A stretch of 64,000 bases of DNA from the IMG/VR virus record IMGVR_UViG_3300034155_000028. One strand, given 5' to 3'. Positions 1-64,000 of the stretch are shown here, one piece after another. Below the pieces are notes generated by a model, which was given only the letters and a program-made list of their open reading frames with translations, made no database searches and was not told where the DNA came from. Position numbers and translations under genes: made by a program. Positions within the stretch are counted from its first letter, which is position 1, and every line of letters begins with the position of its first letter. The DNA comes from an uncultured virus (IMG/VR IMGVR_UViG_3300034155_000028) (taxonomy: Duplodnaviria > Heunggongvirae > Uroviricota > Caudoviricetes).

Positions 1-28
1 GGGGTTTAGCAGCTGTCTGCCAAACCCC
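1..28 (-). terminator. GC-rich hairpin downstream of ORF 38..361
   Basis: GGGGTTTAGCAG-CTGT-CTGCCAAACCCC imperfect inverted repeat; any U-tract would lie off the window edge. Confidence 0.55.
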
Positions 29-37
29 TTGATTTGA

Positions 38-361
38 TTATCCTTTCCAAGTTTTAGGAGCAATCTCTGGATGTTGATTTAAATAATCTCTCCAATATTG
101 TTTTCTAACACTTTCTGGATAAATCCTTTCTTGTTCAGGTATAATACTATGGGTTCCAGTAACTATAGCTATTAAACATTGTTCACGTTTTTTTGTGTGT
201 TTAAAAGCTTCTATTAAATAAATTAATCTATGGTGACTAGTAACCCCACAAATACCCCAGCCAACTGATTGGTTTTTTATAATAGCATGTGACACTTGTC
301 TTCCGGGAAGAATATACCAAATATAATTGTCAGGGTCTTTGTAGTCCATAGTTTTTACCAA
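38..361 (-). CDS. Hypothetical protein (likely ATG start near 349)
   Basis: ORF track; the annotated TTG start lies inside the TTACCAAAGA motif. Confidence 0.6.
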   Translation of the reverse strand: MVKTMDYKDPDNYIWYILPGRQVSHAIIKNQSVGWGICGVTSHHRLIYLIEAFKHTKKREQCLIAIVTGTHSIIPEQERIYPESVRKQYWRDYLNQHPEIAPKTWKG

Positions 362-375
362 AGAATTTAATTCTT

Positions 376-1179
376 TTATTTACATATACGATTAAATGTT
401 GTTTCAAAAGCTTTATATGTGTCTGAGTTTTTATTTGCATATACAGCAAATTCTATATTGTCAAAATATGATAATAGTTCTAAGTTCTTTTTAAATAAAC
501 TAGCTACTACCCAGGGATCATTTCCAAAGACACCACAACCCCAAGCCCCTAAAACAATATTCCTATGGCCATTTAAAATCATAGTTCTTAGAATGATAAC
601 CATTCTACGATCTAATACTTCTTTAATTTCTTTTCGTAATTCAGAATCGCAAGCACTATAATTTGGAGCAGGAGATGTTACTACAGAAATTAAATAAGGC
701 TTATCTAACCATTCCCCATTATCTTTTTTAATCACAGGAACATCTGGTGAGTAAATTGTATAATCTAAATATAAACTATCTGCTAATTTATTCTCTGCGT
801 AATACTCATCATGATTACATAAAGTATGATACAGAGCAGATGATCGAGCAATGCTTTCCTCTTGTGCTAAAGCTCCAGCCATAAAAGCCCCACCAGGATG
901 ATAAGCACTAGCAAAATTTAATACACATACATTGCTATCAGAATATCTATAACCTGATTCTAGTGTTGTTTCTTGTGTTACGTATATATTTGGTTTATTG
1001 TTTTGTTTTATATCACCTTTAAAATAAACAGGATCATTTGGATTTAGTAATACTGAACTGTTTACAGCATTATTAACAAGCTGGGTTAGATCAATTGTTT
1101 GACCAGCTATATTAGTATAGCTTCCAACCTTAATAGCATTCATTGTTTCTTTAGCAATTTGTACAGCATTAATTGACAT
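376..1179 (-). CDS. TIGR02452/DUF2263 family, bacterial-type poly(ADP-ribose) glycohydrolase macrodomain
   Basis: LNFASAYHPGGAFMAGALAQEESIARSS (GG-x-QEE catalytic loop) and LGAWGCGVFGNDP motifs. Confidence 0.9.
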   Translation of the reverse strand: MSINAVQIAKETMNAIKVGSYTNIAGQTIDLTQLVNNAVNSSVLLNPNDPVYFKGDIKQNNKPNIYVTQETTLESGYRYSDSNVCVLNFASAYHPGGAFMAGALAQEESIARSSALYHTLCNHDEYYAENKLADSLYLDYTIYSPDVPVIKKDNGEWLDKPYLISVVTSPAPNYSACDSELRKEIKEVLDRRMVIILRTMILNGHRNIVLGAWGCGVFGNDPWVVASLFKKNLELLSYFDNIEFAVYANKNSDTYKAFETTFNRICK

Positions 1180-1198
1180 TTTATATTCTTTCTTTTAA

Positions 1199-2077
1199 TT
1201 AAACAGGATTATTAATTTCTTCTAATATTTTAATTTTACGTGCTCTAATCTTATTTTCTTTATGTACAATAGCAGCAATATCTTCCAAATCAATTTCTAT
1301 TTTAAATAACTTCCCTTTATTATAATATGATAATGCTCCATATTTTGTCCATGCTGATAATCCAAAACTATCTTCCTCATTTATATTATAATTAGCATTA
1401 CTTTCATATTCTCCCCCAACTTCATAATGATATTGGAAATTAAATCTAGAATATCCATCTTCCCTACATGTTTTATATGCAATTACTTTATCTCCAATAA
1501 TTTCATAATCTGTATTATTTTTAATATATTCTCTTTTAAATTCTTTATCTTTATCTAACCAACATGTGTTAGGAATTTCTAAATTATATTCTTTGATAAA
1601 TTCCGGGCTTAACTTTTGATAACTTGATATTAATATATTATACCAATCTACTTCATCAGAAAACTCTCTAATAAATTTTTCGCTTAAGTTTTGATATTTT
1701 AATATATTATACCAATTTACCTTATCAGAAAACTCTCTAATAAAATCTTCACTTAATTTTTGATATATTGATATTAATTGCCAATTTACTTTATATTTAA
1801 ATTCTCTGATAAATTCTTCACTTAGTTTTTGCCTACCTGATATTGGCCACCAAAATAAATTTTCAGAATTTTTCCTAATAAATTCTTCACTTAATTTTTG
1901 ATACTCCGATATATAATCCCAATATACCTTATGAGAAAATTCATTTATAAATTCTTCGCTAAGTATTTGATAATATGATACCAAAGTCCAATTTACTTTA
2001 TCAGAGTTTTCTCTAATAAACTCTTCGCTTAATCCTGGTGTTCGTGATATTTCATCCCAATCTTCTTTGTTTAACAT
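1199..2077 (-). CDS. Tryptophan-repeat protein (22-aa repeats) with a C-terminal globular domain
   Basis: About 7 units of WxxISxYQKLSEEFIREFSDKVN; the C-terminal AYKTCREDGYS...FGLSAWT domain is shared with 18357..19184. Confidence 0.8.
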   Translation of the reverse strand: MLNKEDWDEISRTPGLSEEFIRENSDKVNWTLVSYYQILSEEFINEFSHKVYWDYISEYQKLSEEFIRKNSENLFWWPISGRQKLSEEFIREFKYKVNWQLISIYQKLSEDFIREFSDKVNWYNILKYQNLSEKFIREFSDEVDWYNILISSYQKLSPEFIKEYNLEIPNTCWLDKDKEFKREYIKNNTDYEIIGDKVIAYKTCREDGYSRFNFQYHYEVGGEYESNANYNINEEDSFGLSAWTKYGALSYYNKGKLFKIEIDLEDIAAIVHKENKIRARKIKILEEINNPV

Positions 2078-3047
2078 AATATAAATCTTTCTTTGGTAAA
2101 AACATTAAGTTCCATTGGTTTAATATTTCTAATTCTTTTTCATTTACAATACCAGCATTTACTAAAGATATATATAAAGTATTTAAATTTTCTATTTTAT
2201 TACCACTAAGACAACACTCATCTAATATTTCTATAGTTTTCAAAACATCTGAATACATTTGAATTTCATCTACAAAATCTTTCATGTAATCATCTCTAAA
2301 CCTGTTTTGATATACAATAGATTTAGAAAATCCTAAATATAAATTATCTTCTCTTAACAGTCTTTGTGTAATATAAGATCTAAGTATATCAGCAAACCTC
2401 CACGGTACAGTAGATGGAAAATACATATATGGAAAACAACCCTTGCTCCAAAATGTACTCTGAGAATTAAATGGAGCATATGTATTATTGTTTAATATAA
2501 ATGGGTTTTGTACATTAAACACACATGGTTTATTAAAAACCATTCTATAAATAGCATCTACATCAGGGTCTTGATCTATTAAAGTTTGCCACACCCCAAC
2601 GTTTTTAGCAACACCTTTTCCTAAAGTATAATTTATTTTTTTATTTATATAACTTAATGGAAAACCCCTATTCCAAATTTTTTCACCTGATAAATACCCA
2701 TATATATTTGCAAATTTTTCAGAGCTTGTTAATATATTATCACACACAAGTCCAGCATCAAAACGCCAAAAATCATATGGTATATTATCATCATCTGTTT
2801 CATAAATCATATCACTACCACTCTGTATCGCTTTTATATATCCAAGATTCTTTCTACTATATTTGTTTGCACCAATAAGCTTTGATAGTTTAGTATCTTC
2901 CTTATAAGGTATAAAATCAATTTTTGAATCATTATATTCTGGGGTTTTGGAATCTCCAACCAGTATAAGTTTCCAATTTGGAGTGTTTTTGAATTTTTTA
3001 ATTGATTCTGTTTCAGAATTAATACTTGTAATAATTATACTATTCAT
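2052..3047 (-). CDS. STELLO/DUF288-like glycosyltransferase
   Basis: VGDSKTP, SRKNLGYIKAI, YETDDDN (DxD-like), DPDVDAIYR, APFNSQSTFW and RFADILRSY motifs. Confidence 0.8.
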   Translation of the reverse strand: MNSIIITSINSETESIKKFKNTPNWKLILVGDSKTPEYNDSKIDFIPYKEDTKLSKLIGANKYSRKNLGYIKAIQSGSDMIYETDDDNIPYDFWRFDAGLVCDNILTSSEKFANIYGYLSGEKIWNRGFPLSYINKKINYTLGKGVAKNVGVWQTLIDQDPDVDAIYRMVFNKPCVFNVQNPFILNNNTYAPFNSQSTFWSKGCFPYMYFPSTVPWRFADILRSYITQRLLREDNLYLGFSKSIVYQNRFRDDYMKDFVDEIQMYSDVLKTIEILDECCLSGNKIENLNTLYISLVNAGIVNEKELEILNQWNLMFLPKKDLYYVKQRRLG

Positions 3048-3080
3048 TAATATTTTCCAATTCTTTTACCAAAGAAATAA

Positions 3081-3536
3081 TTAACCATTTATTATATCAC
3101 TTTCCAGTTCGATTTGATATTGTTCATTGTTTGGTAAAGGGTTTCGTGTAGTATAATAATATACATCATCTAGATTTCTAAACTTATCAACTAATAATGT
3201 TTCAAAATCTCCGTGTAATTTATATAATGTTATTGGATATTCACACTCAATTGTGCAATTAGCTACTAATTCTGAAATTAGTTCAGAATCATTTACATCA
3301 TCATCTTCATCAATATCTTGGTTTGGACATTTCCAATAATCTGTTCCAAGATATTTGATTACTAATTCAAAAGCCCTAGTAGTGTTATGGCACGCATCAG
3401 CACATTGAAATGGTGTGGATACCCAATCATCATCATTAGATGCTTGGTAATCTATATCACTAGATGCCTGTGCAAAATCACAGCGAATTTTTAATATATC
3501 AAACCCCAAATCACACGTATATATGTTTATTGTCAT
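3081..3536 (-). CDS. Hypothetical acidic protein
   Basis: ORF track, co-oriented and abutting its neighbours. Confidence 0.6.
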   Translation of the reverse strand: MTINIYTCDLGFDILKIRCDFAQASSDIDYQASNDDDWVSTPFQCADACHNTTRAFELVIKYLGTDYWKCPNQDIDEDDDVNDSELISELVANCTIECEYPITLYKLHGDFETLLVDKFRNLDDVYYYTTRNPLPNNEQYQIELESDIING

Positions 3537-3540
3537 AATA

Positions 3541-4152
3541 TTATTCTTGGCTAGATTTTAAATCTTCTAATTCTTTTTCAGAAATTAATTCTATTGCTCT
3601 TAATACAATATCATCATGATTAAACGCTTGACAGTCATCGCAAGTACCGGCGCTTTCATTAATATCTCCAATAAGATATCTTTGTACTTGTTCGCTTTTG
3701 TTTTGTACCTCAATCATTACACCAGGCCTATTAAGAGCACAATTAGAAAAACAAGACTTTGCTCTTAGTTCTGCGGTTTGTGCATCTATTGTTTTAATTT
3801 TCGATTTAAATAATTCAATTTCTGGAAGGGTAGAAATCCAATTATCTATTTCTGTTTGTTTTTTAATAAGAGAAACTAATTTTATAATAATAGAATCAGT
3901 TGATACTTCCATTGCATTAAAGACTTTATCTATCGTTAAAACACTATTTAACACAAAATCCTGTTCAGCTTGATAGGTGGTTTTACCAAACTCTTTGTGA
4001 AATTCATAGTGCAAATCTTGTGTTGTTTTACCAAATTTTTCCCGCACTTGTTGATTTACACTCTCCATAGGATAAGTGACAGGTGTAGCTTCAATGTATT
4101 TATACCACGGTAAATTAATATCAATCCAATTCATTTTATAAATCCCTTTCAA
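3541..4152 (-). CDS. Hypothetical protein
   Basis: 203-aa ORF; C-terminal YLIGDIN...GTCDDC motif. Confidence 0.6.
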   Translation of the reverse strand: MKGIYKMNWIDINLPWYKYIEATPVTYPMESVNQQVREKFGKTTQDLHYEFHKEFGKTTYQAEQDFVLNSVLTIDKVFNAMEVSTDSIIIKLVSLIKKQTEIDNWISTLPEIELFKSKIKTIDAQTAELRAKSCFSNCALNRPGVMIEVQNKSEQVQRYLIGDINESAGTCDDCQAFNHDDIVLRAIELISEKELEDLKSSQE

Positions 4153-4176
4153 TTAATTATAATATTCTTAAAACAA

Positions 4177-5112
4177 TTAGTCAGAAAGACCAATAAAACT
4201 AATTTCTTGTTCTCGTAATCGATAATATATTGTTCTGCAAATATCACCAATTCCAATACTATCTGTTGGTAGGGAAAACCCAGCTGCATGTTTGTGTCCA
4301 CCACCACTATATTTTTTAGCTATCATCCCAACATCTACTTCTCCACAAGACCTAAGAGAAATAATAATTTTTAAATTTCCCTGATCTATTACGTGTTGAA
4401 ACCCAGCAACTATACTTACCTCTGGATGAGTTTCAAAAATTACTTTAGATACATCATCAACCTCTGTTCCAGTCGCTGTTACTATAGCTATTTCATCATT
4501 AAATATAGTTTGTTTTTCTGCTGTCTCTTTGGCTTTTTCTATTTTTTTATTGTATAAAAACTCACCAATCTTAACATCAGAGTCAGAAGGAAATCTTATG
4601 AATGGTTTTTGAAAATATTCAAATCCAAAAAATTCTAACATACAGGCTTGTTGACAAGCCTCAACCCACTCTGGAGAATTATTAATCCAACAATCTCTAA
4701 CTCCTGCTAATCGTGCAAACTTTTCTTTTTTATCTTTACCAAAGTAAAGTTCGTATATTTCTCTATACGCCAATACAGCCCCACTGACACCAGGCTCTAA
4801 AACCTCACTAGCAAAAACACCACGCTCTTTAAACTCTTTTACAATACTTTCGCTATGTGAATGGTGGTCTAATACATATGCACCAACATTAACAAACTCT
4901 TGAACTCTGTGTTTTGGTGGGCAAATATCACAAAATAACATTCCAGGAACAGCTGGCAAATCTAAATAATCCTTTGAGCTTTGGTTTAAAAAAACAAAAC
5001 TTGTACGTGGAAATACATATGAAAGAATTATAGCTGAAGCAATCCCGTCAGGACAAGGATTGGTTGCGTTTTTGTGTGTTACTATTGTTGTAATTTTATT
5101 TTCTATTTTCAT
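4177..5112 (-). CDS. DHH/DHHA1 family phosphoesterase
   Basis: H...CPDG, FCD, LDHH, ISLRS and GGGHKHAAGF motifs. Confidence 0.88.
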   Translation of the reverse strand: MKIENKITTIVTHKNATNPCPDGIASAIILSYVFPRTSFVFLNQSSKDYLDLPAVPGMLFCDICPPKHRVQEFVNVGAYVLDHHSHSESIVKEFKERGVFASEVLEPGVSGAVLAYREIYELYFGKDKKEKFARLAGVRDCWINNSPEWVEACQQACMLEFFGFEYFQKPFIRFPSDSDVKIGEFLYNKKIEKAKETAEKQTIFNDEIAIVTATGTEVDDVSKVIFETHPEVSIVAGFQHVIDQGNLKIIISLRSCGEVDVGMIAKKYSGGGHKHAAGFSLPTDSIGIGDICRTIYYRLREQEISFIGLSD

Positions 5113-5518
5113 ACATTCCCGCTTAATTTGTTGGCATAACTCTCAGACTCTTCTTTGTCGTATGATTGGAAATAGCAAAACCCAGATTCACTTCCAAAAA
5201 CACCATATGTTTCAAAGTCATCATCCCAATCAGAATAAATATTTGGACCATCTAATTCTAAAGCTTCTGTTATATCTAGCTCTGAATAAATATCTGGTTC
5301 AAAATCAGTCGTATCATTATCAAGTTCATTTTCTAAACAATATATCTGGGTTGTTTCTTTGTCTGTTAGCTCTCTATTATTAATTGGCAGGGTATCAATA
5401 GTTTCACTAACCAAAACAATTATAGACACACAAGACTCGGCCTCATGTTTCCTAATAGCTTTAACCAAAGACAACATATTATCGTGGCTTGAGATTCTCG
5501 TATTGTTAAATGTATTTA

Positions 5519-6073
5519 TTAAATGGTACATAAATAATATTCTCTATATATTTGCTGACTGGCCTTTGTTAAAGTTGCTGCATCATCAACGAACCTTAAT
5601 GGCCAATCTTTATTCCATGCGTTTAAAACAAGATGTTGTGTAGTATCTAATTTACTAAACCAATTAGGAATTGTTATTGGGTTAATATTATTGTTTAATA
5701 ATATATTTGCTATCTCATCTGTTAAAACACAAGACCAACCAAGCTCTGGAAACCTTTTAAAAAATTCAATTTCTGTTTCTAAAAACTCAATTGAAAATAT
5801 AATCTCTGGAAAAGAATCTCCCTCAAAATCAATTGAATATAATTTAATTAATTCTTCCCAATCAATATTATATAATTGATCTTTTGTGAGATTTTCTAAA
5901 TTAATTTTCTGAAAACCAAGCAGAAACCCCGGCCACAATATTGCTAATTCTTTTCTGTCTGATTTGTTTAATCCACAATTTTCTATATCATATCTGCAAT
6001 GAGCTTCGTTATGCTCGATAATATTTCTTAATGTTTTAATTGCATATTTAGATAAATTAATATTAATTTTCAT
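5519..6073 (-). CDS. Hypothetical protein, paralogue of 30401..30949
   Basis: Shared GLNxxD and FF...P.(L/I).W...DE(I/M)A.ILL.N.I blocks. Confidence 0.65.
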   Translation of the reverse strand: MKININLSKYAIKTLRNIIEHNEAHCRYDIENCGLNKSDRKELAILWPGFLLGFQKINLENLTKDQLYNIDWEELIKLYSIDFEGDSFPEIIFSIEFLETEIEFFKRFPELGWSCVLTDEIANILLNNNINPITIPNWFSKLDTTQHLVLNAWNKDWPLRFVDDAATLTKASQQIYREYYLCTI

Positions 6074-6154
6074 ATTTTGATAATTTAAAACGCGATGTTG
6101 TAATTAAGAATTGGTTTAGTTTTTGCTATTTGTTTTACCAAAGAGTTATTGTGT

Positions 6155-6592
6155 TTAAGGAAGAGTGAAAAGTTCTAAAGCTTCTTCAAAAGGAATATCA
6201 TTAAGGATAATAATACCTTCTGTATTTGTTGGCCGAGTTTTTATTGTATAGATTCTTTTATTTATAGGTGCATTTGATTTACGAAACACAATATATTTCT
6301 TCAATAATGATGTGAGTTTTTTACTCCTCAATTGTTTCTCAAGAATATTGCTAATAAAAAAGTCTGCATTGACTGGAATATCCATTCCATAAGCTTGAAT
6401 TGGAGGAAGTGTTTTGGTATATTCTTCAATTTTATTATGAAGAGCTGGGGGTGTAATCATACTTATACCTCCAGTGCCTTGGTTTTCTACATGTCCACTT
6501 TTGATTCCATTAACCCAAACATCTGCTGTAAACGCTTGAGATTCTTGAGACATCGCTGCACTAGTCTTTACGTTTTTTAGTTCGATTTTCAT
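6155..6592 (-). CDS. Hypothetical phage protein
   Basis: MKIELKNVK...SQESQAFTADVWVNG...VENQGTGG. Confidence 0.65.
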   Translation of the reverse strand: MKIELKNVKTSAAMSQESQAFTADVWVNGIKSGHVENQGTGGISMITPPALHNKIEEYTKTLPPIQAYGMDIPVNADFFISNILEKQLRSKKLTSLLKKYIVFRKSNAPINKRIYTIKTRPTNTEGIIILNDIPFEEALELFTLP

Positions 6593-6627
6593 TTATTTAA
6601 ACCATCACTTTCTAAATCATATCTAGT

Positions 6628-6894
6628 TTATATTTTAACACCAAGTCTTTTTTGACGTCTTCGATCACGTTTTCTAAGAAATGGTTCTAGTTCAAGATCA
6701 GCAGTACAAAAACGTTTGCCAGCATTTTTACACCAATGAGGTTTTCCTTTTTTATCATATCTGGGATGCCAAAATTCTCCAGTTTTATAACTGGGTTATA
6801 TATCATTTATTATACAGTGGCATCGTTTACATACAGCCTTCCTATCTCAATATATAGAGCTGTCTGGAAAATCTCTTTTTGTATATTCTTTCAT
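6628..6894 (-). pseudogene. Probable pseudogene (Cys/His-containing, 88 codons)
   Basis: One frame fills the gap between neighbours (MKEYTKRDF...CKRCHC...WHP...RQKRLGVKI) but carries in-frame TGA and TAA stops. Confidence 0.5.
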
Positions 6895-6908
6895 AATTAG
6901 CCTTTAGA

Positions 6909-7235
6909 TTATATTAGGTCTAATTTAAATCTTTTAATAAATTCAGGTGATAATTTTTGACTGTATTTTAATATTCTCCAATCAACAAACGCGGAAAATT
7001 CTATTATAAATTCTTCGTTTAATTTTTGATGAGATGATATCTTAACCCAGTTTACTTTATTAAAATAATCTCTAATAAATTTTTCACTAAGCTTTTGATA
7101 TTTTGATATAGAATACCAATCTATGTTATGAGAATTTTCTCTAATAAATTTTTCACTTAACCCTTTGGTGCAGGATATTTCTAACCAGTCATTACAGTTG
7201 TTTTTTAAATCTTCTAATTGGTTTTTGGTTAGCAT
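6909..7235 (-). CDS. Tryptophan-repeat protein
   Basis: About 4 WxxIS.YQKLSE.FI repeats. Confidence 0.8.
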   Translation of the reverse strand: MLTKNQLEDLKNNCNDWLEISCTKGLSEKFIRENSHNIDWYSISKYQKLSEKFIRDYFNKVNWVKISSHQKLNEEFIIEFSAFVDWRILKYSQKLSPEFIKRFKLDLI

Positions 7236-7535
7236 AAGATATCCATTATAACAGCTGTAACACCTATTGATTTTAGATTACATATAATTTCATTTGCTTG
7301 TCCTTCTGAAATATCATATAATACTATTGTAGATATTTTATTTGTTATATCTTTAACTTCTTGAAGACTACATGATAATATCTTTCTGAGTTCTTTCATT
7401 AAGAGCACTTGATTTGTTCCAGTGTTTTTTATATATAAATGACATCTTGCATACCCTGTACCATCACCAAGATAAAAACTCTCCTCCATATCAATTGTAT
7501 AAGCACATGCAGTACTCATTTTAGTTATTGTTGTT

Positions 7536-7787
7536 TCATTTGACATAATAATTCACAATTTCTAGTTTGCACCCACACCATGGGTATACCACACCTCTAT
7601 TTGTTTTACAACATCTTTTAAAAAATGACATACATTGAGACTCCGGTCCTTCATTTGCTGCTTCACATCTAAAACATAATGCTTCACATCTCTCTCTCCT
7701 ATCCTGTTGTGTTAATTCTGCTGCTTCATATTTGTTTGATATTGTTAATATACATATTGTCAATAATATTTTTATTAAACTAATCAT
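7536..7787 (-). CDS. Small Cys-rich putatively secreted protein
   Basis: Hydrophobic N-terminus followed by 8 Cys. Confidence 0.5.
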   Translation of the reverse strand: MISLIKILLTICILTISNKYEAAELTQQDRRERCEALCFRCEAANEGPESQCMSFFKRCCKTNRGVVYPWCGCKLEIVNYYVK

Positions 7788-8373
7788 TATATATTATTTT
7801 CTTCTATGTTAGGATTATCTACAGGATAAGAATAAATATTCCAAGAATCATCTGTTGGTTCTCCCCACTCAAATTCTGCACCAGCTTTAACACAAAGATC
7901 TAATCCGGTTGCATAGCTTAGATTGTTACAATCAACATCACATGCTTCTTCTAAGTCGGTGTAATTGTCCCAGTTAAGATCGTCCCTATTAGTTATAGCT
8001 TCTTTAACTTCTCGGATAGCTTCGTTTCTAGTCTCTGCTTTAAGCTCCTGAGATATTAAACCATTAAAACTTGTAACCGCATAGAATTTTTTAATAAGCA
8101 TTATTAATTTTCTTTCTATAATATATTTAATAAATTAGTTATTAATTTAAAATTTTAAGATTTTGTTCGTTCATACAATTTATAATTGTTTGATACTCTT
8201 CCTTTGTTAAATTTCTACCAAAAGAATTTTTATCCAATCCTTCATTTATTAAAATGGCTATATTTAAAGCACCTGTATCAATAGAATTAATGAGAAAATT
8301 TCTAAAACTATTTACAAAAGACATTATTGTTTCACCACTTAAAATTATAGTATTATTATCTTTATTAATTAAA

Positions 8374-9420
8374 TTATACATTGTTTTTAATCCATTCAAA
8401 ATTTGTAATTGTATCTTGTGGAGTTGTATAAGCTACTTGAAAACGTACGCTTTCATGTTTCATATTTTGTAATATAGCATCTCCACGACCTAATAAACTC
8501 TCAGCACCAATACGATCCAATACAACTACAGAATCTTTTCCACTTGCTGTTTTACATGCAATTCTTCCAGGGAAATTGGCTTTTATTAAACCGGTTATAA
8601 TATCTACACTTGGTCTTTGTGTTGCTAATACTAAAAACATTCCAGCTGCCCTTCCTTTTTGTGCAATCTTAATAAATAAATCCTGTAAATGTTTTCTTTT
8701 ATCTTGCATAATAAGATCTGCAACCTCATCTACAATACACAATACCAATGGAAATTGTTGTGGATCATTTTCAATACTACGAATCCTTAACGTTTGCATT
8801 TCTAAATATCGTGATTCCATTAATGTATATATAGCGGTCATCTGTGCTACCGTCTCATCATAGCTGTTGGAAATATTTGGTATAATATTTTTCAGAGAAT
8901 TATTATTATATTCTACAAACTCAACTCGTTTGGGATCAGATAAAAAAATCCAAATGTTTCTATATCTAAGAGCGTGAAGAAACAAAGCATTAGCAATAAT
9001 AGTATGAAGAAGTGTAGACTTACCGCTACCACTAGCACCAGCAATTAATAAATGTGGATTGTGATTCATATCCATCCAAAGCTTTTTGCCATTGTCATCT
9101 TCGCCTAATAAGAAAGGAAATACCATTTCAGATGGAATAGATTCTCCAGAATATAATTCCATTAATGCTACAGGCTCAGCTTCTTTTAATGCTACTTGTA
9201 CACGTACAATACCAAGTTCTGGGATTAATCTCATTATTGGAATTGTTTTTGTACGAAGATGTAAAGATATTTCATTTGCGCTTCGTAATAATTTTTGCAA
9301 CGCCATGGATTCGGGTTCTAATTGAATATCAAAAAAAGCCAAGTGTCTATGACTTTCAGCACGAATACATTGACCTTTAATCTCAAGACATTGTAGAACT
9401 TTATTCATGGCATTTTGCAT
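8374..9420 (-). CDS. FtsK/SpoIIIE-like ATPase (short; no TM or gamma domain)
   Basis: PHLLIAGASGSGKS Walker A, DPKRVEF, IVDEVADL Walker B, QKGRAAG, LATQRPS, IKANFPGRIA, GAESLLGRGD. Confidence 0.9.
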   Translation of the reverse strand: MQNAMNKVLQCLEIKGQCIRAESHRHLAFFDIQLEPESMALQKLLRSANEISLHLRTKTIPIMRLIPELGIVRVQVALKEAEPVALMELYSGESIPSEMVFPFLLGEDDNGKKLWMDMNHNPHLLIAGASGSGKSTLLHTIIANALFLHALRYRNIWIFLSDPKRVEFVEYNNNSLKNIIPNISNSYDETVAQMTAIYTLMESRYLEMQTLRIRSIENDPQQFPLVLCIVDEVADLIMQDKRKHLQDLFIKIAQKGRAAGMFLVLATQRPSVDIITGLIKANFPGRIACKTASGKDSVVVLDRIGAESLLGRGDAILQNMKHESVRFQVAYTTPQDTITNFEWIKNNV

Positions 9421-9637
9421 AAAACCTCTTTAATTTAAGTGTTAATAATTATCTTAAAATTTATATATAAATTTATTTATTTTTTGTTTAAGTGTATGTT
9501 TTGCTATTTTCCTTGTCTCCTTAAGAAATTCCGAAAGTTTTGGGTAAGCACGACAACAAGGACACCCAAACTTTGCAGAACTATTTGGAGAATAATCTAT
9601 ACAAAATTTTTTTTGTTCTTTTTTAAAATCATCCATG

Positions 9638-9976
9638 TTAACCTAGGTTTATTTTATCATAAAACTCTTTAATAAATTCTTCACTAAGCTTTTGGGTTTC
9701 TGATATATTATACCAATCTACTTTGTTAGAAAACGCTCTAATAAATCCCTCACTTAATTTTTGATAATATGATATATTATACCAATCTACTTTATTAGAA
9801 AACTCTCTAATTAATTCTTCGCTTAATATTTGATGTCTTGATATATAAAACCAATCTAATCTATCAGAAAACTCTCTAATAAACCCTTCACTTAATCCGC
9901 AGGTCGCAGAAATTATTTGCCAATCTTGTATATTGGAACTTGTTTTGTGGCTTTTAACATCTGCTTTTTTTGGCAA
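9638..9976 (-). CDS. Tryptophan-repeat protein (start uncertain)
   Basis: 4 repeats; TTG start and an N-terminus divergent from its paralogues. Confidence 0.7.
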   Translation of the reverse strand: MPKKADVKSHKTSSNIQDWQIISATCGLSEGFIREFSDRLDWFYISRHQILSEELIREFSNKVDWYNISYYQKLSEGFIRAFSNKVDWYNISETQKLSEEFIKEFYDKINLG

Positions 9977-10022
9977 ATACTGAAAACATTGTAATACAAA
10001 TCTTTCTTTGGTAAAAATATAA

Positions 10023-10565
10023 TTATTCTATTAAGTCTAATTTAAATTCTTTAATAAATTCTGGAGATAGTTGTTGATGTTTTTTAATTAATTTCCAATT
10101 AACTAAAGCTGGAAATTCTCTAATAAATTCTTCGCTTAGTTTTTGATATCTAGATATCCAATTCCAACTTACTTTATCATAGTTTTCTTTAATAATTTTT
10201 TCATTTAACTTTTGATATCTTGATATTAATTTAAAATCTAATTTATTAGAAAACTCTGTAATAAATTCTTCGCTTAATTTTTGATATATTGATATATTAC
10301 ACCAATTTATTTTATGCAAAAACTCTTTAATAAATCTTTCATTAAGCTTTTGATATGCCGATATTAATTGCCAATCTACTTTATCAGAAAACTCTCTAAT
10401 AAAATCTTCGCTTAGTTTTTGAGATGCAGATATATAATTCCAATTTACTCTATCCAAAAACTCTCTAATAAGTTCTTCACTTAGTCCAGGTGTGGCAGAA
10501 ATATCTGTCCAATTTTGTATGTCGGGATTTGTTCTTATATCTTTTAATTGCTTTTGTGTTAACAT
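10023..10565 (-). CDS. Tryptophan-repeat protein
   Basis: About 7 repeats of 22 aa. Confidence 0.8.
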   Translation of the reverse strand: MLTQKQLKDIRTNPDIQNWTDISATPGLSEELIREFLDRVNWNYISASQKLSEDFIREFSDKVDWQLISAYQKLNERFIKEFLHKINWCNISIYQKLSEEFITEFSNKLDFKLISRYQKLNEKIIKENYDKVSWNWISRYQKLSEEFIREFPALVNWKLIKKHQQLSPEFIKEFKLDLIE

Positions 10566-10589
10566 AAAATATACTTACCTTCACACAAA

Positions 10590-10616
10590 CCCATGGTAGA
10601 AAAACTCTACCATGGG
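10590..10616 (-). terminator. Hairpin terminator
   Basis: CCCATGGTAGA-5 nt-TCTACCATGGG perfect 11-bp stem just after 10631..11548. Confidence 0.7.
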
Positions 10617-10630
10617 CCTGCAACATTTAA

Positions 10631-11548
10631 CTATTCAGAATCTTCTTCAACAATTTCTTCTGGTATACTTTCAACAGTAGTCTTACTATTGATTATATTA
10701 CAACCCTGAATAGCCGTATTTAAAAGACTAGTAATGTTATTTACCGCCTCTTCAATTTTATTACTCATATCAACAAGACTAAACGTATCCATTCCTTTTA
10801 ATTCATCATCTAAAATCTTAGTAGCCATTCCCTTAATCATTGTATATGCACTACTATAATAACCCTCTACATGCCAAGTACCAGAATCAGTACGTACCAT
10901 GTATGTCCAGTTTAACTTATCAGCGGCTACTAACTTCCTCCTGTTATCAATTGTAATCTCACAGATTTCATGACCAGTTTTTGTTACCAAAGAATCTTCT
11001 TTTATTTCTGGCTTCGGATCAATTCCAGCTTGCTTATATCCAAGCCTATATGCTGACTCCAATCCAGTAATTTTCTTATTCTTAATCGCTAACCTAAACT
11101 CTGTAACAAATTCATCCTCTTCTAATTTACAACCCCTTTCACCTTTAAATTTATTATAAATTGTCGCTGCCGTCATTCGTACTTCACCAGTAATTCTTTG
11201 AGTAATCCATGGTTGAAGATGAATAATATATGGATCTAAACTTGATACCTCTGGCTCATCATCTTCATTAGATGCTGATGTAGACGTATCTCCAATCTGT
11301 TTATACCCCGCTCGCTTAGCTCCAACAATACCAGTAATTTTCTCGACCTTTACTGCGGCCCTAAACCCTTTAATAAAATCATCTTGCGACAATCCAATGG
11401 GATTAGTTTTTGTAAACTCAGCATATATATTTGCAGCAGGCATTTTTTTACCGTTACAAATATTTGCATCTACAAAGGATTGAATTGATACTAGGAACGG
11501 AGTAATTAGTGAAAGCGCTTTTTCTTCAGTGGTATTTAATTCGATCAT
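10631..11548 (-). CDS. Protein with two tandem winged-helix-like repeats, putative DNA-binding
   Basis: MPAANIYAEF...FRAAVKVEKITG...RAGYKQ repeated as MTAATIYNKF...FRLAIKNKKITG...RLGYKQ; the fold is inferred. Confidence 0.55.
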   Translation of the reverse strand: MIELNTTEEKALSLITPFLVSIQSFVDANICNGKKMPAANIYAEFTKTNPIGLSQDDFIKGFRAAVKVEKITGIVGAKRAGYKQIGDTSTSASNEDDEPEVSSLDPYIIHLQPWITQRITGEVRMTAATIYNKFKGERGCKLEEDEFVTEFRLAIKNKKITGLESAYRLGYKQAGIDPKPEIKEDSLVTKTGHEICEITIDNRRKLVAADKLNWTYMVRTDSGTWHVEGYYSSAYTMIKGMATKILDDELKGMDTFSLVDMSNKIEEAVNNITSLLNTAIQGCNIINSKTTVESIPEEIVEEDSE

Positions 11549-11561
11549 AAATAAATTCTTT

Positions 11562-12044
11562 CTAGTTACTTGTTATACAGTATAGTTTAATTTGGCGGTG
11601 TGAGAAACCCAAATCATCTCTTAATGTTGTTATTTTGTTTAAATGTAATTTTAAATCATTAACAGGTACACCAAATGCAGTTGGGTTGGTAATATCTTCG
11701 GTTGAAGAATCTAAAATGGATTCTCCACAAATACTGAATGTTTTTTTAATCCCATAATAATAATCATGGAAATGTTCTGTTAATAAATTATCATAAAATT
11801 CATCTGGGGTTTTTTTATATTTATCTGCAAGTTTAATTATTTCATCAGAAAATTTTGTTATAAAAGTGTCTTTTAAAACTTGGCCACAGAACTCACAATA
11901 TTTTCTAATCTTTCCATCATATGACATTTTAGAAACAGTTGAAGTGTTACAATATTTACACTGTGCAATCTTTGAAAATAATTCGGTTTTTTCTAATAAA
12001 AAACCCAATACTATATAAGAATAACAGCAACTCATAAATACCAC
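11562..12044 (-). CDS. Zinc-ribbon-containing hypothetical protein
   Basis: CKYC...CEFCG. Confidence 0.55.
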   Translation of the reverse strand: MVFMSCCYSYIVLGFLLEKTELFSKIAQCKYCNTSTVSKMSYDGKIRKYCEFCGQVLKDTFITKFSDEIIKLADKYKKTPDEFYDNLLTEHFHDYYYGIKKTFSICGESILDSSTEDITNPTAFGVPVNDLKLHLNKITTLRDDLGFSHRQIKLYCITSN

Positions 12045-12051
12045 CTTTCTT

Positions 12052-12882
12052 TCACGCCGTTTTCTTTTCTTTTTTAGCTTTTGAAATTGTTTCTTTAATA
12101 TTTTTCTTTGTTACCCCAGCACCAACTAAACTTTCTTTTAAGATTTTTTCTACTTCAGATGAACTAACTACTTCATTTGTTATTTTTTCAGAAACCAAAG
12201 TGGTTAGCTTATCAAAGAACAAATCATAATACTTGGAATGATCAAATGTGTCAACTGATAATTGATCTATTAACATTTGACCCATAGTCAAAAGCTCGGT
12301 TGATAGCGGAACCTTATCACACATATCATCAAAACTACGCACCTCACTACTGTAAAACATTTGGTGCATTACTAATCCATGTTGATAAGGACGAATAATA
12401 ACTAAACGATCCATACCCTTAGAAAACCAAGTACCAACCGCTGCCTTATTTGAATTTGAAAGCACTTGATATAATAATTGATAAACTGTATCCATACCTG
12501 TATCAGGACCAGTATAATAATTTTTCTCAATTGCAATAGGATCAATATCTGCAATTGAAATAAATTCTTCTAAATCAATTGTATCTTTCTGTGTTTGAAT
12601 ATTATCAATCTCTTCTTTAGTAAGGGTTACAAATTTATTCTTTTTATATTCATAACGCTTATCTGTATTTACTTCCTTGCTTTCAACAATTGGAATTTCT
12701 TTTACTTCTACTTCTGTAGTTGTTTCTAATACGGGTGTTTGCGTTATATTAGAATCAATTTGTTTGTTTGGTAAAGGCTTAGAGAACGAAACCTTTTGGG
12801 CCATACCAACAAGATAAAGCTTTAGATTAATAGTTGTTTGACCAAGAACTACAGATACTGTACCAACGCTTCGTGATGCCAT
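12052..12882 (-). CDS. ku: Prokaryotic Ku-like DNA end-binding protein
   Basis: MASRSVGTVSVVLG..INLKLY, YEY..KFVTLTKEEI, IDLEEFI..IDPI.IEKNYY.GPD, YQLL, RLVIIRP, EVRS, Y.D.F pattern. Confidence 0.88.
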   Translation of the reverse strand: MASRSVGTVSVVLGQTTINLKLYLVGMAQKVSFSKPLPNKQIDSNITQTPVLETTTEVEVKEIPIVESKEVNTDKRYEYKKNKFVTLTKEEIDNIQTQKDTIDLEEFISIADIDPIAIEKNYYTGPDTGMDTVYQLLYQVLSNSNKAAVGTWFSKGMDRLVIIRPYQHGLVMHQMFYSSEVRSFDDMCDKVPLSTELLTMGQMLIDQLSVDTFDHSKYYDLFFDKLTTLVSEKITNEVVSSSEVEKILKESLVGAGVTKKNIKETISKAKKEKKTA

Positions 12883-13345
12883 GATATTTATTTCTTTCTT
12901 ATGTTTGTTACCAAAGAATTTATATTATTAAACAAGTGTTAGTTTTGGTTTTATTGGGCCAATATTTTCTAAATATTTTTCAGCCCATTCGTTACAGACG
13001 CTTATTCCTAAATTATTATCGTCATACCAATTTAAAACATTTAGATCATTAATATTAATAAAAGCAACAAATCTACATCCTGTTTTAATTCGTACTTTTT
13101 TAAATTTATTATATGCTTGGTTAAGTTCGGTTTCTGAAATTATTCCATATAAACTTTCTGTTATTTCAAACATATCTTCTTTTATAAACCCTTGTTTTAC
13201 TGGTTTAGTTTTATTTCTAAAATGTGTTTCAACAATGTCTGAAGGGTTTTTGTTTGATAACCAAACCGTTTGATTTAAAACAGTTATAATTTCTAAAAGT
13301 TGTTCTTTATCTAAATCATCATATTCCATAGTGTTTATCCATATT

Positions 13346-13669
13346 GTGCAACCACCTCTTACCTTTAGTCAAGGGATAATTTGCCGTTAATTAATCTAAG
13401 TCGAGAAACACTAATCAATTTAATCTCTAATTAAGAGATTAAATATTTCTTTGAAAATAGAATAAGTGGTTCTTTTAAAATAATCTTAAATGATTTCCTT
13501 AAGAGATAAAATTAAAAGGTTAATTTAATGATCTTATGATTAGTAACCAATGTAATAAGATCAAAAGATTTTCTGAAAAGAAAAATTCGGCATGGAACAG
13601 GCCGAATTCAAAAGCTCTGAGAATGTAAATTCAATGAGAAGCTCTTGCCTAAAGGTAAGAGTAGTTCAC
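13346..13669 (+). mobile_element. Non-autonomous IS200/IS605-family (TnpB-type) element, about 320 bp, with hairpin ends
   Basis: Right end GAAGCTCTTGCCTAAAGGTAAGAGTAGTTCAC; left hairpin CTCTTACCTTTAGTCAAGGG (18/20 to the reverse complement of the right hairpin); no coding capacity; the TCAC end supplies the stop codon of 13666..13992. Left boundary is approximate. Confidence 0.65.
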
Positions 13670-13992
13670 TTTCTATAATTAATACTTCCACCAGCTGATA
13701 CTGATCCTGAAACATTACCAGTAATATTTGCAGAACCACCAGAAAAAATATTACCACCAACATTTCCTCCAATATTAGCACTTCCACCAGAAGAAACATT
13801 TCCATGTACATCATTACATGTAACACTTCCATCTGTTGTTAAATTTGCTAAATCACCCTCCCAAATAATATGTACTTCTCCTGATAAATTATCATCAATT
13901 GTTTTGCCATCAATAGAAATTTGTCCATTAACTATACTAATATTATTTCCTTGGACAGTTATTCTCTTTCCATCTATTATTATTGAGTTCAT
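13666..13992 (-). CDS. Gly/Asn-rich beta-helix-like small protein
   Basis: Repeated GNVxGNxxSGGSANI units. Confidence 0.65.
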   Translation of the reverse strand: MNSIIIDGKRITVQGNNISIVNGQISIDGKTIDDNLSGEVHIIWEGDLANLTTDGSVTCNDVHGNVSSGGSANIGGNVGGNIFSGGSANITGNVSGSVSAGGSINYRK

Positions 13993-14446
13993 ATGTTTTT
14001 CCTTTATGGTAAATATTTATCCCAAAAATTACGTTCTGAAATGTTTAGATATTTAGATAAAAATGTTATTTCTTCCAGTACTAGATCAATTCTTTTTTGA
14101 AACGATATTTTTAAATGGGTTACTTGTTCTTCAATTAATCCGTTTTCATTATCTGTTATACACATAATAGATTCGCAATATTCAACCCCTTCCTCCCAAG
14201 TTAATAAGTGTATAAATGATTTTGTAATGTTAACCGTTGTTTCAGACCCTAGTGACAGGATCTTAATTTCTGTTTGTAATTTAAAAATTCTTTCATCAAG
14301 AGTTGCATTAAAACTTTTGGAGAAACCATCAGGTACAATAGATATATTATTTTTTGAATCATCGGTTAAATTATCTAAAATAATATTACGCTCTTCTTCA
14401 CTTAGCTTGTTTAAAATTGTATTTAAATCTGTCATATAATATACTT

Positions 14447-14935
14447 TCAAATATTTAAAATATGTTTTGCATATTTTACAGATCCGCTTATGGTTGTTAA
14501 TATTGTTTTATCCCCTCTATAATAAGCGGCTGCTAAACGATGATATCCGTCTTGAACAATATATGTAACCTCAAACATTCCAGGAATACCCACATCAATA
14601 TCAATTGGTACATCGGATTTATTAACTACAAAATAAGCAATTCTTTCTACATGATCATTTCTATTCCAATCTCTGTCACCTTGATAATATTTGTTTAATA
14701 ATTTATTATTATCAATTGCTTCTTTGATTTCTTGTGTAGTTATTGGAGATGTTATTTCAGCCCATGTACTGTTTTCAAGAGGATTTAGCTCTTTAATAAT
14801 TTCTAAATCTAAAGAAATTTCTTCAACCCAATCTTGAGTATTGGGTTTGTGTTTAATAACCATATATAATTCCCTAATATAATATAAAATTTTTATTAAT
14901 AATATCAAGCCAACCAGACAAACCAGGATAACCAT
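14447..14935 (-). CDS. ParB/Srx N-terminal-like domain protein (true start probably downstream)
   Basis: PIDID...IVQDGYHRLAAAYYRG. Confidence 0.65.
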   Translation of the reverse strand: MVILVCLVGLILLIKILYYIRELYMVIKHKPNTQDWVEEISLDLEIIKELNPLENSTWAEITSPITTQEIKEAIDNNKLLNKYYQGDRDWNRNDHVERIAYFVVNKSDVPIDIDVGIPGMFEVTYIVQDGYHRLAAAYYRGDKTILTTISGSVKYAKHILNI

Positions 14936-15701
14936 ATCTACTTTCTCCAGAATATATTTTTAAATTATCTCTTCGTGTATAAATCCCACGATAATGTGTA
15001 TGCCCACACAAAACTATAAATGTTTTATCTGGGAAATGTTCTGCGTATCTATCTATCTCAGCACCAATATTAGCACTGGTATACCATGGTAAACTTTCTC
15101 TATCAGATATTTCTCCTTTATAAAAAGAAGCTTCTTCATACGGTGGAATGTGTGTTACAATTAATATTGTATCAGCATTGCTTTGACATACATCTTTTAA
15201 AGACTTGCCAAGAATCTTAGCTTGTTGATCTGCTCTTTCTCTAATTAATTGAATTAATATATCTCTATTATTTGTACCCGACATTAAATCAACTATATTA
15301 AACCAATCATTTAAAATTACTTTACTATTTGTATTTCCATAGTAAGCATCATACCACCCACCTACACCTACAATAGAAATATTATTATCTAATATAATTG
15401 TTTCTTTATTTAACCAATGAAGATTGGGATATTTTTTTATTAATTCTTTAACTTTTGTATCTACTCTAGCAAATGAAGAACCCCAATAATCATGGTTACC
15501 AAGTACAAAATATATTGGTTTGGGAAATCCTTGAGAGATTTGTTTTAAATGTTCAGGTAACATATCACTAGTAGAAATATCTCCACCAATAATTAATCCA
15601 CTTGCACTTGGGTTTTCTAAATTAATATATTGGAAAAATTCTTTAGTAGCATTTGGAACACTTAAACAATTCAAATGTAAATCATTTAAAAACAGTAACA
15701 T
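14874..15701 (-). CDS. Calcineurin-like metallophosphoesterase
   Basis: DLH, GGDI, GNHD, THIPP and GHTH motifs. Confidence 0.9.
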   Translation of the reverse strand: MLLFLNDLHLNCLSVPNATKEFFQYINLENPSASGLIIGGDISTSDMLPEHLKQISQGFPKPIYFVLGNHDYWGSSFARVDTKVKELIKKYPNLHWLNKETIILDNNISIVGVGGWYDAYYGNTNSKVILNDWFNIVDLMSGTNNRDILIQLIRERADQQAKILGKSLKDVCQSNADTILIVTHIPPYEEASFYKGEISDRESLPWYTSANIGAEIDRYAEHFPDKTFIVLCGHTHYRGIYTRRDNLKIYSGESRYGYPGLSGWLDIINKNFILY

Positions 15702-15714
15702 TAATATATCTTTC

Positions 15715-16047
15715 TTATATAATTTTAATCCAACTATATTTTCTTTCTGATAGTTTTGTTTTTCTTTCTAATATACTTGGAACCTTTTCTATAATACCAG
15801 CCTTAATAAATAACATACCGGAAAGATTTTGTCCAGCACTTTTGTTTCTATCTAATAACCATGCCATACGATCTTCTTGTCGTTGCCAACTAGGTGTATT
15901 TTCTCTTATTGTAATATCTGTATCTGTTTTAGGGGTATTAGATTCACCGGGTTTTCGTCTACGAATTACTGTACCTGATGGTTCTTCTATTTTAATTGGC
16001 TTCCAAATATTATTTAAGAAACTATCAATCAATTTTCTGGTAACCAT
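15715..16047 (-). CDS. Hypothetical; probable 3' half of a gene split by the IsrB element
   Basis: The frame continues upstream (LESTGKID) to the element end and can join 17422..17665 in frame. Confidence 0.55.
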   Translation of the reverse strand: MVTRKLIDSFLNNIWKPIKIEEPSGTVIRRRKPGESNTPKTDTDITIRENTPSWQRQEDRMAWLLDRNKSAGQNLSGMLFIKAGIIEKVPSILERKTKLSERKYSWIKII

Positions 16048-16133
16048 ATCAATCTTACCAGTAGATTCTAATCCTCAGCAAGGAAACAATATCTGCTACG
16101 CAGGCATGGAAGAATTGCTCTACTTTTTTTTTA

Positions 16134-17183
16134 TTATACTTTTATTCTTTCCACTTTCCATTTTACTATCCATCCTCTATATATCTCAATCTTTTCCTTG
16201 TCTATACTCTGTGATATTCTCTTCCCTTCTTCTAAATCATGTACAGATAATTTCCCGTCTATATTTCCTCCAATATAAGCATATATCTCTTTTTTCTTAT
16301 ATTTTACTTTTACTATTGTTCCCTTCGGAATTCCAAGAGATATTGTTCCTCCATATCTCTTTCTTTTTCCTCCTTTAGCAAACTGGAACATATGTAATTG
16401 TCTTCTATGTAATTCAATTTGCTCAAAATAATACATACTAATATTATCTGGATATGTTTGAATATTAAATGGGAAATTTGCCAACACCCAACTATCTACA
16501 TTATGGGCAGAAAATATTTTATCTAATTTCTTATTTGTTTTTTCTAAGTTTAAAGATTTTCTTTTTTCAGATGTTTCCCATCCTTTTTTCAAAATAAGAT
16601 TTCCATATTGTTTTAATATATTATAGAAATATTTCTTTCCAATTTCTAATGGTGAAAAATTCTTATTCCAATTTTTCTTTCCTTTTAATGTTTTAGCTTT
16701 TATATCTTCTACAATATATATCGATATTGGATATATTTTCCTTAATATATTTATTAATCTTAACTTTGAATTCCATCTTGCTCTTGTTGATGGTGGAATA
16801 AAATTTTTATTCTTCTTCCTATTTCGTTTATTCTTTTTATAAGGAGTTTTTCTAAATCTCCTTGATCTTCTCATGTATCTTCTAACCTCAACAGATTCTT
16901 TTACTCCTGTTCTAGCATTGGTTAAAATATTAATAAAAGTTTTATTCTTAGATTTAACAGTAATTGCTTCTCTTTTAGATCCTGAATCTATTCCACATGA
17001 TATCTCTTGAATATTTTCTTGAGATGGTTTTGATAATTTAAGATAACAAACACTATTTGTAAATTGTTTCTTAACTTTGTTTTGTTTAAGTAATTGTCTT
17101 GCTCTAGCAGGGTGACACGGCATAAGAGGATTTCCATTATAAGATATAATGGAAATCCAATGGTTGGAAGTTACCTTCCTCAC
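16134..17183 (-). CDS. isrB: IsrB-like RNA-guided RuvC nickase (RRXRR/PLMP family, no HNH), about 349 aa
   Basis: PLMPCHPARAR, RuvC-I GIDSG, Arg-rich bridge helix RRYMRRSRR, RuvC-II VEDIK, RuvC-III HNVDS; no HNH motif. GTG start at 17183 is preceded by GGAG; the ORF track extends to 17369. Confidence 0.85.
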   Translation of the reverse strand: MRKVTSNHWISIISYNGNPLMPCHPARARQLLKQNKVKKQFTNSVCYLKLSKPSQENIQEISCGIDSGSKREAITVKSKNKTFINILTNARTGVKESVEVRRYMRRSRRFRKTPYKKNKRNRKKNKNFIPPSTRARWNSKLRLINILRKIYPISIYIVEDIKAKTLKGKKNWNKNFSPLEIGKKYFYNILKQYGNLILKKGWETSEKRKSLNLEKTNKKLDKIFSAHNVDSWVLANFPFNIQTYPDNISMYYFEQIELHRRQLHMFQFAKGGKRKRYGGTISLGIPKGTIVKVKYKKKEIYAYIGGNIDGKLSVHDLEEGKRISQSIDKEKIEIYRGWIVKWKVERIKV

Positions 17184-17421
17184 GGATTGCTCCGGTAATT
17201 GCTCTCTTCGAGACTGATCATCATAGGGATTTCCAACTAGAGAAACATTAGAAATATATTTTTCCTTGCCACAGGAAGATGATTCAGTTTCCTTAATCTT
17301 CCTACTCTTACGAGCAGGAAGATCGGATACTCTAGTCATTGATTTAACTTGTTGTTTTGATTTTGGCATTAAACTACTCTAACAAGCCCTTCCAAGCTGT
17401 AAGCTTGGAAGGGTTTATGAC
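17165..17421 (-). ncRNA. omegaRNA/HEARO-like scaffold upstream of isrB
   Basis: Stems GTCAT/ATGAC, CCCTTCCAAGCT/AGCTTGGAAGGG, CTTGTT/AACAAG and ATCTTCCTGCTC-GTAA-GAGTAGGAAGAT; covaries with the copy at 54930..55206. Confidence 0.85.
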
Positions 17422-17665
17422 ACATCTGATTTAAGAATTTTGCTTTCTCTTTAGGATCTCCCATTACCAATTCCATCATTTCATTATCAGATATTCTATC
17501 TTCTGGAGATACTTGATCTAATTCATTGGCTTCATGAAAAGTAGCTATACCTAAATAACCTAATTCAGATAATGCATTTCCTACTTGTTCTAGAATTTTA
17601 GCAGGATTAGTAGACCTAGATATTACATAATCGGTGAATTGTGAAGATAGTTTGTAAATTCCCAT
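17369..17665 (-). CDS. Hypothetical; probable 5' half of the gene split by the IsrB element
   Basis: The last 17 codons (CHKPFQ...) are read from element sequence. Confidence 0.6.
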   Translation of the reverse strand: MGIYKLSSQFTDYVISRSTNPAKILEQVGNALSELGYLGIATFHEANELDQVSPEDRISDNEMMELVMGDPKEKAKFLNQMCHKPFQAYSLEGLVRVV

Positions 17666-18356
17666 ATGAATATAAGTAAATATTACTAATTAATTATTTA
17701 ATGATTTTTGATTGGCAAATCCAAAATTAATTGTTTGACCATATTTTTCATAATTAATTTTAATATTTTCTATCTCTTCATCTGAAAAAATAATCTTTAA
17801 CTGTATCTTATCACAGGCTTCGTCCGGTGTTATCTTCCCTTCCTTAGCTAATTTTATTACTTCTTTTATTTTTAATTCTACCCGGGTAATAACATTTTGA
17901 TCAGCAAATACAATAGCAGAAGCTATAACGATAAGGAAGATATCAAGCCAACCATTTTGTTTTCTAGTCCATGTAGGAATATTATAATCTCCCCATAGAA
18001 CATTAGGTTTTGGAAATGGATATTTTAAATCAAAAGTTGTCATAATTTTTACCAAAGAATTTTATAAATCTATTAAATTAAAAATTGTACAAAACTTATA
18101 TACTTCACTGTATGTATATAGGCAATGTGATACAAAGCGGGTGTGTAAAGGGTATGAAAAAATATTTTCAAATAATCTTGTATCATATATTTTTAAACGA
18201 CACAATTCATAATCTCTAACAAAAAACGAAACAATAATAAAATTATCACCACTATTATATTTGTTTATTATGATATCTTTATTATCTTTACAATATAATG
18301 CAACTGATTCTAAATCTAATTTCTCCATACATATAATCTTTCTTTGGTAAAAATAT

Positions 18357-19184
18357 TTAAATTTTAATTTCTTCTACTATTTTAATTTTGCTTGCTCTTA
18401 TTTTATTTCTACCACAAATAATTACAGCAATATCTTCTAAATCAATTTCTACCTTAAACAGTTTTCCTGTAGAGTGATGGTCTAATGATCTCTCCTTTGT
18501 CCATGCAGATAATCCAAAACTATCGTCTTCGATTATATTATAATCTGCATGAGCCTCATATTCTTTTCCTACCTCATAATGATATTGAAAATTATAACAT
18601 GAATATCCATCAGATCTACAAGCCTTATATGCTATTACCTTATCTCCTATTATCTCATATGATGTATGTTCCTTAATATATTTTCTCTTATATTCCTTAT
18701 CCTTATATAACCAACATGTTTCTGGAATATCTAAATTATATTCTTTAATAAACTCTGGACTTAGCTTTTGATAACATGATATATTATATATATTTATCTT
18801 ATTAATAAACTCTCTAATAAACCCCTCACTAAGTTTTTGATATTGCGATATAAAACCCCAGTGAAGCCTATCAGAATTTTCTCTAATAAATTCTTCACTT
18901 AACTTTTGAGCATATGATATATCAGACCAACATATTTTATCGGAAAATTCTTTAATAAAACCTTCACTTAGTTTTTGAAACTCTGATATGTGATACCAAC
19001 ACACTCTATCAGTAAACTCTCTGATAAAATCTTCACTAAACCTTTGATAATATGATGCATAACTCCAGTTTATCTTATCAGAAAATCTTCTAATAAGATC
19101 CTCGCTTAAAACATAATGTGTACAAATATCATACCAATAATTAGTATCCGTATTATTGACTTCTATTGTAATTGTTTTAGACAT
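18357..19184 (-). CDS. Tryptophan-repeat protein with C-terminal domain, paralogue of 1199..2077
   Basis: About 6 repeats plus an AYKACRSDGYS...FGLSAWT domain. Confidence 0.8.
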   Translation of the reverse strand: MSKTITIEVNNTDTNYWYDICTHYVLSEDLIRRFSDKINWSYASYYQRFSEDFIREFTDRVCWYHISEFQKLSEGFIKEFSDKICWSDISYAQKLSEEFIRENSDRLHWGFISQYQKLSEGFIREFINKINIYNISCYQKLSPEFIKEYNLDIPETCWLYKDKEYKRKYIKEHTSYEIIGDKVIAYKACRSDGYSCYNFQYHYEVGKEYEAHADYNIIEDDSFGLSAWTKERSLDHHSTGKLFKVEIDLEDIAVIICGRNKIRASKIKIVEEIKI

Positions 19185-19188
19185 ATTT

Positions 19189-20133
19189 TTATTTAACCAA
19201 TCTCAACTTAACTATATTATTAAACTCAACTAATCTTCTATTGCACCCGTATTTACACTTTACAATATCTTTAACTCCAGGCTTGTTAAATATACCATCA
19301 CGAAACAAATGAGAACAAGCAGATGTTGACCCGTCCCAATTAATAACAACCTCTGATAAAGAAATATAACAAATACCATTTCCATTTTCAGGAAATCTAA
19401 TACCTTGCATTACTCTAAACTTCTCTTCAATTGTTTCATTTAATAATGCCCGACTCTCTTCATCCAAATGCTCATCCATATATGGTTTAATATTATTGAA
19501 AAAATCTGTAGCACACTCATCTGAAATAACAAACCTAGAATCACTTCCCTTATATACAGAAAAGAATATTGCATACAATCCAGATAATTCTTTATTAACA
19601 AAATCAATAAACCTTGGTATATATTTATAATTTTCTTTGGTAATAGTATATGTAATTGATGTTATAGTATCAGGTATTGCATTTTTAATATTTTTAATAA
19701 CTATATCAAACGCTCCCCTTCGTCCAACTAATTCATCCCAATATATAGAATCACAAGAATCTAAAGATATTTTTAATCTTTTAATATACTTAGCAGGAAT
19801 TGGTATAATTGCATTTGTGTTTAAATGAAATGTATAATCATTACCATTAGAAATTAAATAAGGATATAACCACTTAACTACCGACGGCTCTCCTCCAGTA
19901 ATGTGAATAATCGCATTAGAATATTTCTTTGCAATTTTATCAAAAACATCTTCACTCATTTCATTGGATGTAATTTTACTGTTACAATATTTACAATTGA
20001 GATTGCACTTTTCTGTAATAAAAACAGCTACCCGATCAATAGATGGCTGTGTATTATTATTTATACTCTCAACTGTACTATCTATTCTCTTAGAAAAATT
20101 ATCCCAATATAATGACTCTCTAATATTTAACAT
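19189..20133 (-). CDS. Radical SAM protein
   Basis: CNLNCKYC, ITGGEP, LNTNA, ISLDS; C-terminal Cys cluster. Confidence 0.9.
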   Translation of the reverse strand: MLNIRESLYWDNFSKRIDSTVESINNNTQPSIDRVAVFITEKCNLNCKYCNSKITSNEMSEDVFDKIAKKYSNAIIHITGGEPSVVKWLYPYLISNGNDYTFHLNTNAIIPIPAKYIKRLKISLDSCDSIYWDELVGRRGAFDIVIKNIKNAIPDTITSITYTITKENYKYIPRFIDFVNKELSGLYAIFFSVYKGSDSRFVISDECATDFFNNIKPYMDEHLDEESRALLNETIEEKFRVMQGIRFPENGNGICYISLSEVVINWDGSTSACSHLFRDGIFNKPGVKDIVKCKYGCNRRLVEFNNIVKLRLVK

Positions 20134-21518
20134 ATTAAAACCTCATTCGTCTTCTTCATCATCATCTTCGTTTTCGTTAGCAGAATCATCATATGTAATA
20201 TTTGGGAAATATACAACCATATCAAGTCCCATAGAATCCCACCTTGCACGCTCTACACAGTGTGCAATTTCATATTTATTATCATCATCAGCACTTTCAA
20301 TTAATGCCGCAAATACTTTCATAATATTGTTAACAGTTACACCTAAACATTTCTCACCATACATACAACGACCACTGTAAGGGTAACAATCAATTTCATT
20401 TGCCGTTAAAATATCTTGAATAATATGCATTATATAATTTCCTTTAAATTAAAAACCAACATCACCTTCAGTTGCCTCAGTATCTATTCCTAAATCAGTA
20501 TCTAATTCTTCTTCGTAATCTTTATATTGTTCTTCATCGTCATAAAATTCTTCTATGTATAACATGTTAAACCTAAATTCTGAAATATTTTTGCAACTTT
20601 TCAGTAGAAAGCCAAAAGGTTGACCTATAACCCAACTCACCCACTGGTCTACTTTCATTAACTTCCATTAAAAAATTAAATGTTTTATCGTCTTTTAAAA
20701 TAACCTTTAAATTGCAACCAGCAGCAATTTTACTACCATCAGATAAACTTTGGCGTGATTCAATTTCTTCTGCTTGAAAAGATTCGTAAGCCTTATATGT
20801 ACCCAGGTTTTGTATTCGATCAAATATTTTTTTTCTTTCATTCTCTGTATGTATTTGCCCTTTCTGTTTAGAATTATTTTTATCAGACACCACAAATTCT
20901 ACTTGATTATTATCTTGCTTAGGAAAATCACCATTACTTTCAGCTATCAATTGTTTAATTATTGGACGCGCTAAATAAAACATAACCAACGCAAATATAC
21001 AAATTATTAATAGAGTTAAATTCATTTTGTTTCCTTTACATTTACATTTTTGACATCTACTAAATAATTAAATTCAAAATCTGAAACGTTATTATCTTTA
21101 GGTTCACAAAAAGAAAAACCCTCTTCAACCTTAGTAGCACAATACCATTCATATATACCTGTAGGTTCTTTACTTAATACAAAAAGCTCCCCAGCAGAAT
21201 GTGTTTTTTCTGATTTTATATTTTTAATTAATTCTTCTAAACAGTTTGCAGAAATAAATTTATCTAAACTAAAACTAGAAAACTCTTCAGGAAGATTATA
21301 TAAATCTTCAGCTAAAATCCCATATTTAATTGTATCTGGCTCATCAATTGCTGTTATAATTTCCTTTAATACATTTCTAATTGTTTCCCCTTGATTTTGA
21401 GAAAGAACATTACAATTATTTAATATATGAATTGCTCTATTACATAGTAAATTAATTTTTTTATTTGAACAATTCATATCAATATGATCAATAGTCATTA
21501 TTTATTCCTTATAATTTA

Positions 21519-24500
21519 TTAAATTTCCCAAATACTAGAAAATCTTTCACCTAATTGCTTCCGATATCTCACCAAGACTCTTTCCAAAACCCTATATGAA
21601 ACTTCATCTTCATCTCTTAAACAAAACCCAATCCATCTCGCTATGAATGCATCAGCCTTATTGAAACCAATTCCATCACGCGTCTCGGCTCCATCACACA
21701 CACTTACCATATACTCTAATGCACTCCGTAATATTTCCTTCTTCTGAGCAGTTAGCTTTGGTTCGGGTACTTTCTTAGCCTTCTCTGATTCACGTACTAA
21801 TACTCCTTGAAGTTTCTCAAGAGCTATCTCTCGTTCTACTTCATCTCCAGCTGAATTAATACGAGCCATCATTTCTTCATTTGTCTCTTCCATTATCGTA
21901 ACTTCAAGCCTTGGTGGAGGAGGATTTAGTTTAATACTTACTTCCAATGCTCTGTATGCAAGCTCTATTTTATGAGCAAGTAAGTTTTGAATGTGCCGAT
22001 CAAGCGCATGGCTCGAGCTCATTCTCATAATCAATACATGTTTACCTACAGCGCCAATGCGAACAAGCCTATCTTCCGCTTGAATATTCAATGATGGTAC
22101 CCATTCTAGATCCACAAATAACATATTTGTTGATCTTGTAAGTGTTACGCCCATACCGCCAACTTTAATGGTAAGAGCAATACCTTTTAGTTTGCCCTCT
22201 TGAAAGTCACGAACAGTATTGCGCCGTTCTTCAGCTTCGGTATCTCCGGTAATTATCTTCCAACCAATACGATCTTTCAATGCTTCAATAGGTGCTTTGT
22301 GAGCACTGAATATTACTAATGGAGTTTCAGATTCTTCATAACTCTCCACAATCTCCAGCATCGCTGGAATTCGAGACTCAGCTAACATGGCTCGAATCAA
22401 TGAAAATTCGCTGAAACTCGGAAGCTCTTCCAAATCCAGTTCTTCGTAATTAATATTCTTCTTACCAGTTGTTTTACTAAGAAGAGCATCAATTTTCTTT
22501 GTTAGAGATCCGTCACAATCCACCTCAATATCTTGGTAAATTTTTGGTGGAAGATCCTTCAATACTTCAGACTTAAGCCGTCGTAACATAACCCGACGCA
22601 TACGTTCGGGCGCTTCAGGAGATGGCATACCAAATTCATAACCACCCCATTGATTTTTATACCCATTAAACAATTGCAGAAAATTCTCCCAGCTACCAAA
22701 CACATTAATATTTCCAGCTGAAAGAACTCCAAACAAATCTTGGGGGCGATTCATCAATGGCGTTCCAGATAACGCCCATACCCGATTACATAGACGCGTT
22801 AGTTGTGAAACCTTTTGAGTTCTAGCTGCCTTATAATTTTTACAAAGATGAAATTCGTCCCCAATAAAATTAGCTTCACGAAGTGCCGTTTCTTGTTCAA
22901 TAGTTAGATTAGCAACTAAGATTGATTTTCCTTTTTGAGAAACCTTTCCACTATCCTTTGCTGGTGTAAGATAATTGGGAAGTATGTCGTAGTTACAAAT
23001 AACAATTTCACCAGGTTCAGGAATCTTAAATGGTATTGCTTTAGTTTTCTTACCCTCGGCAAGAGCCTTGGTAACTGTTTCTTCTTTTCCGTTACAGATT
23101 GTAACTCGATAACTTGGCCTCCACATTGCAATTTCGTCACGCCAATTGTATTTGAGTGTTGCTGGGCATATTACCAATACTCTTTCATTTTCAGGTAAAG
23201 CAACCAATGCCTGAACCGTGTTGTGTGTTAAAATTCCATTTTCACATGCGTAAAGATGATCAGACGCCGCAACACTAATACAAACAGATTCAACATCCCG
23301 CACATAACGAATACCTATTATACGTCTAGTTGGCTTGCTTTTATTTCCTGGAACATAACGCTCGCTCTTTCTTTTAATTCTAAATGGTAAAATTGTTTCT
23401 GGTAGTTTTATGCGCACATGATATTCTGTTGGCTTTCCCTCTTTTGTTCGGTCATATGTACAAATAGTTGCCAACCCTCCAAGCTCACACACCAACCTAC
23501 AAACATCTTTAGCCAAATTAGATGACGTAGAATTAAAAGATACCTTGTTTCTTGTTTTTGAACATGAACCATCAGTATCCATAAGCCCCTGTAATAGAGC
23601 AATTCGAGATTCTGGCGACCCAAAAAAATAGCGCTTTGGAATACTCTTTACAGGACTTGGAACATTAGCTCCAAGTTGCCTGATCAGACCAACAGCATTT
23701 TTAATTACAATACGAGTTGCTCCACCATATGTATGTACGGCTCCAATAGTGATGTTTTCTTTTTCAAGAAAATATATAAATTCATCTTTGTCTAACGAAT
23801 TAACAGTAAGAGTCGTTCCAGCGTCTGTTAAATATCCATTTCCAAGTAATGCTCCCATTGTATATGGAGGAATGATTAACTCATCAAGAGGTTTGAACAC
23901 TACAGCTCCAGATAGAATGGGTAAGTATAATCTTGTTTTGGAAAGATTTAGCTTACCAATCGATCTTCCTGGCCATTTTGTTTCAATAACATCGCCGGTG
24001 CGAATATTGTTTGTTGTTACTACAATACGATGTAATCTACGACCTCCAATGTAATAATCTACAGCCCAAAGATGTTCAGGTCCAGATTCAACCTCTAACC
24101 CATCACTAAAAGTTAGCGCGTAACTTGGTTTAATTCCTTGTGGGAAAACGCCAGTTACTATTGTTGGAAAGCCATCGGATCCAATAACATAATCCCCAAC
24201 AGATAATGTACCAATTTGAACAATACCATTTGGCGTAAGAACCAGCGTATCAATTGCCTGTTGCTTGCCGACACCCATGTCATCTCCCAATAAAGCTTTA
24301 TCATGTAAAGCCAGAAACTGAACCCCAACCTTTTGAAATGGAAATAATTGTTTTCCATTATACGTTTTGTTAGCCCTGATCTCTGCAGCTTTACTTTCTA
24401 CTGTTCCTTCTTTTGCTTTATCACGTAATGACTGAGGGACATCCAAAGATAATTGATCTGCAATTTCAACCACCCTTGGAAGATCACCTGGTTTTAAAGA

Positions 24501-24779
24501 ACATGACCATTGTTTTGTTTCAGGTATCCACTTAGCCCCAGGTAAAGATTTTAATAAAATAATTGACCCAGGATCGTATGGCATTATAATAAAACCGTCT
24601 TCTGTAATTTTACGTTCTTGTGGAGCGTTTGGATCTGGTAAACCAAGACGTTTAAAACAAGCAGATGAATTACATACCTTAATCCACTTCATACCTTGCT
24701 TAGCTGCAAATCCTTCATCTGCTGATAATTGCTTACTACAAGAAGTACATTTTCCAGCATAACGATTTTTAATTATCAT
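21519..24779 (-). CDS. SNF2-family (HARP/SMARCAL1-like) helicase/ATPase containing an intein
   Basis: FQKVGV, GDDMGVGK|T Walker A, ICPATLKYNW, DEFH, LSGTPLMN, RRLKSEVLKDLP, QAEDRLVRIG. Confidence 0.92.
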   Translation of the reverse strand: MIIKNRYAGKCTSCSKQLSADEGFAAKQGMKWIKVCNSSACFKRLGLPDPNAPQERKITEDGFIIMPYDPGSIILLKSLPGAKWIPETKQWSCSLKPGDLPRVVEIADQLSLDVPQSLRDKAKEGTVESKAAEIRANKTYNGKQLFPFQKVGVQFLALHDKALLGDDMGVGKQQAIDTLVLTPNGIVQIGTLSVGDYVIGSDGFPTIVTGVFPQGIKPSYALTFSDGLEVESGPEHLWAVDYYIGGRRLHRIVVTTNNIRTGDVIETKWPGRSIGKLNLSKTRLYLPILSGAVVFKPLDELIIPPYTMGALLGNGYLTDAGTTLTVNSLDKDEFIYFLEKENITIGAVHTYGGATRIVIKNAVGLIRQLGANVPSPVKSIPKRYFFGSPESRIALLQGLMDTDGSCSKTRNKVSFNSTSSNLAKDVCRLVCELGGLATICTYDRTKEGKPTEYHVRIKLPETILPFRIKRKSERYVPGNKSKPTRRIIGIRYVRDVESVCISVAASDHLYACENGILTHNTVQALVALPENERVLVICPATLKYNWRDEIAMWRPSYRVTICNGKEETVTKALAEGKKTKAIPFKIPEPGEIVICNYDILPNYLTPAKDSGKVSQKGKSILVANLTIEQETALREANFIGDEFHLCKNYKAARTQKVSQLTRLCNRVWALSGTPLMNRPQDLFGVLSAGNINVFGSWENFLQLFNGYKNQWGGYEFGMPSPEAPERMRRVMLRRLKSEVLKDLPPKIYQDIEVDCDGSLTKKIDALLSKTTGKKNINYEELDLEELPSFSEFSLIRAMLAESRIPAMLEIVESYEESETPLVIFSAHKAPIEALKDRIGWKIITGDTEAEERRNTVRDFQEGKLKGIALTIKVGGMGVTLTRSTNMLFVDLEWVPSLNIQAEDRLVRIGAVGKHVLIMRMSSSHALDRHIQNLLAHKIELAYRALEVSIKLNPPPPRLEVTIMEETNEEMMARINSAGDEVEREIALEKLQGVLVRESEKAKKVPEPKLTAQKKEILRSALEYMVSVCDGAETRDGIGFNKADAFIARWIGFCLRDEDEVSYRVLERVLVRYRKQLGERFSSIWEI
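23220..24263 (-). mobile_element. 348-aa intein with LAGLIDADG homing endonuclease and class 3 signature
   Basis: Inserted between K and T of Walker A; starts Q-QAIDT; block B EHLW; LAGLIDADG helices MGALLGNG and LQGLMDTDG; block F VCISV; ends THN followed by Thr. Confidence 0.88.
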
Positions 24780-25855
24780 AACAAAATCTCCTTAATACCA
24801 TTCAATATTTACAAAATCTTGTAATGTTTTATTACTAAAGAATTTGGTAAGTTTTTTACTTGTCTTGACACATGATTTCCATAATGCTTTTTCTTTTATC
24901 GAATCAATATTAGTACCAAATTCTCTAGAGTATTCTTCATATGTATAATCTCCACAATTCATATCAATAGATAAACATTGTAATACGTCTTGTATGTCTG
25001 GATATTTAATAGCGCTTCCTGTGTGAAAATCTATTTCTAAACTTTTCTTTTTATAATTTAATGTTATAAAGTAATGTTTGGAATCTTTGTGCCAACCTGT
25101 AATTGGATCTCCGTTAAGAAGTTTACCAGTACGGTTTTCTTTTACACTCATTCCAATATTATATTTTAATATAAATTGGGCAATTGTCATATTTTCATAA
25201 GAAACATCAAATTTCATAACGTTAAACCTTTTCGTTAACAGGATTAGAGATCATAGACAAATCATATTCAGCCGCACCCCTCAGCATCTTCTTTGGTAAA
25301 AAACCCTTCAGACCACAATACATCACCTTCATAATCTATTGGTTCAAAATACCAAAATGTTTCAATCGCTGGATTATTATAAATATCTATTTGTTGTGTG
25401 TTAATACCAAGAAACACTCTATAATTTTTGTGTTCCATTTGTTTCTTTTTCTTTCATATACTGTACGCATAACTTCATTATTACTTTTGTAATTTCTCCA
25501 CCAGGAATAACTATATTCAATCTCATAGTCTCTGTTTTTTTTTGTCCGCTTCCAATAACGTTTTTGCTATTGGTTCAAATTTTTCTAATACATATTTATC
25601 TATTTCTGCTTTTCTAAAATCAATTTTTTTAGATTGAATATATAATTCTTCAGAACTTAATTCTTGTACCGGAATTGAAAAATCTAATTTCTTTGTCCAA
25701 AGTTCAAATACAGATAACAATCTTTCGTAACTAGGTGATGTTTTTAATTCTTTTTTTGCACTTGTTAAATTAGAATTAGTATATCTCACCGATAAAACAT
25801 ACAGACTGTACTGTTTCATTTTATCTAAAAAACTTAAAGTCTCTTCTAAATTCAT

Positions 25856-26590
25856 TTATCCACCCAATACCTTTAATATTCTGTTAACGTTTTTAACTTT
25901 AGTACCATGAGAATGAAAACCAACAATTACTTTTCTGTCTTTAATACACAAACCACAACGAATACATTGCATATTATTTTTATCATCTTCAGCAGGACAA
26001 GCTATTATATGTCGTCCCTTTGGCGTTTTCATTTTATTTGGAGCATCACTTGGTATTACTAATACTACAGGCGCTATATCTAAATCTATTAATCTATCAG
26101 CTTCTTTTATAGAGTCTGCACTTAAATTAATTTTGAATCCGCTTTTGTTTGATGCATAAATTGCTGTAGCATTTACTAGCGCTAAACCTTTGTTGCCAAC
26201 TGGTTTGTGCGTATATGTAAATCCATTTGCTCTAGCTTTTTTATTAGCATTAACCAATTGCTGTAGTTTTAATAAATCAATTTGATTTCCTTCCCCAGGT
26301 AAATCACCAGCGGTATTATGTCTCCAAATTTGCTCTTTAGGAAGCCTGGATACTTTATCACAAAAAACATCCCATGTTATAGGTTGTATACATTTCTTTT
26401 TAGCTAAAGAATTATAATACCCATTATTTTCTAACGACTCCCACATGAATCCTAATGGAGAATAATATGGATAACAAGATTTAGATTCTTTATAAGGACA
26501 TATAGTAGGACAGCTTTTTTGTTCTGTCATACTGTTTGGGATAGGCCCTGTTTTTCTATTAGAAGATATTAGTGTGAAACTTACTAACAT
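25856..26590 (-). CDS. Cys-rich phage protein, possible Fe-S/radical-SAM-like enzyme
   Basis: SNRKTG, SCPTICP...CY, RHNTAGDL, FTYTH, NLSADS, CPA...CIRCGLC, GFHSHG. Confidence 0.55.
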   Translation of the reverse strand: MLVSFTLISSNRKTGPIPNSMTEQKSCPTICPYKESKSCYPYYSPLGFMWESLENNGYYNSLAKKKCIQPITWDVFCDKVSRLPKEQIWRHNTAGDLPGEGNQIDLLKLQQLVNANKKARANGFTYTHKPVGNKGLALVNATAIYASNKSGFKINLSADSIKEADRLIDLDIAPVVLVIPSDAPNKMKTPKGRHIIACPAEDDKNNMQCIRCGLCIKDRKVIVGFHSHGTKVKNVNRILKVLGG

Positions 26591-26850
26591 TATAATACTT
26601 TCTGTAAACCTTGATCTAGTTGTTGTGTAATTGATTTACAACATTCTTCCTGGGTTTCAAAAAATAAACTTTCACAAAGTCTTTCTTTTGTATCTGTATT
26701 AATAACTATTGCTTTCCAGGACTTACTTCCTAACATCGCATACCAAACCCTTACAGGTTGATTTGGAAATTTTAACATTGCATTGTGTGTTGCAAACATT
26801 GAAAGATCTAACATTTTTATTTATCCTTTGTGAAAATTAATACAGAAAAG

Positions 26851-26884
26851 AAAAAAGGGCTGGTATTTCTACCAACCCTTTTTA
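26851..26884 (-). terminator. Rho-independent terminator (potentially bidirectional)
   Basis: A6-GGGCTGGTA-TTTC-TACCAACCC-T6. Confidence 0.8.
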
Positions 26885-26904
26885 ATTGCTACGAACTTAT
26901 TAAA

Positions 26905-27528
26905 TTACTCAGCTACGGTTTCAACAACCTCAGGAGCAACTTCGGTTTCCGTAGTAATTGTCTCAACTTCACCTTCAGGATTGGCAGTAGCTTCTGCAAC
27001 CTCAGTTTCAACAGGAGCGTCACCTACATCTACAGTAAGCTTGGGCTTATTCTTGCTTCCAGCGGGACGACCACGACTACGCTTGGGAGCATTGGGGTCA
27101 ACGACCTTCGGTTCCTTAGGAGTCTTGGGGGTCTTAGCAGGCTTCTCAACTTTGCCCGCTGCTTGCTTACGAACATTATAAACAAGTACTGGTTCAATCT
27201 CCAAACCTAAAACCTTTCCAGCTTCGCAAACCTGCTTAGCATTTAGACTAGAATCACAATCACGAATGAATTGTGATGCACTACGTTCGGTACCATCATT
27301 TGTCTTCTGGCGATTAATCATACGCTTTCCTTCTTTGTTTTCAGTTGGCTTCTTTTCAGTGGGCTTCTTAGCTGTTTTATTTGCGGGCTTAGCAGCAATC
27401 TTTGTAGTAAGTGTTCCAGCAATCTCGGAAGCAACTTGCTGACGGAAATGTGCAGCAAGTACTTCTTGAGTCTCGGTGGCTAGGGTGGAAAGAATCGAGA
27501 GAGCAAGGTTCTTGTTTGAAGTTGTCAT
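26905..27528 (-). CDS. Lys/Pro/Ala-rich histone-like protein with AT-hook and acidic tail
   Basis: KPAKTPKTPK, KRSRGRPAGSKNKPK, Glu-rich C-terminus; has its own promoter and terminator. Confidence 0.7.
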   Translation of the reverse strand: MTTSNKNLALSILSTLATETQEVLAAHFRQQVASEIAGTLTTKIAAKPANKTAKKPTEKKPTENKEGKRMINRQKTNDGTERSASQFIRDCDSSLNAKQVCEAGKVLGLEIEPVLVYNVRKQAAGKVEKPAKTPKTPKEPKVVDPNAPKRSRGRPAGSKNKPKLTVDVGDAPVETEVAEATANPEGEVETITTETEVAPEVVETVAE

Positions 27529-27584
27529 TTTTATAATATATCCTTTTCTTTTTCTATGGTGTGGTTTCCCACGTTGTTTGTTTC

Positions 27585-27613
27585 AATATAAGTTATTGTG
27601 GTATCAAATGCAA
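27585..27613 (-). promoter_or_regulatory. Sigma70-like promoter for 26905..27528
   Basis: TTGCAT-N17-TATATT on the minus strand. Confidence 0.65.
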
Positions 27614-27735
27614 GTATGAAATATAAATAAGATTAAGTACAAGACATTAGTTTTTTTTTCTTGTGTAAACTGTTTTTAGGTGTCTTGTATGGTCCGAAAT
27701 AATTACCTGATACTACGATCTTTTTTTGATTTTAA

Positions 27736-27888
27736 CTAAACAGCCGCCATTGAAGAACGACCGTCCAGAGAGTACGGACTCGATTGCAAGGTTGAACCGC
27801 TTCGAACTTGTCCAGTATGAGCTAATCTTGTTCGCTCAATCAACAGGGCTTGCAAGTCATATGGGTTGGCCGAAATTTTCTTTTGCAT
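27736..27888 (-). CDS. Small 50-aa ORF (MQKKISANP...), below the ORF track cutoff
   Basis: ATG...TAG frame with AAGGA upstream; GC-richer than its flanks. Confidence 0.4.
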   Translation of the reverse strand: MQKKISANPYDLQALLIERTRLAHTGQVRSGSTLQSSPYSLDGRSSMAAV

Positions 27889-29183
27889 ATAATTAGAGGT
27901 CCTTAATTGGAGTTGAACTAATTTCAGTTAGAGTATTTGTATGTATTGATGTAATCATGTTTAACCCTTATTAAATAAAGCCCATCATCTATCAACTCGA
28001 ACACCTCCGAAATCACGGTCAGAGGGCCGGTCTCTTCACACTGGCGTGTATTATTTCATACACACATATATTTCGCACGTATGTATATTAACTCTTCGCT
28101 TTTGTTTTCTTACTAATATGTTTTTTATTTACCTTTTTTGTATTTCTTTTTTTCTGTGCAGCTTCATAAAGAACTTTTGAATATCCTGATTTCCAATCAT
28201 TGGATTGTTTCAATTCAGCTTCGGGGTTTTGAGGAATTAAATACACTCGATATGTGTTTTTATTATTCTCATCATAAACTCTAATACCACTAAACCCACC
28301 GCCAACAGTAAGCAGATCAAGTAATTCCTTTATCAAACCCACAGTTTCATTACGCGAAAGATAAATTGTTTTAGCATCTTCTGTATCAATTGATTTCTTT
28401 GTTTTAATTTGTGTTGCCATTCAACCTTTATTAGATTCTTTATTATTAATCCATTTAACGGCTTCGCTCTGAACTTCTTCAATAGTACTACCAGTTGATT
28501 GAAATACTGGATAACCATCTATTCCAATGTCAAGTTGGTAATATGCAGGACTCATCTTTGCCATATTAGTAAACGCATCCTGGCTACGACTTACCCTTTG
28601 TCTATTATAGATAATCGAGTAAGCACGATTTTCAAATTGGGTTGCTCCAATCCATTGATGAATCATTTCTATATCAGTCATATAATTTCCTTTATATTTC
28701 GCACGAATATATTAATTATTATATTTTTTTATTTATCCAGTTAAAAATACATGGACCAAATATAGTTTTTAAAGCCTCTTCATAAATATATTGTTTCCAA
28801 TTATCATCTAACTCAACAACATTACTGTTTATCTCGAAAATATATTCTTGACACATTCTAATTAAATTATTAAAATCTGGTTGAGGTACAGGTTTTGGAA
28901 CTTCAAGAAGTTGTTTCCTACGTTCCAATTCTTCTTCTAATTGAGCCGTTGTTAAATTTATCAAAACATTTTCCTTTGCTAATTTGTTTCAGAAACCACA
29001 ACATCTTTTTCATTTAACTTAATCCACATCACAGACTCTGCTAAGTCTGCCTGGTCCAATAAATTAGATATTAATATTTCTGATTCTAATTTTTCAGCAG
29101 GTGTTTGATCTGTTTGCACAAGCTGTAGTTCTAAGGCTTTAGCATGTTCCTCACGATAATATTTTACATCTTCCCAATATCTA

Positions 29184-29696
29184 TTAATGTTGTCCATTAA
29201 CAATGCCTTCTGTTACAGTTATAATTTTTGATTTAATTAATTTATATGTTTTGCCATCACTTAAAGCCACACCAGATAAAGGAGATAAATTAGTTATTAC
29301 AAATTTATTTGGTGTAGATTTTTTAAGTGTTACTATTTTACCAATGTCTAATTTTTTTATTAGCTCTTTATTCTCTTTTTGTTTTTGCCAATATAATTCT
29401 ACTGATTGTCTCCACATTGGTTCTTGAACTTCGGTTTGTTTTAAAAACTGAAGTGGACATCTAACATAAAAAGGATATTGAGATTCTGTAATATCTTTAT
29501 AACCCCAGATACCATCTTGTTTTTGTAATAGGAATAAAATTATTTCTTTCTTACGTGTTATAAGGTTTTCCCAAATAGTCCAAAGCTCTTCTCCTTTAAG
29601 GGATTTTTTCAAAAATTTAATACTAGTTCCGTTTTTACAAATCTGTTGAATGATTTGGTTTTTATCTATACAATTATAAGAAAATGTCCATCCCAT
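29184..29696 (-). CDS. Hypothetical protein (MGW...WGYKDxxE family)
   Basis: MGWTF, WGYKDITESQYPFYVRCP. Confidence 0.6.
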   Translation of the reverse strand: MGWTFSYNCIDKNQIIQQICKNGTSIKFLKKSLKGEELWTIWENLITRKKEIILFLLQKQDGIWGYKDITESQYPFYVRCPLQFLKQTEVQEPMWRQSVELYWQKQKENKELIKKLDIGKIVTLKKSTPNKFVITNLSPLSGVALSDGKTYKLIKSKIITVTEGIVNGQH

Positions 29697-30400
29697 ATTT
29701 CTCCTTAAAGGAAATTTTTACTATAAGCTGTTATAGCAAACTCTTCTTGATTATAACCATTATAATCATCTAAATCATCATCTAAAACATCTTTATTACT
29801 TTCAACATATTCCCAAGAAGAATATGCTTTTTCTTCAATGCTATTTGTTTCACGTTCGGTTAAACACCCATCCCATAATGTTTTTTCATTTCCATTAATA
29901 ACATATATAAGATCTGTGATTTCTGCTGAGCCAGCTTCTTCTTGGTAACAAAATTCTGAAGGGGCTAAATATTCTCCAGGAATAAAAGGACTAATATTAA
30001 ACTCTGCCTCTAATAAAATTTCCTCTAGTTCTTGGTTTTGATTTTGTCGTTCAATTGTGAATTGATAATTATATTGCATATTACCTCAAATCAAATTCTT
30101 CCCAGGCTTCATTGTTCCAAGTATAAATAATATTACCACTCTTATTACTTATTAATTCGTAAAATTGTTTTGGTGGGGTAATATCAAAATTTATTAAAAC
30201 AGATTTAATTTTATCTAAATCTCTACAAAACCCTAATTGAGAAAACCCATCATAAAAAACATGATCACTTAGACAAAAGCCGGTTTCATTTAGGGCATGA
30301 TCATTATAAATTGTAAGGTGATAATATGATTGTGGTGGGTCCCAACCACTCACAACTTTAATTACTTCATTATTGTGTATTGTTTTAAATTCTATTATAC

Positions 30401-30949
30401 TCATGTTGTTACCAAAGAATTTTTATATTTATCTACAATCTCTTGGCATTCTTTTGTTAAAGATATATTATCTAACTTAAGTTTATACCAATCATCTCCA
30501 AAGTTTTCAAATACTTCTAATTGTTTTTCTCTTAGATTGCCAATACTATGATAAACATATCTGCATTCAATACCATTATCAAGAAGTATTGTTGCCATCT
30601 CATCATTTAGATTTTCACACAACCATGCAATATCAGGTTGTGTTGTAAAAAAGTTTATATTGTTTTTTAGAAAATCTATTAAAAACTTATATGTAACCGG
30701 TGATGTGTTTTCAAACTCTGTTTGTAAAAACTCATCCCATGAAAGTTTATCTAAACTAATTATTTCTCTTGATAATTGTTCTAAATCAATACTTCTATTT
30801 TCTACAAACCCATAAATAAAATCACCATGAATTACAGAAAGCGATATACAATCTTCTCTATTTAATCCCCAGTCTTCTGGGTGTAATTCTCTTTCGTAGT
30901 TAGAAAATACGATCCGACATAATTCAATTGCTTTTTGTGTTAGATTCAT
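30401..30949 (-). CDS. Hypothetical protein, paralogue of 5519..6073
   Basis: Shared blocks; ends NSLVTT, which is encoded by the dispersed motif. Confidence 0.65.
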   Translation of the reverse strand: MNLTQKAIELCRIVFSNYERELHPEDWGLNREDCISLSVIHGDFIYGFVENRSIDLEQLSREIISLDKLSWDEFLQTEFENTSPVTYKFLIDFLKNNINFFTTQPDIAWLCENLNDEMATILLDNGIECRYVYHSIGNLREKQLEVFENFGDDWYKLKLDNISLTKECQEIVDKYKNSLVTT

Positions 30950-31949
30950 TTTATTATTTTCTTATATATAAAACCTCTTCAATATATTTATATTCTTGTT
31001 GAGTTAATTCTTTACCATCAACTTTATGTACCCATAAACAATAAGACGTTGTTTCTCCTGTTCTATAATCTTCTTCACCATCTGAAATTAACCAACTATT
31101 TTTATCCCTATTACTAGACGACCACTCTACCCAACAATGATCGCTTACGTTTCTTAATAAATCACTAAGAATTGTATAACTATCACTGTGTTCATTTATC
31201 CATCCTGTATCTTCAAATTCTCCAACCTCAGCTGATTCATGTGTTACTATTTCATATGTCATTTGGAAATAATAACCTTGCCAACTCTCCCTGTCTTGAT
31301 CGTTTAATTCTTCAAACTCTTCATCTGAAAAAATATTTTGTACCATTTTAACCCTGTTTTCCATCAATAAATCTATCAGGCTCACAACCAAACGTTTCTT
31401 TAACCCATTGTAAGCCATGTCCTTTTTGCAATTCAATTTTTACACATGGTATATAATTCATATTTGGGAAGTTTGACGGAGCATCAATATCAAGAAACAC
31501 AGTATCAACACTTGGAAACCCTACAAGTAAAGTAATGTTTTCATAATTTCTTTCTAAATCATCCAAAATATTATGAAGCTGTACTATTTGTAACTCTTCC
31601 GATGTCTCTATTGTTGGTAGTTTTTTTGTTCCAAGATTTGATTTTCGATTATTGCTTTTAATTTCCGTAGCTGAAAAAGCACCAATAGAATAATCTACCC
31701 AAATAATAAACCTATAGTTTTTAATTACATATCCATTTCTACATTTCCATAATGTTCTTAATGAGTTGTGAACAATATGATTGTATTCAGGATATTCTTT
31801 AATTCTTTCTTCTGCTTCTTCTTCTGAAACAAGTTCCCTAAAAGATCCGTTCATTGGATATTTACCAAAATTATTTGCCGCCCTATGTGTTTCAATCAAA
31901 CACATTGGCATAATTTCAACAATAACTGTTCTTTGAGGAAATATATTTG

Positions 31950-32177
31950 TCACTGATTCTTTGGCCTTTGTGTAATAATACCATGTGTAACATCATATGG
32001 AGATACCGATACTTTAACCTTATCTCCAGGAATTACTCTGATTTTATTTAATTTCATTTTACCACATAGTCTGGCACGAATTGTCTGAGCGCTATCGGTT
32101 AAATCAATTGTATATTGACCACCGCCATCAGCAGACCTAAGAACTCCATCAAACTCAATTAAATCACCTTTGCTCAT
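31950..32177 (-). CDS. infA: Translation initiation factor IF-1 homologue
   Basis: MSKGDLIEFDGV...ARLCGKMKLNKIRVIPGDKVKVSVSPYDVTHGIIT; start taken at ATG 32177. Confidence 0.9.
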   Translation of the reverse strand: MSKGDLIEFDGVLRSADGGGQYTIDLTDSAQTIRARLCGKMKLNKIRVIPGDKVKVSVSPYDVTHGIITQRPKNQ

Positions 32178-33928
32178 TTTTATTTTCCTTTTAATTTTCG
32201 TTAACAAAAAACCACTTAGCACTAAAACATAATTCGAAATTCAAATAACATTGATTCCAAATTATTCCAAAATCTAAATTTGGAGCTTCTAATAATTTGC
32301 CATCAACTACTTTTAGAAATAGACCAAGATCTTCATCCAATGTATCTACAAGTCTACAATTAACAATCTTACCGTGTTGTAAATTATAAACAGCCAAATC
32401 CAAACTAATAGGATACATGTTAACTGTCTCTGTTTTATTAATTGCGCATGTTAATTCACGAATAACAAAATTTGACCATTTTTCATTGCCAAGAAATGAA
32501 GATTCTAACTCTCTTACTCCTGTCATTATTTTATGGGAATTAATTAACTCATCTTTATCATCAAGGTTTATCATATGTGATGCTTGTATATATGCTTGTT
32601 TACATTCATCAGCATATTTTTTAATATCTTTTTTACGATCAGCGGAAGTAGTAAGATCAATTAATCTGTTCCACGATGCTTGTGATTCTTTAATACATTT
32701 TTGTATATTTAACATTTATTTAATTACTCCAATTTCAAATTCTTCAATTGAATAATTGAAATGCATCCCATAACTATTAATATAATCAAACCATGTAATA
32801 AAATAATTGTTCCATTTTTTAACATTTAACTTTTCTGAATGAGATTCGTGATGTGCTCTAATCAAACATTGTTTCATATGACTAGGAAAATTATTATCAT
32901 CAAAAATAGATTGTGCAACCTGAGTCAATTCGTGAATTGCATCTTTATAACTATTGCACACAACACTATGAATAACACTGTCAATATTGTCCTGATAAGT
33001 ATACGCTAATACATACATTTTATTTTGTGTCTTTCTTTTTTAAATTTTGGTTACTGAACAATATTCTCCAAATTTATCAGCTAGCCATTCACCCAAACAA
33101 ACCTTAACATCAAATCTTGCCAATAAATAATCAATACTTTTGATAGCAATGCTACTAGAATTCCATCCAGTATCACGGCGATTCATTAAAAATAAATTAC
33201 CTTCATGATCCTTTCGAAGCACCGTATCTTTAAAAAGAATTAATTTCTTTGCATGAACTACATTCCCTGTTTCAAAATTATATTTTTCACCCAACATATC
33301 TGATAGTTGATTACAAACATCTTCAGGAGATGCTGCCAATTCATCACGTGCCCAATTCATCGCAGCGTCTCGAATCAAACAACGAGCTAACCGAATCGTA
33401 TCTTTTTGTGCTAATGTTAACATCTTATTTTCCTTGCTTCTCTGAGCACTTCATTATTAGCATCAAAGATAATTACCTTCTCTCCAAAATGTGCTTTTAC
33501 TACTCTTTTAAGATTTTTGGTAGCCCTACCCGTTTGGGCTACTCTAACCGTTTCAGCATGTATTTTTAGTTTATTACCATTCTCATCTTGTAAAGTATTG
33601 TCTTTTATATATATCTTAATCATTGTTCCTTGCTATTTTTACCAAAGAATTTTGTTTTGTATATTTTTATATAAAATTATTAATTAAACCAATCACTGTT
33701 AATATGAACAATATTATTATTACTGTTAATATCATTTTGTTTTATTGCTTTTTATAGTAAATTTTGGACCACACCAATTATTATATTGCTTCAATGTGAT
33801 ACATGCATCTTTACATAATGAATCAATATATATTCCCCATGCTTCCCTCTTTGCCGGCAAATCATTAGCTGGAATGGTTGGTAATATATGCGTTTTAAAA
33901 TGCTTAATTGCGTCTGTTTGTTTCATTT

Positions 33929-34351
33929 TTAATTTTCAACTATTAAAGGACATTTAACATATGTATTTCCGTTTTTAATAATATTACTAAAAGTGTTTTT
34001 TAATACAGTTCCACTACCATATCCTGACCAATTTGTTTGGATTAATTCATGAATTGCTATTGTATACATCCACGCTTCACATAAATTATTGTCACTCCAA
34101 CCGTTTTTGAAATCTATTAAACCAGAAGCGACAACAGCCTTGCTTTTATATGTATTACATTTTTCAATAACATCTGGAGTAAAATTATTTGTTGTACATA
34201 TCATTGAGCCAACATCAATTGATTTGTCTAAGAAGTCTTTTTGTGGTGGTTTTTTAGATGAACACCCAAAAGCAAATATTGAAAACAATATAATTAATTT
34301 ATAGAGCACCATTGAATTTTGTACCCCGCTGCAAGTTGATTTGTAATCCAA
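33929..34351 (-). CDS. Putative lipoprotein
   Basis: Hydrophobic stretch then AFGC lipobox-like sequence. Confidence 0.5.
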   Translation of the reverse strand: MDYKSTCSGVQNSMVLYKLIILFSIFAFGCSSKKPPQKDFLDKSIDVGSMICTTNNFTPDVIEKCNTYKSKAVVASGLIDFKNGWSDNNLCEAWMYTIAIHELIQTNWSGYGSGTVLKNTFSNIIKNGNTYVKCPLIVEN

Positions 34352-34538
34352 TTCTTTAATCTATCACCAACATCACCATAAATATTTCGATACATATTAT
34401 ATGGGTCATTACTATTTAATATCAAAAGTGTATTAACTGTATTTGTTTGTGTTAGTTGAAAATCTTTTTTACTAATTATATTATTTTCGTTTTCTTTTAT
34501 TGCACAAACCGTAAGATAAACTTTCATAAATTTATTAT

Positions 34539-34567
34539 AAAAAGGCAGTGTTTTTCACTGCCCTTTT
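34539..34567 (-). terminator. Rho-independent terminator
   Basis: A-tract, GGCAGTG-T5-CACTGCC stem, T-tract; downstream of 34578..35525. Confidence 0.75.
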
Positions 34568-34577
34568 ATATTCCTTT

Positions 34578-35525
34578 TTAAAAATAACTACCAATTAATT
34601 CTGCCCCACAATATGGACAATATCCTTTACCATCTTTAACACACAACTTCCCACGTTCCCATTTATTATCTTCGTCAGATAACTTCTTTAATTCATATTC
34701 GTCTAATTGTTTTGGTGTTCGCTTACCACAACAATTATCATCATAAAAACTACATCCGTCATCAGTATGCCAACTATGATGTTGTTCAAAATCAATTGTA
34801 GGTACTGTACCAACATTAGGAAGTGTTATTTGTTTTTCTTGGAATTCTTTAATAGATAAAGCATCTGGATGATAATTATCTTTAGAACAACAAATGCTTC
34901 CTTTAGCATGGCTCCAAATATTTAGTCCACAATCATCGCTAACAGAAAAAATTCTTGGTGTTGAATAACCACCACGTACATCGGCACCATTGTGAGTACA
35001 AAGAATTATATAATTTCCCAAATCTTCTATCTCGAAATATTTATAGAAAATAACTTGGTCTAATAAGCTTTCTTCATTGTATGAGTTTACAGTGATTGGT
35101 TTGCCCTCGCCGTAAATTCCTGTAATATTATTATAAGTAAACCCATGATCTTCATGGGCTTGAAAAGGAAGCCATGAAGTAAATTCTTCAATAAGCTCAA
35201 ACCAACTCTTGTCGTTATTGCTATCAACACTTTCCAAGAATAAACCATGAAATAATGTATCGAGTTCTTGATCGTATTCAAGAATCTCAGATAACCAATG
35301 ATATGTATTGTGGTTTAGTTCAATATAAGAACCAATCTTCAATGTACATTTTGGTTCATTTTCGAAATCTCTACCTTTATTGATTTCAAAATTTCTACCA
35401 TAACCATTTTGTGAACCAATATAATTTCCATTGGAATCATATTGTGGAGTTCCTCCTGAATCACATAATGCACTACCAACATTCTCAGTCAACATCGCAA
35501 TCAAAATATCTTTAGTCTTAGGCAT
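34578..35525 (-). CDS. Hypothetical phage protein
   Basis: MLTENVG..CDSGG, NSYN.E..LDQ, HNGADVRGGYS.P, C-terminal CPYCG. Confidence 0.7.
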   Translation of the reverse strand: MPKTKDILIAMLTENVGSALCDSGGTPQYDSNGNYIGSQNGYGRNFEINKGRDFENEPKCTLKIGSYIELNHNTYHWLSEILEYDQELDTLFHGLFLESVDSNNDKSWFELIEEFTSWLPFQAHEDHGFTYNNITGIYGEGKPITVNSYNEESLLDQVIFYKYFEIEDLGNYIILCTHNGADVRGGYSTPRIFSVSDDCGLNIWSHAKGSICCSKDNYHPDALSIKEFQEKQITLPNVGTVPTIDFEQHHSWHTDDGCSFYDDNCCGKRTPKQLDEYELKKLSDEDNKWERGKLCVKDGKGYCPYCGAELIGSYF

Positions 35526-38098
35526 TTGTTATTCTCTTTTCAATCTGTCTCCGAAATCTCGGCCGGCTATTCAGTACAGTTTATTTTCAGGTGGTGTATG
35601 TTGCCAAAGTAATGCTTCTGTATTTGGGCTGCGTGGATTAAATCCATTTATATTAGCGTTTCGTTCACTATTAAATCTAATAATATTTTCTATTTTATAA
35701 AACCATCGTTCAGCAGCATCTGCTGCTTCATCTGGAAATTCATATAATGCCATACCATTATCTTGGGAATTAAACAAAGGAAATTCATTCGAGTTAGGTA
35801 AATTAACATCTACATATCTAATCTCTAAACCCCAACCAAACCAATTATATAAATGAATAAAAATTACAAAAGGTTCAAACCTGGTTACAAAACACCCTGT
35901 TCCTGTTGAAAAATCAATATTTTGTGTCATTTTTTCTCCCATAAATAAAGGAGAAATAAGATCTGTATATTGTTTTGTATATTGTATTAGTTTTGTATTA
36001 CGATTATAAAAATTATTGTGTAAAGACTGATTGGTTGATGCCGATATATCCAAACATGATTGTTGCTTAATTAACTTTTGTAATTCAATAATATTTTCAG
36101 CACTCATTTCTTAACCACTCCATATAGTTTGAATATTCACAGTGCCATTTAGAAATTAATTCATCTTCTATAATGATTTGATTATATATTTTATCATATA
36201 ATTCTTCTCTTGTTGAGATTTTATATTTTTCAAATATAATATTCTCAAGTGTTTGAAGTCTGTTTTTACATTCCTTAAACGTATCAATTAAACCATCAAA
36301 GTCTTTTTCAAATGTCATGATTTATCTATCCGAGTTTAATTTAGCTATCAGTAATTCTGGGGTAAGAGGAGAGCTGTGTCTAACGCGAATATCTCCTTTA
36401 ATATGATTAACTATTAAATCTCCGTTAAGATCAGATTGATCTGTTTTTGATATAACCCTACCTATACAATAGTAATTTCCATCTTCCTTTGGTGTTATAT
36501 ATAAAATCACATCTCCAACAGAAGTAATATTATTGGTATTGTTATATCCGTAATATGAAGCCCATTTATTAAAAGCGTCAATTAAACAAAGCGTAATATT
36601 TGAATATGGTATATCAGTTGACATTGCGTTGACTTTATGTTTATACATTGTTTGTTTTGCAAATATTATTGTTTTGTTTTTACCAAAGAATTTAATTGTG
36701 TATCTAACCAAGTAAATAGTTTTTGAGTTGTTTCTGGTTCTGTATCCTGAAGCAAATATTTTGGAGCCATACAAACAAAAGATATTGGTTTAATTATTCC
36801 AACAAGATGAGATCCGCTGATTATTTCTTTTTCAAAACGATATTGTAGGTTTACAAATCTTTCATCTTCATTTATTATAAATGCGTCTATTTCTTTCCAG
36901 AAAATTCCAACTGTATAAATTTTTGGTTCAATAATATATAAACCTCCTTCAATACAGTCTTTTAATTTAATGTATTCCATATTATTTTATTCTGGTGGCA
37001 AACAACTTGCCTTCCAAACCTTCCACAAAATCTTTACTGTTACCCCATTATGAGCTTCGGGATAGTTATGATGAAAAAACCAACATTCTCCAAGTTGTTT
37101 TTTATTTGTTTTAGTTAATAAACTAATAGGAATTGATTTACATAAGCTTCCTGAAAAACTTGTGAACTCACCACCTAAATAAAAACTACCATAATCTGAT
37201 GTTTGTACATCCTCTCCCCAATTATAACTTATCCTTCTTCTTGTTCCATCTGAAAATATTACAACATCTCCAACACTTGGAGATGTTTTGTTTAACATTA
37301 TTGTACTGCGCTCTGATATAATTTTTGTATCTTTTACATCATTAAAATTATAATGCATTTAAAAACACCTCCAAATATTTTTTATTTAATCAAACAATAT
37401 ACAATCAAAGCAACCAAACCAACTAAATGTGCTTTTGCTACTCCTTTTAAATATCCCGTTCTAAAACTAGGCTCATCATTTTTTGACAAATACCAAAATA
37501 CAAAACTTGCAAGCGCTGAAAATAACCAAATGATAATTACTATATTATTCATATTAAAATATTTACTTTAAATTATATCTTGATTTTATCATCAAACCAA
37601 TCGAAATTAACTTTGAAACGTCTACCAACCGGCTGTCTTTCATTAGGATGTCTATTGTCTGATATTACCTGAATATAACAATATTCGATACCTGTCAAAC
37701 CTCCGTAGTCAGTGAGCTCCAAAACAATATCCTGTTTTTTACCATCATATAAATAAGTCCATCTAGACCCAATCTCTGGTATATTCATAATTTATATTCT
37801 TTCAAAAGGAAAAGTCAAAATATTCTCTTCTCTCACCTAATACAAAATGATTTGTATTATCTCCTAGACGATACCATTTACCATCTTTTCTCTTAGTTAT
37901 AATAATTTTTTCTCCATTAATATCTGGAGAAAATTCCCAATGTTGATCTTCAGACATTCCGTTTTGATCTGTACGCTTTGCAATATCTCTTTGTATAATT
38001 AGTTTTTTAGAACTAATTATTTCTACAATTGTTAGAGCTCTACTATCAGTAAACTGATATTCTGTTACACCCATTCCTATTTCAGGTTTCATATTTCC

Positions 38099-39595
38099 TC
38101 ACAAACTTTGAAAATATTTTTTAATGCCATCTGAAGCGTTTTGTAATTTAACCATTTTGGAACTGAAAGATGAACGTCCCATCGTTTCAAAAACACAATC
38201 AATATACATCGAGTGTGCTCCCTCTTTTGTTGTGAATAATCTCTCTGGTATCTTGTGACTCTCTAACCATGTTTTCATTTGCTGAACTAATACAGTATCA
38301 AATGATACGTTTGGACCATCCCAATATTCATAATGTTGTGGATCCGCACTATAATATGAATCAGTCTTTATAAATCTATTTAATATCTTTTCTAATCTTA
38401 CTTCATGAATTGGTCCACACAAACCTCTACCAATATTTTTCCACCCTAATAACAATAAGGTTAAATTATATTTTTTACATGTCTCTAATACTTGCTCTAG
38501 TTTTTCTTCACTACAAGAACCTACAGCCAATTGTAATGTACAATTAATTTTCTTAGGATAAGTATATATAAAAGGAATTCTTTTTAACTCTTCTTCTAAA
38601 TCACTTTCTCCAACACTTAAACCAACAGCACCAATTTTACCAGATAACTTATCTTGATTATCAATTAACCAATTAATATTTCTAGTAGAAAAATTTGGAA
38701 CAATTCCCAAGTCATTACATAAATCAATCATCTCTAAGAAATGAGGGTGCTTTGTTGGTTCTCCTCCGCCAAATGCAATTTCAAAAACATTTAACTCACT
38801 AAGGTGTCTAATAACTTGCCTTATTGTATTTATATTTGCGTGCATTCCGTCCATGGAACTGTTTTGATAACAGAATGAGCAATTTGATTCACAATAATCA
38901 GTAATCTTTACATCAACTAATTCTGGCACTTCTGATTTGCTAGCATTAAAACTTTCTTCGGTAAAAGAAAATCTAATTTTTGCACCGTCTGTTTTTCTGA
39001 ATATTGTCCAAAACTTACCTGTACTATCATATCTCCCACGAAGATATTTTGATTCTCCTTCAAAGAAATTAAACAAAACATTATCATCATTATATTCTGA
39101 ATATTTTTCTCTATGAAGACACTTTGCTTTGTTCTGCTCAACCAAATCTAATAATGGATGGCTGTTTCCATTATCATTTCCGCCTAGAATAATTACTCTC
39201 TCTTGTAATACCCAGTCTAAAAACTGATCAAAGAAATTTTTATTTATTGTTATCCTACCAAACCTTTCACTGCACGGAAAACCAATCACGCTTTGATGAT
39301 CTATATAACCCTCAGGATCAATATAAACATTGCACCAATTCGTAGCTAATATTGCAGCTTCTGTTTCTGGAAGTTTATATAAACTAATAAACGCATCTTT
39401 TAAATGCTGTCCAATATATTGCCGTTTAACACACTCAGAAGTTAAAGTAAAATTTTCCCAACCAAAATCTTGAGACTCATCACCAAAACACTTGTCTATA
39501 TCTGGTTTAATAGCATCTTTATTAAAAAGCAATATAGAATGTGTAGAACTACTGTTGGTCGCAAACCCTAAACGTATATTGTGAATTTTTGCCAT
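38099..39595 (-). CDS. Radical SAM protein with an N-terminal GFATNSSSTHS domain
   Basis: CESNCSFC, GGGEPT, PNFST; N-terminal IRLGFATNSSS. Confidence 0.85.
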   Translation of the reverse strand: MAKIHNIRLGFATNSSSTHSILLFNKDAIKPDIDKCFGDESQDFGWENFTLTSECVKRQYIGQHLKDAFISLYKLPETEAAILATNWCNVYIDPEGYIDHQSVIGFPCSERFGRITINKNFFDQFLDWVLQERVIILGGNDNGNSHPLLDLVEQNKAKCLHREKYSEYNDDNVLFNFFEGESKYLRGRYDSTGKFWTIFRKTDGAKIRFSFTEESFNASKSEVPELVDVKITDYCESNCSFCYQNSSMDGMHANINTIRQVIRHLSELNVFEIAFGGGEPTKHPHFLEMIDLCNDLGIVPNFSTRNINWLIDNQDKLSGKIGAVGLSVGESDLEEELKRIPFIYTYPKKINCTLQLAVGSCSEEKLEQVLETCKKYNLTLLLLGWKNIGRGLCGPIHEVRLEKILNRFIKTDSYYSADPQHYEYWDGPNVSFDTVLVQQMKTWLESHKIPERLFTTKEGAHSMYIDCVFETMGRSSFSSKMVKLQNASDGIKKYFQSL

Positions 39596-40523
39596 CTATC
39601 TTTTCTTTCAAATAAATAAATCTTCTTTGGTAAAAGAATTATCCTTTTAATTTTCTAAGAACTTGCGATGTATATTTACCAATCGATTCTTGAATTATTT
39701 CCTGTAAGTTATATTCGTTCAATTGAAATGTTCTCCCCAGTGTTTTAAATCAAATTTGTTTATCAAATCTAAACACCTTCCAAATGCTTCTAATATTTGT
39801 TTGGTTTTATTTCCACCTACACTGCCAGATTGTGTTACACTATATACTCTATCATTTTCAATTCTAAGTCCAACACTGCATAAATCATTCAATGGATTAA
39901 CATAACAAAACTCTACCTCAATAGCATCTTTGCTTTGGCTCACTACTCTATCAGGGTAATTAATATAATTTTTAATTTCTTCTAACATTATTCTTCTCCA
40001 CTATTTCTAATCTTATATATTGCTAAAGCTAATTTGTTTTGTACAGCTAGTAATTCAGCTTGTGCAGAAACAAATTCCATATTGTTATATTGTTGTAAAT
40101 CAATTCCTAATCTTTCCAATTCTAATCCAGGACGAATTCTTCCTCTTAATACTAATCCTAAATAAGCTATCGCTTCCCCTATCTCTACCTCTCCAAAATT
40201 TTCAGATATAATCTGCGCTGTCCAGTTTTGAATATATGGCAAATCTAACATTATTTTCCCATCTCAATTTTTTCCTTAACTGTTATCGCTTGGTGTTTGT
40301 TTGCCTTATTATATAATTGATATGTAGAGTTTTGATCTAAGAGTTCTAAATCATAGTAATAAAGAGATATTTTTTTACCAAAAAAATCTAATGTTATTTT
40401 TGTTTCTTTGGTAAAAACAATACCCACAGACTGAACAAATAAAACATTAGCTATATCCTTTGGTTTAATTCCTAAACTGTTACACCCCTTATTACTATGA
40501 TTTTAGAACCCGGTTTTAACATC

Positions 40524-40925
40524 TTAACTTTCTAATACCAACATGTTCGTAAACAATCTCATTTGTCGAATATCACTTGTAGCAAAACTATGCCACAAAC
40601 ATAATACATCATTGTTTTCAGATACCTCACTAAAAACTATAAATTTACAACTTCCAGTCTTTAATCTTACTACATCTCCAATTGTAAACCTATCCTTACA
40701 ACTTTCTTTGCAATCAAGATATGCTTCTACTGTTGGTGTTGATTTGTTGTGTACTAACATTTTTGCATTAATCATAATAGAATTAATATCTTTACCACAA
40801 CCATACCGACAAAATACTTTATTGTCCGAGTCTGGCTCGCTTTCAACTGTCATTGGACAACTACCACTCTTCAACCTTACTACATCACCAATCTTAATTT
40901 TCGTTGACATATTTTTATTTTTCAC
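40524..40925 (-). CDS. Tandem YodC/DUF2158-like domain protein
   Basis: IGDVVRLK(S/T)GSC occurs twice. Confidence 0.7.
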   Translation of the reverse strand: MKNKNMSTKIKIGDVVRLKSGSCPMTVESEPDSDNKVFCRYGCGKDINSIMINAKMLVHNKSTPTVEAYLDCKESCKDRFTIGDVVRLKTGSCKFIVFSEVSENNDVLCLWHSFATSDIRQMRLFTNMLVLES

Positions 40926-42507
40926 TTTCTTTATATAATTTCTAAAAACGTTCCGTGTTTAAATGCAGACTTTAAAGCTTTAATATATGTATGTGATCCA
41001 AATTCTTTAATAATTATATAACAATGTATTATTAAATGTTTGGTTGTTATTACCCCTACCATATTTACTCCAAATTTTGTTTACCAAACTTTTACAATAA
41101 AATGCATAGCTACAAAAATTATCACACCTAAAAATCCTAAACTTACCAGTGCCGATATAATCCAGATAGTAATAAATGTATTTTTGGTTTTGTTAAATTT
41201 CTTATCCATATCAATATTGTTTAGAAAAGATGAGTTTGATAAACTTCTATTTTTCATATTTAATTCTTTCTTATAAATAAATTAATTAATTCAATTTCCT
41301 AACAATCTATATGTTTTTTTAGAAAATTCTTATCAGTACAAGAATAATGTAATTGTGCTGATAAACCACAGCTAACTAAAAACAGTTTTGTAATATGGTT
41401 TTGGTTTGTAACTTCTAAAATAGAAACTAAACCATCCAGAATATCTTTTATTACATGTTCTTTTATAACTTTAATAGATCCCGCCCTACTTATTAAATCA
41501 TCTGTACACAATACCGATATAAAATGATTATATTCAATACAGTTATGTTGTTCAAGAGTGTTGAAAATAGTTTCTCGTAGAAATGTTTCAGCAACCTCAC
41601 ATAATTCTTGTAATTCTTGTAATGATAATCTTTCGTTCATTTTAATACCTTAAAAACATTTGTTTGTATGAGCTAATGCAACTTGATAATTTGCTGGAAA
41701 TATAAAATATTGTTTGACTTCATCCCGATTAGTTATATATAAAGATGAAATCTTACCACCGTACATATATTGTTTAATTGTTTCTAAAATTTTATTTTTA
41801 GATCCAATTACACCAAGCATTTGCTCTTCTAGTAAAGAACAGAATTTATTAAGTTCAATCACTTGTTCTTTTTCTAATACTTCAAAAATCATTTCTTTTA
41901 AAAGGTTCTGTAATTCTTTTGTTTTATTTTCCAACGCCTCTAAAGATGAAAGGTTCATAGCATATTTTAAAAGAGTTTGTAATTCTTCTACGGTTTGTGC
42001 CATTTAATAATTTAATCCTTCTTTTGTTTGTACCCACTCATAAGCAAATGAAAAATTATCTCCAGTTAATGACCTTATCTTATCAGTAAACATTATACAA
42101 ATTGGATGTCGATTGTACCAATCAGTTCCTTTATCAGGATATTCTTTCCTTAACCACTCTATAAATTGTGCAAAACTATATATTACACCAGATAAATTAC
42201 AAGCATCCTGAATATCAATTGATGTCTTCTTCCAATATTCTAAATCTTTAATTGTAGCCATTGTAGTTCTCATAGTTTTGTTGTTTTAATTCTGATGTTT
42301 CATGGTGTTTTTGTACACTTAATGATGTTATCTTGTCCCAAAACCTTATTGAAACCGGATGCTGATAACACCACTTAAGATCTTTATTAGGATTTTCTTT
42401 TTGTAACCAATTTGTAAACTCCATAAAAAGATGTATTGCACTACCTAAACCACCATAAATATTAAGTGATATCCGATCCCAATATTCTAGGCTTCTACCA
42501 CATGAAT

Positions 42508-42888
42508 TTAACATATCTTTGTCCTTGTTACCTCAAACCATTCATTCTTCTTTACATTCCATACACCAAATTTATTTGGCTCTATAGTATAATATACTTT
42601 CTTTACATGTCTCGCTTTAATCAGCGCTTGACACCTTGGACACGGCTTCGACATTGCCCAGTTTCCTGTATCCCTAACTACCCTTGCTACATACAATGTA
42701 CAGTTTGCATCAGCTTTTTTTAGTACTCGAGCCTCTGCATGTGCCGCATACATAGGAATTTTTGTAAGTGCATTGGGAGAAATTACTACCGCTCCATCAG
42801 AACGCTCGGCCATTGCCATCAACAAATAATTTTTATTTCTATCCCCACCCCGGGCAAATGCTGCAACTATTTCCAATTTATTAAACAT
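42508..42888 (-). CDS. Zinc-dependent nucleoside/nucleotide deaminase (CDA fold)
   Basis: HAE...LYVAR...SKPCPRC. Confidence 0.85.
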   Translation of the reverse strand: MFNKLEIVAAFARGGDRNKNYLLMAMAERSDGAVVISPNALTKIPMYAAHAEARVLKKADANCTLYVARVVRDTGNWAMSKPCPRCQALIKARHVKKVYYTIEPNKFGVWNVKKNEWFEVTRTKIC

Positions 42889-45792
42889 AAACTATTCTTC
42901 TTTAGGAATTTCCTCTTCTTTAGGAATTCCTTCATAATATATCTTATCGTATATTTGATTAGGTAAGGTTATTAATTGTTCTTTATTATATTTTTCTACT
43001 AACGCTTTTAATAAAATATTAAACTTTTTTAATTTTCCCAAAATTAAAAACCAGCCTTTTTAAATAATAACTCTTTCCAATTTTTAACTATACCATCCAT
43101 TGTAAGTGTTAATTGCTCAACTAGAAACTTGCCATCTTCGGTTAAAAGAAACTCTCCAGAATATGATGTTTCTTTAAGTAATGAAGGATCATAATTAACA
43201 AGTTCTTGACTCGTTTGGTTTTCACCGCCAAACACCGGAAATTTATTAGCAGCATCTAGCAAACACATAATATGTTTATCTGTTAGCTTTACATCTGTCT
43301 TCATAATACTTTACCATTGATAACAAAATTCTTTGAGGTACTGCCGTTGATTTTAAAAGTAACTGCTGACGATCTGTGTTAAATTCTAATTCAGAAAACC
43401 ACAGCATTAACCAATCTGGATTGGGATAATCAAATTCTCCATATATAACTGTACTCTCAACCCATGTTTTCATTTTTAACACATCATCAGCTGTTAAATC
43501 TTCCCATAATTGAGTTGCTTGATTTATTTTCATAATTCTAATCTTTCCAAAATATATTTCCACTACCAAAAGAACACTCAACTCCAGTTGACATGTTTTT
43601 AAAATCTATCATACCAAAACCATCTTTCCACTTATTAATTAATATTTTTAATGCTCTTTCTTCTTCTGGTTTTGTTAATTCTAATCCATTAAATATAAAT
43701 ACTAAATCTAGCGGGGTGAAACTGTTCTATATTCATTTAGTTTATCTTCACAAATATAAAAATCATAAAAACAAGTATTTATTGTTTGCTGTAATATTGG
43801 TGCTGTACTGGTTCCTAAGTATTTACAATTAGAACAATGATGAATATATTTCGGTTGTTGTATTTCTGACATTATATTATCTAGTTAAATGTATTGTTAT
43901 ATTGCTAGTAGTTATATTTCCCGACATAGAAGCTAGAGGGTTTGAAATCATCTCAATAGTATGTTTTACAGCTCTAACTTTAAAGTCAAAATCAAATTTG
44001 GGAAGTGTAACAGTTTCACCAATTCTTGGAACTTCCAAAAATTTATAATGGCCAGTATGAATTGTGGTTTCTACATTAGTATAATCATCAAGCGTTTCGT
44101 TAATAGATGGCTCTACACATACACAAAAAATATTAAACATTTTTATTTGCCTCCAATACCGCACTACACACAGCAATAAATTCCTCTGCAGGAATTGGTT
44201 TGTTTCCAAATATAAATACAGAATCTCTATTTCGAATAGCTATTGAGCTGTCAAAACTAATATCTCTATCTTTAATCGGGTTAGCAAACCATTTTTTAAT
44301 AAAAATAAAATCACCCTGATCACCACTCCACGCATAGGTGTTTTTATGTATAAACTCCCAATTATCAGGTAGTTTAGGAAGATTTTCCATTTCTTTATTA
44401 AACCTCTAAAATGCTTTTTTTAAATATATGGTTGGTGGGTGTAACTCATTATTATTATAAGTTACAGTATAACTAATTTGATGAACTATACCAGTAAGTT
44501 TTGAGTGTGGAATATATATAAAGTCACCTACTAATGGTATATTTGGTAAATATAATGGTGTTTCAATTATTTCTTTTGTTTCTATCCAAGCAATTTGTAC
44601 TCGCATGTTTTATTTACCAATCAAATAATTCAAACCCATTTAATATTGGACCATTACTTATAAATTTCAAATGTGTACAATGATTTTCTTCAGCTATTTC
44701 TACTATGTTCCATAGTTCTTGACTAGGACCCATCTCATCAACTATGGATTCATCAATTGGAAAACATATAAAAGAGTTGCTTCCACTAACCTCAAAATCT
44801 CTTCTTAAACTATCATATTCTTTCTTTGTAATATGATTGGATAATACTACCATCGTTTTCTCAAAGTATATATCTGGTAACATTTGTTTTCTCAACTGTG
44901 TAAAACACGGCTCATTATTTTAAATTACTTTCCAAACAACATTTTAATAGCGCAATATTCTGTATTTGAAAGACATGTTATAGTATCAGGAAGACTCAAC
45001 AAAAACACAACAATATACACAGTCAATATCAAATAAGAAACAAATATTATTGGGTTTATAACATCACCGATTTTATCAGTAAGCCGTGCTTTATTTTTTG
45101 TTATAAAATAAACAACATAACATAAACCTATAAAAATTATACTTGCAAATACCAAATCATAAATAGTATTAATATATACACCACGTGACACAATGTCTAT
45201 AGTTGTTTCTATAATGTTTTTCATTATCTTTGACAGTTGAACAATATCTTGATTCATTTTATGTTTCCTTTTAGAGCCTTCAACTCATCAGCCATCTTTA
45301 TTGCTATTTCTACTCGTTCTGGCAATCTTCCAGGTGCTATCTGAGCAAATTCTGCAAGAGTAATAAGTGCCTCTGTAATATTTTCAGGATTTTTTGGATA
45401 ACTCATATTATATTTCCTTATTAAATATTGTGTGCAAAATCACTTGGGTAAACATATTCTATATCTGGTCTACGCTCTGCATCATATTCTGCAATCTCTT
45501 CTTCAATATCTTCAGTCAAATATTGAAATGCCCCATGATAAAAAACAATCATACAAGGATAATTTTTTGGTAATTTATTATTACCTTCACATTGTTTCCA
45601 CCCTTCCGATGTAGGATTATCTCTATCGGCTAATTCAATATTTAATACTTCTTCAACAACTTGGAAATCACCACACCAGTCAATTAATTTATCAATCAAT
45701 TCTTCTGGTCCGTAAACAATTTCTTTTTGTAATTGTTTGTGATTGGTTTTAACTATTATGTTATAACATTCGTTTCTTGTATTTTTTCTATT

Positions 45793-45976
45793 CATTTTGT
45801 TTTTACCAAAGAATTTTAATTCACAATAAATATTAACGCTTTATGATGTGGATTATTCCATTGATTATAATCATGAATTATAATGCCCGTTAAAACAACC
45901 AATATAAATATTATAACTGTTATCTTGGAATTTAATACTTTATTAAACATTTTGTTTTTACCAAAGAATTTTAATT
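45793..45976. repeat. 29-bp perfect direct repeats bracketing a 44-aa membrane protein gene
   Basis: CATTTTGTTTTTACCAAAGAATTTTAATT at 45793-45821 and 45948-45976. Confidence 0.9.
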
Positions 45977-46585
45977 TACTCCAACTAATGGTGGGTCGCA
46001 AACCATAAACATAGTAGATTTTTTAATAGAATTAATTCTTTGCTCTTCTCCAATTTTGTAAAAGGTACAAATAGAGTTTTGAATTTTAAATGTTTCAGTT
46101 AATATTGGTTGAGATTGTGTACTGTTTTCAGTTTTGATATCAGCTGGTCTTGTTACCATTTTATATGCTAATACTAAAAATAAAATCAGGAAAGTAAAAA
46201 CAGCAACAATACCTATAGATTTTATCATAATTTATTTTTCTCGTACGCGTCCAAAAGCTCTGCTAATACCGATTCCCTAATGCTGTTTGGTAACTCAGAG
46301 AAATCGTACCCTTGCATACGTGCTCCTTCTTGAAAATTACCAAGAAGTTCATCGACAAAGCGATAACTAACTATGACTAGCGGGTATTCTTGTACGATGC
46401 TCTCAGGTGTTGAGTGAGTGCCGAGAACTACATTTACATATCCTTCACGGTCTTTGATTTTATTCATAATTTATTTTAACCAATTAAATATCCAATAAAA
46501 AACAACACCCCATAACCTACACCAAATATAAAACAAATCGATATCGCTATCAAAAATACAAAAATATTTTTAAACATATTATTAT

Positions 46586-47338
46586 TTATATTTCTTCTTG
46601 AATATCAATTATGCAATTTGTTATTGTTTCTTTAAGAACTGAATATAAATTATATGTGTTGTGTTTTATTATTTGGGATAGTAAAATAATTGTGTCTTGA
46701 TTCTTGAATAAATGTTTCCACCGTCCATCCCATGTTCCAATTCCAGCCTCCTCACATTCCATAAAATATAAATATCCAGCGCCACCTCCCAAATGTGACA
46801 TCTCCATAATTATATTATTTATATTTTTAAAACCATTTCCTTCCATTTCTACCAATTCAATATTTTCTTTTACCCAGTTTTCTAAACTCTCAAATATTGC
46901 TTTCTCATATTCTCGAGCAACATTTCTAAGCTTATTATTTACTTCACAACTTTCCAACTCATGATTGTTTGTCCAATATTCACGCTCTATTTCGAGAAGT
47001 AAGTTTAGCATTCCATCATTTAAACTAATATCGTATTTGTCTCCTCCAAATATTACACCAGGATAATCTTTACTAACTTGCTCTCGTGCATCTTTTAAGT
47101 TTTTTGCACGCACAATATAATCAACTTCACCATTTTCAGATGATACCCAATATATAGGATCCCCTATCCCAAAATAGGTTCCAAGCTCATCATATCCACC
47201 ATCATCTAATTCTTTCCGAACTATATTTAATATTTCTCCATCTTCAATACTTTCCTGAATGGTCGCTCTCCCTAACGCCGATCCACGACCAGGATCACCA
47301 CACCACCCCTTAGGATCATTGTCTTTATAATTTGCCAT
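46586..47338 (-). CDS. Hypothetical protein
   Basis: 250-aa ORF; LDDGGYDELGTYFG block. Confidence 0.65.
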   Translation of the reverse strand: MANYKDNDPKGWCGDPGRGSALGRATIQESIEDGEILNIVRKELDDGGYDELGTYFGIGDPIYWVSSENGEVDYIVRAKNLKDAREQVSKDYPGVIFGGDKYDISLNDGMLNLLLEIEREYWTNNHELESCEVNNKLRNVAREYEKAIFESLENWVKENIELVEMEGNGFKNINNIIMEMSHLGGGAGYLYFMECEEAGIGTWDGRWKHLFKNQDTIILLSQIIKHNTYNLYSVLKETITNCIIDIQEEI

Positions 47339-47706
47339 ATAATTTTTAAACAGCTTTACGTTTGGGTGCTTTTCTTATTTGATATCCTAATGCATTAGCC
47401 ATTTCTTTAAGAACTTTAATATTAGTTTTTTCAGTGGTTTCATGGCAATTTATTGGAACAAATCCTGGAAGTACTTTACCAGTATTTCCACCAACCAATA
47501 CCGGTACTAACCCACTAGCATGATGTACTTCAACTACTACAACTCCATTTGGTAAATAAATATGATACTTGGCACCAAAAGATTTATCTAAAATACACTG
47601 CGTTAAAACCGCCCCAAAATTTTGACTTGTTCTAATTGATTCTAAATGATCTAAACATCTTACTACCGTGGCATTAAATCCCATAAAATTAATCCTTCAA
47701 TATAAC

Positions 47707-47745
47707 AAAGAATGGTTGGTACCAGTTTAGTACCAACCATTCTTT
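47707..47745 (-). terminator. Hairpin terminator
   Basis: AAAGAATGGTTGGTAC-7 nt-GTACCAACCATTCTTT, perfect 16-bp stem. Confidence 0.8.
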
Positions 47746-47755
47746 TTCTATCGCT

Positions 47756-48310
47756 TTAAGATGCCTTACGAAATGCTTCCAAATCTTCCGAAGTAATCTG
47801 AATCAACTGATCCTCAGGAGTGCCATACAATGGATGACCCACCAAATTTACCATCGCCGAATCATACCTCTGCTTGAATACCGCAGGCTTCGGTCGACTG
47901 TCTCCAGCATTAGCAAATTTATATGCCAACCGCTTTGCCAACGCAAACTCTTCCGGTGTCGCTGTAATTTTTGATTTTAGCAAAGCCGTACGTTCAGCAC
48001 TCTTTGCCTTTACCAATGCCTTTGCTTCTTCCTTAGTCATCTTCGGCTTCTTCTCAACTTCAGGATGAATCCTAGGACGACCTACAGGCCGCTTCTTTGT
48101 CAAACCATTTACCTTTTCGGTAAGTTCCTTTACCCGATCAAGAAGTGCCATCATCGTACTCTCTTTAACAGTCACCTCTTTATCACCTGTTACAAATGCA
48201 TTGTCTTCTGCATCAACTTCTTCTTTGGTAAAATCCTCGGAAGAAGTGTTGCCAACCAACGTATTGAAATCAGGATTCTCATCAGAATAATCAGAAATAT
48301 TTTGCGTCAT
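47756..48310 (-). CDS. Acidic/basic protein with AT-hook-like motif
   Basis: KKRPVGRPR; acidic N-terminus and coiled coil. Confidence 0.6.
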   Translation of the reverse strand: MTQNISDYSDENPDFNTLVGNTSSEDFTKEEVDAEDNAFVTGDKEVTVKESTMMALLDRVKELTEKVNGLTKKRPVGRPRIHPEVEKKPKMTKEEAKALVKAKSAERTALLKSKITATPEEFALAKRLAYKFANAGDSRPKPAVFKQRYDSAMVNLVGHPLYGTPEDQLIQITSEDLEAFRKAS

Positions 48311-48534
48311 GTTATATACCTATTCTTTCTTTATATTAAATATCACAAACTCAATTCAATTATCACTCAGCCTCCGAAATCTCGGCCGGCCACTCAATCA
48401 ATTCTTTTCCTATGTACCAGTATTCTCTACACACATTTCAGGCACGGTGTAATCTTCATCGATTTCCCAAGCCATACTCTCAACCAAAAGTTCAATTTCG
48501 TCTTCAGTCAAATCAAATTCTTCCATTTTATACC

Positions 48535-49128
48535 TCAGCTTGCATTACAACAAAATGCGTTTCCAGAAATAGTATGACAATTTATTTTACCAACGATTGG
48601 TACCGCTGCCGTAGCACATATCCACATATCTTGTCCACTATATCCATATGTATCTTCGCACTGATCTCCCATATTTGTTTGCTTATAACATCGACTACCA
48701 CAAACATTTGGTGTCGCCACAGGAAATAATTCATTTCCACTCGTTCTCAAACTTTCTCCACATCCTGTGTTTGCTGCTGAACCAGGACACGTTCCACAAT
48801 TAATCAGGTTTCCACAACTATCATTTACTAATCCACATGCTACCGGTGCAGAAATATCTGAATAATTTGTCCATTTAGTTGTCTCTGCCGCAATCTCTGG
48901 ACATGTTTTGGTTTTACATACTGTGTTGCCTCCAAAACTTGGTGCTTCAATTCCTCCACCAACCCCAGAGCCGCTTCCTCCCAAAGATGTTTTTTCAACA
49001 ATAGAAGAACCACCAATAGCGCTTTCTCCACCATTAGATTCTCCACCATTAGATTCTGTAGCTTTGGTGATTGAACTAGAAGAACATCCACAAAATATAA
49101 ATACCAATATATATGTCCAGAGATTCAT
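48535..49128 (-). CDS. Cys-rich lipoprotein with a Gly/Ser linker
   Basis: ILVFIFCGC lipobox-like, GGES repeats, CxxxTC...CGxxxDSCGxxIxCGTC. Confidence 0.7.
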   Translation of the reverse strand: MNLWTYILVFIFCGCSSSSITKATESNGGESNGGESAIGGSSIVEKTSLGGSGSGVGGGIEAPSFGGNTVCKTKTCPEIAAETTKWTNYSDISAPVACGLVNDSCGNLINCGTCPGSAANTGCGESLRTSGNELFPVATPNVCGSRCYKQTNMGDQCEDTYGYSGQDMWICATAAVPIVGKINCHTISGNAFCCNAS

Positions 49129-50744
49129 AATTTATTTATCCTTTATTGAGATTTGATTCCCTTACAGTCCTTACAACTCCAGGGAAGTGCTTGACCTTTC
49201 TTTCCCCATGCTACCGTAAAATGCCCATTCTTTCGTGCCTTCTCTGCAGCCTCACCAGGATCAGCATCACTTCCTAGTTCTTTTCCACAAAAATCACAAG
49301 TAACATGATATAGACGATCAGCTTGATTATACGTATTCATTTTTATTTATCCGTTTACTAAATTTAAAGTTATTTGTTGCTACCAAAAAGATTTGTTTAA
49401 AAATTTATTGTTTATTATACCGTATTGGTTTTTATCTTTCGATTTAAAAGAAAATCCAAAATTCTAAATCTCGTAACTAATAACTGGTTGCAAATCAATT
49501 ATTGCTTTATCTATCTTTTCTTTAGCTTCCTTAAGCTTTGTCAAAGCGTGTTGCTTAACTTCTTCAAAAGTATCGCATATAATTGGTTTTCCATATCTAC
49601 CATGAGTTTGATAAATATAATGTGGTCCACCTTCTGGTGTTTTTAATACTGTTTTAATCCACATATATACTCCACCAACTTGTAGCTCTGTTCCGTGACA
49701 ACCACATTCACAATATTTAAATAAATTTGACATTTATCTACTGCGCTTTTTCTTTAAAAGAGAATCTCCACCTAAGGCTAACATACATGCTAACAACATA
49801 TCTACATCTTTTTTCTCTTTAAGTTTTCTATCCAATAAAGATAACATTATATTAATATCCATTGATATTGTCCCGTATAAAAGAACTCATTCTGCTAAGT
49901 AATAGGTTTTTTAAATATTCTTTTGTTAATCTAATTGCTTCAGCTTTAGTTATTGGTTCGCCAGCAACAGTGCTTCCATAGTCTCTATGATTACTGCTCC
50001 AATATAAATTAGATTGGTTTGTACTCCACCCAAAATCAATTAGAAACTTATCTTCTGCTTCCTCTAAATCATTTAATATTTTAGCTTTCCTGCGAATCTC
50101 AGATAATTTGTTTTCTTCTATATTTGAAAGCTTTATTTCTACAAAAGAATCTCGTACATGATACTGTTTATTCCATGTGCTAGGAAATGTTGTTGCTAAC
50201 CATTGAATAAAATCTATATTTTTTACATCTAAAGATACAAATTCAGGTGATGCAAACCCTGCAATTATTTGTTTGGCCTCTTCTATATCTTTTGCTTTAA
50301 ATTCACAATTAGGAAACACATTTCCTTGATGATAAAAATCAAGACCTTCACCTATCCAAAGAGTTATTCCCATTTTTATTTAACCTTCAAAATCTTTTAA
50401 ATATACATATTCAATAATATTGAATACATTAGAACCACCGTCATCGACAGATGAAAACAATACAATACACGGATATTGTTCAGGAATCTGTGCATCATCA
50501 CTAGCTTTAAACACATCTGTTCTGGCTTCTTGTGCTTCCCATTGCTCATACTCATCATCGGAATCTTGAATAGATTTAGGAGGGTTAGAGTGGTAAGTTC
50601 CATCTTCAAATGGGAATTCAATATCAAGTACTGTTTCAACCTCATTGAAATCACCAAGCTCTTGTAGAAAAAACTTAATCAAATCCTTTTCAGATCGTAG
50701 CAGCTTCTTTTCCATTTTTAAAACCTTATTAAAACCAGTCGGTG

Positions 50745-50836
50745 TTACCAAAGAATTTAGATTTGTTTCTTAGAGAAGATATTATAAGGCTGTCTACTAA
50801 ACCTAACTTCATTATTAAATCTAAATTCTTTGGTAA
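50745..50836. repeat. 20-bp perfect inverted repeat built from two motif copies, 52-bp spacer
   Basis: TTACCAAAGAATTTAGATTT (50745-50764) and AAATCTAAATTCTTTGGTAA (50817-50836). Confidence 0.9.
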
Positions 50837-52106
50837 AAACTATTTATGAAATTAAATAATAGATATTAATTATTATAACTACCATTATAATAATCTCAAT
50901 CTCATGCTCCCTCTTTTTCTCTTGAATCTCCCTGGAATATACATGTTGGTCCAGTTCCAAACTATATCATAAATTGTTCGCTTGAAATTATCTTTAAGGA
51001 GGTGCTCTAATCATTTTTATATTTCTTTCAAATGATATTAAACGGAAAGCCTACTTCTCTCATACCTACTACCAAACTCTCATAAACACCATCTTTTAAA
51101 GCTATCTTGTCCGATAAATATAGTTCTCGAGACATTTTCTTTGAAGCTTCTTTATCTACTTCACACAGCATACCATGATATAAACACTTGTCATGAAATA
51201 TAGTATTTGTTAGTAGTTCGCTTGTCCAATCAATCTGGTATCCCTCACCAATATCTTCATCAAAATTAACTAGAGGTAAATCATCTTCATGTGAACAGCT
51301 ATAACTTTCTATAAATTTCTTGGTTTTACAGATTGCTTCTTTGCTTGCCCAATAAACACGAACACGACTCTTTCGTGCATTTTGTGTTGAATAAGCTATG
51401 AACTTATCATCTAAAAAATAAAACTGAGTACCAACCCATGTATCCGTACAATACCAACACTCTAACCAATAACTTACTAAATTTGTATTACCATTATCAC
51501 ATTTTTTATAATCAATATCTATACCAAATTCTTTTGCTAAAGTATCAATAGCATATAAATCAGGATTTTTCTTATTTATTCTTTCAATTACTTCTTTTAT
51601 TTTCATTTTACCAACTTACCAACAATGCCTGTATTAAAAGTGGGTATGTTGTTGAAATATCAAGGCCTGTTTGAAACCTTAATTGTTGCAAATATTCTTT
51701 AGTGTTATATATGTCTAAACCCAACTCGTCAAAAGCTTGCTTGGTGATTTTTACAGAACCTGCTTTGCAAGAAGCTTCTTTAATTATCTCAGCAATAGGT
51801 TTGTATAAATCATGCTGTTCTTGTTGTTGTTGCTTTAAAAACTTGTCGTAATTACATCTTGCAGTAAATGCGTCTATCATTTTTTTAATCCTATTTACAC
51901 AAATAAATTGCAGGAACTATACAATATTCAATTAATTTTCCCTGTATGTTTCCTTCAATTGTTTTACCACTACAGCTTTGGTTATCGAAAATACAATATT
52001 CTCTCTGATATGAATAACAACAGTTTTCTACTAAATATAATCCTGCCCATGGTATCGAATCACCTGTGCATTCTAACATTTTATTTTCTCCAAATAATTT
52101 GTTGTG

Positions 52107-52190
52107 TGGATCTTTCGAGACTTGAACTCGAATGACCTTTCGGTCGGCAGATTTTGAGTCTGCTGCGTATGCCAATTCCGCCAAAGATCC
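52107..52190 (-). tRNA. tRNA-Leu(CAA)
   Basis: Acceptor GGATCTT/AAGATCC, anticodon arm GCAGA-CTCAAAA-TCTGC, long variable arm, T arm TCGAG-TTCAAGT-CTCGA; CCA not encoded. Confidence 0.92.
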
Positions 52191-52337
52191 AAAACCCCAA
52201 AACTATAAACTATATATAATTGTCCCCATCTAACTCGCATAATTATATGTCTTTTATATTTTGGGCTTTAATTAATTCATTTATTGATTTTAATTTATGT
52301 TAGATGTCCGCTCAATAAATTAACTTAATTAAACTAG

Positions 52338-52382
52338 AGACCTTACTTAGATTCGAACTAAGACTTTCTTTTTATAAGGCCT
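52338..52382 (-). ncRNA. Mini-tRNA-like element (acceptor stem plus T arm only) or tRNA pseudogene
   Basis: GGCCTTA-12 nt-CTTAG TTCGAAT CTAAG-TAAGGTC. Confidence 0.55.
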
Positions 52383-52967
52383 AAAACTATATCAAAAATG
52401 TACTCGCATATCTCGTATTGTATACCAATATCTCTTCATCAATTATTTTCTTACACTCTTGATAAATTGTCAACTCTGATACTTTAGAACTTGATACTAT
52501 CTTTGTATAATGTGCTGATTCAAATCCGTTTTTGAATTTAACCGTAATCAAAAACTCATCATCAAACCCACCACCTGCAATATATAGTCTCGTTGTATCA
52601 TATGCAACAAATGACCGTATATCTAATTTGCTTAGCCTATTGTGAATAGATAACAATAAATTAATCTGCGACGTGAAGATAAACATCTTATCCCTCCGAA
52701 ATCTCAGTCGGTCGTTCGGCCCGGTGTCTCTTCTATCAATTCATAATACAATACACCAGGATTGTTTCCACAAACTTTATACAAAATCTTTACCTCATCA
52801 AAATTAGGATATGGACATGGATATGCACTTCTAATTCCAATCTTTATTCCATCACTTAATATCGCTTGTCTCTTGGTTAGCTTGCTTACTGTTACTATCC
52901 CAAGATTCTTACCAAAAAAATTCTTCTTCTTTAGTTTATGCCCAATTTCTAACATCTTTCAGTTCCT

Positions 52968-53378
52968 TTATATAGGCCAAATATAATCTATCTTGGGTGT
53001 TTCTTCCCACCCAAAATTAGAATAATGCTCTAACTTCTTGGCTAATAAAGCCGCCCTGTGTGATGAGTGTATTTTACAATTACCCCACCAAATTGGCCTT
53101 GTTGTAAATACTGTTCCCTGTAATATCTTAATCTTTTCTGTACAAGTATCTTTGTACCCTAGAGATATCCATTGTTTACAAATTGCTAAACCATATTCAC
53201 CAAGGGAATATTCATAGCCTCTCCACATCTTTACTGCAGGATGATTTATCCAACCAGAAGAAATTCCCCTCAGAGCTCTTAATATTTGTAATACTTCTAC
53301 TCTTTGTTTTCCTAATCGTTGCCTATCAAGAACTTTTGCACACTCTGCAAAGTCAGTATAAGGTACAAATGTTTGCAT
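52968..53378 (-). CDS. Pyrimidine dimer glycosylase/T4 endonuclease V-like (MSMEG_6728 family)
   Basis: MQTFVPY..F..CA..LD..RLGKQRVE..QIL, HPAVKMWRG, HSSHRAALL.K. Confidence 0.85.
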   Translation of the reverse strand: MQTFVPYTDFAECAKVLDRQRLGKQRVEVLQILRALRGISSGWINHPAVKMWRGYEYSLGEYGLAICKQWISLGYKDTCTEKIKILQGTVFTTRPIWWGNCKIHSSHRAALLAKKLEHYSNFGWEETPKIDYIWPI

Positions 53379-54438
53379 AGCTTAATTGCTTTTTTGATTG
53401 TTCCCTAACAATTCCTCTATCGTTGTTTCTGTACACTTACCACACAATAACTCTGTTGTTAGTTCTGTTACTTTATTTTCAATTTCTGTTTTTTGCTCTG
53501 GTGTCATTATATTTTCTAAAGCATCATCATATGTGGAACAAATATCTACCAAATCTTGTCGTACTAAATGATAAAAAGATGTTATGTTTTTCAGAAATAA
53601 ATTGTTTTGTTCTTCAGATAATGTTTCTGAAATTATTTTGTTACACCCAATAACAAATTTTACTTTATCCATTGAAATATATTTCAACCCCATCAAGCAT
53701 ACAACAACATGATCCAATATGATCTTTTGAAAAATTACACTTGCACTTTAATTGTGTTTTAGGATCAATATACATCTTTTGACATGCTACGATTTCATAA
53801 CATATCCTCTTTGTATTAGCAGAATAATTTCGTACGCTATTCAACAACCAATTAGGATCTTCTTCCATAAAAATATATTTAATTTCTTTGGTAAAATTAT
53901 TATTTGTTATATTAAATTTCTTATTCAAATCAAAGGGGCTTCTTTAGCGCTAATACCTAATTCTTGAGCGCGTTTAATAATTGCTACAATATCAGTTAAA
54001 GCATCCAATTGATAAGACATTCCATGGTCTCTTGCCTCTGCTGCCTTAACAGAAATATTTGATAAACATTGCCTAATTAGAATTTCGTATTCACGTTTTG
54101 TTATATCAATAACCTTAGCTTTCACTACATGAACAATTTGGAATATCCTCGTCTGGAGCTATATAAGCGTAATCTCCACATGAAGAACACTCCCACCATT
54201 TCCAATCATCAGGAATATCACCCTCAACAATTCCATCGGTTGGATAATTTGTTAGGTCTAGAGTCATAAAGGTGAATCTTTCTCTTGTATTGCTTCTTTC
54301 AACTGTTTATCAATCTCTTCCTGTACTTCGTTGGTCTCTCTTCCCCTGCATGCTTTAATCTGTCCATCAGAATCAAATCTCTTATCTTTTCGCATCCCAG
54401 CTTTGTGCATTTTATTCCTTGGTTTGTTATTTTTTTTG

Positions 54439-54512
54439 TGAGCCTAGTATGACTCGAACCTACAACTGCCAATTTAGAAAATTGGAACTCTATCCAATTG
54501 AGCTATAGACCC
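54439..54512 (-). tRNA. tRNA-Arg(TCT)
   Basis: Acceptor GGGTCTA/TAGGCTC, D arm GCTC/GAGT, CCAAT-TTTCTAA-ATTGG, T loop TTCGAGT (one T-stem mismatch). Confidence 0.8.
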
Positions 54513-54895
54513 AAATATTATTTACTCTACCTCTTTTTCTTTTAAATATTTCTCTATGTCTTTAAGACTATCTTCACTGATTTTCCATTCCCCATGCCTG
54601 TGTAAATGTCCCCCTAAACATATTCCCTTTATCGGATTCCCTTTATTGTTTCCCTTAAATGGATTCAATAAAAACGCCGCACTACAAGTCTCATAAGTCG
54701 TTATAACTACAGAATGATCCGCATACCTTAATTCATGAAATTCATGGTTTTGCCAATATATATCTTCCTCACTCATTGGGAATTTATTTCCATCCCCATC
54801 TATCATGTAATTATCTGTATCTTCCCCTATATACTCTACCATTATCTGTAAAGGATCTTGAGACATTATTTTAATCTTTCTTTGGTAAAATTAAA

Positions 54896-55206
54896 TATGA
54901 TTCCGGTACTTTCGTACCGAAATCATAAATGGAAGTTACCTTCCAGTCCAAATTATCTTGCGACAATTTGGATAATTGCTCTCTTCGAGACTGACTACCA
55001 TAGAGATTTCCAACTAGAGAAACATTAGAAATATATTTTTCCCTGCTACAGGAAGATGATTCAGTTTCCTGTATCTTTTTATTCTTACGAATAAAAAGAC
55101 CGGATACTCTAGTTATTGGTTTAACTTGTTTATACCTATTCTCTAGCAACAAGTAGGTTCTAACAAGCCCCTTCCAAATCTAACAGATTTTGAAAAGGGT
55201 TATAAC
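54896..55206 (-). ncRNA. Stand-alone omegaRNA copy (no nuclease gene) ending in a GAAA hairpin
   Basis: Homologous to 17165..17421 with compensatory changes; followed by TATGATTTCGGTAC-GAAA-GTACCGGAATCATA and a T-rich tract. Confidence 0.85.
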
Positions 55207-55315
55207 TGAGCTATAGGCCATTTGTTTTTTTTTTCTTTATTAAAATTAAACATGATTAGAATTATAACTAAACAGGATCTTTATCCTGTGTCATAACAAC
55301 CTCCTTTCTTATATG

Positions 55316-55399
55316 TGCTATCTCCGAGACTTGAACTCGGACGACCTTTCGGCCGGCAGATTTTGAATCTGCTGCGTCTGCCATTTCCGCCAAGATAGC
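55316..55399 (-). tRNA. tRNA-Leu(CAA), second copy
   Basis: Acceptor GCTATCT/AGATAGC, GCAGA-TTCAAAA-TCTGC, long variable arm, CCGAG-TTCAAGT-CTCGG. Confidence 0.92.
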
Positions 55400-56330
55400 T
55401 AATTCTTATCCCTTCATTATTCCCCAGACAACTATCGTCATAACTGAACATCCTAACATTATTCCCAATATTATTATACTCGGGAATATTACCTGGTCTA
55501 TTTTTTTAATCATAAAAATTCTTTTGTGTTTTTGGCATCTTACCATTAAAAACAGGCAAATCTTCTTTCTCTATCCTTATCCAATGTGTTGGCATATATT
55601 GTGAAGTAAAATACCTATCTTCAAATGGAATATATTCGGCCCATTTCAAACTTAAATCATCAGTTATATTACTAACAATTCCATACATAATACGACGACA
55701 ATATGTAAAAATTACATGAATTTGAAAATGTGGTCCGAATGATTCTCCTAACTCTCTTAGCTTGTGATATTCAGGACAATCTTCCAATGTCGGAGGATCT
55801 TTTTCAACGTCTCTCCACAATTCTTTTATCATATTTTTACCAAGAAATTACTATTCTATCAGAACTTATGTTTACGTTATAACCCAAATTAGTAAAATAC
55901 TTTTTGATTTTTTCCGATGTTTCAAGTATATTACTTATTCCAAACTCTACAAGTTCTTGGTCGAAAATGTTACAATGATCTTGGTTTAATTTTGCCTCTC
56001 GAATTATTTTTTCATTAACCCATTTTGCAAGACCTTCGTTTAAACTATCTGAAATTTCTCTCGCTTTTGTTGCTGTAATAATTTCCACTTTATTTCTCCA
56101 CAAAATAATGCTTTAAATTTCTCGGTATCTTTACCCCTCGCAACCTAGTAGATTTACTCAATACAAAATTTAGTTTTTGTGAAATAATAAAATCTAACTT
56201 CATATGTAAACCAGCAACATATACCAAATACTTTCTCATATCTCTAATATATCTATTTGGATTGTAATAATATTTATTAAGATATGGATTTGGGATTTGG
56301 CAAATGTTAAAATAATGTGTATTCATTTTA

Positions 56331-56627
56331 TTATCTTCCAGATTTAGCTAACAAAGATTCCCTTGGATCATCTTCAAAAGTTTCTTCATCATACCAATCT
56401 TCCCATCCAGATGTGCCATCTCCATTATATTCACACCACCTTCGTAATCCTCCCATATTAGAATAATCTCCCTTTACCCGATGCTTCAATTGAAATAAAT
56501 CATATTGAGCAAGTACATCCATTATCTTTACCCCCTCCTCTACCGTATCTACATCTACAATAAACTCTGGCATCGGTATCTGTGGCACCCACCATACCTG
56601 TAAATCTCCATCTTTATAATCTTTCAT
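56331..56627 (-). CDS. P22 gp17-like (superinfection-exclusion-related) protein
   Basis: LQVWWVPQIPM..F.V.V..VEEG..IMD.LA.YDLFQ......DYSNMGGL...WEDW. Confidence 0.75.
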   Translation of the reverse strand: MKDYKDGDLQVWWVPQIPMPEFIVDVDTVEEGVKIMDVLAQYDLFQLKHRVKGDYSNMGGLRRWCEYNGDGTSGWEDWYDEETFEDDPRESLLAKSGR

Positions 56628-57977
56628 TTATGTTTCCCCAAGATGTCATCTAATCTACCCAAAGATGTTATAGTTATTGCTACAACTATAGATAAAATAA
56701 CCAATATTAATATTACAAATACCTTTACCATGCTTTTTCTATGTACCCATCATCTCATACCCAGCATAGCTTGTCAATCTCTTTTTAAAGAAACTTACTC
56801 AACGCAGTCAAAACCTCTTGTAATTCTACTTGTTTGGGTTTTGTAAGCGTTGACCCATGATTATTAGCCACCTCAACAATCATATTCCTTGCCCAACGCA
56901 TTGCGTGATTAATAATCTCTTCTCGTGTTTCTTGGTTCATATTTTACCAATTTATAACCACTTGATCTTCATCAGTAATTACTTTATATCCAAAAGATAC
57001 AAAATATGACGCAAGCAAATCACAACCATCTGCTCCATATTCTGAACGAATTTTTCTTATTTCGTTTTCATATATCACTAATTGAAACTCACCAAGCTTT
57101 GCAGCTTTTTGAATTCTGTCTGCTATATCTACTCTACAATTTGGCATTGTCTCTGCCAGTTTTCTAGCTTCTTTCGCGGTTATCATTTTCTTTTTCCCTT
57201 ACCAACTAATATGTACCAAATATTTCCCAGACTTAATCTTCCCATCGCGACATAACCCATCCAAAATTGTTCGTAACATATATTGTTTGGTTTTTCCATT
57301 TTGAAAATCTAACCAGTTACGAACTTCCCCCAGATACATAGTATCCCCATCTACATCAAATTCTTTATGTATATCATTATTATATTCTTCTTGACAAACA
57401 ATATCATATGTTTGTCCAGTTTCTTCTTTAATAAACTGTTCCAAATCACTATAATATACCGATATAACAGTTTGCTCTGTACACTTTAACATTAATCACT
57501 TCCTTCTAGCAAATCTTTTATTGTTTCTATTTGTGGTTTTATTTTCCACTTCCCATGTTTTACATCTAGCTTAAATTCTTTTCCAGAACAATTTCGACAT
57601 TGGAGTCGTAGTGGTAATCCTGGGTGTTTTTCCTTCCATTTTTTCCATGTCTTTTCCCAAAGCCTTCTGGAAGATTCGCTTCCCTCTACTACTACATCTT
57701 GAAATAATTCTTCTTTTGTGTAGTATATTTTACTGTGATGTGGTTTAGTTACCATTTTTCTACCTATGGATTCGCTATTGGTATATTATTGTTTTTATCA
57801 CTATAACTAGTTAACCATATAGCAGTAAATCCAATTTTGTTTATTGCTCTACATTCTTTGTTTTGATGATTTCTAGACTTTACACAACGCAACCGCTCTC
57901 CAGTTTTACTATCTATAAAACAATGTGTACACCTATTTTTATCTCCAAGTATTGGATAATCTCCAGTATAAACCATG

Positions 57978-58379
57978 TTATTCCTTATTATCGCAATATT
58001 CGAAAGTTACACGCTCGCTGTAACATCCGTTAGATGTTCCCAACCATCTAATTGTCACGCTTCCTTTAATTGAAGAAAATTTATAAAATGTCCATGTGTA
58101 AGAGTCAATATCTACATTAAATCTTTTAGACTCTAATAGTTCAGAATTATCAATATTAGTAACTTCTTCAGCTACCAATAAAGGATATGCAATTAAATCT
58201 TCTATATCTCCAATAATTTCTTCTACTTGTACTTTTTCACAACAACTTTGTTCATGGTAAAAATCAGCACTGGTTCCATCTGTAAATTTCAAACTTATAA
58301 TATCACTATATTGTTCCGCTCCAGAAATTTCTTTTATTGTCTTACCCAAAATATCTGTTAATATATTAATTTCTGTCAT
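57978..58379 (-). CDS. Hypothetical phage protein
   Basis: FYHEQSCCE.V..EEI.GD, WTFYKF..IKG.VTIRWLG.SNG.YSE. Confidence 0.7.
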   Translation of the reverse strand: MTEINILTDILGKTIKEISGAEQYSDIISLKFTDGTSADFYHEQSCCEKVQVEEIIGDIEDLIAYPLLVAEEVTNIDNSELLESKRFNVDIDSYTWTFYKFSSIKGSVTIRWLGTSNGCYSERVTFEYCDNKE

Positions 58380-60542
58380 TGTTATTGTTTTAATTGAATT
58401 GTTTTTACCAAAGAATCTTTATTCTTGGGTTAAAATTACCTGTGAGCCAGTAGGTATTTTACTCCAATCCCCTGCAATAAAAGTTCCTTTATCCATAGGG
58501 TTTATAACCATACCAATTGTTAAAGATGGATAATCTTCAGCTATTAAAACAATTCCAGTTTCGTATGATGTACATAAAACAATTACATCAGCATCTACAG
58601 TCGTTAATTGATAAAGACCAGGAAAATCAGGTGGTGGAATAATAATTTTAGATTTCATGTTTTACTCATAATGCTTTTGACTTCTAGGAAGATATCGGAA
58701 ACCTTTCCCAATATATTTTTCTATATTATATTCTCCATGATAATTTGAACCAATAAACATTCCAACTTTATCATGAAAGATTCCAGAATTATCATATTGC
58801 TCTTTCGTAATAGTTGTTGGCATTATTACATGCATTACTTTATCGTAAAGAAATATTCCAAGCGCTGTTATAATGAAATATTTATCTGTTCCATTGTAAT
58901 ATATTTCACCAGTTGCTTTGCTTAATTGATCTTTATACATTATATCTTTACCAAAGAATTAATCTACTTCCCACCCATCCTCTAACATCTCTTCATATGT
59001 TTTGTATTCGTCTACGTCTACCCCAATTAATTGTTCCCATAATGGAATCAATCTGTTTATATCAAACATATTCTTCAAATATATCTTACTACCCTCTCCT
59101 TCTACCAAAAAACCAGATTTGGGAAACATCCCTACCGGCTTCTTTCTATTTACTATTGGTAGTATCGCTATGTTTGGCCAACTGTCCGGATTAGATATAA
59201 ATTCTAAATCTTGCCTCTGTTGCTCATTTAACATTTTAATCATCTACCTTTTCTAAATTTCGTATATCTACTATCTTCGCTTCCCCCATCGGCTCATCTA
59301 GTAATACATAATATTTGTTAAGATATAATATATCAAATGTTCTATCATTCCCATCTTCAGGATTAATAAATTTTGCTTTATCTCCTACTTTCATATTTTA
59401 CCTCAAAAATTCTACAAACTCACCTGCATAATAATATACATCCGAAAACCCATTTGCATGCCCCATCTCCCACACCTTAAAAAACAACAGCTCTGCCTTC
59501 GGATGTCCTACAATACCAAGTTCAATAAATAAATCACGCTTGAACTCTTCCATCAATCTATTGCAATCTTCATAATATGCTTTGTGAACAACAGGATCAT
59601 GCTTCGCAAATGCATGCGGTAGCTTTGTTGTATAGTATTTGTTTTGAATCTTTTCACTTATATTTGACATTTTAATTACTCCCAGGAAATCACCAACAAA
59701 AAATCAGCGGTACTTGTTTTATCAGATTGATATGAGGCTTTAAAATTTCTATCGTTTAATATCTCCATAATCTTTAAACCCAACATATAATTTGAAAACG
59801 GAACCGCAACTTTATTTAAAGCATTGTCTTTGGCTAAATTTATTAGAGTATAAATATAAACCAAATACTGATGTATATTTAACATTTTAAATATATTCCC
59901 ATGAAATTATCATTAACCAATCATTATCAATTGACCCAATACTTACACCTACACCAGAACTTTCTAATTTTTCTTGAATGTCTAATGCTAAGGTATAATT
60001 TGGAACTATGTGTACAAACCTGTTAGTATTATGATCTCTAGCTAGTTTGGCCTGCTTAGCAATATAAACCAAATGTTGATGTATATCTAACATTTTAAGT
60101 ATATTCTTTTATCAGTTTAATAATTATTAATGCTGCAAAAACATTTATAAAACTAAGCGTTGGCAACACTGAAAAACTAGACACCAAACAATGATTCCAA
60201 AGATATTGGATAACTATAGATAGCCCCGCAATCTGTGTTAAAAACCACACAATAACTTTAATAAGTTCTATTGAGGAAAGAATTAGTATCTTAATCCCCT
60301 CTTTAGCTTTTGTTGCTAGACTTGATTCGTGTTGGTTACGATAATTATACATTGAACTATTTTCTTTATATTAAAATTGTTTTTACCAAAGAATATGTTT
60401 TATTCTACCTTGTCACATGAACATTTCGGCTCTTTATCGTTTGGATCAAGCCATGCATAATCCCCACATTCAGGACAATCCCACCATACCCAATCGGCTG
60501 GAATAGTATAAACATCCGGATCTGGATATCTTGTCAAATCAT

Positions 60543-61037
60543 TCATGTTAATATATCTTTTGCTTGATTAAATAATTGCTGTGTCGTAAAACCTATATTC
60601 CAATCCGTCTTTACCAAAAAAGTTTTTACTTTATCCATGTCATCTCGGTCATCTATTATTACAAATTTATCTATTTCTAACCATGTGCTCTCTAACCATA
60701 CCAATATTTCTCTTCCCCGTGGCCCCTCTATCTCCGGTGTCTTTCCGATTATTCCTACCTCTAATCCATGGAATTTTAACAAATCCTCTATATCACCAAT
60801 CGTATCATATCTCCGCCAATCAGAACTTAATACTATTTGAGAATTTGTCTCCTTCGCCAACCTATTAATTAACCCTACCGCTATTGGGTTTATACTCCTT
60901 ATCGTCCTTAATCTCCACTTCCATTTAGTATCATTAAGGAACCTTTTCTCTTCCTCACTTGCCGGTGATAAATCTATCTCATGTCCCTCTAATACTATTA
61001 CTCCATCTATATCTAAAAATATAATGTTAAGAGTCAT
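60543..61037 (-). CDS. HAD-superfamily phosphatase (RNA-repair-associated HAD type)
   Basis: IFLDIDGV, IVLSSDWR, RGREI..W, FVIIDD. Confidence 0.82.
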   Translation of the reverse strand: MTLNIIFLDIDGVIVLEGHEIDLSPASEEEKRFLNDTKWKWRLRTIRSINPIAVGLINRLAKETNSQIVLSSDWRRYDTIGDIEDLLKFHGLEVGIIGKTPEIEGPRGREILVWLESTWLEIDKFVIIDDRDDMDKVKTFLVKTDWNIGFTTQQLFNQAKDILT

Positions 61038-62159
61038 AATGCCTATTTTTATTTAAATAATATTTTATCGCTCACCATTTATTCGAAATGGATTATTTGC
61101 CGGTTTACCATCGTAGTCAGGGCCAACCCAGGTATGATCCCAGATGTAAGCTAAATGTCTGTACCAGGTTTCTTGATTTAAAAACCCGCAATATCCACAA
61201 TAATCTTCGTTACCATGTTTACAAATACCAATACTCGATGATTTAAATCTCCAATTCGCGAAATCCTTTACCTCTTTCATATAAAACTTCTTTCGTTTTT
61301 TTTAGGTGTGTATATATCCCCGATTCTCCCCTTTATATTCTACCCCATGATACATATCATTTCTCCAAAAATAAAAATGATCCATTCCATTCTTCAATAT
61401 CCCTATCAACTCTTCCAATACTACCTCATGCTGTCTTCCATATCTTCGTAAACTTTCAAGAATTGTTTCAGGAATGTTTCCAGTTCCATCACAAGCTGGA
61501 CATGGTGTAGATTTTACAAATTCTCCACCGTTACATCTAGGACATTTATAATTTTTCATTTTGTTATCCAGGGCAACCAAATAGGACTTAAACACCAACT
61601 AATTAATGTTCCCATTAATAGTGAATTGCAATTAAGAATTATTTGCCACTTAAGATTTTTCCAAGGAGGGTTTTCCACGTGGTGTGTTTCTTTCCAGTAT
61701 AATTGCTACAGCCGCCAATTCAAATATATCTGTTCCCGGTGTTCTTATAAAATAATTCTCTATCCTTGCTACCTTAGAACTTACCTCTATCTCTGGTATA
61801 AATACAGACTCCCCTACCCTCGGTATCAACAATAATGTTGTCGTTATCTCTGTCTCTTGTTGATACTCCTTATCAAAATATCTTATGTATGCTTTCATTT
61901 TTACCCCACTTTAAATATTATTCCTCTTTAATTTCTAATCTTCCCATTATTACCATCTGTTCTGCCCCATATACCTTTTGTTCCCCACAACTCTCACACT
62001 CATATTTCTCAGCATCAGGTTCACAATTATCCCTTACCTCCCCACATCCTAAACATATTCCTTGATATGATTCACTCAAAGAGTCATATTCTTCCTGTGT
62101 TACTATAAACTTATTCTTCTCTATTCCCTTAGCTGTTTTATATGTTTTAATTTCCATGA

Positions 62160-62486
62160 TTATGTTGTTACCAAAGAATTTGTTTTATTTACAAGTTGTT
62201 CGTATTGCTCTGGAGTTAACTGAACTCCATGTACAATATATAAAAAACTTTCTCCGTAGCTAATCCCTATACAATACTCACAATTAAAACAATCATTGCA
62301 ATCTATACAACCTATACAAGCTAGGCAATTAGTACAATCTTTACAAAACTCACATCTATTGCAATTGTTACAATTTCTACAACATTTACACAAATGGCAA
62401 TTATGATTTCCATTTGGACTCATATCAACTATAGGTAGTTTCGAAAACTCTTCCGGCGTTAGCTTTAACAATTCTTCTGGTGTCAT
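62160..62486 (-). CDS. Cys-rich CxxC-repeat protein
   Basis: A long run of Cys every third residue; ends NSLVTT, which is encoded by the dispersed motif. Confidence 0.65.
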   Translation of the reverse strand: MTPEELLKLTPEEFSKLPIVDMSPNGNHNCHLCKCCRNCNNCNRCEFCKDCTNCLACIGCIDCNDCFNCEYCIGISYGESFLYIVHGVQLTPEQYEQLVNKTNSLVTT

Positions 62487-62508
62487 CTTATTTATCCTTT
62501 TCTACCTG

Positions 62509-62588
62509 TGCGTCTAGTAGGACTCGAACCTACGACTGCTTGATTCACTAGCTTCTGTCAAGAACTCTTCCGTCTGAGTTATAGACGC
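62509..62588 (-). tRNA. tRNA-like gene with an expanded 14-nt anticodon loop (identity undetermined)
   Basis: Perfect acceptor GCGTCTA/TAGACGC, D arm ACTC/GAGT, stem CTTGA/TCAAG, T arm GTAGG-TTCGAGT-CCTAC. Confidence 0.75.
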
Positions 62589-63040
62589 ATTGTTATTTAA
62601 GAAACCTTAAGTGTCTTCAAACTTATTTGTGCTTCTTTTTGTCCCTGTCGAGCCAGAATTAAAGCAACTTGATGTATATTCGATATGTCTTCCTCTGATA
62701 AGTTTTCTATTGCCGATATTTCTTCTTTCGTTGGCTCTGTTAGGCACCTGCAATTAAGAAAGTCTCTACCCCAGCCCTTACCATTAAAGTAACAAAATAC
62801 CTCCGCTCCAGATGGATGCTTTATCCAAAATGAATCTGTTGTCGCCCCGTAAACTATAATATTCATTTCTTAATCCCTACCCCAGTCTTAACATCCTCTT
62901 TCCATTCCATACTGGAAAATAAAAACGCCAACCCAAACCCCATCAAAAACCACACCAACTTTATCCTGTATTCTCTTTGTATTGACATAATTATTTATCC
63001 CTTAAACAAGTCCCCATATGCCAATCACATATGCTTATTA

Positions 63041-63430
63041 TCATCTGCCAATATTCCTTGCAAATCTTTCGTGGCCTTCCCCATCTTCAACTATTCCAAT
63101 CAGTGCCTCTCCCATCCAAACACCAGCCCCCAAATCCCAATTATTCAATTGCCCCGATATCCAAAATCCATCATCCTTCTCATCTAAAAAGAGAATGGTT
63201 GCCTTTTCTTTTTCTCCACCATCTCCCCTAATAATTATAACCTCTTCCCCCTCTATCGGCTCCCCAAACTCTGGCTCTTGACAGTTGTGGTTTTCCATCA
63301 ATGTATCACCACATACCGTTGCCGTTGTCGATATTCCATCTCCTATACACGTTGAACTGCAATTAATTACCCTCTCTGCATTGCAACCCATCAATATAAC
63401 CGCTATCAATATATTTATATACTTTGTCAT
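63041..63430 (-). CDS. Putative lipoprotein
   Basis: ILIAVILMGC lipobox-like. Confidence 0.55.
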   Translation of the reverse strand: MTKYINILIAVILMGCNAERVINCSSTCIGDGISTTATVCGDTLMENHNCQEPEFGEPIEGEEVIIIRGDGGEKEKATILFLDEKDDGFWISGQLNNWDLGAGVWMGEALIGIVEDGEGHERFARNIGR

Positions 63431-64000
63431 TTGTTTATCCCTTTTGTTTCCGTTTCATCATTTCTCTATATTGTGTTCTAAGCTCTTTATACTGCTTAAT
63501 TAAGTCTAGTTCTTCTTTTGTAAATATTATAGCTTCTTTTATAAAATATTTATTTAACCTTCTTATATCTTCTTTGTGATGATACTTTAAATTAATTTGG
63601 GTAATTGGATCGGGATGTGTGTTTTGATTTTCCGGTATCCATTGCCTCTTTAATTCTTCATACGTTGTCACAATCCCATACTCATCTACATCTACCGCCC
63701 CAGCTGCCACTAACTCAGATATTTTATTCTCTAACTCTGTATCGTCTTTTTGGTCAGATATTGCCTCCCTCACCAACGCCAAACCCTTTCCCCAAAGTGG
63801 TGATACCTCCTCTATCATCATATGACACAATTGTCCAACTTCTAAATCTCGGAACTTTGCCACATCCTCTGCTGTAACTTCATGTATATAAATTACACCA
63901 GTTTGCTTTTCTTCAGGTATATTATTCCAAAACTCTTCCACATACTCTAAACATCCATGAAAACTAATCTTCATCTTAATACCCAATATTGTTGCTCTTC

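Follow-up and report, generated by a model that had tools for sequence, protein, structure and literature searches.

A ten-base word enriched across the genomes of a lineage of uncultured huge phages is a candidate recognition site on duplex DNA

Exact words of 8–12 bases that recur about once per 1–5 kb, are maintained by selection and occur in coding as well as non-coding sequence are known from bacteria as Chi and as the DNA uptake sequences of Neisseria and Haemophilus. Their readers are dedicated DNA machines (ComP for the uptake sequences, RecBCD or AddAB for Chi). Phage genomes of the T5 type bear sequence-specific nicks. To our knowledge, no genome-wide signature word comparable to these bacterial ones has been described for any phage lineage. 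A literature search for the string of the word reported here returned primers only, and a phrase search returned nothing comparable. Among phages with repeated intergenic elements, the stoperators of cluster A mycobacteriophages are described as being read by a monomeric protein (PMC9283540), and the PeSLs of T4-type phages as mediating cassette exchange (PMC2839356; PMC4122927).

Scanning both strands of the 64-kb stretch of uncultured virus DNA analysed here (the window) revealed 27 exact copies of TTACCAAAGA, 16 on the plus and 11 on the minus strand, a recount identical in number and position to that of an earlier sequence-only reading, and the word is the commonest non-trivial 10-mer of the window. 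The remaining recurrent words in the window derive from a 23-residue coding repeat. That reading had expected less than one copy by chance, which agrees with the 0.32 copies (sd 0.53, largest 2) obtained from 100 dinucleotide-preserving shuffles. Markov backgrounds derived from the window's own sequence (100 simulations each) predicted 0.79 copies at order 3 (maximum 3), 2.27 at order 5 (maximum 6) and 13.7 at order 7 (maximum 22), the last of which largely memorises the word, and 27 copies were reached in none of the 100 simulations at any of these orders. The enrichment noted earlier is real. The 22 one-mismatch variants found in the window are mostly background-like.

Open reading frames were called with our own greedy ORF caller rather than a gene finder; 148 ORFs of at least 40 aa cover 90.6% of the window, and every convincing gene lies on the minus strand. 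Copies reading TCTTTGGTAA in gene sense are referred to as class A, and copies reading TTACCAAAGA in gene sense as class B. By our count, 22 of the 27 window copies are located at gene junctions, where about 21 had been claimed; they lie 1–11 nt past a stop or within the final codons of a gene, with the next ATG 4–61 nt downstream. Three further copies lie deep in genes (10984, 19634, 48222) and two have an ambiguous context (25290, 40405). The shared C-termini that had been pointed out for 30401..30949, 62160..62486 and 36666..36980 do read KYKNSLVTT, NKTNSLVTT and TQLNSLVKTKQ, each directly before the stop. The copies are as follows:

Copy 1, 355..364, plus: class A; 11 nt past the stop of 376..1179, ATG 5 nt on
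Copy 2, 2090..2099, minus: class B; last codons of 2052..3047, ATG of repeat-protein gene 1199..2077 12 nt on
Copy 3, 3066..3075, plus: class A; 5 nt past the stop of 3081..3536, ATG of 2052..3047 18 nt on
Copy 4, 6135..6144, plus: class A; 10 nt past the stop of 6155..6592, ATG of 5519..6073 61 nt on
Copy 5, 10005..10014, minus: class B; 8 nt past the stop of 10023..10565, an ATG upstream of 9638..9976 15 nt on
Copy 6, 10984..10993, plus: deep within 10631..11548, encoding S-L-V-T
Copy 7, 12908..12917, plus: class A; 10 nt past the stop of 12928..13329, ATG of Ku gene 12052..12882 25 nt on
Copy 8, 18049..18058, plus: class A; 3 nt past the stop of 18062..18328, ATG 5 nt on
Copy 9, 18341..18350, minus: class B; 6 nt past the stop of 18357..19184, ATG of 18062..18328 8–12 nt on
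Copy 10, 19634..19643, minus: deep within radical-SAM gene 19189..20133, encoding I-T-K-E
Copy 11, 25290..25299, minus: ambiguous, in the poorly coding stretch 25217..25523
Copy 12, 30409..30418, plus: class A; last codons (NSLVTT, stop) of 30401..30949, ATG of 30081..30404 4 nt on
Copy 13, 33639..33648, plus: class A; in a 108-nt gap, ATG of 33417..33623 15 nt on with an AAGG ribosome site between
Copy 14, 36680..36689, plus: class A; last codons (NSLVKTKQ, stop) of 36666..36980, ATG 31 nt on
Copy 15, 39624..39633, minus: class B; in a 123-nt gap, ATG of radical-SAM gene 38099..39595 28 nt on
Copy 16, 40405..40414, minus: in gap 40251..40524, with one-mismatch inverted partner TTACCAAAAA at 40375..40384
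Copy 17, 45803..45812, plus: class A; ATG of 45421..45795 7 nt on, 29 bases identical to copy 18
Copy 18, 45958..45967, plus: class A; 3 nt past the stop of 45971..46228, ATG of a short ORF 7 nt on
Copy 19, 48222..48231, minus: inside 47756..48310 at codon 27, encoding F-T-K-E
Copy 20, 50745..50754, plus: class A; forms with copy 21 a 20-bp perfect inverted repeat, of which it is the right arm, ATG 29 nt on
Copy 21, 50827..50836, minus: class B; left arm of the 20-bp perfect inverted repeat with copy 20
Copy 22, 53885..53894, minus: class B; ATG 16 nt on
Copy 23, 54879..54888, minus: class B; directly after terminator-like hairpin 54927..54896, ATG of 54522..54866 12 nt on
Copy 24, 58405..58414, plus: class A; 4 nt past the stop of 58419..58658, ATG of 57978..58379 25 nt on
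Copy 25, 58948..58957, plus: class A; 1 nt past the stop of 58959..59243, ATG of 58662..58940 7 nt on
Copy 26, 60383..60392, plus: class A; 7 nt past a stop, ATG of 60095..60352 30 nt on
Copy 27, 62168..62177, plus: class A; last codons (NSLVTT, stop) of 62160..62486, ATG of 61918..62157 10 nt on

Copies 8 and 9 flank the 88-aa gene 18062..18328 on both sides, the short ORF starting 7 nt after copy 18 ends just ahead of copy 17, and the best sigma-70-like match of its region (50899..50872) is situated just upstream of copy 21 in gene sense.

The word is conserved across the clade to which the window belongs. Exact copies number 140 in the 709 kb of five contigs (the window and relatives; three IMG/VR contigs may come from one genome). 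Three related contigs of 29–31% GC, one of which carries a structural module, account for 72 copies in 253 kb, and the near-complete 392-kb genome G010 (43% GC) contains 41 copies versus 2 of a reversed-word control. The 11-mer TTACCAAAGAA was observed 93 times in the four AT-rich contigs versus 0.48 expected, and all of its one-mismatch variants together 52 times versus about 15 expected. Relatives at 56–62% helicase identity and 43–51% GC carry the same word: next to G010, these are L183 (a 23-kb locus with 3 copies) and L184 (1 copy, 8 nt ahead of the helicase ATG). No enrichment was found at helicase identities of 43% or less (15 copies in 80 loci, 1.16 Mb). That the word has persisted while GC content shifted by 13 to about 20 points suggests that its putative reader travels with the phage lineage. 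Density across genomes is about one copy per 2.4–10 kb, in modules that are accessory (window), structural and replicative (G006), or devoted to nucleotide metabolism and replication (G008, G009). The word is not confined to an accessory region; in relatives, it is equally frequent in modules for structure and replication.

Orientation proved to be free with respect to the genes. In gene sense, the 140 copies read TCTTTGGTAA 76 times and TTACCAAAGA 64 times (binomial p=0.35), counts that are inflated by a paralogous gene family duplicated along with several class B copies; with near-identical flanks removed, class A numbers 48 copies and class B 35 in the AT-rich contigs. In the structural region that is syntenic between G006 and G010, most copies point one way in the first genome and the other way in the second, and one gene orthologous between these two carries the word at its start in opposite directions. 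The balanced overall orientation and its difference between syntenic regions uphold and strengthen the earlier arguments against a Shine-Dalgarno sequence, a simple promoter or a polar signal of the Chi/KOPS type. Furthermore, a 5′ flank T.TTK on the motif strand and an A at +10 are common to both orientation classes (extended consensus of junction copies T-R-T-T-K-TTACCAAAGA-A), suggesting that the recognised unit is defined on the DNA, independently of transcription.

With the greedy ORF calls, 52 of the 140 copies fall in the 6.9% of sequence that is non-coding (p about 8e-25), and roughly 100 lie at or close to gene ends. Their position within the spacer is variable, and in spacers longer than 80 nt about half lie near the start and the others near the stop. 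Many copies are found 2–12 nt from the ATG of a gene lacking the AAGG ribosome site usual for this phage; this proximity and the junction bias would be compatible with a signal for gene expression as well. Only 6 of 99 copies had an exact inverted partner at a distance of up to 120 nt, versus 3% of random positions, indicating that hairpins are the exception.

The copies inside genes are under selection at the DNA level. Forty-five of the 140 copies are located in open frames of at least 150 codons, at a depth of 150 nt or more, a number to which mis-called starts of greedy ORFs may have added some junction copies. These intragenic copies use every stop-free frame but one (SLV[TKN], FG[KN], [FLI]TK[DE], LPK). 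Long ORFs of the AT-rich contigs contain 34 copies versus 2.6±1.5 in 300 synonymous-codon shuffles, and those of G010 contain 21 versus 2.2±1.4. About one third of all copies lie deep in genes, roughly ten times more than in the shuffles. One intragenic copy is kept in orthologues (YGTSLVTGYE). Intragenic copies carry a shorter consensus than junction copies, and the longer consensus at junctions could point to two populations with different roles.

The explanation that we favour, albeit tentatively, is that TTACCAAAGA is recognised on duplex DNA by a putative phage-encoded, sequence-specific protein acting genome-wide. The data above show the enrichment, its conservation within the clade, free orientation and selection on the DNA; reading by a protein, the phage origin of that protein and an effect of its binding are what we infer. 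A protein of this lineage would recognise the word with its extended consensus on double-stranded DNA, and selection would maintain about one copy per 2.4–10 kb throughout the genome, irrespective of direction. Copies would pile up in short spacers since conserving a long exact word costs least at these places, and would be retained in genes as well wherever the protein sequence permits. The likeliest role would be the marking or organising of phage DNA genome-wide, or an influence on transcription that is global and not exerted gene by gene, and we do not think that the word starts, stops or translates individual messages. The four genes proposed earlier as candidate binders (10631..11548, 14447..14935, 26905..27528 and 47756..48310) revealed no DNA-binding domain, having neither a Pfam match at E≤0.01 nor a PHROG match.

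The junction placement might alternatively reflect a lineage-specific promoter or promoter core used by the RNA polymerase of the host together with a phage sigma factor, in which one orientation would drive the downstream gene, sometimes as a near-leaderless mRNA, and the other would be inactive or antisense. In keeping with this, about 100 of the 140 copies are found at gene boundaries or close to them (22 of the 27 in the window, at 4–61 nt before an ATG), and relatives encode sigma-like proteins (G008 15440-16108, with Sigma70_r2, and G006 120939-121415, a GerE/sigma-region-4-like HTH). Moreover, a divergent intergenic region ahead of the first gene of a minus-strand unit contains a class A copy (G006 6185), and an identical 26–31-nt version precedes each of consecutive genes (G006 99809, 100157, 101189). 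A promoter is nevertheless unlikely, given the 76:64 orientation with similar junction numbers for both classes, a distance to the ATG that varies from 1 to more than 60 nt, and the lack, on direct reading of either orientation, of an A/T-rich –10-like core or a sigma-70 –10/–35 match. The word is also present in all temporal modules and selected in both directions within long structural genes, and units after strand switches in G006, G008 and G009 are mostly without it. A signal at the RNA level (a ribosome-binding site or translational enhancer, a processing site, or a target for an RNA-binding protein) seems highly improbable. Although many copies precede an ATG by 2–12 nt without a separate Shine-Dalgarno, the class B 3′ end AAAGA(G/A) is purine-rich and runs into GAGG in L183, and the start-associated sequences described for cluster K mycobacteriophages are similarly placed (PMC3203893), the two orientations yield complementary RNAs that are both frequent at junctions. 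In addition, spacing is variable, a normal AAGG/AGGAG site stands between motif and ATG where there is room, intragenic copies run in both directions, and hairpin partners are rare. Free orientation, shared flank, variable position and intragenic copies together speak against a role as promoter, ribosome-binding site, terminator or signal in RNA.

A dispersed operator, at which a phage repressor would block initiation and elongation at many sites, is rather improbable: an asymmetric 10–16-bp site in dozens of copies, mostly short intergenic or stop-overlapping, fits the L5-type sites of cluster A as described (PMC9283540), but in that account their orientation correlates strikingly with transcription and reversal abolishes their function, orientation is random here, one third of the copies here lie deep within genes, and no repressor, integrase or other temperate signs were seen in the annotated 317 kb of AT-rich contigs. 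We give about the same small weight to a candidate cutting or nicking site (of an HNH, GIY-YIG or LAGLIDADG nuclease, in the manner of the nicks in T5-type genomes) or a word recognised by a DNA-modifying enzyme, which would agree with a sharp, orientation-free word of little mismatch tolerance spread genome-wide at one per 2.4–10 kb and with the many nucleases and the MT-A70 methyltransferase encoded in the lineage; positive selection of cut sites would, however, require some added benefit. Finally, the word could be the crossover or target site of gene-cassette shuffling, by PeSL-like homologous exchange or a site-specific recombinase, that builds variable regions. Neighbouring junction copies can indeed have 26–33 identical bases in common, two direct copies (45803, 45958) bracket one short ORF, and a ~93%-identical relative from another peat sample differs by gene-size gaps, two boundaries of which are separated from a copy by 13 and 26 nt. 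However, for the 11 joints listed of 27, a copy is found at a distance of 30 nt or less from only 2 of the 22 boundaries, and no motif-to-motif joint occurs among them. Gene blocks remain co-oriented although about 45% of copies point the opposite way from the others, the conserved structural modules are equally dense in the word, intragenic copies are selected and in one case kept in orthologues, and conservation at 56–62% helicase identity goes well past the needs of recombination homology. With the listed breakpoints mostly away from the motif, cassette recombination is unsupported and very unlikely; of the two alternatives in the sequence-only reading, it is the putative duplex-DNA site for an organising or regulatory protein that we retain.

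Compared with known systems, the phage word resembles the bacterial signature words (uptake sequences and Chi) in being exact, genome-wide and maintained by selection, whereas those words are bacterial, have known readers and, in the case of Chi, are polar. The start-associated sequences (SAS) of cluster K mycobacteriophages are likewise lineage-specific asymmetric words just before starts that sometimes contain the upstream stop, but, as described and in all these respects unlike the word here, they have nearly all one orientation, lie 3–7 bp from the start, contain AGGAG and are limited to the non-structural half of the genome (PMC3203893). PeSLs are also repeated junction elements amid small unknown genes, and their flanks can recombine; they are, however, portrayed as composites of a sigma-70 promoter and a hairpin that cluster in hyperplastic regions and themselves contain indel breakpoints (PMC2839356), whereas the word here has no promoter consensus and occurs in core modules too, with breakpoints elsewhere. 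The cluster A stoperators, bound by the L5 gp71-type repressor, share with it the form of short asymmetric sites, dozens per genome and mostly in short intergenic sequence, and differ in being, by the same description, oriented with transcription and failing when reversed (PMC9283540), in contrast to the random orientation and one-third intragenic copies found here in a genome roughly ten times larger than those of cluster A mycobacteriophages.

The 64-kb window contains 27 copies of the exact 10-mer TTACCAAAGA (on either strand, referred to as the word), 16 on the plus and 11 on the minus strand, compared to an expectation of 0.32 copies (largest count 2) in 100 dinucleotide-preserving shuffles, confirming the many copies in both orientations claimed by the sequence-only reading. 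The enrichment, for which that reading had named a high-order background as a check, holds there as well: in 100 simulations each with Markov chains trained on the window, order 3 yielded 0.79 copies (maximum 3), order 5 yielded 2.27 (maximum 6), and order 7, which mostly memorises the word, yielded 13.7 (maximum 22), none of these maxima reaching 27. It is the most frequent non-trivial 10-mer of the window (GC 28–35%), and its 22 variants with one mismatch are mostly background-like. The remaining recurrent words all stem from a 23-residue repeat (consensus approximately LSEEFIREF.DKV.W..IS.YQK; phrog_3532) from which five paralogues are built (1199..2077, 6909..7235, 9638..9976, 10023..10565 and 18357..19184). 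Some genes of this family end in DUF7666, and many more copies exist in two AT-rich relatives (G008 and G009). Several members of the family carry the word exactly 12 nt before the ATG.

According to our own greedy ORF caller, whose gene calls are crude, about 148 minus-strand ORFs cover 90.6% of the window. By our own count, gene junctions account for 22 of the 27 copies, in agreement with the concentration proposed earlier; of the other five, three fall well within genes and two have an ambiguous context. The junction copies are located 1–11 nt past a stop or within the final codons, and 4–61 nt ahead of the next ATG. The claim that window genes share C-termini proved correct as well.

The window DNA is present in a peat metagenome run and in no listed RNA run, and its genes point to a huge phage:

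21519..24779 (minus strand), 1086-aa SNF2-family helicase, with a LAGLIDADG homing-endonuclease insert as an intein-like interruption of the ATPase domain
376..1179, microbial PARG
31950..32222 and 7229..7546, IF-1 and a protein with an L7/L12-like C-terminal domain
52106, 54438, 55315 and 62508, four tRNAs (the sole Rfam matches)
elsewhere in the window, Ku, an FtsK-like ATPase, two radical-SAM enzymes and a pyrimidine-dimer glycosylase

No close relatives were found among cultured phages (megablast with 10 kb gave no match). The best identity of the helicase was 28.7%, to an uncultured 484-kb phage record, and an IMG/VR protein search with it gave no match, as did a metagenome scan with the window protein 46586..47338. 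A 16-mer scan returned at least 118 matches, mostly by chance, and IMG/VR relatives were reached only via the inverted-pair pattern of the word and via a 17-mer.

The IMG/VR scan for inverted word pairs revealed G006 (131 kb, 31% GC, CheckV completeness 25%), which carries 40 copies (28 forward, 12 reverse) compared to 1 for the reversed-word control, and whose terminase is at most 25% identical to those of Bacillus phages. From the same metagenome, G008 (54 kb) carries 12 copies and G009 (68 kb) carries 20, so that these three contigs, which may be one genome, together hold 72 copies versus 4 for the control. They show no synteny with the window and have only multi-copy gene families in common with it. 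G006 encodes a major head protein, portal, terminase, baseplate and replication genes, and G008 and G009 carry nucleotide metabolism, replication and translation-related genes. Core modules are thus as rich in the word as the accessory region. Further gene content of these relatives includes:

G008 8475-9425, 37495-38964 and 52886-53389, and G009 7757-8671, ADP-ribose-related genes
G009 33610-33984, 47925-48371 and 60978-62369, ribosomal protein S21, peptide deformylase and trigger factor
G008 5893-7275, tubulin/FtsZ-family GTPase (Pfam Tubulin 1.2e-15)

The ADP-ribose-related genes comprise a PARP-like enzyme (WGR and regulatory domains), an ADP-ribosylglycohydrolase and NADAR proteins, which together with the PARG of the window form a toolkit for making and removing ADP-ribose marks. 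Certain large phages that assemble a spindle or a nucleus-like compartment also have tubulin/FtsZ-type GTPases.

A metagenome scan with the window helicase led to more distant relatives with orthologues of 56–62% identity and a GC content of 46–51%. Locus L183 carries three copies in 23 kb, all three at junctions, and locus L184 carries one, 8 nt ahead of the helicase ATG. The IMG/VR counterpart of L183, G010 (392 kb, an estimated 91% complete, 43% GC), holds 41 copies (23/18) versus 2 for the reversed-word control, bringing the total over the five contigs to 140 copies in 709 kb. Among relatives whose helicase is at most 43% identical, no enrichment was observed (15 copies in 80 loci, 1.16 Mb). 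The exact word thus persists through a GC change of 13 to ~20 points, and its excess over the control in G010 (41 versus 2) and the three AT-rich contigs (72 versus 4) makes it a simple tag by which sequence fragments of this lineage can be binned.

Alignment of the 99 copies in the window, G006, G008 and G009 (the four AT-rich contigs) yielded the non-palindromic consensus T-R-T-T-K-TTACCAAAGA-A, spanning 10–16 bp, with the longer consensus at junction copies and mostly the core only at intragenic and G010 copies. In these four contigs the 11-mer was seen 93 times (0.48 expected) and all of its single-mismatch variants together only 52 times (~15 expected; most commonly G-to-A at position 9 and C-to-T at position 4), making the word unusually sharp. 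The copies are single words of 30 nt or less, and since the longest identity between two of them is only 33 nt, a miniature mobile element could be ruled out. Spacing along the genome was near random (coefficient of variation 0.84, versus 0.99 for random placement), with only a weak signal of regularity (lowest 4% of simulations). A hairpin reading was rejected as well, exact inverted partners within 120 nt being present for only 6 of the 99 copies, versus 3% of random positions.

Each copy was labelled by the locally dominant gene strand. Across the five contigs, TCTTTGGTAA is the gene-sense reading of 76 copies (class A) and TTACCAAAGA that of the other 64 (class B; p = 0.35), with similar proportions of both classes at junctions and within genes. 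Some class B copies were duplicated together with a family of paralogous genes in which the word precedes the ATG by 12 nt; upon removal of near-identical flanks, 48 class A and 35 class B copies remained in the AT-rich contigs. The two classes share one 5′ flank on the motif strand, and it is therefore the DNA, not the transcript, that defines the unit. Moreover, the structural regions of G006 and G010 are syntenic, yet their majority word orientations are opposite, and an orthologous 551–555-aa gene carries the word at its start in opposite directions in the two. With regard to position, 52 of the 140 copies lie mostly in the 6.9% of the 709 kb left non-coding by the ORF caller (p ~8e-25), and the true junction share is higher because this greedy caller over-extends starts. 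A long-ORF stop or start is close to approximately 100 of the 140 copies. Where the spacer is longer, roughly half of the copies sit close to the start and the rest close to the stop. The word-to-ATG spacing ranges from 1 to more than 60 nt.

The word is also kept within genes, as 45 of the 140 copies are located at least 150 nt inside open frames of at least 150 codons, where they read as SLV[TKN], FG[KN], [FLI]TK[DE] or LPK. In comparison with 300 synonymous-codon shuffles per ORF, the long ORFs of the AT-rich contigs held 34 copies versus 2.6±1.5, and those of G010 held 21 versus 2.2±1.4. One intragenic copy is kept in orthologues (YGTSLVTGYE), and further orthologous pairs carry the exact word in one genome and a compatible peptide without the word in the other. 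The word copies turn over in position while selection continues to act.

One orientation and a constrained spacing would be expected of a promoter, terminator, ribosome-binding site or RNA signal, and since neither holds, these readings are unlikely. Near gene ends (junction, start-only and stop-only copies), 54 class A copies stand against 46 of class B, instead of the single orientation to the downstream gene expected of a promoter class, and the earlier argument against a Shine–Dalgarno sequence or simple promoter is upheld by the free orientation (76 versus 64) and unconstrained spacing. The phage genes use AAGG-type ribosome sites (45 of 117, versus 17% background), which sit between the word and the ATG where room allows. 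Neither the Bacteroidota-type promoter (TAnnTTTG) nor an extended –10 fits the word. An IHF-like reading, suggested by its resemblance to WATCAANNNNTTR, was dropped, as the GC-richer relatives do not conserve the TTR part and the "N" positions never vary. A polar Chi/KOPS-type signal, also argued against earlier, is excluded by the lack of conserved polarity, with 23 plus and 18 minus copies in the 392-kb G010 and opposite majorities in the syntenic G006 and G010 regions.

The sequence-only reading had alternatively proposed a recombination site for cassette shuffling, in which gene gain and loss would break at the word. Between the window and a ~93%-identical relative from another peat sample, however, only 2 of 22 boundaries fall within 30 nt of a copy and none is motif-to-motif, among the 11 joints listed. 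Core modules and gene interiors carry the word too, and the many inverted copies have produced no inverted gene blocks, all of which speaks against shuffling. In the assembled contigs of metagenome run X1, joints with 20–31-nt sides at copies of the word are most simply explained by other contigs that carry the word and align in part, and were left out of the evidence on circles and inversions. At 45803..45967 of the window, two direct copies with 29 bases in common flank a ~44-codon ORF. In run X4, the ~93%-identical relative is missing 45088-45931, which takes in the distal part of this ORF, copy 45803 and gene 45421..45795, and it retains copy 45958.

Putative mobile elements and a CRISPR-like array were also encountered in the lineage:

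Window 16134..17369 (minus strand), gene for a 411-aa RRXRR/HNH protein (Pfam RRXRR 2.8e-31), multi-copy
Window 54871..55177, N-terminal fragment of an RRXRR/HNH gene
G009 21532-22900, 42163-43512 and 49317-50637, three RRXRR/HNH copies of 81–87% nucleotide identity
G008 29489-30451, one RRXRR gene
G006 30760-32416, IS200/IS605-type pair of a small transposase and a divergent 402-aa TnpB-like gene
G009 110-502, Cas12f1-like TNB-domain fragment
G010 91730-92620 (11730-12620 of locus L271), CRISPR-like array with 13 copies of a 36-nt repeat, GTTTCAAC...ATGTAAC, at 69–73-nt spacing

The 411-aa protein, possibly IscB-like, looks like the product of an active mobile nuclease gene; in the source run, contig depth summed over the window fragment was 59, versus ~11 elsewhere. 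The IS200/IS605-type pair lies inside the G006 structural region and breaks its otherwise one-directional gene order. One spacer of the G010 array contains the word with its typical flank and may therefore target a gene junction of a sibling phage, although an exact 26-mer search of IMG/VR revealed no protospacer for it.

These observations are best explained if the word is a putative recognition site on duplex DNA, read by a sequence-specific protein that travels with the lineage. The word is maintained genome-wide at one per 2.4–10 kb, its direction being irrelevant. The reader is presumed to be phage-encoded because hosts probably differ, given the GC shift of 13 to ~20 points. Since the word is selected inside structural genes and occurs in every module, while its positions turn over and its density is kept, a global role (phage DNA being marked or organised, or transcription being affected in general) is favoured over gene-by-gene control. 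The four binders proposed by the sequence-only reading (10631..11548, 14447..14935, 26905..27528 and 47756..48310) show no DNA-binding domain. The relatives encode three proteins of potential interest, which nothing ties to the word:

G009 8709-9089, HU-like protein
G006 120939-121415, GerE/sigma-4-like HTH protein
G008 15440-16108, sigma-like protein

A bolder and rather doubtful idea is that of a private 10-base "self word", by which a DNA machine encoded by the phage, acting in compaction, packaging, recombination or nuclease protection, would tell phage from host DNA, following the logic of uptake sequences and Chi. If true, no genome-wide identity signal of this sort would have been described before in a bacterial virus. 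To our knowledge, huge phages are known nearly only from metagenomes, and scarcely anything is known of how half-megabase genomes are organised and controlled. Because the word survives the GC change, ignores gene direction and is kept inside structural genes, it marks a specific putative protein–DNA interaction that can now be searched for, and finding the putative reader would reveal if large phages label their DNA as their own, as bacteria do with uptake sequences or Chi.

In the literature, the word string was found in primers only, and a phrase search for jumbo-phage intergenic motifs returned halovirus promoter repeats only. Among known systems, the stoperators of cluster A phages resemble the word in copy number, in being asymmetric dispersed sites (of ~13 bp) and in their intergenic habit. 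According to PMC9283540, however, stoperator orientation correlates with transcription direction and is needed for function, unlike that of the word (76 versus 64, p = 0.35). As far as the incomplete genomes go, the window gave no repressor-like match, and relatives encode HTH and sigma-like proteins. The start-associated sequences of cluster K phages likewise precede start codons, but PMC3203893 describes them as lying 3–7 bp from the start codon in one orientation, containing AGGAG and being confined to half of the genome, whereas the word lies 1 to more than 60 nt away, in both orientations and without AGGAG. PeSLs are promoter plus hairpin cassettes with breakpoints inside (PMC2839356, PMC4122927). 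In contrast to such sigma-70 promoter and stem-loop units, the copies reported here are single words with an inverted partner in 6 of 99 cases, and 2 of 22 boundaries lie near a copy with none motif-to-motif among the 11 joints listed. One pair (50745/50827) does have a PeSL-like layout (50745..50899), the sole such case: its copies form a 20-bp perfect inverted repeat (50745-50836) that encloses a 23-codon ORF, ~35 nt downstream of the best sigma-70-like match of the 44–64 kb stretch (TTGAGA-16-TATAAT, 50899..50872). Bacteria carry signature words such as uptake sequences and Chi, of which we know no phage counterpart. DUS, USS and Chi-type words show selected over-representation in both coding and non-coding DNA, as does the word studied here (34 versus 2.6±1.5 and 21 versus 2.2±1.4 copies in long ORFs), and it is these bacterial signature words that its behaviour resembles most.

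Follow-up and report, generated by a model that had tools for sequence, protein, structure and literature searches.

A second, gene-less copy of an IsrB guide-RNA scaffold in the tRNA cluster of a large peat phage

A large phage from peat carries, besides the scaffold linked to its isrB gene, a second full-length copy of an IsrB guide-RNA scaffold. This copy, hereafter the orphan, is located at 55206–54930 on the minus strand, has no nuclease gene and lies about 38 kb from isrB in the same window, i.e. the whole 64-kb stretch of DNA that was analyzed. By its sequence features it is classed as a standalone omegaRNA of the IsrB type, such RNAs being already known as a kind. The stretch is best read as the left end of an IS200/IS605-type IsrB insertion element, a module made up of the guide position and the full scaffold. 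With a probability of roughly 55%, it is the remnant of an IsrB element that inserted at tRNA position 14|15, and possibly it is still usable in trans. After diverging from every sampled nuclease-linked copy, the scaffold has kept all of its pairs through six compensated changes.

Identity and structure of the orphan scaffold

The orphan forms a structured region of 277 nt. BLAST comparison of 54860–55260 with the window yields a 158-nt match with 88.6% identity to 17196–17353, inside the isrB-linked scaffold (copy 1, 17165–17421, minus strand, with its own guide position at 17441–17422), which was itself delimited by BLAST, alignment and nhmmer. Pairwise alignment of the two copies extends the homology over the whole scaffold. 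An nhmmer profile built from five isrB-linked copies only (copy 1 of the window and four from IMG/VR contigs), with the orphan left out, recovers it end to end (55206–54930, model positions 1–261 of 265, E 5.7e-59). BLAST, alignment and profile search all agree with the sequence-only reading, which had claimed a second IsrB scaffold copy without a nuclease gene, and together with the 60-pair model and the folding energy described below they establish the orphan's identity and completeness. Its homology to every isrB-linked copy ends after the GGAAGGTAACTTCCA hairpin, at the point where the IsrB N-terminus (..PLMPC..) of the others starts. The element holds no effector gene inside it, and the next open reading frame (ORF) is unrelated and is also present in a relative that lacks the cassette. 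Neither scaffold copy was matched by the Rfam library, HEARO included, at the gathering threshold or at E values up to 10, so the omegaRNA label rests on position, structure and protein homology rather than on a curated model. The cmsearch with HEARO models that the sequence-only reading had proposed as a check thus returned nothing for either copy, while the omegaRNA identity stood by these other routes. Logan contigs of run X1, which contains the window and is its probable source, stop inside the scaffold (at 54959 and 55013), so that continuity through the conserved core depends on the original assembly. No copy diverges further than the orphan, which is 75–82% identical to the others, against 84–93% among those themselves. 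It is nearest to the copies of the Lys type defined below (81–82% versus 75–77% identity), and an extra 3' hairpin is common to the orphan and the Lys subtype.

A ten-helix model drawn on the alignment of seven sequences has 60 pairs, in which 99.3% of 412 cells are paired and nine pairs have changed on both sides; none of 500 shuffles scored as high, and slid controls were 33–53% paired. In the orphan none of the 60 pairs is broken, and five stem pairs are doubly compensated, all of them unique to it. The compensatory stems described earlier from the letters alone are borne out, both the change of GTCAT/ATGAC to GTTAT/ATAAC and the 12-bp GTAA hairpin with three pairs changed on both sides, as is the broader claim of structure-preserving evolution, seen as covariation among the seven copies. 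Relatives with random decay of the scaffold beside a simply disrupted tRNA had been named at the time as a finding that would speak against a maintained RNA; the orphan's own scaffold is not decaying. Its 28 consensus G-C pairs comprise 19 that are unchanged, five changed on both sides, four that have become G-U and none that is broken, and the remaining 32 pairs are all unchanged. All five G-to-A changes fall within the nine pairs with a C-to-U change (hypergeometric p ~0.001, by arithmetic from the pair counts). Among the columns invariant in the other six copies, the orphan differs at 10 of the 102 that are paired and at 15 of the 97 that are not, the ten paired changes amounting to five complete swaps of C-G to U-A. 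Its MFE z-score is -7.9. A candidate loop-loop pseudoknot between columns 70–74 and 170–174 is paired in 35 of 35 cells, a score reached by 75 of 500 shuffles with n=7 sequences; in the orphan it has passed from UGCCA/UGGCA to UGCUA/UAGCA, one double change with pairing kept, and the support from seven sequences is suggestive only. For the IsrB omegaRNA in general, an adaptor and a nexus pseudoknot are described (Hirano 2022).

This pattern argues that the orphan's branch evolved under selection for RNA structure, whether the changes preceded or followed the loss of isrB. Over 55078–55095, every other contig in four metagenome runs has the consensus variant and none has the orphan's hairpin variant, so the changes may postdate the loss. 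Changes of that date may mean that selection acted on the orphan RNA itself.

The tRNA stub, the surrounding locus and its relatives

On the minus strand, the upstream neighbor is an intact, predicted tRNA-Leu (CAA) at 55315–55399. Right behind it, at 55270–55313, a strong ribosome-binding site (AAGAAAGGAGG) is followed by an ATG with eight codons whose end forms a 7-bp hairpin; this segment looks like the stump of another gene, and the spacer like a patchwork. The cassette proper, about 350–420 nt, lies between two copies of a short regulatory repeat. The upstream copy (55221–55257), recognized by its likeness to the 5'UTR of the next ORF, consists of AATCATGTTTAATTTTA and an A-rich leader, and matches that 5'UTR at 16 of 17 positions and then at 31 of 39 through the ATG, with an equal 19-nt spacing. 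It is followed by the tRNA 5' stub (55207–55220), the scaffold and a terminator-like hairpin at 54927–54896, which has 14 pairs (5 G-C, one G-U), a GAAA loop and the tail TTTAATTTTA, and whose T-rich tail runs to 54886. The hairpin, noted before as the orphan's own 14-bp GAAA hairpin plus T-rich tract and confirmed here, occupies the position at which isrB starts in other copies. A second AATCATATTTAATTTTA follows the hairpin and T-rich tail, and then come the 5'UTR and the ORF. This downstream repeat copy (54864–54902) is the real 5'UTR plus ATG of a 114-aa ORF (54522–54866), and homology to the cassette-less relative starts at 54893. The ORF has no Pfam family and is a neighbor outside the cassette, shared by that relative. 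Next is an intact tRNA-Arg (TCT) at 54438–54512, on the same strand, with ATTG after A14. A search for a sigma-70-like promoter from the upstream hairpin to the stub gave none. The stub is 94 nt away from tRNA-Leu and not adjacent to it, so several events are needed, and a one-step insertion into the relative's arrangement is insufficient. A search of IMG/VR gave no relative of the 114-aa ORF and no exact match of a tRNA-Arg 22-mer, and blastn in distant mode against GenBank phages gave 14 matching records, each of them by its tRNA-Leu alone, with no relative of the locus. The window has two tRNA-Leu (CAA) genes 3 kb apart (52106–52190 and 55315–55399) with unlike acceptor stems, and in tRNA-Ser (AGA) at 62508–62588 (ARAGORN) the anticodon region holds 13 positions versus six in the Rfam model and may contain an intron or an expanded loop.

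The guide position of the orphan is occupied by TGGCCTATAGCTCA, corresponding to tRNA positions 1–14 as had been proposed. At least 119 IMG/VR stretches contain the motif GGCCTATAGCTCAG, and for 101 of the 119 listed a tRNA begins one or two bases upstream, which marks the 14-mer as a genuine tRNA 5' end by sequence. These 101 listed starts belong to Met-CAT (78), Asn (14), Ala (4), Ile (4) and Ser (1), and the motif is preceded by G in 84 of them, by T in 16 and by A in one. The last ten nucleotides of the stub equal positions 5–14 of the tRNA-Arg beginning at 54512, as stated earlier, and overall 12 of 14 bases are identical. ARAGORN and the Rfam tRNA model detect no tRNA at 55207–55220, where only positions 1–14 are present, and the absence of a matching tRNA 3' half holds anywhere in the 64-kb window. 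A 20-nt guide would be 55226–55207, of which the 14 nt proximal to the target-adjacent motif (TAM) are tRNA-like and the remainder is A-rich leader. In three sister contigs the guide 14-mer has one match with two mismatches, in a coding region and not in a tRNA.

Sequences from other runs reveal the same locus in a different state. A 761-nt contig of run X2 covers 54432–54893 and 55314–55525 (462 and 212 nt), and 78 other letters replace the 420 nt between them (54894–55313), that is, the cassette together with the upstream patchwork of mini-ORF with ribosome-binding site and 7-bp hairpin (55289–55272). With flanks about 92–93% identical to the window, the contig comes from a related phage without the cassette. 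The cassette is therefore a with/without polymorphism between related wild phages. In run X4, a 151-nt contig departs from the window at that very base (54893) and ends in 13 loose letters, TATTGTGGACCTA (plus strand), which on the gene strand read as seven bases, then A, C and AATA; in each of the window's four tRNAs, too, the acceptor strand is followed by A, C and an A-rich spacer. At about 78 nt, the length of a tRNA with five further nucleotides is that of the X2 replacement. The X4 end and the 78-nt size are consistent with an intact tRNA in that slot in relatives, and the acceptor deduced from the seven X4 letters would differ from the stub at two of seven positions. The sequence-only reading had pointed to related phages as the place to look for an intact tRNA: absence of the cassette is observed there, and the tRNA is putative, being drawn from a length and 13 letters.

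The IsrB family, its TAM and the origin of the orphan

The isrB gene (16134–17369, minus strand; Pfam RRXRR, 2.8e-31) has a frame open from an ATG inside the scaffold, and its region homologous to DtIsrB (8DMB) begins near 17150. The product matches DtIsrB over residues 2–332 (E 2.1e-29) and has the PLMP N-terminus, split RuvC motifs (D, E, H/D), no HNH, a TAM-interaction domain and an R..Q pair. An intact IsrB homologue is encoded 38 kb from the orphan, the distance given earlier. Behind the gene lies the conserved right-end hairpin of the element (16060–16120). It is the only such sequence in the window, and no right-end sequence accompanies the orphan, the sole right-end-like sequence being that at 16120. 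In all five isrB-linked copies (window 16134–17369, L016, L018, L020, L021) the frame is open from an in-scaffold ATG about 70 codons before PLMP, no ATG, GTG or TTG occurs near the PLMP motif, and a 12-nt indel between the scaffold subtypes keeps the frame. Variable columns of this frame inside the scaffold have no third-position excess, so the stretch evolves as RNA, and the helix-1 ATG was dropped as a constrained isrB start codon for the same reason. Elsewhere in the window, a 1086-aa SNF2-type helicase (21519–24779) has a LAGLIDADG_3 domain (residues 392–457) between its helicase halves, probably an intein or inserted homing endonuclease. A microbial PARG (376–1179), a ribosomal L7/L12 C-terminal domain protein (7229–7546), Ku (12052–12882) and an IF-1/eIF-1A-like protein (31950–32222) are cell-like genes typical of very large phages.

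Relatives of the scaffold were found only in IMG/VR contigs of one sample series, three sister contigs that CheckV rates as 12–25% complete at 54–131 kb, from which the whole genome of this phage probably measures several hundred kb. The first, G001 (67.8 kb), has three isrB-linked scaffolds and G002 (54 kb) has one, and in G003 (131 kb) the scaffold is cut at column 219 (after position 203) and isrB is absent. The isrB of G002 (L006, 3001–4100) is a decaying copy, with a frameshift after about 245 codons and continuation in another frame. An 18-mer of the scaffold core retrieved eight IMG/VR and 25 metagenome loci, and nhmmer run on these 33 loci plus the window found full or long scaffolds in five only, all from IMG/VR (L016, L018–L021). 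Two metagenome loci gave weak partial matches (E 7.6e-4), and the rest were rejected as chance. Summed contig depth over the scaffold (54876–55143) is 87–166 in run X1 and 44–59 in run X2, with flanks at 11 and 7, so the scaffold family is present in many copies or genomes of these peat communities. A search of 185,579 species genomes gave no close relative of the IsrB and hence no clue to the host. The seven copies share a single first base of homology (GTYATAA), upstream of which their flanks are unrelated, so the 5' flank is the insertion site. For copy 1, a fused homologue of the flanking ORFs, as expected of an empty site, was not found in the three sister contigs or in the protein collection.

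Structural work on DtIsrB indicates how the TAM is read: R323 contacts base 3 (G) and Q326 base 4 (A) (Hirano 2022, PMC9581776), and the same source reports that the wild type cuts TTGA and ATGA and not TTGG or ATGG, and that Q326R accepts G. By alignment, the residues at these two positions are R..Q in the window's IsrB and in G001_b, and R..K in G001_a and G001_c. The Lys-type copy G001_a has the right-end tail CATCTTG followed by the flank ATGG, and the Gln-type copy G001_b has CATTTCAA followed by ATGA. The G002 copy, of the same scaffold subtype as the Gln copies and with a frameshifted isrB, has CGTTAAG followed by GTGA. Copy 1 of the window, also of the Gln type, has GAGGATT followed by AGAA and does not fit. 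Thus NTGA or NTGG stands 7–8 nt after CTTGCT in three of the four copies that bear a right end, against a background of 1.4–1.6% of positions for each motif in these sequences. The fourth base fits Gln (A) or Lys (G) where the protein is readable, GTGA of G002 being matched to scaffold type only. The TAM would accordingly be NTGA for the Gln type and NTGG for the Lys type, directly 3' of the element, and an empty site would consist of the guide match plus the TAM.

Applied to tRNA genes, this predicted rule separates the resident enzyme from the orphan's guide. In the 119 viral matches listed, the 4 nt after A14 are GTTG in 71, GTGG in nine and NTGA in none, and they are ATTG in the phage's own tRNA-Arg. 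With NTGA never following A14, ordinary tRNA genes are not expected to be targets of the resident Gln-type IsrB with the orphan's guide; the minority that have A14-G-U-G-G would be open to a Lys-type enzyme. The sequence-only reading had proposed to look for tRNA genes that match the guide and for a shared 3' TAM: a match to a widespread tRNA start was found, and among the listed matches a TAM of the resident type was not. Across the 64 kb covered, the resident IsrB goes with another scaffold subtype than the Lys one nearest the orphan and reads the TAM with Gln. The orphan's affinity is in keeping with a Lys-type element as the one that first inserted at tRNA position 14|15.

A separate observation concerns the three scaffold copies without a right end (G001_c, G003 and the orphan), each of which is flanked by a direct repeat of its 5' flank. 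The repeat of G001_c (L021, ~2330–2367 and about 1320 nt downstream) spans 38 nt with three mismatches and scores 30 versus 8.7 +/- 1.1 in shuffles. That of G003 (L019, 2361–2371 and 2593–2603) spans 11 nt, with 13 of 200 shuffles as high, and that of the orphan (55257–55241 and 54902–54886) spans 17–39 nt, with one of 200 shuffles as high. Behind the downstream repeat copy of G001_c and G003 stand, in register, ATGG and GTGA, which are the TAMs that the rule predicts. The four copies with a right end have no such repeat of the 5' flank. This suggests that the right-end-less copies arose by recombination at a guide-matching target rather than by transposase action.

Under the preferred reading, a remnant of an insertion into a tRNA gene, an IsrB element would have entered a phage tRNA gene between positions 14 and 15, with U-G-G of the D-loop serving as the NTGG-type motif beside which the element lands. 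It would later have lost isrB, its right end and the 3' part of the tRNA, and have stayed as a cassette between two copies of the regulatory repeat, within a patchwork part of the tRNA cluster. Recombination at the bracketing 17-nt repeat (16/17 identical) may have brought the cassette in or removed it from the relative. It may be that the RNA is still being transcribed and is loaded by an IsrB from another place in the genome; its guide would be the old insertion flank, as in every OMEGA element, rather than a purpose-built guide against tRNAs. The insertion point, the TAM rule and the order of losses are what we infer from the compared copies. Decay is common in the family, as the cut scaffold of G003 and the frameshifted isrB of G002 illustrate, and the window has no TnpA but does have Ku, which is compatible with scars of recombination or end joining. 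Some features speak against a mere relic: the orphan has no broken pair, unlike a decaying relic, and a strong terminator cleanly replaces isrB, giving a discrete transcription unit. A relic of insertion into a tRNA gene had been the second choice of the sequence-only reading; it fits better than the maintained guide then preferred, with the qualifications that the scaffold is undecayed and that the relative's tRNA is putative.

The principal competing explanation, which is tentative and considerably less probable than even, is a gene-less homing cassette. The RNA would be loaded in trans by the phage's IsrB, the complex would nick the uninterrupted tRNA allele of co-infecting relatives, and repair would copy the cassette across. 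The orphan would then ride on IsrB as a selfish element, with PATE elements or collaborative homing as parallels. Structure-preserving evolution unique to the orphan and the lack of a sibling with the same variants in four runs speak for such a cassette. The intact IsrB of the window is catalytically plausible from its sequence, the cassette is an indel polymorphism between close relatives with a possible tRNA in the empty allele, and standalone omegaRNAs are stated to act in trans (PMC10691335, PMC9581776). The resident IsrB, however, is of the Gln type with predicted NTGA, and the best that the D-loop of a tRNA provides is NTGG. The acceptor of the putative tRNA in the X4 relative would depart from the stub at two of seven positions, the homology on the right side (the 3' part of the tRNA) has not been kept, and no sigma-70-like promoter precedes the stub downstream of the upstream hairpin. 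Its more specific form, a self-propagating cassette that nicks the D-loop with the near-universal U-G18-G19 as a ready-made TAM and is copied over the tRNA by repair, is unlikely and somewhat more so than homing in general.

That the orphan is instead a maintained tool of the phage, which directs IsrB to tRNA genes of the host, of competing phages or at integration sites, was the first choice of the sequence-only reading and now appears very unlikely. An intact scaffold with its own terminator, a 14-mer that matches a very widespread tRNA start and the precedent of SegB, a phage endonuclease against tRNA genes (PMC13565253) to which such a tool would be analogous, would all suit such a role. 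Only 14 of about 20 guide positions are tRNA-like, however, the rest being A-rich leader; the bases after A14 in the listed matches (GTTG 71/119, GTGG 9/119, NTGA 0/119) do not match the TAM predicted for the resident enzyme; and the module is absent from a close relative. IsrB being a nickase, a single nick in a multi-copy tRNA gene would presumably be a weak weapon. The 5' flank of these elements is the insertion site, and the claim of an RNA aimed at host or competitor tRNA genes is not supported. The least probable explanation, with only a slight chance of being right, is that the flank is the start of a small-protein gene (ATG GCC TAT AGC TCA..) hit by the insertion and that its likeness to a tRNA is fortuitous. 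The stub does begin inside an ATG exactly 19 nt after TTTAATTTTA, the spacing found in the neighboring ORF's 5'UTR (31/39 identical), the same type of UTR recurs before ORFs in a sister contig, and, scored simply as a repeat within 2.5 kb, the 10-mer common to the stub and tRNA-Arg does not exceed shuffled controls. Yet of the 14-mer's listed occurrences in viral contigs, 85% coincide exactly in register with the start of a tRNA, and a UTR-like repeat can simply end at the ATG; the shared ATG register indicates that the stub abuts a duplicated UTR copy.

Significance and comparison with known systems

A full-text literature search found no paper on IsrB elements in phage tRNA genes. Activity in trans would make the orphan a minimal homing element that consists of RNA only, and an example from nature of an IsrB nickase re-targeted by a second guide; if inert, it is an ordinary scar of a mobile element in a phage tRNA cluster. 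Should the homing explanation hold, tRNA genes would be natural landing pads for IsrB elements in phages. The sequence-based TAM rule (NTGA for Gln, NTGG for Lys) is open to a bench check in either case.

Standalone omegaRNAs (Altae-Tran et al. 2021) are the closest kind. They are stated in PMC10691335 and PMC9581776 to work in trans, in line with what the sequence-only reading had stated, and PMC10691335 gives their biological role as unknown. As described in these two sources, they share with the orphan a scaffold with its own guide, the lack of an effector gene and a related effector in the same genome. The orphan differs in being of the IsrB type, in residing in a large phage and in having a tRNA stub as its guide. 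PATE-like IS200/IS605 elements, as described by Meers et al. (2023, 10.1101/2023.03.14.532601), are likewise protein-less elements that keep a guide RNA while the nuclease is encoded elsewhere. PATEs keep both transposon ends, whereas the orphan consists of left end and scaffold only, and lacking a right end it can probably no longer be mobilized by a transposase.

The resident system resembles DtIsrB–omegaRNA (8DMB; PMC9581776) in having a full-length protein homologue (E 2e-29) with the R..Q pair that reads the TAM, and its RNA, like that described for DtIsrB, has the guide at the 5' end, a length of about 260–280 nt and a multi-helical fold, here with a candidate loop-loop pseudoknot. It differs from the DtIsrB omegaRNA in that no RNA match exists at the level of sequence or Rfam, and in that the isrB frame is open far into the scaffold. 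A functional parallel is offered by SegB of phage T4, which PMC13565253 describes as a phage-borne nuclease with its target in a tRNA region and a bias of inheritance in co-infection. SegB is free-standing, recognizes its site through protein and makes a double-strand cut, whereas the orphan would be RNA-guided and would act with a nickase.
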